This document shows positions 1-13,801 of a stretch of 13,801 bases of DNA, piece by piece. The translations under genes were made by a program, and so were the position numbers. The stretch is taken from positions 1 through 13,801 of IMG/VR virus record IMGVR_UViG_3300045988_042395. One strand, 5' to 3'. The DNA comes from a virus. The stretch's first letter is position 1, and each line of letters opens with the position of its first letter. The notes beneath the pieces are model-generated. The model saw only the letters and a list, made by a program, of their open reading frames with translations. It was not told the origin of the DNA and searched no databases.

Positions 1-180
1 GATAATAGCAGATTGCACAAAAATTTATTCCCCAACAGCCAAAACTTTGTGCAAAATGTCAATAGACACAAAATATAGTGCCCATACCCCTCAGGGTAGG
101 GGAGTACAGCAATTTTTACAATGTAAATAGCAATTTTTACAATGTAAATAGCAATTTTTACAATGTAAATAGCAACATAT
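1..180. repeat. Left inverted terminal repeat (180 bp)
   Basis: Bases 1-180 equal the reverse complement of 13643-13801 base for base, except that the left copy has one additional 21-bp unit. Degenerate similarity continues to about 185. Confidence 0.95.
108..175. repeat. 21-bp tandem repeat AGCAATTTTTACAATGTAAAT, 3 full copies plus 5 bp
   Basis: Exact copies lie at 108-128, 129-149 and 150-170, then AGCAA at 171-175. Each unit contains the 13-bp palindrome TTTACA-A-TGTAAA (115-127, 136-148, 157-169). Confidence 0.95.
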
Positions 181-185
181 GCAAT
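115..185 (+). promoter_or_regulatory. Phased array of SigA/sigma70-like promoters created by the 21-bp repeat
   Basis: The first pair is -35 TTTACA (115-120), a 17-nt spacer and -10 TACAAT (138-143). The same pair recurs at 136-141 / 159-164. A weaker third pair has TTTACA at 157-162 and TGCAAT at 180-185. All read inward toward the first gene. Confidence 0.5.
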
Positions 186-193
186 TTAGTGTA

Positions 194-202
194 TGGTATA
201 AT
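194..202 (+). promoter_or_regulatory. Extended -10 element TGGTATAAT
   Basis: TGnTATAAT lies at 194-202, just inside the unique region and 77 nt upstream of the first ATG. No good -35 is present; the 174-179 position reads AACATA. Confidence 0.4.
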
Positions 203-278
203 ATAGACAATGAAAAAGAAGTCATGATTAAAATCACTTTAACCGGTGATAACATTACTCTTGATGGAGGTGCTATAA

Positions 279-551
279 ATGGAACTGCGTAAATTCATTA
301 TTGAGATTCACCCGGATGGCAAATTGACGTGGTGCGAGTACGAGGACCCGAAAGACGCTAATCGAGCCGCACTAGATCGAGCGTGGTTCGATGGTTATCG
401 ACAAGTCCTCGAGCATTGTGACGAGCAGGTAAAATATTTAAAGAAGTTTAAAGATATTTGCCTCTCATCTAAACTTATGTACTATGGAGCTAAATCTGTC
501 CAAGAGGCGTTATTATCTTCTTACTGTGAATACATTAAAGGGAAACACTAA
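279..551 (+). CDS. Hypothetical early protein (90 aa)
   Basis: The ORF is preceded by GGAGG (266-270), 8 nt before the ATG. It is the first gene after the left-end promoters. I recognise no motif. Confidence 0.7.
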   Translation: MELRKFIIEIHPDGKLTWCEYEDPKDANRAALDRAWFDGYRQVLEHCDEQVKYLKKFKDICLSSKLMYYGAKSVQEALLSSYCEYIKGKH

Positions 552-557
552 GTCGAA

Positions 558-596
558 ACGGCCTCCGGGCCGTCTACCGGGACCGCCCGCCCGGTA
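558..596 (+). promoter_or_regulatory. Twin GC-rich hairpins in the intergenic region
   Basis: Hairpin 1 pairs ACGGCC (558-563) with GGCCGT (568-573) around the loop TCCG. Hairpin 2 pairs TACCGGG (575-581) with CCCGGTA (590-596) around an 8-nt loop. No U-tract follows either hairpin. Confidence 0.3.
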
Positions 597-634
597 CTGA
601 TGATGACAGGGCACATAATGAAAGGAGCTATATT

Positions 635-1069
635 ATGTCTGAATCAATGATGAAGTTCGAGAACCACGGCGCCATGATGGTGTCCGATGTGATGAATACC
701 GGTGTGGGGTATACCGATATGAACCTCTCTGACCGCTCTGCCGCGGTGGCATTCTACAATGCTACAAGCAACCCCGTCAACAAGCTGAAGGAGCACGTCA
801 ATGAGGTGCTGTCGCTGGTTCATGTGTCCGTGGAGTGCGTGGAGGTCAGCAAGGATGACGTTCCTGAGGGCCGAACGATTGCCCCGCGTGTTGTCCTCCT
901 TACCGATGACGGGCAGTCGTACGCCTGCGTTTCCGTTGGTGTATATCAGTCTTTGAAACGGATGTTTACGCTGCTTGGCACTCCTGATACATGGACGGAA
1001 CCGGTGAAGATCAAACCTGTGCTGATTAGCACCAAAAAAGGACAGGTTTTGTCTTTGAACTTGGTTTAA
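635..1069 (+). CDS. Putative phage ssDNA-binding protein (OB-fold, small-phage SSB-like), 144 aa
   Basis: The RBS AAAGGAG (621-627) lies 7 nt before the ATG. The gene sits in the replication block upstream of the TP and polymerase genes. The sequence pattern (..VHVSVECVEV...PRVVLLTDDGQSYACVSVGVYQSLKRM..) resembles Gram-positive phage SSB families as I remember them. This has not been verified. Confidence 0.4.
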   Translation: MSESMMKFENHGAMMVSDVMNTGVGYTDMNLSDRSAAVAFYNATSNPVNKLKEHVNEVLSLVHVSVECVEVSKDDVPEGRTIAPRVVLLTDDGQSYACVSVGVYQSLKRMFTLLGTPDTWTEPVKIKPVLISTKKGQVLSLNLV

Positions 1070-1077
1070 TCTAACCA

Positions 1078-1112
1078 ATGGCCGCCGCACATGCGGCGGC
1101 CATATTTATTAT
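1078..1112 (+). terminator. Rho-independent terminator candidate
   Basis: An 11-bp GC-rich stem pairs ATGGCCGCCGC (1078-1088) with GCGGCGGCCAT (1093-1103) around the loop ACAT. It is followed by ATTTATTAT. Confidence 0.6.
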
Positions 1113-1124
1113 AGGAGGCACCCT

Positions 1125-1346
1125 ATGAAAAGTAAAGATAACAGAGCATCTTTGCTAAACTGCGGCGATTCCATGATATATCTTGCCTCTGCCATTGTAT
1201 ATAGTGGAGTCACAACCAATGATGTTAAGTTTTTCCGCTCTGAATGGGCCAAAATTATTTTCAACGGATTGGGCATTGAAGCGGATCCTCTGGACTGGTA
1301 TTATATGATTTTAGATAGAAAGGGGGGGCAAGAAACATGGCAGTAG
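1125..1346 (+). CDS. Hypothetical early protein (73 aa)
   Basis: GGAGG (1114-1118) lies 6 nt before the ATG. The ORF overlaps the next ORF by 10 nt. I recognise no motif. Confidence 0.6.
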   Translation: MKSKDNRASLLNCGDSMIYLASAIVYSGVTTNDVKFFRSEWAKIIFNGLGIEADPLDWYYMILDRKGGQETWQ

Positions 1347-1936
1347 GCGCAGCTAAAGCAAGTGCAACCCTTAAATACAGCTCCGAGCTGTACACCCCCT
1401 ATGCGTTGGAATCGTGGCCTGATAAGCAGATGCGCAAAGAATATACACGACTGCGCGATATTGCGCAGAAACGTATTAGGCGCCTATCAAAAGACCCCAT
1501 TAGCGGCACAAGCGACATTTATAAAGAATTCGCCGGAGGTTTCCCAACCCTAAAGGCAATGCGCGGAGACCGTAAAGCATTGGAGCAGGCGTTAGCGGAT
1601 GTAGCGCGTTTTGTGCGCTCTAAAGGTTCCACAGTAGGCGGTGCCCGTGAGGAATTCAAGCAAAAAATGAAAGTTGGGGGTATTGATGTAGCCGACGTGC
1701 CCGAGGATCAGTACACGGCCCTGTCGGAATGGTGGGAGATCGTGAAAGCATCGGGCGTATACTATTATCCGTCCGATCAGCCGGTTATATACTGGCGCGA
1801 GAGAGGAGGCTACAATGTCAGTATTGACGATTTTGTAAAGTGGCAGCAAGGCGAGGTTAACTATGGTAAAGAATGGGACTACAGCGGCAGCAGCAGTTCC
1901 GCCGACCTGCGCGGAGGTTTTGGAGGCGGCTTGTAA
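1337..1936 (+). CDS. Candidate terminal protein (TP) for protein-primed replication, 199 aa
   Basis: The ORF lies immediately upstream of the protein-primed polymerase ORF and overlaps it, as the TP gene does in phi29. It has a basic N-terminal segment (KEYTRLRDIAQKRIRRLSK) reminiscent of the phi29 TP N-terminus, and a Ser-rich, acidic and aromatic C-terminus. The call rests on position and composition only. Confidence 0.5.
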   Translation: MAVGAAKASATLKYSSELYTPYALESWPDKQMRKEYTRLRDIAQKRIRRLSKDPISGTSDIYKEFAGGFPTLKAMRGDRKALEQALADVARFVRSKGSTVGGAREEFKQKMKVGGIDVADVPEDQYTALSEWWEIVKASGVYYYPSDQPVIYWRERGGYNVSIDDFVKWQQGEVNYGKEWDYSGSSSSADLRGGFGGGL

Positions 1937-3953
1937 TTATAACCCTGTCCCGTGGCTTATGGAGCATTTAGACCGCAAACACACAAAAGGCAAGAAACGC
2001 AAAACGAACAAGAGGCGCTTATATGTGAATATGCCGTGTGCGTTTGATATTGAGACTAGCCGAGTATGTGTTGACGCGGACGACAATCCCCACACCATAA
2101 TGTATATTTGGCAGTGTCAACTCGGTCTGGATATTACCATTATTGGTAGGACTTGGGACGAGTGGCTGAACTTCACGGGAGCAATCAGCGACTATTTGCA
2201 AGCAAACAGCGGTCCGCAGGGTGACTGGTTTCTGTGTATGTACGTTCACAATCTTGCACATGAATTTCAATATTTATCGGGTATACTGGATTTTGGGCCC
2301 GGGGATGTATTCGCCAGCAAACCGCGCAGGGTCTTAAAATGTGATAACCGCGCTATAGAATACAGATGCAGTATGCGACACAGCAATTTATCCCTTGATG
2401 CTTGGGGCAAACAGCTTGGTGCCCCTCATGCCAAACTGACCGGAGCACTTGATTACTCAAAGGTCCGATACCCATGGACTCCCTTAACGTCTACAGAATT
2501 AGCGTATTGTATCAATGATGTCAGGTGTATTGTGGAGTGCCTGTTAATCGAGATGCACCGTGATGGCGATGACCTGTACACTCTGCCATTGACGCGCACC
2601 GGGTATGTCAGGCGAATGGCTCGAGAGGCTATGTACGAATGGGGCATTAAAAGGGTCAGGCGCCTGTTGCCATCATGGGACCTATACCAGATGCTGCGGG
2701 AAGCGTTCCGAGGAGGTGACACGCACGCAAACCGCTATTATGTAGGGTTGCATTTGGAAAACGTGGGTTCCGTGGATATGTCGAGTGCATACCCAGCCGT
2801 ACAATGTGAATGTTATTTTCCTATGACTCCATTTAGGAAGGAACCTGCCACCGTAGGGCGTTTGATGCAATGTATGAGGCACGGCAAGGCTTGCTTGATG
2901 CGCTTGCAAGTAAAAGGTTTGCGCCAACGCTTTAAGTGGTGGGGGTTTCCGTATATCCCCCTTGCAAAGGTTCGACATTGTGAAGGATACATTAACGACA
3001 ATGGCCGTCTGCTGTCTGCTGAACATTTCGAGATTACCATAACTGATATAGATTTTAGAATCATTGCTAAAGAGTATGACTGGGACGCCCTTAATGTTCG
3101 GGATCTGTACACGTCCGATTATGGCAAACTGCCACCGCCCTTGACGGATTGTATAAAAGAGAGTTATACCGGCAAGACATCCCTTAAAGGGGTGGCCGGT
3201 CAAAATTTGTATTATGTTAAGGCTAAGAACGATCTCAATAGCTATTACGGCATGACCGCCCAGGACCCCTTGCAGCTGGACACACTTTTTGACGAGGACG
3301 ACCCCGACAATCTTTGGAGCGAGTGTACCGATGACCCGGAGGGCAGTTATAACGAGCATCGCCCCCACTTGTTTTTGCCTTACCAATGGGGCGTCTGGAC
3401 AACGGCCCACACCCGCAAGCGCCTAAAAATAGCGCAATGGGCCGCGGGCAAGAATGGGGTTTACTGCGACACTGACAGCGTCAAATACATGGGCAATATT
3501 GATTTGTCGGACTTTAACAAAGCCGTAAAGCAGCTCGCAAAAGACAATGGCGCTTGTGCCACCGACCCAAAAGGCAACACTCATTATATGGGTGTGTACG
3601 AGCAGGAGCACAGCTATGCGGAGTTTATGACATGGGGCGCAAAAAAATACGCGACTACCTATAGAAAGGGAGGGCCGATCACTACTACCATAGCAGGAGT
3701 TAGCAAACGGAAAGGCGGTTTGGAGCTGGCCCTGTGGGGCGGTTTTGATGTATTTAAGCCCGGGTTTACTTTTTGTTTGGCTGCAGGAAATCAGGTTATT
3801 TATAATGATCGCCCCAATGTGCCCGATTTTGTGGTAGATGGACATACAGTCCACATCACCCGCAATTTGTGTATTTGTGATAATACCTATACACTCGGCA
3901 TCACGGACGAGTATGCAAAGATACTCGGGTATAAGATCATGGAGGTTATATAA
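1863..3953 (+). CDS. Family-B DNA polymerase, protein-primed type
   Basis: The recognisable motifs are ExoI FDIETS, ExoII-like HNLAHEF, ExoIII YCINDV, motif A DMSSAYP, motif B KNDLNSYYG, motif C YCDTDS and a KKY motif. The ATG at 1863 has GAGG 6 nt upstream. An alternative ATG at 1959, downstream of the TP stop, has no RBS. Confidence 0.93.
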   Translation: MVKNGTTAAAAVPPTCAEVLEAACNYNPVPWLMEHLDRKHTKGKKRKTNKRRLYVNMPCAFDIETSRVCVDADDNPHTIMYIWQCQLGLDITIIGRTWDEWLNFTGAISDYLQANSGPQGDWFLCMYVHNLAHEFQYLSGILDFGPGDVFASKPRRVLKCDNRAIEYRCSMRHSNLSLDAWGKQLGAPHAKLTGALDYSKVRYPWTPLTSTELAYCINDVRCIVECLLIEMHRDGDDLYTLPLTRTGYVRRMAREAMYEWGIKRVRRLLPSWDLYQMLREAFRGGDTHANRYYVGLHLENVGSVDMSSAYPAVQCECYFPMTPFRKEPATVGRLMQCMRHGKACLMRLQVKGLRQRFKWWGFPYIPLAKVRHCEGYINDNGRLLSAEHFEITITDIDFRIIAKEYDWDALNVRDLYTSDYGKLPPPLTDCIKESYTGKTSLKGVAGQNLYYVKAKNDLNSYYGMTAQDPLQLDTLFDEDDPDNLWSECTDDPEGSYNEHRPHLFLPYQWGVWTTAHTRKRLKIAQWAAGKNGVYCDTDSVKYMGNIDLSDFNKAVKQLAKDNGACATDPKGNTHYMGVYEQEHSYAEFMTWGAKKYATTYRKGGPITTTIAGVSKRKGGLELALWGGFDVFKPGFTFCLAAGNQVIYNDRPNVPDFVVDGHTVHITRNLCICDNTYTLGITDEYAKILGYKIMEVI

Positions 3954-4378
3954 TGAACAACGCATTGTTTACAAGCAAAACGGGACTGTGGGAAACTCCA
4001 CAAGAATTTTTCGACAAGCTAAACCGGGAGTTTGATTTCACATTAGACGCTTGTGCGACACCAGAGAATGCCAAGTGTATAAACTTTTATTCTCCAGAGC
4101 AAGACGGCCTGAGCATGCCGTGGAATGGGCGCGTTTGGTGCAATCCGCCGTATGGCAGACAGGTTGGCCAGTGGGTCAAAAAAGCGTATATGAGCGCACA
4201 GACCGGAGCCCTTGTGGTGATGCTGCTGCCCGCTAGAACCGACACTGCATGGTTCCACGATTATATTTACCGGAGAGCGGAGATCCGTTTTGTTAGAGGA
4301 AGACTAAAGTTTGGAGGAAGCAGAAACAGTGCTCCATTCCCTTCCATGGTATGTGTTTTTAGGGGGGGACAAAGATGA
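3953..4378 (+). CDS. Phage Dam-type DNA N6-adenine methyltransferase (141 aa)
   Basis: The protein carries the NPPY catalytic motif (WCNPPYG). Its N-terminal WETPQEFFDKLNREFDFTLDACAT and its C-terminal ARTDTAWFH...GRLKF match the phage N-6-adenine-methyltransferase family. The start overlaps the polymerase stop (TAATG). Confidence 0.88.
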   Translation: MNNALFTSKTGLWETPQEFFDKLNREFDFTLDACATPENAKCINFYSPEQDGLSMPWNGRVWCNPPYGRQVGQWVKKAYMSAQTGALVVMLLPARTDTAWFHDYIYRRAEIRFVRGRLKFGGSRNSAPFPSMVCVFRGGQR

Positions 4379-5436
4379 TTAAACTTTACACCGAAGATGG
4401 TTGGCCTAATTTCTCCGAGGATGACGGCATCTTGTCCACCGGAGCATCTATTATTTTTATATGGGGCGGACGTGGTACCGGCAAGACCTACGGAGCGCTA
4501 AAGCACGTGCACCAGACCGAGGAAGAATTTCTATATCTGCGCCGCACGCCGCAGCAGGCGGAACTTATTTGCGCCTCGCCCAGTATGTGGCCGTGGTCTC
4601 CATTGAATGACGATTTGCAAACGCATTACGCCCCGTTCAAATTGCCCAAAATAGCAGGACTGTATGAAGTGGGCAATGCAGGAGCCTACACGGATACAGG
4701 AGCGCCCATAAAACCGGCCAAGATGTCGGGCGTAGTGGGTAGTGTGGTGACTCTTGCTCGCACCCGTGGTTTTTCAAGCCCCCATACCAATATAATTATT
4801 TTGGACGAGTATCAGAAAGAAGAGTCCGACTATTACCGGCGGGGTGAGGGCGTGGGCCTTGCCAACATTTATGAAACGGTCAACCGTAACCGCGAATTGC
4901 AAGGGCAAAAGCCCCTGACGCTGTTATGTATGTCAAACGCTGTTGGCATGGCGAACCCCTATTATATGCAGTGGGAAATTACAGATACGGTTGAAAAGAT
5001 GATCGGCAAGAAAGAGCGCGTCAAGCTGTTGGCCGATAAAGGGATTCTTTTGATTGATCTAGTGGACAGCCCTATTGCAAAAGAGAAAGCCAATACGGCC
5101 CTCTATAGGTCCATGACCGGAACGGACTTTTATAGGTCCGCTATTGAAAACCAGTACAGCGCCGAGGAGAAAAGTCTTGTTGTATCCCGGCCCCTCCGGG
5201 AATACTACCCACTTGTTCAAATCGGGCGGTGCTGCATCTATGAGCACAAGAGTAAACCCCTCTACTATGTGTGTCGGCATCGGTCCGGCGAGATGCCCAC
5301 ATACGGCACCGGCGATTATGAGCGTAAACGATTCAGGGCCGCGTATGGGTATATCTGGCCCGCGTATTTGCAGAGGCAAATTGAGTTTGAGCGATACTCG
5401 GATGAAATTTTCTTTCGTGAGTATTGTGGTACTTGA
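4375..5436 (+). CDS. DNA encapsidation (packaging) ATPase, phi29 gp16-like
   Basis: It has Walker A GGRGTGKT and Walker B IIILDEY. The segment LLCMSNAVGMANPYY resembles the gp16 segment CICLSNAVSVVNPYF as I remember it. An ATGA start/stop overlap joins it to the methyltransferase gene. Confidence 0.9.
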   Translation: MIKLYTEDGWPNFSEDDGILSTGASIIFIWGGRGTGKTYGALKHVHQTEEEFLYLRRTPQQAELICASPSMWPWSPLNDDLQTHYAPFKLPKIAGLYEVGNAGAYTDTGAPIKPAKMSGVVGSVVTLARTRGFSSPHTNIIILDEYQKEESDYYRRGEGVGLANIYETVNRNRELQGQKPLTLLCMSNAVGMANPYYMQWEITDTVEKMIGKKERVKLLADKGILLIDLVDSPIAKEKANTALYRSMTGTDFYRSAIENQYSAEEKSLVVSRPLREYYPLVQIGRCCIYEHKSKPLYYVCRHRSGEMPTYGTGDYERKRFRAAYGYIWPAYLQRQIEFERYSDEIFFREYCGT

Positions 5437-5461
5437 CTTTTTTATACGGTTAGTATATATT
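5433..5461 (+). promoter_or_regulatory. Candidate late promoter TTGACT-N17-TATATT
   Basis: The -35 TTGACT (5433-5438) overlaps the ATPase stop codon. A 17-nt spacer separates it from the -10 TATATT (5456-5461). Confidence 0.5.
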
Positions 5462-5467
5462 AAAGTT

Positions 5468-5537
5468 AATCCCAGGTGCCCACAGGCAGCCCCCAGAAGG
5501 GGCGGGCATGCGTCAGCCAGCGCAAGAACCTGGGATT
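5468..5537 (+). promoter_or_regulatory. Structured RNA element (three-way junction): late-mRNA 5' leader or a small RNA
   Basis: The 10-bp outer stem pairs 5468-5477 with 5528-5537. Inner helix 1 pairs 5478-5481 with 5504-5507 and 5489-5493 with 5499-5503, leaving a 7-nt bulge. Inner helix 2 pairs 5509-5512 with 5521-5524. The structure starts about where the 5433-5461 promoter would initiate. Confidence 0.35.
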
Positions 5538-5567
5538 TACTTGTATCTGTATGGGAGGTGATGTTAT

Positions 5568-5903
5568 ATGAACGTTTATGCAATTCTGGCCGTTCTGGTG
5601 TTTATTGGTATGGATGTTGTCAGTGGGTTGGTGAAAGCCTTTTCTACCACGGGTTTCGATTCCGGCGTGATGCGTCAGGGGTTTTATCACAAACTCGGTG
5701 AAGTTCTGGCCGTGGGGTTGCTTGCAGCCGCTGATTTTTACTTGCCTATTGTGGGCGTCAATGTCGATGTGTCTTTCTCGGTCATCGGTTGCACCTATTT
5801 TGTCTTGATGGAAATTGGCAGCATCATCGAGAATATCGGAACGATCAACCCTGAATTGGTGGGGCCTCTCACCAAAATTTTTGCAAAACTCAAGGGGGGT
5901 TAA
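5568..5903 (+). CDS. Holin (phage_holin_4_1-like, about 3 TM segments), 111 aa
   Basis: GGAGG (5554-5558) lies 9 nt upstream of the start. Three hydrophobic segments are visible. The motifs MDVVSGLVKA, GFDS and FVLMEIGSIIENI are typical of the Gram-positive phage lysis holin family. Confidence 0.85.
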   Translation: MNVYAILAVLVFIGMDVVSGLVKAFSTTGFDSGVMRQGFYHKLGEVLAVGLLAAADFYLPIVGVNVDVSFSVIGCTYFVLMEIGSIIENIGTINPELVGPLTKIFAKLKGG

Positions 5904-5905
5904 CC

Positions 5906-6139
5906 ATGGGTTGTTATATCATCCTCGCCCAGTCGATCACAAACGAGCGCGCGTTTTTGCTGGCTGACCTGTGCACTCGTTTGAACATCGGCTATTATAG
6001 CGACTGGGCAGACGTCGCCCACACGCGGCAGTGTTGCGCGGTGGGCCCTCTGTCCAAAGGAGACAAAGACCAGGTCGTTAAATGCCTGGCACATGACACA
6101 CACGTTGTATTGGAGGCGACCAAAGTTGAAAATCAGTGA
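5906..6139 (+). CDS. Hypothetical protein (77 aa, 5 Cys)
   Basis: The ATG lies 2 nt after the holin stop, with a G-rich RBS-like run upstream. By hand count, third-codon-position GC is about 65%, similar to the capsid gene. I recognise no motif and see no TM segment. Confidence 0.5.
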   Translation: MGCYIILAQSITNERAFLLADLCTRLNIGYYSDWADVAHTRQCCAVGPLSKGDKDQVVKCLAHDTHVVLEATKVENQ

Positions 6140-6485
6140 AAAAGCGGCCCTTGCAATGGCCGGATACACCAAAGCAGAAATTGAAGCTATGGAGAGGCCC
6201 ACGCCGCAGCCCGTGCCGCAGCCCGTACAGCAGCCCGTACAGCAGCCCGTGCCGCAGCCCGTGCCGCAGCCCGCGCCGCAGCCCGCGCCGCAGTATGACG
6301 GCCTCGAAACCCTGTTGCAGCAGATTTTGCAGGGCCAGCAGACCAGCGCCCAGGCAATGCAGACTATGACCCAGACGCTGCAGGCAAACGCGCTGGGCCT
6401 TGGCATTCAGCCGCAGCCGGCGGCAGATGCCGCTACGGTGACAGCCCGAATCATCGACCCTACCTATGGAAAGGAAGTGAAGTAA
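6126..6485 (+). CDS. Putative scaffolding protein with a Pro/Gln repeat linker (about 119 aa from a TTG start)
   Basis: The gene lies directly upstream of the capsid gene, as phi29 gene 7 does. TTG at 6126 has GGAGG (6112-6116) 9 nt upstream, whereas the in-frame ATG at 6093 has no RBS. The C-terminal half is Gln-rich and looks helical. Confidence 0.45.
   Translation: MKISEKAALAMAGYTKAEIEAMERPTPQPVPQPVQQPVQQPVPQPVPQPAPQPAPQYDGLETLLQQILQGQQTSAQAMQTMTQTLQANALGLGIQPQPAADAATVTARIIDPTYGKEVK
6204..6293 (+). repeat. 12-bp tandem repeat CCGCAGCCCGTG, about 7.5 copies
   Basis: The imperfect repeat encodes PQPVPQPVQQPVQQPVPQPVPQPAPQPAPQ within the scaffold candidate. Confidence 0.9.
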
Positions 6486-6486
6486 T

Positions 6487-7752
6487 ATGCCTCTTGGTAT
6501 GGATTTTGCGGACATTGCCGCCATTCTTACGGAGATTAACAAAATGGCCACCGGTCAGGAACCGACATCGCCCATCGTGGACACGTCTAGTTTCGTTTCT
6601 GTTGCGCAAGCCACGCTGCTGACCGGCACCGACAATTACACCAAGGCGATCAGTCAAGTGCTGGGCCGCACCATCTTTGCCGTCCGTCCCTATGATGCCC
6701 CCCTGAAGCGCTTGCAGGTCACGGCTGACGACTGGTCTAACCATGTGCGGAAGATCAATTTCTGTGACACTGACCCCGTCACCGACAAGGCGTGGGCGCT
6801 GGAGGAAGGCCAGAGCGTGGATATGTACGAAGTCCACAAGCCTAAAGTCCTTCAGACTAACTACTATGGCCAGACCAACTACAGTCGTGTGTACACGCAG
6901 GCAGATACCCAGATGGAAGCGGCCTTCAAAGGCCCCGAGGAACTGGCGCAGTTCTGGTCCTCTTTCGTGCTGCATCTGTCGAACCAGATCGAGGCAGACC
7001 GGCGCAACTTGGCCAATAACCTGATGGCCAATCATCTGACCGGCATGACCGTGACCAGCCCCCACAGCGTTATTTATCTGCTCGATGAGTACAACGCCCA
7101 GCAGGGCACGAAACTGACCGTGCCGGATGTGTATAAGGAAGCGAACTTCCCGGGGTTCGCAAAGTACGCATATGGTCGAATCAACGATATTTCCCGCCTG
7201 ATGAAAGAGCGCTCCATAAACTGGCACCAAAACTGGAAGATCGGCGGCACGACATACAACATCATGCGCCACACTCCGTATGATCGGCAGCACCTCTACC
7301 TGTACAGCGGTACGCAGAGTCAGATTGACGCCCGCGTGATTCCTGAGGTGTTCCATGACAATATGTTGAAATACCGCGATGCCGAACAGGTCACGTTCTG
7401 GCAAAACATCGATGAGCGCGAAACCATCTCCGCAACCCCCGTTGTCACAAGCGCGGCAGGCGTGGCGACCAAAAATGCCGCGGTGCAGCTGTCCAATGTG
7501 TTCGGGTGTCTGCTGGACTGGGATGCAATCGGATACACTCCGAAGCTGTCCCGCGTGGTCCCGACCCCCATGAACGCACGCGGCCTGTATACGAACTTCT
7601 GGTATCACTACGGTTGGTCGTGGTATGATGACTTCACCGAAAACGCCGTTTTGTTCCTGATGACCGCCGGAGACGTCACTGCGCCCAGCACGGGTAAAGC
7701 CTCCACCCTGAAAACCACCACGCACAAGGACGCGGATCCCTCGAAGTCCTGA
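6487..7752 (+). CDS. Major capsid protein, phi29 gp8-like (HK97 fold), 421 aa
   Basis: The C-terminal segment ARGLYTNFWYHYGWSWYDDFTENAVLFL resembles the phi29 gp8 segment [28 protein letters not shown] as I remember it. Size and position between scaffold and tail genes also fit. No Ig-like C-terminal extension is present. Confidence 0.85.
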   Translation: MPLGMDFADIAAILTEINKMATGQEPTSPIVDTSSFVSVAQATLLTGTDNYTKAISQVLGRTIFAVRPYDAPLKRLQVTADDWSNHVRKINFCDTDPVTDKAWALEEGQSVDMYEVHKPKVLQTNYYGQTNYSRVYTQADTQMEAAFKGPEELAQFWSSFVLHLSNQIEADRRNLANNLMANHLTGMTVTSPHSVIYLLDEYNAQQGTKLTVPDVYKEANFPGFAKYAYGRINDISRLMKERSINWHQNWKIGGTTYNIMRHTPYDRQHLYLYSGTQSQIDARVIPEVFHDNMLKYRDAEQVTFWQNIDERETISATPVVTSAAGVATKNAAVQLSNVFGCLLDWDAIGYTPKLSRVVPTPMNARGLYTNFWYHYGWSWYDDFTENAVLFLMTAGDVTAPSTGKASTLKTTTHKDADPSKS

Positions 7753-7757
7753 CCGGC

Positions 7758-7788
7758 ACCGGCGGGCATCTGCCCGCCGGTTATTTTA
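7758..7788 (+). terminator. Rho-independent terminator candidate after the capsid gene
   Basis: A 10-bp stem pairs ACCGGCGGGC (7758-7767) with GCCCGCCGGT (7772-7781) around the loop ATCT. It is followed by TATTTTA. Confidence 0.6.
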
Positions 7789-7801
7789 TAGGAGGTGCAA
7801 A

Positions 7802-9202
7802 ATGCAAGCTATATTTTACCAGTTTGCAAAGCGCACAAACAGCACAAAGCGGCCCAGCAGTGGGAAGGAGTTCGGAATTGACCTTAAAGCCCCTTGTAAC
7901 ATCATTGACCCCGAGATCAAGATTGCAACACAAAGTGACCCCACCGGGTACAATTATTGCTACCTTCCCACATTCAGCCGGTATTACTGGGTTAAAAATT
8001 GGACATATGCCAACGGTCTCTGGGTGGCCTCGCTGACTGTTGATACGCTTGCAAGTTACCGAGATCAGATTGGGTCTGCTACCGAATATGTGGTTAGATC
8101 GTCGGCCCAGTATGATGGCACAATTTCAGATAGCCTTTACCCGGCAAAATCTACCGTTCAGAGTGTCACAAATGCTTTTCAAGGCGGTTTTGCTGAAACG
8201 ATCAGCGGAGGTTTCTTTGTTATTGGATTTATAGCCAAAGCCGCTAACTCCATTGGAGCTGTCACTTATGTAGTAATGACTCCTGGAAACGCTAAAAAAC
8301 TCTCCGCCAAATTACTAACCGATGTATCGTACCTTAGTATTGACAATACAGAGATTAGTGACAGTTTAACAAAGGTGCTTTTCAATCCTTATCAGTATAT
8401 CGTAAGTTGTAACTACTTTCCATTTAGCATTGCCGAACTCGCCGCACATTTACCGCTTGTTAATAGTGTAGATGTTGGTTGGTGGTCAGTAGACATTCCG
8501 TGTTGGATTTTGGGAGAAGATAATAACAATCTAACAAAATCGGTAAGTGTGGCTATTCCGAAGCACCCGCAAGCGGCAAATCGTGGAGGGTATTGTAACG
8601 CCTCCCCATACACGGACTATACTATCTTCTTGCAACCATTCGGCGTAATTCCCCTTGATGCCTCCAAATTGTGGGGTGCCGCGACATTATCTATCCAGTA
8701 TGTGACGGACCTTTTCACCGGCGACAGTATCTTGCGCATGTTTACCGATACAAATCAGCTAGTACACGAGACAACCGCAAAACTCGGGGTACCTGTTCAA
8801 CTTTCAAATATTACATTTGATATACCATCGGGCGGCGGACTGCTGCAAACGGGTGTTGCTGCTGCGTTCGGAGGTCTCCAAGCAGCATTATCCGGGGGTT
8901 CTTTTTCAGACGTCGGAAACGGTATTCTAAATGCGGCACAAGCAACCAACGCGGATGTTGCAAGTAAGGGTGCCACAGGGTCTACAATCGCTTTTGATTT
9001 GGTGCCTTATATGGTCGCCCGCTTTAAAATTCTTGTGGATGACAACAATGATGACCATGGGAGGCCCTTATGTCGGCGGGTGCAAATATCCAGTATTCCG
9101 GGGTATATTATGGTTGACGATCCCGACATCGCACTAGCGGCAACCGCAGAAGAAATCGACAGTGTCAAAAGTTATATGAAGAATGGTTTTTTCTATGAGT
9201 AG
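7802..9202 (+). CDS. Tail knob / distal tail tube protein, phi29 gp9-like, 466 aa
   Basis: GGAGG lies 6 nt upstream of the start. The N-terminal pattern (YNYCYLPTFSRYYWVKNW...LTVDTLASYRDQI) parallels the gp9 pattern (SYIMF...KWFYAFV...EIDVLQTWMFDI). A Gly/Ala-rich hydrophobic segment near the C-terminus (GGGLLQTGVAAAFGGLQAALSGG) is analogous to the gp9 membrane-active loop. Confidence 0.65.
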   Translation: MQAIFYQFAKRTNSTKRPSSGKEFGIDLKAPCNIIDPEIKIATQSDPTGYNYCYLPTFSRYYWVKNWTYANGLWVASLTVDTLASYRDQIGSATEYVVRSSAQYDGTISDSLYPAKSTVQSVTNAFQGGFAETISGGFFVIGFIAKAANSIGAVTYVVMTPGNAKKLSAKLLTDVSYLSIDNTEISDSLTKVLFNPYQYIVSCNYFPFSIAELAAHLPLVNSVDVGWWSVDIPCWILGEDNNNLTKSVSVAIPKHPQAANRGGYCNASPYTDYTIFLQPFGVIPLDASKLWGAATLSIQYVTDLFTGDSILRMFTDTNQLVHETTAKLGVPVQLSNITFDIPSGGGLLQTGVAAAFGGLQAALSGGSFSDVGNGILNAAQATNADVASKGATGSTIAFDLVPYMVARFKILVDDNNDDHGRPLCRRVQISSIPGYIMVDDPDIALAATAEEIDSVKSYMKNGFFYE

Positions 9203-9214
9203 GAGGCGTAAACA

Positions 9215-9748
9215 ATGGCAGTATATAAACAGTGTATTACTGATGTGTCACCAATCAGAGTGACAGCCGGTTATCCGGCGTACCCGGACGGTAGTCCCCA
9301 CCGGGGTATTGACACAGTACACGGTAATCATAAAGCGTACGCGCCCGAGGCGGGCGTTGTGGTCGTGGCGCAGCACTGGAATGGCAGTACCTCGGGCGAT
9401 CAGTCGTGGGGCAATATGATTAAAGTCAGAATGGCCAACGGCACCACATGGCGAGCTGCACACTTTGCCTCACAGATTTGGAACGTTGGCGACACGATCA
9501 CAAAGGGTCAGTTTATTGGCACACAGGGCCGAACGGGATACGCAACGGGCGTTCACACGCATTGGGAGTACGCCGATGCAGCCGGAAACCTGCGAGACCC
9601 TTCCAGCATTATCAGAATCCCGAATCAGGTCGGCACATGGGATGTAGAATGGGACTCCGGCGGAGGCCCGGGTCCCGGGCCGTGGCCAACCGGTAAGTTG
9701 CCGGTGTGGTTACTGTTTAAAATGGCAAAAGGAGGTCGTCTGTTATGA
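9215..9748 (+). CDS. M23 (LytM-type) peptidoglycan endopeptidase, 177 aa
   Basis: It has the HxxxD motif (HRGID) and the HxH motif (HTHWE), with the intervening VGDTITKGQFIGTQGRTGYATG typical of M23. AGGAGG lies 8 nt upstream of the start. The C-terminus has a GGGPGPGP linker and an amphipathic tail. Confidence 0.88.
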   Translation: MAVYKQCITDVSPIRVTAGYPAYPDGSPHRGIDTVHGNHKAYAPEAGVVVVAQHWNGSTSGDQSWGNMIKVRMANGTTWRAAHFASQIWNVGDTITKGQFIGTQGRTGYATGVHTHWEYADAAGNLRDPSSIIRIPNQVGTWDVEWDSGGGPGPGPWPTGKLPVWLLFKMAKGGRLL

Positions 9749-10686
9749 GCGCCCCCTACAGCTATGAGCAAATCAACGCTCATGTGTCCCCGGTGACTCC
9801 CTCCGTAATGCACACCAAGGGCAACAGCTTATCCTATTATTTCCGCAAATATCTGTTTCTTGAAGCTGTGTCTATGGTCCGGTGGACGCTCCCCGACACT
9901 TGGCCCAGTAACCGCTTGCAATATCTTGTATTCGGTTCCGGAGGTGTTACGGTGTTCGATACTGACCGCTACGGCCTCGTTTATGACCGAATGGGACTGA
10001 CCGGCATTAACATTTTTTACAATCCCACACACTCCATCATTGCAAACCCTTTTATCAAAGGGTCCCCCTATTTGCAAATCGGGAAGCAGTGCGAGATCAT
10101 CAATTTACAGCCCGATTACCGCGGCATGGTGGATATTGTGGCCTATTATGGGGATATGATGGCCCTTGCTGCCCAGACCATCCAAAGCAATTTAATTAAC
10201 AGCCGGTTGGCGTATGTGTTCGCCTCTGGTAACAAGGCCGGTGCAGAATCTTTTAAAAAGATGTTCGACCAGATCATGCAGGGTGACCCCGCCGTTTTTG
10301 TGGATTCCTCTTTGCTCAAAGCGCCCAAAAATGGGGCATCCGGGCAAGCCCCATGGATGTACTTTGCGACAGACCTTAAAGGGAACTTTATCACCAACGA
10401 ACTGCTGACAGCCCTTAAAACCATAAAAGCCCTGTTTGATACGGAAGTCGGGATCCCTAACACCAACACAAGCAAGAAAGAGCGGATGTTGACCGATGAA
10501 GTCAACTCTAACAACGTTGAGACAGCCGCCAAAGCGTCGCTATGGTTGGACAGCTTACAGCGTGGGTGTGAGCGGGTGCACAAGCTCTTTGGGATTGACA
10601 AATCTACTTTATGGGTCGATTGGCGTTTTCCGCCCGATACTGGGACGCAGGAGGTAAACAACGATGCACGCAACATTGAGCTTTAA
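9745..10686 (+). CDS. Head-tail connector (portal / upper collar), phi29 gp10-like, 313 aa
   Basis: KKERMLTDEVNSNN resembles the gp10 segment KKERMVTDEVSSND as I remember it. The size is close to the 309 aa of gp10. An ATGA overlap joins it to the M23 gene, and GGAGG lies 9 nt upstream of the start. Confidence 0.85.
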   Translation: MSAPYSYEQINAHVSPVTPSVMHTKGNSLSYYFRKYLFLEAVSMVRWTLPDTWPSNRLQYLVFGSGGVTVFDTDRYGLVYDRMGLTGINIFYNPTHSIIANPFIKGSPYLQIGKQCEIINLQPDYRGMVDIVAYYGDMMALAAQTIQSNLINSRLAYVFASGNKAGAESFKKMFDQIMQGDPAVFVDSSLLKAPKNGASGQAPWMYFATDLKGNFITNELLTALKTIKALFDTEVGIPNTNTSKKERMLTDEVNSNNVETAAKASLWLDSLQRGCERVHKLFGIDKSTLWVDWRFPPDTGTQEVNNDARNIEL

Positions 10687-11353
10687 CGGCCTGTTGGCAG
10701 GGTACCCGAAACTGTTCGATGACTTGAAAGTCCCTGACAGTGTATCTAAAGAAACTGTCTGCAATCATTTACTGTTTGATACGCTGGAATTGGAAGTATT
10801 ATACGCGGATGGCCCCGCTATGCGCAGAGCGCTAGGCGTCTATTCTGAAACCATGCTCCCGAGCTGGACCCGGTACGCTAAGGCGCTGGGCCTTGAATAC
10901 GATGCTTTGGCATCCGATGACAGAACCAGAACCACCGACCACGCAGGAACCAGCGGCGGCACAGTCAAACGCACAAACGGCGTGAAGGGCACAACTACAC
11001 GAGAGCCGAACCTGACCACCACCGGCCAGAATACAGGCAGTGACAGCACTACCCGGGCTGTTACGGGGTTTGACAGCGGGGCCTTGCAAACCGCCGAAAA
11101 GAGTACAACGGACCTTGGAACTGGAAACACCATTACCAGCAGCGGCACGGACACAACCACCACCAATCAGACAACCACCGATAACAACATCTCAGAGTTA
11201 CACGATGGCTACAAAGATACCGTGACCGAGAAGGGCCGGGCAGGGCGAGACCCGCAAGACCTTATTGCCAAAGAGTTGACCCTTGCAATGGAAAATGCAG
11301 TTCATAAAATCGTTACGGACATCCGGGCGAACTTTTGTTTGCTGGTATATTAA
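10664..11353 (+). CDS. Putative lower collar protein (gp11-like), 229 aa
   Basis: The gene lies between the connector and appendage genes, as in phi29. GGAGG (10651-10655) lies 8 nt upstream of the start. A Thr/Gly/Ser/Asn-rich central region is consistent with the long beta-hairpin tube of lower-collar proteins. Confidence 0.5.
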   Translation: MHATLSFNGLLAGYPKLFDDLKVPDSVSKETVCNHLLFDTLELEVLYADGPAMRRALGVYSETMLPSWTRYAKALGLEYDALASDDRTRTTDHAGTSGGTVKRTNGVKGTTTREPNLTTTGQNTGSDSTTRAVTGFDSGALQTAEKSTTDLGTGNTITSSGTDTTTTNQTTTDNNISELHDGYKDTVTEKGRAGRDPQDLIAKELTLAMENAVHKIVTDIRANFCLLVY

Positions 11354-11365
11354 GGAGATGTGATT

Positions 11366-13606
11366 ATGAGTATCAATCCTATTCACAGAGCACCCTACAC
11401 CAATTTCCATGATCTCAATCTTGATTGGATTATGGATAAGTTAAACGAGTTCAATACCAAACTGACGAATTTCGTCAGCCTAGCAACGATCAAGTACGCA
11501 AACCCGATTCAGTGGGACATCACAAGCCAGTATGAGGCAAACACCGTTGTTGTGGACAGCAACGGCAACGCCTATCTTTCCGTGCAGCCGGTGCCGTCCG
11601 GTGTTTCTCTGGATCGCACCGAGTTCTGGACCAAAATCGGCAACTTCGATGTGCTTTGGGCCGATGTCAAAAAGGCCATTACTCCCACCGATGAGGGCCA
11701 CAGCCCCACCGCGACAGCTGCAAGAGCTATCAACGATCTTGTCTGGGTCAATGGGGCGCTTGTGCGTGTCACAAAAACAATGATCGCCGGTGATGCTTAT
11801 GTACCCGGCTCTAACTGCGTTAGCAGCTCCACAAATGAAGTCCTGCACTACCTTATCACTGCGTTTAATGAGGGCTTGAGCGCCGAGAAAACGGCCCGAG
11901 AGAACGCCGACACCCAGCTTCAGACGGCTATCGGCGCGGAGCAGACGGCCCGGGAGAACGCCGACACACAGCTTCAGACGGCTATCGGCGCGGAGCAGAC
12001 GGCCCGGGAGAACGCCGACACACAGCTACAGAAGGCGATCGACAATGAGACACAGGCGCGTATTACGGCAGATGAAAAATTACAAAAACAGATTGAGAAT
12101 GTATCCTCTACTGCATTTGCTAACGTTAAGGACTACGGCGCAGCAGGCACCGGCATAGCGGATGATACGGCGGCTATTAAAAAGGCTATTGCGTCCGGTC
12201 TTCCACTGCTTTTTCCGGATGGTACATACAGTATTACGCAGGACGTCACACTGACCGGTGCATACTTTGCGCACAAAGCAATGGTGATTGCGTACGGATG
12301 TACAGTAACGATCACCGCACCGATTGCCGGTGCTAGCTGTCATTTCCGCAAAACAAACAGCGGCACGATCAAGATGACAGATAGCGTTGTACTGGTTGAC
12401 TGGTTTAACTATGAAGGCGATTTGGGATCTGCTCTCAGCGATTATCTCTTAGGTTATGAGGGTACAGTAAAGTTTGGTCGTCCTGCTACATATGCTGGAC
12501 TAGGTACTGATACTACTTACGTTGTAAGTAATAATATTTATCTTCAACCGCACACAACATACGATTTGCAGGGGTGTGTTATTAAGCTTACTACTGCCAA
12601 CAGCAGATTCATTTTTAACGGTAGTAATACCGCCCATGTGGAGCGCACTATCTTTCGCAATGGCGTTATTATCGGTGCAACCGATGATGTAGACGCGGCT
12701 TTTACTTCGGATTATTCTGAGCGATTCTTCATTGAGGATATGTTTATAATCGGTTGCCGAAAAGTGCTAGAATGTGCGCATACTATCAATATACAGGTGC
12801 GCAATATTATACATGATATTGCACTTGAAACCTCTAAGCCTATTACAAGTTATCATTTAGTAGAGAGTTCCACGGGTGCGACTGGTATCTCCGGCAACGC
12901 CTCTTTCCGCGCAGAAAACTGCATTTCCAGCCTTGGCAGTGCTACCGGGGATCGATGGATGTTCCTTGCTGATTCTTCCAACGATATTCGAGATATTTAT
13001 ATCAGCAACTGCGAATGCAGCAACTCAAATGGCATATGGATTAACGCCTCCGATACACCATCAACGGTCTGGGACATTCTGATTGATGGTTTCATTGCCG
13101 ACCAGTGCCCGCAGACCGGTATTTACTTAACAAATTGTCTTTACGGCGCAGTACATATTCTAAACAGCTATAGTAACGCACCGTCATACGGCATCCGACT
13201 GGTAAAATCAACGGCTGTTATCAATACATGTCAGTTCCTTGCTACGGCACCCATGAATGGTATTTACATCGAGGGGGGGTGTAGGGCGGTTTCTATCAGT
13301 CATTGCACTTTTATCGATGTATCGCGTCCGATTCAAATATCAGACGGCATAGGGACCCTCGTAGACGATATTACGGTAGTGCGCAATACCCTACATGGAG
13401 AAAACGCCCCAGCTGTATTTGTCGGTTCGGAGTGGTGCTTTATTACCCGACTTTCTGGATGGAATATAACACCCGCCTACACAGCAGGTGTTCAGTTTGG
13501 GGCAGGCAACTGTACGTTTGGTTTTATTAACGGCTTTGACCCTACAAAGTATTCAAAACTAGGCGAACCTACAAACATTCAGCAAATTTCCACTGCTGCT
13601 ATTTAA
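11366..13606 (+). CDS. Tail appendage / tailspike with coiled-coil repeats and a right-handed beta-helix (pectate-lyase-3-like) domain
   Basis: AAGGAG (11352-11357) lies 8 nt before the ATG at 11366; the GTG at 11360 in the ORF track is too close to this RBS. NVKDYGAAGTGIADDTAAIKKAI is the hallmark N-terminal motif of the pectate_lyase_3 / tailspike beta-helix. The position matches that of phi29 gp12. Confidence 0.85.
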   Translation: MSINPIHRAPYTNFHDLNLDWIMDKLNEFNTKLTNFVSLATIKYANPIQWDITSQYEANTVVVDSNGNAYLSVQPVPSGVSLDRTEFWTKIGNFDVLWADVKKAITPTDEGHSPTATAARAINDLVWVNGALVRVTKTMIAGDAYVPGSNCVSSSTNEVLHYLITAFNEGLSAEKTARENADTQLQTAIGAEQTARENADTQLQTAIGAEQTARENADTQLQKAIDNETQARITADEKLQKQIENVSSTAFANVKDYGAAGTGIADDTAAIKKAIASGLPLLFPDGTYSITQDVTLTGAYFAHKAMVIAYGCTVTITAPIAGASCHFRKTNSGTIKMTDSVVLVDWFNYEGDLGSALSDYLLGYEGTVKFGRPATYAGLGTDTTYVVSNNIYLQPHTTYDLQGCVIKLTTANSRFIFNGSNTAHVERTIFRNGVIIGATDDVDAAFTSDYSERFFIEDMFIIGCRKVLECAHTINIQVRNIIHDIALETSKPITSYHLVESSTGATGISGNASFRAENCISSLGSATGDRWMFLADSSNDIRDIYISNCECSNSNGIWINASDTPSTVWDILIDGFIADQCPQTGIYLTNCLYGAVHILNSYSNAPSYGIRLVKSTAVINTCQFLATAPMNGIYIEGGCRAVSISHCTFIDVSRPIQISDGIGTLVDDITVVRNTLHGENAPAVFVGSEWCFITRLSGWNITPAYTAGVQFGAGNCTFGFINGFDPTKYSKLGEPTNIQQISTAAI
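11879..12041 (+). repeat. 54-bp tandem repeat, about 2.8 copies, in the tail appendage gene
   Basis: Copies lie at 11891-11944 and 11945-11998, differing at 2 synonymous positions, with a diverging third copy from 11999. They encode TARENADTQLQTAIGAEQ three times. Confidence 0.9.
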
Positions 13607-13612
13607 CCACAA

Positions 13613-13640
13613 CAGCCCCTCGATAGAGGGGCTGTTTATT
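13613..13640 (+). terminator. Rho-independent terminator at the end of the late operon
   Basis: A 9-bp stem pairs CAGCCCCTC (13613-13621) with GAGGGGCTG (13626-13634) around the loop GATA. It is followed by TTTATT, 7 nt after the stop codon. Confidence 0.75.
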
Positions 13641-13687
13641 GTATATGTTGCTATTTACATTGTAAAAATTGCTATTTACATTGTAAA
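13638..13687 (-). promoter_or_regulatory. Inward-facing promoter pair in the right ITR (minus strand)
   Basis: Read on the minus strand, TTTACA-N17-TACAAT occurs twice. One pair has -35 at 13682-13687 and -10 at 13659-13664. The other has -35 at 13661-13666 and -10 at 13638-13643. They point into the 3' end of the tail gene. Confidence 0.4.
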
Positions 13688-13801
13688 AATTGCTGTACTC
13701 CCCTACCCTGAGGGGTATGGGCACTATATTTTGTGTCTATTGACATTTTGCACAAAGTTTTGGCTGTTGGGGAATAAATTTTTGTGCAATCTGCTATTAT
13801 C
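13643..13801. repeat. Right inverted terminal repeat (159 bp)
   Basis: It is the exact reverse complement of the left ITR minus one 21-bp unit, and it runs to the last base of the window. Confidence 0.95.
13648..13694. repeat. 21-bp tandem repeat, 2 full copies plus 5 bp (right ITR)
   Basis: This is the same unit as at 108-175 in reverse complement, with palindromes at 13654-13666 and 13675-13687. Confidence 0.95.

What the first reader, a model, noticed from the sequence alone, without database searches (positions are those of the whole stretch)
1..13801. Complete, very small, fully unidirectional phi29-like phage genome
The ITRs reach both ends of the window. The interior holds a full replication, packaging, lysis and virion gene set in about 17 genes. 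Described protein-primed podophages that I know of (phi29, Cp-1, 44AHJD/P68 and Clostridium phiCP-type phages) are roughly 16-22 kb, and phi29 has divergent early and late operons. Here the genome is 13.8 kb and every gene is on one strand. The packaging ATPase sits at the end of the early block, and the M23 hydrolase lies between the knob and connector genes. I see no head fibre, lysogeny genes or tRNA. This may represent a minimal lineage of the group.
Basis: partly seen in the sequence, partly recalled or inferred. Interest (0 to 1): 0.7.

Follow-up and report, generated by a model that had tools for sequence, protein, structure and literature searches.

The report
Small gut phi29-like phage genome
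This is a nearly complete 13.8-kb genome of an uncultured phi29-like phage that is common in the human gut. Its small one-strand layout is already known from relatives, but it also carries a self-cleaving ribozyme and a small RNA built like a miniature of phi29's DNA-packaging RNA.

Summary
The window has 164-185-bp inverted terminal repeats reaching both ends, 16 ORFs all on the + strand (94% coding) and no tRNA. Pfam or PHROG hits identify a protein-primed PolB, phi29-type SSB, gp16 ATPase, phi29 capsid, gp10 connector, M23 peptidase, holin and a gp12-like spike. Phi29-like phages of 10-14 kb are already described: Astrithrvirus 11.6 kb, Vibrio K58 g2 10.4 kb, Amedibacillus AD70P2 12.3 kb, plus 2,115 catalogued sequences. 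AD70P2 and several faecal contigs share the same one-strand order. IMG/VR holds at least 189 contigs of this lineage. The closest fetched is 92% identical over 94% of the window, and GenBank MT836263 is 87% identical over 67%. Relatives' contig ends pile up 6 nt beyond the window (GGGACA), so it is complete to about 6 nt per end. Two things are new. (1) A type II hammerhead lies at 551-615, and its core positions 3 and 8 covary across relatives (C-G, U-A, U-G). (2) A promoter-led 70-nt three-way-junction RNA lies at 5468-5537, after the ATPase gene. It is conserved in six lineages, has the helix order of phi29 prohead RNA, and has a covarying bulge/loop complementarity. It is a candidate mini-pRNA, untested.

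The parts
1..185 (.). Left inverted terminal repeat. Relatives carry 6 more nt, GGGACA, outside position 1.
108..175 (+). 3.2 tandem copies of a 21-bp unit inside the ITR. Each junction reads TTTACA-17-TACAAT, a promoter-like site pointing inward. The right arm (13648-13694) has 2.2 copies.
194..202 (+). TGGTATAAT, an extended -10 box just inside the ITR. Candidate early promoter (read by eye).
279..551 (+). ORF of 90 aa, function unknown. Present in 52/52 relatives at about 60% identity.
551..615 (+). Type II hammerhead ribozyme. Stem III 558-573, predicted cleavage after C574, stem I 575-581/590-596, core CUGAUGA 597-603, stem II GAC 605-607 with GUC 552-554, pseudoknot GCCC 585-588 with GGGC 609-612.
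635..1069 (+). phi29-type single-stranded DNA-binding protein (p5-like).
1078..1103 (+). Intrinsic-terminator-like hairpin (11 bp, 9 GC) after the SSB gene.
1125..1346 (+). ORF of 73 aa, function unknown, core gene of the lineage.
1337..1936 (+). ORF of 199 aa directly upstream of, and overlapping, the polymerase gene. Putative terminal protein, by position and size only.
1863..3953 (+). [quoted passage not shown]
3953..4378 (+). Dam-type N6-adenine methyltransferase. Accessory gene, present in 8/52 relatives.
4375..5436 (+). gp16-type DNA packaging ATPase.
5433..5461 (+). Conserved sigma-70-type promoter TTGACT-17-TATATT. The -10 box ends 6 nt before the RNA below.
5468..5537 (+). Three-way-junction RNA (candidate mini prohead RNA). 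P1 5468-5476/5529-5537, P2a 5478-5481/5504-5507, bulge 5482-5488, P2b 5489-5493/5499-5503 with loop CAGAA, P3 5509-5513/5520-5524 with loop CAGCCA. Bulge GGC is complementary to loop GCC.
5568..5903 (+). Holin (Phage_holin_4_1). One of at least two alternative holin types in the lineage (15/52).
5906..6139 (+). ORF of 77 aa, function unknown, core gene.
6093..6485 (+). PQPV-repeat protein just before the capsid gene (12-bp repeat x7.6 at 6203-6293). Putative scaffolding protein, by position. The start may be TTG 6126.
6487..7752 (+). phi29-type major capsid protein.
7758..7781 (+). Terminator-like hairpin (10 bp, 9 GC) after the capsid gene.
7802..9202 (+). ORF of 466 aa, putative tail knob (p9-like). 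Residues 26-100 match astrithr gp09. The middle part (about 8000-9000) varies between relatives.
9215..9748 (+). M23 peptidoglycan endopeptidase. Comparable to the M23 domain of phi29 gp13 (that domain composition is from my own knowledge). It is the only cell-wall hydrolase detected.
9745..10686 (+). Connector / upper collar (gp10).
10664..11353 (+). ORF of 229 aa, putative lower collar (p11-like). Assigned by position and a weak hhalign match.
11360..13606 (+). Tail spike / appendage with a pectate-lyase-type beta-helix (gp12-like start). A 54-bp repeat x3 lies at 11880-12041. The C-terminal two thirds vary between relatives.
13611..13636 (+). Terminator-like hairpin ending the single transcription direction.
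13638..13801 (.). Right inverted terminal repeat.

Best explanation
The window is the essentially complete linear genome of an uncultured, apparently strictly lytic phi29-like podophage. It lacks about 6 nt at each tip. The lineage is abundant in human gut metagenomes.

Replication (inferred from the gene set): a protein-primed PolB starts at both ITR tips, whose lineage consensus is 5'-GGGACA. The upstream 199-aa protein would serve as terminal protein, helped by a phi29-type SSB.

Expression runs left to right on one strand (partly inferred). An early promoter at the left ITR drives orf90. A type II hammerhead then cuts the transcript, predicted at 574/575, just ahead of the SSB gene. Under this model the SSB message would be bounded by the ribozyme's stem I hairpin at its 5' end and the hairpin at 1078-1103 at its 3' end. 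Read-through supplies TP, Pol, Dam and ATPase.

A second, conserved promoter (5433-5461) starts the late transcript: holin, scaffold, capsid, terminator-like hairpin, knob, M23, connector, collar, spike, terminator. The two internal hairpins would act as attenuators that give more SSB and capsid than downstream products.

The late transcript begins with a 70-nt three-way-junction RNA. I propose it is a shortened homologue of phi29 prohead RNA: it would form a ring by bulge/loop pairing and dock the short gp16-type ATPase onto the connector.

Shown: the ITRs, the gene identities, the one-strand order, the lineage-wide conservation, the RNA structures and their covariation. Inferred: the terminal protein, promoter and terminator use, ribozyme activity, and the packaging role of the RNA.
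For: Genome identity. Pfam hits above the curated cut-offs for PolB_2, Podovirus_Gp16, Phi29_MCP, Phage_connector, Phi29_Phage_SSB, M23 and holin. PHROG hits for DNA polymerase at 9e-40 and upper collar at 1.5e-26. ITR confirmed.

Defined ends. Among 152 distinct related contigs, 92 ends reach the terminal motif. Of these, 34 stop exactly at GGGACA and only 8 run further. Some of those 8 carry Illumina adapter remnants fused to the end, and the rest look like assembly artefacts such as fold-backs. No related contig exceeds 14.3 kb, apart from one 18,010-bp contig (L090) with two inverted copies of the RNA motif, probably chimeric.

No prophage copy. Of 185,579 genomes, only two whole-contig copies turned up, both binned into MAGs.

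One-strand layout. It holds in 52/52 near-complete relatives. It is shared with AD70P2, MT836155, MT836115 and MT836587.

Hammerhead. 45.1 bits against a gathering score of 37. The element is present in 67 matches among 81 related loci (some contigs were fetched twice). Core positions 3/8 read U-A 42, C-G 18, U-G 7 and never C-A. The loop I/3'-tail pseudoknot is as described for type II.

Three-way-junction RNA.
- Within the window lineage, 96% of cells are paired against 21-47% when slid. P1 and P2b show both-sided changes.
- A covariance model built from this lineage alone finds the RNA as the top hit in MT836115 (E 1.7e-4), MT835998 (0.07) and MT836587 (0.24).
- The same topology follows a -10-like box (a full -35/-10 pair where read) in six lineages.
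- In the MT836115 family, 12 pairs show both-sided changes, with 0/500 shuffles reaching that.
- Bulge/P3-loop complementarity has a different sequence in each lineage; combined p = 1.8e-4. One compensatory change was seen: AAUCA/UGAUU to AACCA/UGGUU.
- The helix order and the promoter-to-helix distance equal those of phi29 pRNA (PMC5066667).
- A tRNA-Gln starts 4-5 nt after the RNA in the MT836587 lineage.
Against: - There are no reads, no isolate and no known host.
- The putative terminal protein has no detectable similarity to phi29 TP.
- The knob and lower-collar assignments are weak: hhalign probability 4% and 27%, an AF2 model at pLDDT 34, and no PDB sequence match.
- Promoters and terminators are consensus matches only.
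- Hammerhead stem II is only 3 bp. Most relatives carry the non-canonical U3-A8 core, and three lineage members checked (L002, L083, L084) were not detected by Rfam at its gathering score.
- The RNA does not match Rfam Phage_pRNA, even in a 131-nt search at E <= 10.
- Its closing helix is 9 bp, against about 26 bp for phi29 helix A, and it lacks domain II.
- In the window no clean terminator follows it, so it may stay attached to the late mRNA.
- Bulge and loop are invariant within the window lineage (GGC/GCC, 3 bp).
- I chose the element boundaries used for the complementarity test by eye.
- The pairing could be an intramolecular pseudoknot.
Confidence: 0.85

Rival explanations
1. The three-way-junction RNA is not a packaging RNA. 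It is a cis-acting 5' leader of the late operon. It could be a 5'-terminal stabiliser, or a terminator/attenuator (P1 plus a U-rich tract) that holds back holin and structural genes until an early phage factor allows read-through. The bulge/loop pairing would then be an intramolecular pseudoknot.
For: The RNA always sits between a strong promoter and the first late gene, and in MT835998 it travels with the late module rather than with the ATPase gene. P1 is followed by U-rich tracts in several lineages. In the window the transcript appears to continue into the holin gene 30 nt later. In the MT836115 family the segment just before the late Shine-Dalgarno site is complementary to the interior of the RNA. 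There is no Rfam pRNA match.
Against: A simple hairpin would do for stabilisation or termination. Instead, a three-way junction with the exact phi29 pRNA helix order and a lineage-specific bulge/loop complementarity is kept across lineages whose polymerases are only 28-46% identical. Sequence conservation between lineages is minimal, which is unlike ligand-binding leaders. A tRNA gene follows directly in one lineage, which implies processing into a free RNA. My one concrete cis model, an anti-Shine-Dalgarno helix, failed its test.
Confidence: 0.35
2. One reading: this is a previously unrecognised, minimal lineage of protein-primed podophages whose size and one-strand layout set it apart from all described relatives.
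For: No isolate of this lineage exists, and no ICTV taxon covers it. The closest classified phage has only 35% polymerase and 28% capsid identity. The nearest fetched genome is below the 95% species level.
Against: Smaller described relatives exist, at 10.4-12.3 kb. The same gene order on one strand occurs in the isolated phage AD70P2 and in several GenBank faecal contigs. The lineage is already in GenBank (MT836263), in IMG/VR (at least 189 contigs) and probably in the Evseev 2024 catalogue.
Confidence: 0.08
3. The window is not a whole linear genome. It is a fragment of a larger element, a circular or permuted genome, or an assembly artefact whose ITRs were created by the assembler.
For: Some related contigs do show assembler artefacts at their ends: L007 has 56 extra nt on both ends, L026 has a fold-back, and L090 is an 18-kb chimera. 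The window's first two bases deviate from the lineage consensus.
Against: ITR-bounded contigs of 12.7-14.3 kb recur in many samples. Their ends coincide to the nucleotide, and some carry adapter remnants fused to the end. The gene set is complete and collinear with isolated phages. No longer contig was seen among 714 protein clusters.
Confidence: 0.03
4. It is another kind of protein-primed element, such as a tectivirus or a linear plasmid, rather than a tailed phage.
For: It has ITRs, a protein-primed PolB and a size of about 14 kb, as in PRD1-like tectiviruses (the tectivirus comparison is from my own knowledge).
Against: The capsid is a phi29-type HK97-fold protein. The connector, gp16 ATPase and gp12-like spike are all tailed-phage parts. 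No double-jelly-roll capsid was found.
Confidence: 0.01

Closest known systems
Bacillus phage phi29 (Salasmaviridae; EU771092)
   Same: Protein-primed PolB with a gene immediately upstream in the terminal-protein position. p5-type SSB, gp16-type ATPase without a nuclease-size C-terminus, phi29-type capsid, gp10 connector and a gp12-like appendage start. Late gene order scaffold-capsid-(knob)-connector-collar-appendage. No tRNA. About 94% coding.
   Different: 13.8 kb against 19.3 kb. ITR 164-185 bp against 6 bp. All genes are on one strand, whereas phi29 has two leftward early operons flanking a rightward late operon. The ATPase and holin lie before the structural genes, not after. No head fibre, p4, p6 or separate endolysin was recognised. 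M23 is a stand-alone 177-aa protein placed between knob and connector. Polymerase identity is about 24%.
Amedibacillus phages AD70P2/AD70P3 (isolated; 12.3 kb; NCBI: Guelinviridae)
   Same: The same collinear order, (TP)-Pol-small ORFs-ATPase-intergenic RNA-scaffold-capsid-knob-connector-collar-spike, with 14 of 15 genes on one strand. It has a 124-nt gap after the ATPase gene holding a promoter and a three-way-junction RNA with a 5-bp bulge/loop complementarity.
   Different: 26.7% GC against 50%. Pol 35% and capsid 28% identity. No M23, Dam or hammerhead was detected. One small gene lies on the opposite strand.
GenBank MT836263 and the IMG/VR contigs of the same lineage; probably 'Virus sp. 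ctxAI8', MCP cluster 13 of Evseev et al. 2024
   Same: Same genus-level lineage: capsid 94-97%, Pol 94.5%, same gene order, ITR motif, hammerhead site and RNA. ctxAI8 matches in size (13,382 bp), GC (49.8%) and source.
   Different: The window differs by its accessory Dam gene, its SSB and holin alleles, the middle of the knob and the C-terminus of the spike. Best similarity is 0.87. Identity with ctxAI8 was not checked by sequence, because the record is not in the collections searched.
Astrithrvirus (Salmonella phages astrithr, assan, Astrid), Pectobacterium DU_PP_III, Acinetobacter Phanie, Vibrio K58 g2
   Same: Small (10.4-11.9 kb) phi29-like genomes with Pol followed by the ATPase, mostly on one strand.
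   Different: Gram-negative hosts. The connector lies before the capsid, the knob is split in two (PMC11476376), and four small genes lie on the other strand. No three-way-junction RNA was found by the model. Pol 32-34% and capsid 23% identity.
phi29 prohead RNA (pRNA; Rfam RF00044)
   Same: Transcribed from its own sigma-70-type promoter, with the 5' end entering the closing helix about 7 nt after the -10 box. Same order: closing helix, helix C, 7-9-nt bulge on the 5' side, hairpin E, hairpin D. The bulge is complementary to the D loop, with lineage-specific sequences. Very low sequence conservation with a conserved fold. Encoded by phages with the short gp16 ATPase (PMC5066667).
   Different: About 70 nt against 174 (120 minimal). 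The closing helix is 9-11 bp without the CCA bulge. There is no domain II. It lies at the head of the late operon rather than near a genome end. There is no hit to the Rfam model. Function is untested.
Type II hammerhead ribozymes of bacteria and (pro)phages (Rfam RF02276; Perreault et al. 2011)
   Same: Score above the gathering threshold, a canonical core in the window, a loop I/3'-tail pseudoknot, and an intergenic position between phage genes.
   Different: Stem II is only 3 bp, with an optional extra U. Most lineage members carry a U3-A8 (or U3-G8) core instead of C3-G8, and the three members checked with Rfam fall below its gathering score.

Membership tests
phi29-like phages (hallmark set p2, p8, p9, p10, p11, p16 of Evseev et al. 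2024) | [quoted passage not shown] | tested here: met
   Pfam DNA_pol_B_2 at 28.4 bits (cut-off 25.8). PHROG 1907 at E 9e-40 over residues 45-687. tblastn to Bacillus phi29-like polymerases at E 1e-8.
phi29-like phages (hallmark set p2, p8, p9, p10, p11, p16 of Evseev et al. 2024) | phi29-type major capsid protein (p8) | tested here: met
   Pfam Phi29_MCP at 66.3 bits (cut-off 27), aligned over residues 29-390.
phi29-like phages (hallmark set p2, p8, p9, p10, p11, p16 of Evseev et al. 2024) | Connector / upper collar (p10) | tested here: met
   Pfam Phage_connector at 61.2 bits (cut-off 25.6). PHROG 2038 at E 1.5e-26.
phi29-like phages (hallmark set p2, p8, p9, p10, p11, p16 of Evseev et al. 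2024) | gp16-type packaging ATPase (p16) | tested here: met
   Pfam Podovirus_Gp16 at 54 bits (cut-off 25). PHROG 2150 at E 1.3e-24.
phi29-like phages (hallmark set p2, p8, p9, p10, p11, p16 of Evseev et al. 2024) | Tail knob (p9) | tested here: inconclusive
   The 466-aa ORF lies in the p9 position. Its residues 26-100 match astrithr gp09 (E 7e-7), which PMC11476376 calls p9-N-like. hhalign against phi29 gp9 aligns only 46 C-terminal columns at 4% probability. There are no Pfam, PHROG or PDB sequence hits. The AF2 model is unusable.
phi29-like phages (hallmark set p2, p8, p9, p10, p11, p16 of Evseev et al. 2024) | Lower collar (p11) | tested here: inconclusive
   The 229-aa ORF lies in the p11 position. 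hhalign against phi29 gp11 aligns 32 columns at E 6.6e-4 and 27% probability. There are no family hits.
phi29-like phages (replication mode) | Linear genome with inverted terminal repeats and defined ends | tested here: met
   ITR of 164-185 bp. Thirty-four independent contig ends coincide at GGGACA, and adapter remnants are fused to ends.
phi29-like phages (replication mode) | Terminal protein covalently bound to the 5' ends | not testable with these tools
   A 199-aa ORF lies upstream of the polymerase, as in phi29, astrithr and AD70P2, but it has no sequence match to Phi-29_GP3. This needs protease-dependent end accessibility or mass spectrometry.
ICTV families Salasmaviridae / Guelinviridae / Rountreeviridae / Madridviridae, genus Astrithrvirus | Genome or protein similarity at family or genus level to classified members | tested here: not met
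   The only megablast hit in 50,697 phage records is the unclassified MT836263. The best classified relative, AD70P2, has Pol 35% and capsid 28% identity. Astrithrvirus has 32-33% and 23%. Salasmaviridae have about 24%. No gene-sharing network was run.
Prohead RNA (pRNA, Rfam RF00044) | Match to the curated covariance model | tested here: not met
   No hit at E <= 1 on the whole window, nor at E <= 10 on the 131-nt and 141-nt stretches.
Prohead RNA (pRNA, Rfam RF00044) | Secondary-structure order: closing helix A, helix C, CE bulge-loop, hairpin E, hairpin D at a three-way junction | tested here: met
   The window RNA reads P1/P2a/bulge/P2b/P3, supported by covariation. The phi29 pRNA was read and folded for comparison.
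Prohead RNA (pRNA, Rfam RF00044) | CE-loop/D-loop Watson-Crick complementarity that changes sequence between phages | tested here: met
   The pairs are GGC/GCC, GCUA/UAGC, GUCG/CGAC, AAUCA/UGAUU, UCC/GGA and UAUCC/GGAUA. Combined shuffle p = 1.8e-4. One compensatory U-A to C-G change was seen. Whether the pairing is between molecules is not testable here.
Prohead RNA (pRNA, Rfam RF00044) | Long helix A (nt 1-28/92-117) with CCA bulge that carries the ATPase; domain II | tested here: not met
   P1 is 9 bp in the window and 6-11 bp in the other lineages. Nothing comparable to domain II follows.
Prohead RNA (pRNA, Rfam RF00044) | Binds the prohead/connector and is required for DNA packaging | not testable with these tools
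   Needs in-vitro packaging or prohead pull-down. AD70P2 is a cultured system that carries the RNA.
Hammerhead ribozyme type II (Rfam RF02276) | Score at or above the curated gathering score, with the full model matched | tested here: met
   45.1 bits against 37, E 1.1e-6, model positions 1-66.
Hammerhead ribozyme type II (Rfam RF02276) | Conserved catalytic core (CUGANGA ... GAAA, cleavage after GUH), with C3-G8 pairing kept | tested here: met
   The window has CUGAUGA, GAAA and GUC. Relatives read C-G 18, U-A 42, U-G 7 and C-A 0. That C3 and G8 pair, and that U3-A8 retains activity, is from my own knowledge of hammerhead biochemistry, not from a paper read here.
Hammerhead ribozyme type II (Rfam RF02276) | Pseudoknot between loop I and the tail 3' of stem II | tested here: met
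   GCCC 585-588 pairs with GGGC 609-612. AGGG is conserved in all 67 copies. The feature is described in PMC3088659.
Hammerhead ribozyme type II (Rfam RF02276) | Self-cleavage | not testable with these tools
   Needs in-vitro transcription of 540-625. The 3-bp stem II is a concern.

The most novel reading that the evidence does not exclude
The 70-nt three-way-junction RNA at 5468-5537 is a miniature prohead RNA. It is conserved behind its own promoter in at least six lineages of small gut phi29-like phages, including the cultured Amedibacillus phage AD70P2. This would be the first pRNA outside the Bacillus phi29 group. It would mean that an RNA ring in the packaging motor is an ancestral, widespread feature of phi29-like phages with short gp16 ATPases, and that a helix A of only about 10 bp can suffice.
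Probability: 0.4. Interest if true: 0.8.

Novelty: new member of a known kind. Interest (0 to 1): 0.55.

Why it matters
As a genome it adds one more species to an abundant but uncultured, unclassified gut lineage, which has modest value. The two RNAs matter more.

pRNA is treated in the literature as unique to Bacillus phi29 relatives (PMC5066667, PMC11476376). How other phi29-like phages dock their short ATPase onto the connector is an open question. A conserved pRNA-shaped RNA beside the ATPase and late genes is present in a cultured phage, so the question becomes directly testable. It would also offer much smaller natural three-way-junction scaffolds for RNA nanotechnology.

The hammerhead family gives a natural C3-G8 / U3-A8 / U3-G8 series. 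It also shows that the current Rfam model misses U3-A8 members: the three checked were not detected at the gathering score.

Tried and rejected
1. Anti-Shine-Dalgarno idea. The U-rich promoter spacer (5438-5450) might pair with the holin Shine-Dalgarno site in read-through early transcripts. Rejected: cognate and non-cognate duplex energies are equal, -6.93 against -6.87 kcal/mol.

2. Structure route to the knob. AF2 on a shallow alignment gave pLDDT 34, so no fold search was run.

3. Profile searches of the 466-aa and 229-aa families against PDB sequences found nothing useful.

4. Host from genomes. The only two genome-collection hits are whole phage contigs binned into Collinsella and Prevotella MAGs, which contradict each other. 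The holin's nearest isolates are Bifidobacterium picoviruses at 31-35% identity. M23 is generic. The host stays unresolved.
   - Gram-positive is suggested by the holin without recognisable spanins, the GGAGG Shine-Dalgarno sites and the M23 peptidase.
   - Evseev et al. suggest Clostridia.

5. IMG/VR scan with the MT836155 ATPase found nothing, and the scan with the AD70P2 ATPase found only one contig.

6. The covariance model with default filters missed most distant copies. The alignment from the unfiltered search contained three false rows, so no second model was built.

7. The RNA motif pattern scan in IMG/VR returned only this lineage.

8. Riboswitch reading of the RNA. Judged unlikely because almost no sequence is conserved between lineages beyond the YNGAA loop.

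Full report
**Observation.** The window is bounded by inverted repeats: 1-164 matches 13638-13801 at 98%. Reading both ends shows that the left arm runs to 185. It differs from the right arm only by one extra copy of a 21-bp unit and one mismatch. Sixteen ORFs with Shine-Dalgarno sites cover 94% of the sequence, all on the + strand. No tRNA is present. GC is about 50%.

**Gene identities.** Curated-threshold Pfam hits and PHROG hits identify most genes:
- a protein-primed PolB
- a Dam methylase
- a gp16-type ATPase
- a phi29-type SSB
- a holin
- a phi29-type capsid
- an M23 peptidase
- a gp10 connector
- a spike whose beta-helix start resembles phi29 gp12

Two labels rest on position and weak similarity only. 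The 'knob' (466 aa) and the lower collar (229 aa) gave hhalign probabilities of 4% and 27%, nothing in PDB sequence searches, and a failed AF2 model. The 466-aa N-terminus does match astrithr gp09, which Evseev et al. describe as p9-N-like. The 199-aa ORF upstream of the polymerase is a terminal-protein candidate by position alone.

**Completeness.** IMG/VR holds at least 189 contigs with a 94-97% identical capsid. Protein searches show 714 clusters of the 466-aa protein, whose longest contigs never exceed 13.9 kb. Among 152 distinct related contigs, 92 ends reach the terminal motif. Of these, 34 stop exactly 6 nt outside window position 1 (GGGACA), 50 are shorter and 8 are longer. The longer ones include Illumina adapter remnants fused to the end; the others look like assembly artefacts such as fold-backs. 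This is what physical DNA ends look like. The window lacks about 6 nt per end, and its first two bases (GA) deviate from the lineage consensus (CG or TG). A scan of 185,579 genomes found no integrated copy. It found only two whole-contig copies binned into a Collinsella MAG and a Prevotella MAG.

**What is known.**
- The only close GenBank phage record is MT836263 (human faeces, unannotated), at 87% over 67%.
- The closest fetched IMG/VR contig is 92% identical over 94% of the window; the median similarity is 0.68. That makes the window a new species in a crowded genus-level group.
- More distant relatives (Pol 28-46%) include other faecal contigs, Amedibacillus phages AD70P2/P3 (12.3 kb), Astrithrvirus (11.6 kb), Acinetobacter Phanie, Pectobacterium DU_PP_III and Vibrio K58 g2 (10.4 kb).
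- Evseev et al. 2024 catalogued 2,115 phi29-related sequences in 30 capsid clusters, many of 12-14 kb from human metagenomes. Their representative 'Virus sp. ctxAI8' (13,382 bp, 49.8% GC) fits this lineage.

The premise that described members are 16-22 kb is therefore outdated, and the genome is not minimal.

The one-strand order Pol-ATPase-capsid-knob-connector is shared by AD70P2, MT836155, MT836115 and MT836587. MT835998 has the replication module inverted. Within the lineage, all 16 proteins' homologues lie on one strand in 52/52 near-complete contigs. The variable parts are the SSB type (31/52), Dam (8/52), the holin type (15/52), the middle of the knob and the spike C-terminus.

**Expression plan (inferred).** Promoter-like TTTACA-17-TACAAT sites are formed by the 21-bp ITR repeats, and an extended -10 box (TGGTATAAT, 194-202) lies just inside the ITR. 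A near-consensus promoter at 5433-5461 is conserved in relatives. Three strong terminator-like hairpins follow the SSB gene, the capsid gene and the last gene. The simplest reading is two promoters and two internal attenuators. These would give more SSB and capsid than downstream products.

**Hammerhead.** Rfam reports a type II hammerhead at 551-615 (45.1 bits, gathering score 37). It starts at the last base of the first ORF's stop codon and ends before the SSB gene's Shine-Dalgarno site. The element is present in 67 matches among 81 related loci. The core heptamer is UUGAUAA in 42, CUGAUGA in 18 and UUGAUGA in 7, and it never combines C3 with A8. This is the pattern expected if positions 3 and 8 pair (my own knowledge of hammerhead structure). 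The loop I GCCC / downstream GGGC pseudoknot matches the type II description of Perreault et al.. Stem II is only 3 bp. Three relatives of the lineage that were checked fall below Rfam's gathering score, and more distant lineages lack the ribozyme. Predicted cleavage at 574/575 would leave the SSB message with a hairpin at each end.

**Three-way-junction RNA.** The 131-nt gap after the ATPase gene holds the conserved promoter, followed 6 nt later by a 70-nt RNA (5468-5537).
- Across 31 distinct lineage sequences, 96% of cells pair, against 21-47% for slid controls. P1 shows CG/AU/UA/UG exchanges at three positions and P2b at two. The interior is invariant.
- No Rfam family matches.
- Five more distant lineages carry an RNA of the same topology behind a -10-like box and just before their late genes. 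In MT835998 it stays with the late module.
- A model built from the window lineage alone recovers three of them as top hits.
- In the MT836115 family (19 sequences), 12 of 25 pairs show both-sided changes, which 0/500 shuffles reach.
- The MT836587 family shows further exchanges, and a tRNA-Gln gene starts 4-5 nt after the RNA.

In every lineage the 7-8-nt bulge before hairpin P2b is complementary to the loop of hairpin P3, with a different sequence each time. The combined shuffle p is 1.8e-4, though I chose the element boundaries by eye. One compensatory change was seen, AAUCA/UGAUU to AACCA/UGGUU.

Reading phi29's own pRNA confirms the same order: helix A, helix C, CE bulge, hairpin E, hairpin D. 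It has the same bulge/loop complementarity (AACC/GGUU) and the same 7-nt distance from the -10 box to the first base of the closing helix (PMC5066667).

The differences are a closing helix of 9-11 bp instead of about 26, no domain II, a location at the head of the late operon, and in the window no clean terminator.

I rate a packaging-RNA function at about 0.4. The main rival is a cis-acting leader or attenuator with an internal pseudoknot. One concrete cis model, an anti-Shine-Dalgarno helix, failed its test.

**Host and lifestyle.** No lysogeny gene or prophage copy was seen. The holin, the lack of recognisable spanins, the stand-alone M23 and the strong GGAGG sites suggest a Gram-positive host. 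The holin's nearest isolates are Bifidobacterium picoviruses at 31-35%, and Evseev et al. suggest Clostridia. The host is unresolved.

**Verdict.** The genome is a new member of a known kind: real, nearly complete, but neither minimal nor unusual in layout. The interest lies in the conserved pRNA-shaped RNA and the covarying hammerhead.

Noticed in passing
window 551-615 (+): Type II hammerhead ribozyme between the first ORF and the SSB gene. Across relatives, core positions 3 and 8 covary (C-G 18, U-A 42, U-G 7, never C-A). Three relatives of the lineage checked with Rfam (L002, L083, L084) were not detected at its gathering score.
   Followed up: yes
window 5433-5567 (+); also L178 1038-1140, L179 5600-5712, L180 5295-5394, L181 8547-8646 (-), and L182 at 5808-5942 of its reverse complement: A promoter is followed by a roughly 70-nt three-way-junction RNA with phi29-pRNA-like helix order and lineage-specific bulge/loop complementarity. 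No Rfam family matches it.
   Followed up: yes
window 108-175 and 13648-13694: A 21-bp tandem unit (AGCAATTTTTACAATGTAAAT, containing the palindrome TTTACAnTGTAAA) occurs 3.2 times in the left ITR and 2.2 times in the right. The copies form inward-pointing promoter-like sites at both ends, although the right end has no gene to drive. This could be an early promoter array, a protein-binding site or part of the replication origin.
   Followed up: partly
window 1-2 and 13800-13801; L079, L051, L007, L026 ends: The window starts GATAATAG where relatives read GGGACA+CGTAATAG. L079 and L051 keep Illumina adapter remnants (…GCTCTTCCGATCT) fused to the phage end. L007 has 56 extra nt on both ends, and L026 has a fold-back.
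   Followed up: yes
L181 (MT836587) 8489-8564 (-) and L265-L344: A tRNA-Gln(UUG) gene starts 4-5 nt after the three-way-junction RNA in this lineage. RNase P processing would therefore release the RNA with a defined 3' end. The window lineage has no tRNA.
   Followed up: partly
L178 (MT835998), whole contig: In this relative (Pol 46% identical), TP, Pol and ATPase lie on the strand opposite to the structural genes, giving convergent modules. This shows that module inversion occurs within the group. The RNA stays with the late module.
   Followed up: partly
L184-L256 (MT836115 family), about 20-35 nt after the RNA: The segment just 5' of the first late gene's Shine-Dalgarno site is complementary to 7-8 nt inside the RNA, and it differs between sublineages (CUUCCGGC/GCCGGAAG, CCCGUGAC/GUCACGGG, CCGUGGC/GCCACGG). 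This hints at an alternative long-range pairing.
   Followed up: no
window 4001-4400, 5568-5903, about 8000-9000, 12000-13600: These are the variable regions of the lineage. The Dam gene is present in 8/52 relatives. There are alternative holin and SSB alleles. The middle of the putative knob protein is poorly conserved, and the spike C-terminus is replaced in most relatives.
   Followed up: partly
window 11880-12041 and 6203-6293: In-frame tandem repeats. A 54-bp unit x3 in the spike N-terminal region encodes the peptide repeat AEQTARENADTQLQTAIG. A 12-bp unit x7.6 in the putative scaffold gene encodes the PQPV repeat.
   Followed up: no
L083 (CALDWI010000036.1) and L084 (CAAGKM010000040.1): Whole phage genomes of this lineage are binned into public MAGs labelled Collinsella and Prevotella. 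This is probably mis-binning, and the labels should not be read as host evidence.
   Followed up: partly
window 1863-1936: The polymerase ORF overlaps the putative terminal-protein ORF by 74 nt in another frame. Homology to other polymerases starts only at residue 54, so the true polymerase start is uncertain.
   Followed up: no

What the first reader, a model, noticed from the sequence alone, without database searches (positions are those of the whole stretch)
108..185. ITR repeats combine 13-bp palindromes with self-generated phased promoters
Each 21-bp unit contains the perfect palindrome TTTACA-A-TGTAAA. Because the unit is 21 bp, the TTTACA of one unit sits exactly 17 nt upstream of the TACAAT of the next. 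Repeat amplification therefore creates consecutive -35/-10 pairs, two good and one weaker on the left. The 21-bp period is about two helical turns, so all palindromes lie on one face of the DNA, as expected for cooperative binding of a dimeric regulator. The operator would coincide with the -35 and -10 hexamers. This could couple origin-proximal nucleoprotein assembly, early transcription and its shut-off in one element. phi29 uses p6 and p4 for these roles, and I see no homologue of either here.
Basis: partly seen in the sequence, partly recalled or inferred. Interest (0 to 1): 0.65.

Follow-up and report, generated by a model that had tools for sequence, protein, structure and literature searches.

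The report
Expanded early-promoter repeat at phage genome ends
The 21-bp repeats are a copy-number expansion of the upstream part of the early promoter of a common human-gut phi29-like phage: almost all relatives carry one copy and the palindrome is not conserved, so this is an ordinary promoter region with a slippage polymorphism, not a dedicated operator array.

Summary
The unit AGCAATTTTTACAATGTAAAT occurs three times at 108-170 and twice at the right end. Each unit junction makes a TTTACA-17-TACAAT pair, and these are the best promoter matches in the genome.

- The window is a complete 13.8-kb phi29-like podovirus. All genes read rightward, so an early promoter must lie in 1-278.
- Of 90 related left ends, 88 have one unit plus an old degenerate copy (window 171-191).
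- The right arm of the palindrome is the most variable part of the unit and shows no compensating changes. A 6-1-6 palindrome is near chance expectation.
- The feature that never varies is an extended -10 promoter, TGnTATA(A/C)T, at window 194-202.
- In most relatives the unit lies outside the ITR.
- Copy numbers of 0, 1, 2 and 3 all occur. Expansions arose independently in at least three unit variants, bounded by AGCAA microhomology.
- Neither candidate early protein (90 aa, 73 aa) shows a recognisable DNA-binding fold, and no p4 or p6 homologue was found.

Best reading: slippage has multiplied the -35/upstream module of the early promoter. This probably adds promoter copies. A functional benefit is unproven.

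The parts
1..107 (+). Core inverted terminal repeat (left copy). It ends at ...CAGGGTAGGGGAGTAC and is conserved in nearly all relatives.
   Evidence: I1: 1-164 versus 13638-13801, 98%; relatives share the core up to GGTAGGGGAGT.
108..170 (+). Three identical 21-bp units, AGCAATTTTTACAATGTAAAT (108-128, 129-149, 150-170). Each contains TTTACAAT (-35-like TTTACA overlapping -10-like TACAAT) and the 13-bp palindrome.
   Evidence: 88 of 90 related left ends have one copy.
171..191 (+). Ancient degenerate copy of the unit (AGCAACATATGCAATTTAGTG, 14/21 identical). It is present in all close relatives and supplies the -10 (TACAAT; TGCAAT here) of the ancestral repeat-straddling promoter Pa.
115..143 (+). 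Pa copy 1, made by the repeat: TTTACA-17-TACAAT (10/12).
136..164 (+). Pa copy 2, made by the repeat: TTTACA-17-TACAAT (10/12).
157..185 (+). The ancestral Pa position: TTTACA-17-TGCAAT. It is weak here because A-11 is replaced by G.
   Evidence: the G variant is seen in 9 of 90 relatives.
194..202 (+). Pb: extended -10 promoter TGGTATAAT, with no good -35. It is the only TGnTATA[AC]T in the genome. The transcription start is inferred at about 208-210.
   Evidence: TG, A-11 and T-7 invariant in 90/90 relatives; retained in L125 and L132.
279..551 (+). First intact early gene (90 aa; beta-hairpin plus two long helices). It occupies the position that p6 has in the phi29 early operon. No fold or family match.
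13653..13694 (-). Two units at the right end (13674-13694 and 13653-13673, reverse complement), facing inward.
13638..13652 (-). Right-end copy of the start of the degenerate unit (AGCAACATATACAAT). This is the inner limit of the ITR in this genome.
13611..13636 (+). Terminator hairpin of the late operon. It directly abuts the right-end repeats.
13695..13801 (-). Core inverted terminal repeat (right copy).

Best explanation
What it is. The 21-bp unit is the upstream module of the left-end early promoter region of a phi29-like phage with protein-primed replication. It carries a -35-like hexamer and AT-rich upstream DNA.

The normal state. There is one unit plus an old, diverged copy. Together they give two rightward sigma-A/sigma-70-type promoters about 17 nt apart.
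- Pa is TTTACA-17-TACAAT. Its -35 lies in the unit and its -10 in the degenerate copy.
- Pb is an extended -10 promoter, TGnTATAAT, at window 194-202. With Pb's start near 209, the unit occupies about -40 to -60, where an UP element would sit.

What happened in this lineage. Replication slippage or unequal recombination between the AGCAA words that bound the unit expanded it from one to three copies on the left. In this sub-clade the ITR extends through the unit, so the right end also carries it, here in two copies. TTTACAAT holds both hexamers and the period is 21, so each added copy regenerates a Pa-type pair. This is an automatic consequence of the duplication.

Likely effect. Extra in-phase promoter copies and upstream AT-rich, moderately curved DNA feed the early operon. 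At the right end, the inward-facing copies have no gene to serve and are probably by-products. The perfect palindrome is a lineage-specific coincidence, not an operator.

Shown: the sequence features, their conservation pattern, the copy-number variation and its recurrence. Inferred: that Pa and Pb are used by host RNA polymerase, the slippage mechanism, and any effect on expression.
For: - Genome type and gene direction: protein-primed PolB, phi29 SSB, gp16 ATPase, phi29 MCP and connector, with every gene on the + strand. The early promoter must therefore lie in 1-278.
- Promoter matches: the Pa pairs are the best consensus matches in the genome. Chance of a 10/12 site in the 63-nt segment is about 0.017. 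TGnTATA[AC]T is unique in the genome, with p of about 0.004.
- Conservation of Pb: TG, A-11 and T-7 are invariant in 90/90 left ends. Pb is kept in L125, and in L132, where an 8-nt insertion splits the unit.
- Copy number in relatives: one unit in 88/90 left ends. Right ends have 0 (46 of 52), 1 (5) or 3 (1) units, and 37 of the 52 diverge before the unit.
- Independent expansions in three unit variants: L116 (TTTGCAATGTATAA, x3), L117 (TGTATAT, x3), L115 (x2), L118 right end (x3).
- Slippage signatures: AGCAA flanks both sides of the unit. The reciprocal zero-unit allele (GGGGAGTAC|AGCAACATATA) exists at nine right ends.
- Other slippage products nearby: GAAACAA runs in L004 and L027, a 16-nt duplication in L118, and a deletion between CAATGAAA repeats in the window.
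- The three-copy allele recurs in independent high-k assemblies (L149, L154).
Against: - No transcription start data exist. The host is unknown because the MAG bins disagree, so using the sigma-70/sigma-A consensus is an assumption.
- Unit positions 3-17 are invariant well beyond the -35 hexamer. This hints at an additional constraint, such as a protein-binding site or an UP-like element.
- Expanded alleles have three copies at least as often as two. Simple neutral stepwise slippage does not predict this.
- Pb has no recognisable -35 (sequence).
- More distant clades (L122, L129, L133) lack the unit and carry different 11-bp repeats at the same place. Short upstream repeats may therefore be a functional theme.
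Confidence: 0.6

Rival explanations
1. The palindromes are phased operators for a dimeric phage regulator. The regulator binds cooperatively on one face of the DNA, occludes the -35 and -10 hexamers, and couples origin-proximal nucleoprotein assembly with shut-off of early transcription.
For: - The palindrome is a perfect 13 bp and overlaps the -35 and -10 hexamers.
- The 21-bp phasing is real.
- The array lies 108-170 nt from the terminus. From my own knowledge, this is similar to where phi29 p6 nucleates.
- Two early proteins of unknown function sit at the positions of p6 and p4 in the phi29 gene order (90 aa and 73 aa).
Against: - 88/90 relatives have one unit, so there is no array to bind cooperatively.
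- The right arm of the palindrome (unit positions 18-21) is hypervariable while the left arm is invariant. The A/G polymorphism at position 11 has no compensating change.
- Expanded arrays exist with non-palindromic units (L116: TTTGCAATGTATA).
- The palindrome is near chance expectation.
- No p4 or p6 family hit was found, there is no p4 box, and the 90-aa and 73-aa models match no DNA-binding fold.
- The 144-aa candidate is an SSB.
Confidence: 0.08
2. The unit is a direct-repeat binding site (AGCAA-N5-ACAAT, present in both the unit and the degenerate copy, 21 bp apart). It would be bound by a phage or host DNA-binding or DNA-bending protein that activates the extended -10 promoter or helps open the nearby replication origin. 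Expansion would add binding sites.
For: - The blocks CAATTTTTRCAATGT and AGCAAYATAYNCAAT are invariant or nearly so across 26 haplotypes, while the spacers between them vary.
- The unit keeps a fixed distance to Pb even when it is moved away from the ITR (L125).
- Distant clades have other short direct repeats (GTTCATA, period 11) in the same place.
- The three-copy array is predicted to be among the most curved 60-85-bp segments of the genome.
- Three-copy alleles recur.
Against: - No candidate binding protein was identified.
- The relatives are close (PolB 93-96% identical), so invariance of short blocks is weak evidence.
- In the curvature test, 14.5% of shuffled units repeated three times are as curved, and the L116 variant array is only about average.
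- L132 tolerates an 8-nt insertion inside the unit.
Confidence: 0.17
3. Selectively neutral slippage. The extra copies have no effect on transcription or replication and simply drift in a mutation-prone AT-rich end region.
For: - Expanded alleles are rare: about 1 of 75 IMG/VR left ends and 3 hits in the metagenome scan, although the phage is very common.
- The two ends of the same genome differ (3 versus 2 copies).
- Several other small repeats and deletions occur nearby.
Against: - The added copies are near-consensus promoters in the correct orientation directly upstream of the early operon. It would be unusual for them to be inert.
- Three copies are as frequent as two.
- The three-copy allele persists in several samples.
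Confidence: 0.15

Closest known systems
Tandem sigma-70/sigma-A early promoters at the end of phage genomes (for example T7 A1-A2-A3, and the phi29 early promoters A2b/A2c and C2; from my own knowledge and review PMC11476376)
   Same: Several host-RNA-polymerase promoters in the same orientation at the genome end drive the early operon. The hexamers are near consensus with a 17-nt spacer. Pb has an extended -10 TG.
   Different: Here the extra promoters are exact 21-bp repeat copies spaced too closely (21 bp) to be occupied at the same time. They are present only in rare alleles, and nothing has been mapped experimentally.
Variable-number tandem repeats made by slipped-strand mispairing in promoter regions (contingency-locus-type promoter repeats; from my own knowledge)
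   Same: The copies are perfectly identical, and AGCAA microhomology lies at the boundaries. Copy numbers of 0, 1, 2 and 3 occur among close relatives, and expansion recurred independently.
   Different: The unit is 21 bp, not 1-7 bp. Copy number changes the number of promoters, not the -35/-10 spacing. No evidence of phase-variable switching.
phi29 p4 operators and p6 nucleoprotein complex at genome ends (PMC11476376, PMC4974454)
   Same: Same phage supergroup and the same early-operon order: small protein, SSB, small protein, TP, PolB. There is a repeated AT-rich element about 100-170 nt from the terminus.
   Different: There is no p4 or p6 homologue and no p4 box. The period is 21 bp, not 24. 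The array is absent from 88/90 relatives, and the dyad is not conserved.
UP elements and upstream curved DNA of extended -10 promoters (from my own knowledge)
   Same: The unit is 76% A+T with a T5 and an A3 tract. It sits at about -40 to -60 of Pb, which lacks a -35. The three-copy array is predicted to be curved.
   Different: The match to the UP consensus is only partial (by eye). The curvature is not better than that of many shuffled units. Untested.

Membership tests
Sigma-70/sigma-A promoter | -35 and -10 hexamers close to TTGACA and TATAAT, separated by 16-18 nt, with A at -11 and T at -7 | tested here: met
   TTTACA-17-TACAAT at 115-143 and 136-164, 10/12. The pair at 157-185 fails the A-11 requirement (TGCAAT).
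Sigma-70/sigma-A promoter | Extended -10 (TGnTATAAT) as an alternative to a -35 | tested here: met
   TGGTATAAT at 194-202 is unique in the genome and invariant in its key bases in 90/90 relatives.
Sigma-70/sigma-A promoter | Located upstream of, and oriented towards, a transcription unit | tested here: met
   At the left end, all genes are on the + strand and the first ORFs start at about 210-279. The right-end copies face a region with no gene on that strand.
Sigma-70/sigma-A promoter | Mapped transcription start or RNA polymerase binding | not testable with these tools
   No transcriptome or biochemical data are available, and the host is unknown.
Palindromic operator of a dimeric regulator | Dyad symmetry maintained in relatives, with compensating changes | tested here: not met
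   The right arm is hypervariable and the left arm invariant. The A/G change at position 11 is not compensated. Variants seen: TGTATA, TGTTTA, TGTACA, TGTAAT.
Palindromic operator of a dimeric regulator | Cognate regulator with a DNA-binding domain encoded nearby | tested here: inconclusive
   The 90-aa and 73-aa proteins have no Pfam or PHROG hit. Their AF2 models (pLDDT 86 and 76) have no PDB match with E below 0.7. A novel fold cannot be excluded.
Palindromic operator of a dimeric regulator | Phased multiple sites as a conserved design | tested here: not met
   One unit in 88/90 left ends.
phi29 p4/p6 regulatory system | p4 or p6 homologue present | tested here: not met
   No Pfam or PHROG hit for any small early protein.
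phi29 p4/p6 regulatory system | p4 box CTTTTT-N15-AAAATG near the promoters (pattern recalled from memory) | tested here: not met
   There is one match with 2 mismatches, at 10307, against 1.8 expected by chance, and none near the ends.
Slippage-generated variable-number tandem repeat | Identical head-to-tail copies with copy number differing among close relatives and between the two ends | tested here: met
   100% identical copies. Three versus two copies at the two ends. Copy numbers of 0, 1, 2 and 3 in relatives.
Slippage-generated variable-number tandem repeat | Microhomology at the repeat boundaries and a reciprocal deletion allele | tested here: met
   AGCAA starts both the unit and the following degenerate copy. 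Zero-unit right ends read GGGGAGTAC|AGCAACATATA.
Inverted terminal repeat of a protein-primed linear genome | Identical inverted ends together with a family-B protein-primed polymerase | tested here: met
   1-164 versus 13638-13801 are 98% complementary. PolB of the DNA_pol_B_2 family / phrog_1907.
Inverted terminal repeat of a protein-primed linear genome | The unit is an integral, conserved part of the ITR | tested here: not met
   37 of 52 related right ends diverge before the unit. In L125 the unit is about 50 nt internal to the ITR boundary.

The most novel reading that the evidence does not exclude
The recurrent expansion, in at least three independent lineages and mostly to exactly three copies, is selected for. 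On this reading the 21-bp module acts as a slippage-driven tuning knob for early-gene expression at the genome end. Alternatively, it forms a phased, curved scaffold bound by the uncharacterised 90-aa protein that occupies the p6 position. Either way, copy number would adjust early transcription or origin activation to different hosts.
Probability: 0.15. Interest if true: 0.55.

Novelty: new member of a known kind. Interest (0 to 1): 0.3.

Why it matters
This phage group is very common in human-gut data: the 73-aa protein alone has 1276 clusters at 90% identity. It has no cultured host, so its regulatory layout is known only from sequence. The comparison does three things.
- It locates the probable early promoters: a conserved extended -10 at 194-202 and a second promoter that straddles the repeat.
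- It shows that the inner ITR boundary is a hot spot for slippage and for exchange of sequence modules.
- It gives a natural allelic series (0, 1, 2 and 3 copies) that could be used to test how promoter multiplicity affects a minimal phage.

It also removes an attractive but unsupported operator model.

Tried and rejected
1. Palindrome as operator. Rejected on conservation and chance expectation.
2. Intrinsic curvature as the selected property.
   - The three-copy array bends about 49 degrees over 62 bp, near the top of the genome.
   - However, 14.5% of shuffled units repeated three times do as well, and the L116 variant gives only 26 degrees.
   - Curvature is therefore a generic result of 21-bp phasing and is not evidence of selection.
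3. Looking for a regulator. The 90-aa and 73-aa proteins had no Pfam or PHROG hit even at E up to 5. Their homologues occur only in this phage group and carry no names. AlphaFold models followed by Foldseek against the PDB gave nothing significant.
4. phi29 p4 box. Absent.
5. Host assignment from genome bins. The bins are contradictory: Prevotella, Collinsella and Butyricicoccus MAGs. The review PMC11476376 suggests Clostridia for a similar 13.4-kb genome, but I did not verify that it is the same group.
6. Same-strain comparison of copy number. Two Logan contigs with the window's private deletion show one copy (L152, L157). From my own knowledge, Logan uses k=31, which is shorter than the array, so these cannot be trusted as evidence of rapid change.
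7. GenBank phages. There is only one near relative (MT836263.1), which is unannotated and truncated in the ITR.
8. Literature search. No paper found on this promoter or repeat.

Full report
**What the window is.** The 13,801-nt window is a complete or nearly complete linear genome with inverted terminal repeats; 1-164 is 98% complementary to 13638-13801. All credible genes are on the + strand. They include:
- a phi29-type SSB (635-1069);
- a protein-primed family-B DNA polymerase (1863-3953);
- a Dam methylase;
- a gp16-type packaging ATPase;
- a holin;
- a phi29-type major capsid protein;
- an upper collar connector;
- a tail spike or appendage protein.

The early gene order is 90 aa, SSB, 73 aa, 199 aa, PolB. 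From my own knowledge and PMC11476376, this mirrors the phi29 order p6-p5-p4-p3-p2. Because everything reads rightward, the promoter of the early operon has to lie in the non-coding left end, 1-278.

Tandem Repeats Finder gives a 21-bp period, 3.2 copies and 100% identity at 108-175, and 2.2 copies at 13648-13694. The units are 108-128, 129-149 and 150-170. A degenerate copy (14/21 identical) follows at 171-191. TTTACAATGTAAA is a perfect 6-1-6 palindrome in each unit. TTTACA-17-TACAAT pairs at 115-143 and 136-164, and the inward-facing pairs at the right end, are the top-scoring promoter-like sites in the genome at 10/12. The third left pair ends in TGCAAT and is weak. The arithmetic is right: TTTACAAT carries both hexamers offset by 2 nt, and 21 = 17 + 6 - 2.

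**What chance allows.**
- The repeat itself is not chance.
- The palindrome alone is unremarkable. Six other perfect 6-1-6 palindromes occur in the genome, against 3.5 expected, and p is about 0.06 for one in a one-copy left end.
- A 10/12 site in the 63-nt one-copy segment has p of about 0.017.
- TGnTATA[AC]T has p of about 0.004 there and occurs exactly once in the genome, at 194-202.

**Relatives.** GenBank phages hold one near relative (MT836263.1), which is unannotated. IMG/VR holds 184 polymerase relatives and 49 contigs with the exact unit. Together with later fetches this gave 126 unique contigs and 90 left ends that could be parsed.

*Copy number.*
- 88 of 90 left ends have one unit followed by the degenerate copy. 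The two three-copy ends came from a search aimed at unit junctions.
- Of 52 related right ends, 37 diverge from the left end at GGTAGGGGAGT|GGGCAC, before the unit. The other 15 belong to the window's right-end type: nine have no full unit, five have one and one has three.
- The unit is therefore normally a left-end-specific element at the inner edge of the ITR. It becomes part of the ITR only in a sub-clade.
- In L125 it lies about 50 nt inside the ITR boundary but at the same distance from the downstream -10. It travels with the promoter, not with the terminus.

*Conservation inside the unit (26 in-register haplotypes).*
- Positions 3-10 and 12-16 are invariant.
- Position 11 is A or G.
- Positions 18-21, the outer part of the right palindrome arm, are the most variable in the whole segment (TAAAT, TATAA, TTTAT, TTTGC, TACAC, TATAT).
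- No change compensates another, so the dyad is not under selection.

*Conservation downstream.*
- TG and TATA[A/C]T at canonical positions 45-53 (window 194-202) are invariant in 90/90, including A-11 and T-7.
- The -10 of the repeat-straddling promoter loses A-11 in 10/90 (G or C) and T-7 in 3/90.
- L132 carries an 8-nt insertion inside the unit that destroys the Pa spacing but keeps TGTTATACT.
Pa is probably an auxiliary second promoter.
- With a start near 209, the unit next to Pb covers about -40 to -60, the UP-element position. This is inference.

**Expansion is recurrent.** A junction-specific pattern found four further expanded alleles:
- L116: three copies of a non-palindromic variant, AGCAATTTTTGCAATGTATAA;
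- L117: three copies of AGCAATTTTTACAATGTATAT;
- L115: two copies;
- L118: three copies at its right end.

The window's own allele (three copies, TGCAAT, and a private deletion in the first small ORF) recurs in two independent MEGAHIT assemblies with k of 119 and 127, L149 and L154. It is therefore real and circulating. Two Logan contigs of the same strain show one copy. From my own knowledge, Logan's k=31 is shorter than the array, so I give them no weight.

The unit is bounded by AGCAA on both sides, and the reciprocal zero-unit allele exists. The neighbourhood shows other slippage products: GAAACAA runs, a 16-nt duplication in L118, and a deletion between CAATGAAA repeats in the window. All of this fits microhomology-mediated slippage or unequal exchange.

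**Tests of the operator and nucleoprotein model.**
- No p4 or p6 family hit was found.
- No p4 box lies near the ends.
- The 144-aa candidate is an SSB.
- The 90-aa protein (AF2 pLDDT 86; a beta-hairpin plus two long helices) and the 73-aa protein (pLDDT 76; four helices) match no solved fold.
- Their homologues are confined to this phage group.

**Conclusion.** The array is a copy-number expansion of the -35/upstream module of the left-end early promoter. It was mirrored to the right end because in this sub-clade the ITR runs through it. The phased-palindrome operator is not supported.

**What remains open.**
- Whether the extra copies raise early transcription or are neutral.
- Why unit positions 3-17 are so constrained.
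- Why three copies are seen at least as often as two.
- Distant clades (L122, L129, L133) carry different 11-bp repeats at the same place. Short upstream repeats may therefore have a role that sequence analysis alone cannot define.

Noticed in passing
window 551-615 (+): Full-length type II hammerhead ribozyme match (RF02276, 45.1 bits against a gathering score of 37, E=1e-6). It lies in the gap between the 90-aa gene and the SSB gene, so it sits inside the early transcript. The same match at the same position occurs in diverged relatives L122, L124, L125 and L129 (43-47 bits).
   Followed up: partly
window 203-293, compared with relatives such as L150 and L158: The window's lineage has lost the Shine-Dalgarno sequence and the start of the first small ORF (about 56-58 aa in relatives). 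The cause is a deletion between CAATGAAA direct repeats, and an internal deletion is also present. Only a 5-codon and a 22-codon remnant are left. The conserved ATAGACAATG places an ATG at the inferred Pb start, so the mRNA may be leaderless.
   Followed up: partly
L004 and L027 left ends, just downstream of the -10 (equivalent to window ~212): A GAAACAA heptamer run of variable length (up to about 7 copies) lies in the 5' untranslated region of some relatives. It is a second slippage-prone repeat next to the promoter.
   Followed up: no
window 75-107; right ends of relatives such as L003, L005 and L128: At the inner ITR boundary many relatives have a GC-rich inverted repeat, GTGCCCACACCCCT-TAGGGT-AGGGGAGTGGGCAC. 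At the right end it reads as a terminator-like hairpin. Some contigs carry it duplicated (L038, L039, L113, L128). The boundary looks like a hot spot where different left and right sequence modules are joined.
   Followed up: partly
window 5437-5567: A 131-nt non-coding gap lies between the packaging ATPase and the holin. It has a promoter-like site, TTGACT-17-TATATT (5433-5461), and an inverted repeat (5454-5477 / 5528-5551). It could be a middle or late promoter or a small RNA. No Rfam pRNA match was found anywhere in the genome, although a gp16-type ATPase is present.
   Followed up: no
window 6203-6293: A 12-bp tandem repeat, GCCGCAGCCCGT x7.6, lies inside ORF 6093-6485. Many public contigs of this phage are 5.4-6.1 kb long and end in this repeat (L116, L117, L133), so it probably breaks assemblies.
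   Followed up: no
window 11880-12041: A 54-bp repeat in three copies (85-91% identical) lies inside the tail spike or appendage gene (11360-13606).
   Followed up: no
L129, L133 and L122 left ends: More distant clades (PolB about 60% identical) lack the 21-bp unit. They have GTTCATA-containing 11-bp direct repeats upstream of a conserved TATACTATAGA at the equivalent position.
   Followed up: partly
L119, L120, L121 (genome contigs): Contigs of this phage group are binned into MAGs named Prevotella, Collinsella and Butyricicoccus. The host therefore cannot be read from binning. The holin family and the strong GGGGG Shine-Dalgarno sites suggest a Gram-positive host (inference).
   Followed up: no
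L118 right end; L115: L118 has an extra 16-nt duplication (ACATATACAATAAACA x2) between the array and the terminator. L115 is assembled as a head-to-tail concatenation of terminal segments, probably an assembly artefact caused by the ITR.
   Followed up: no
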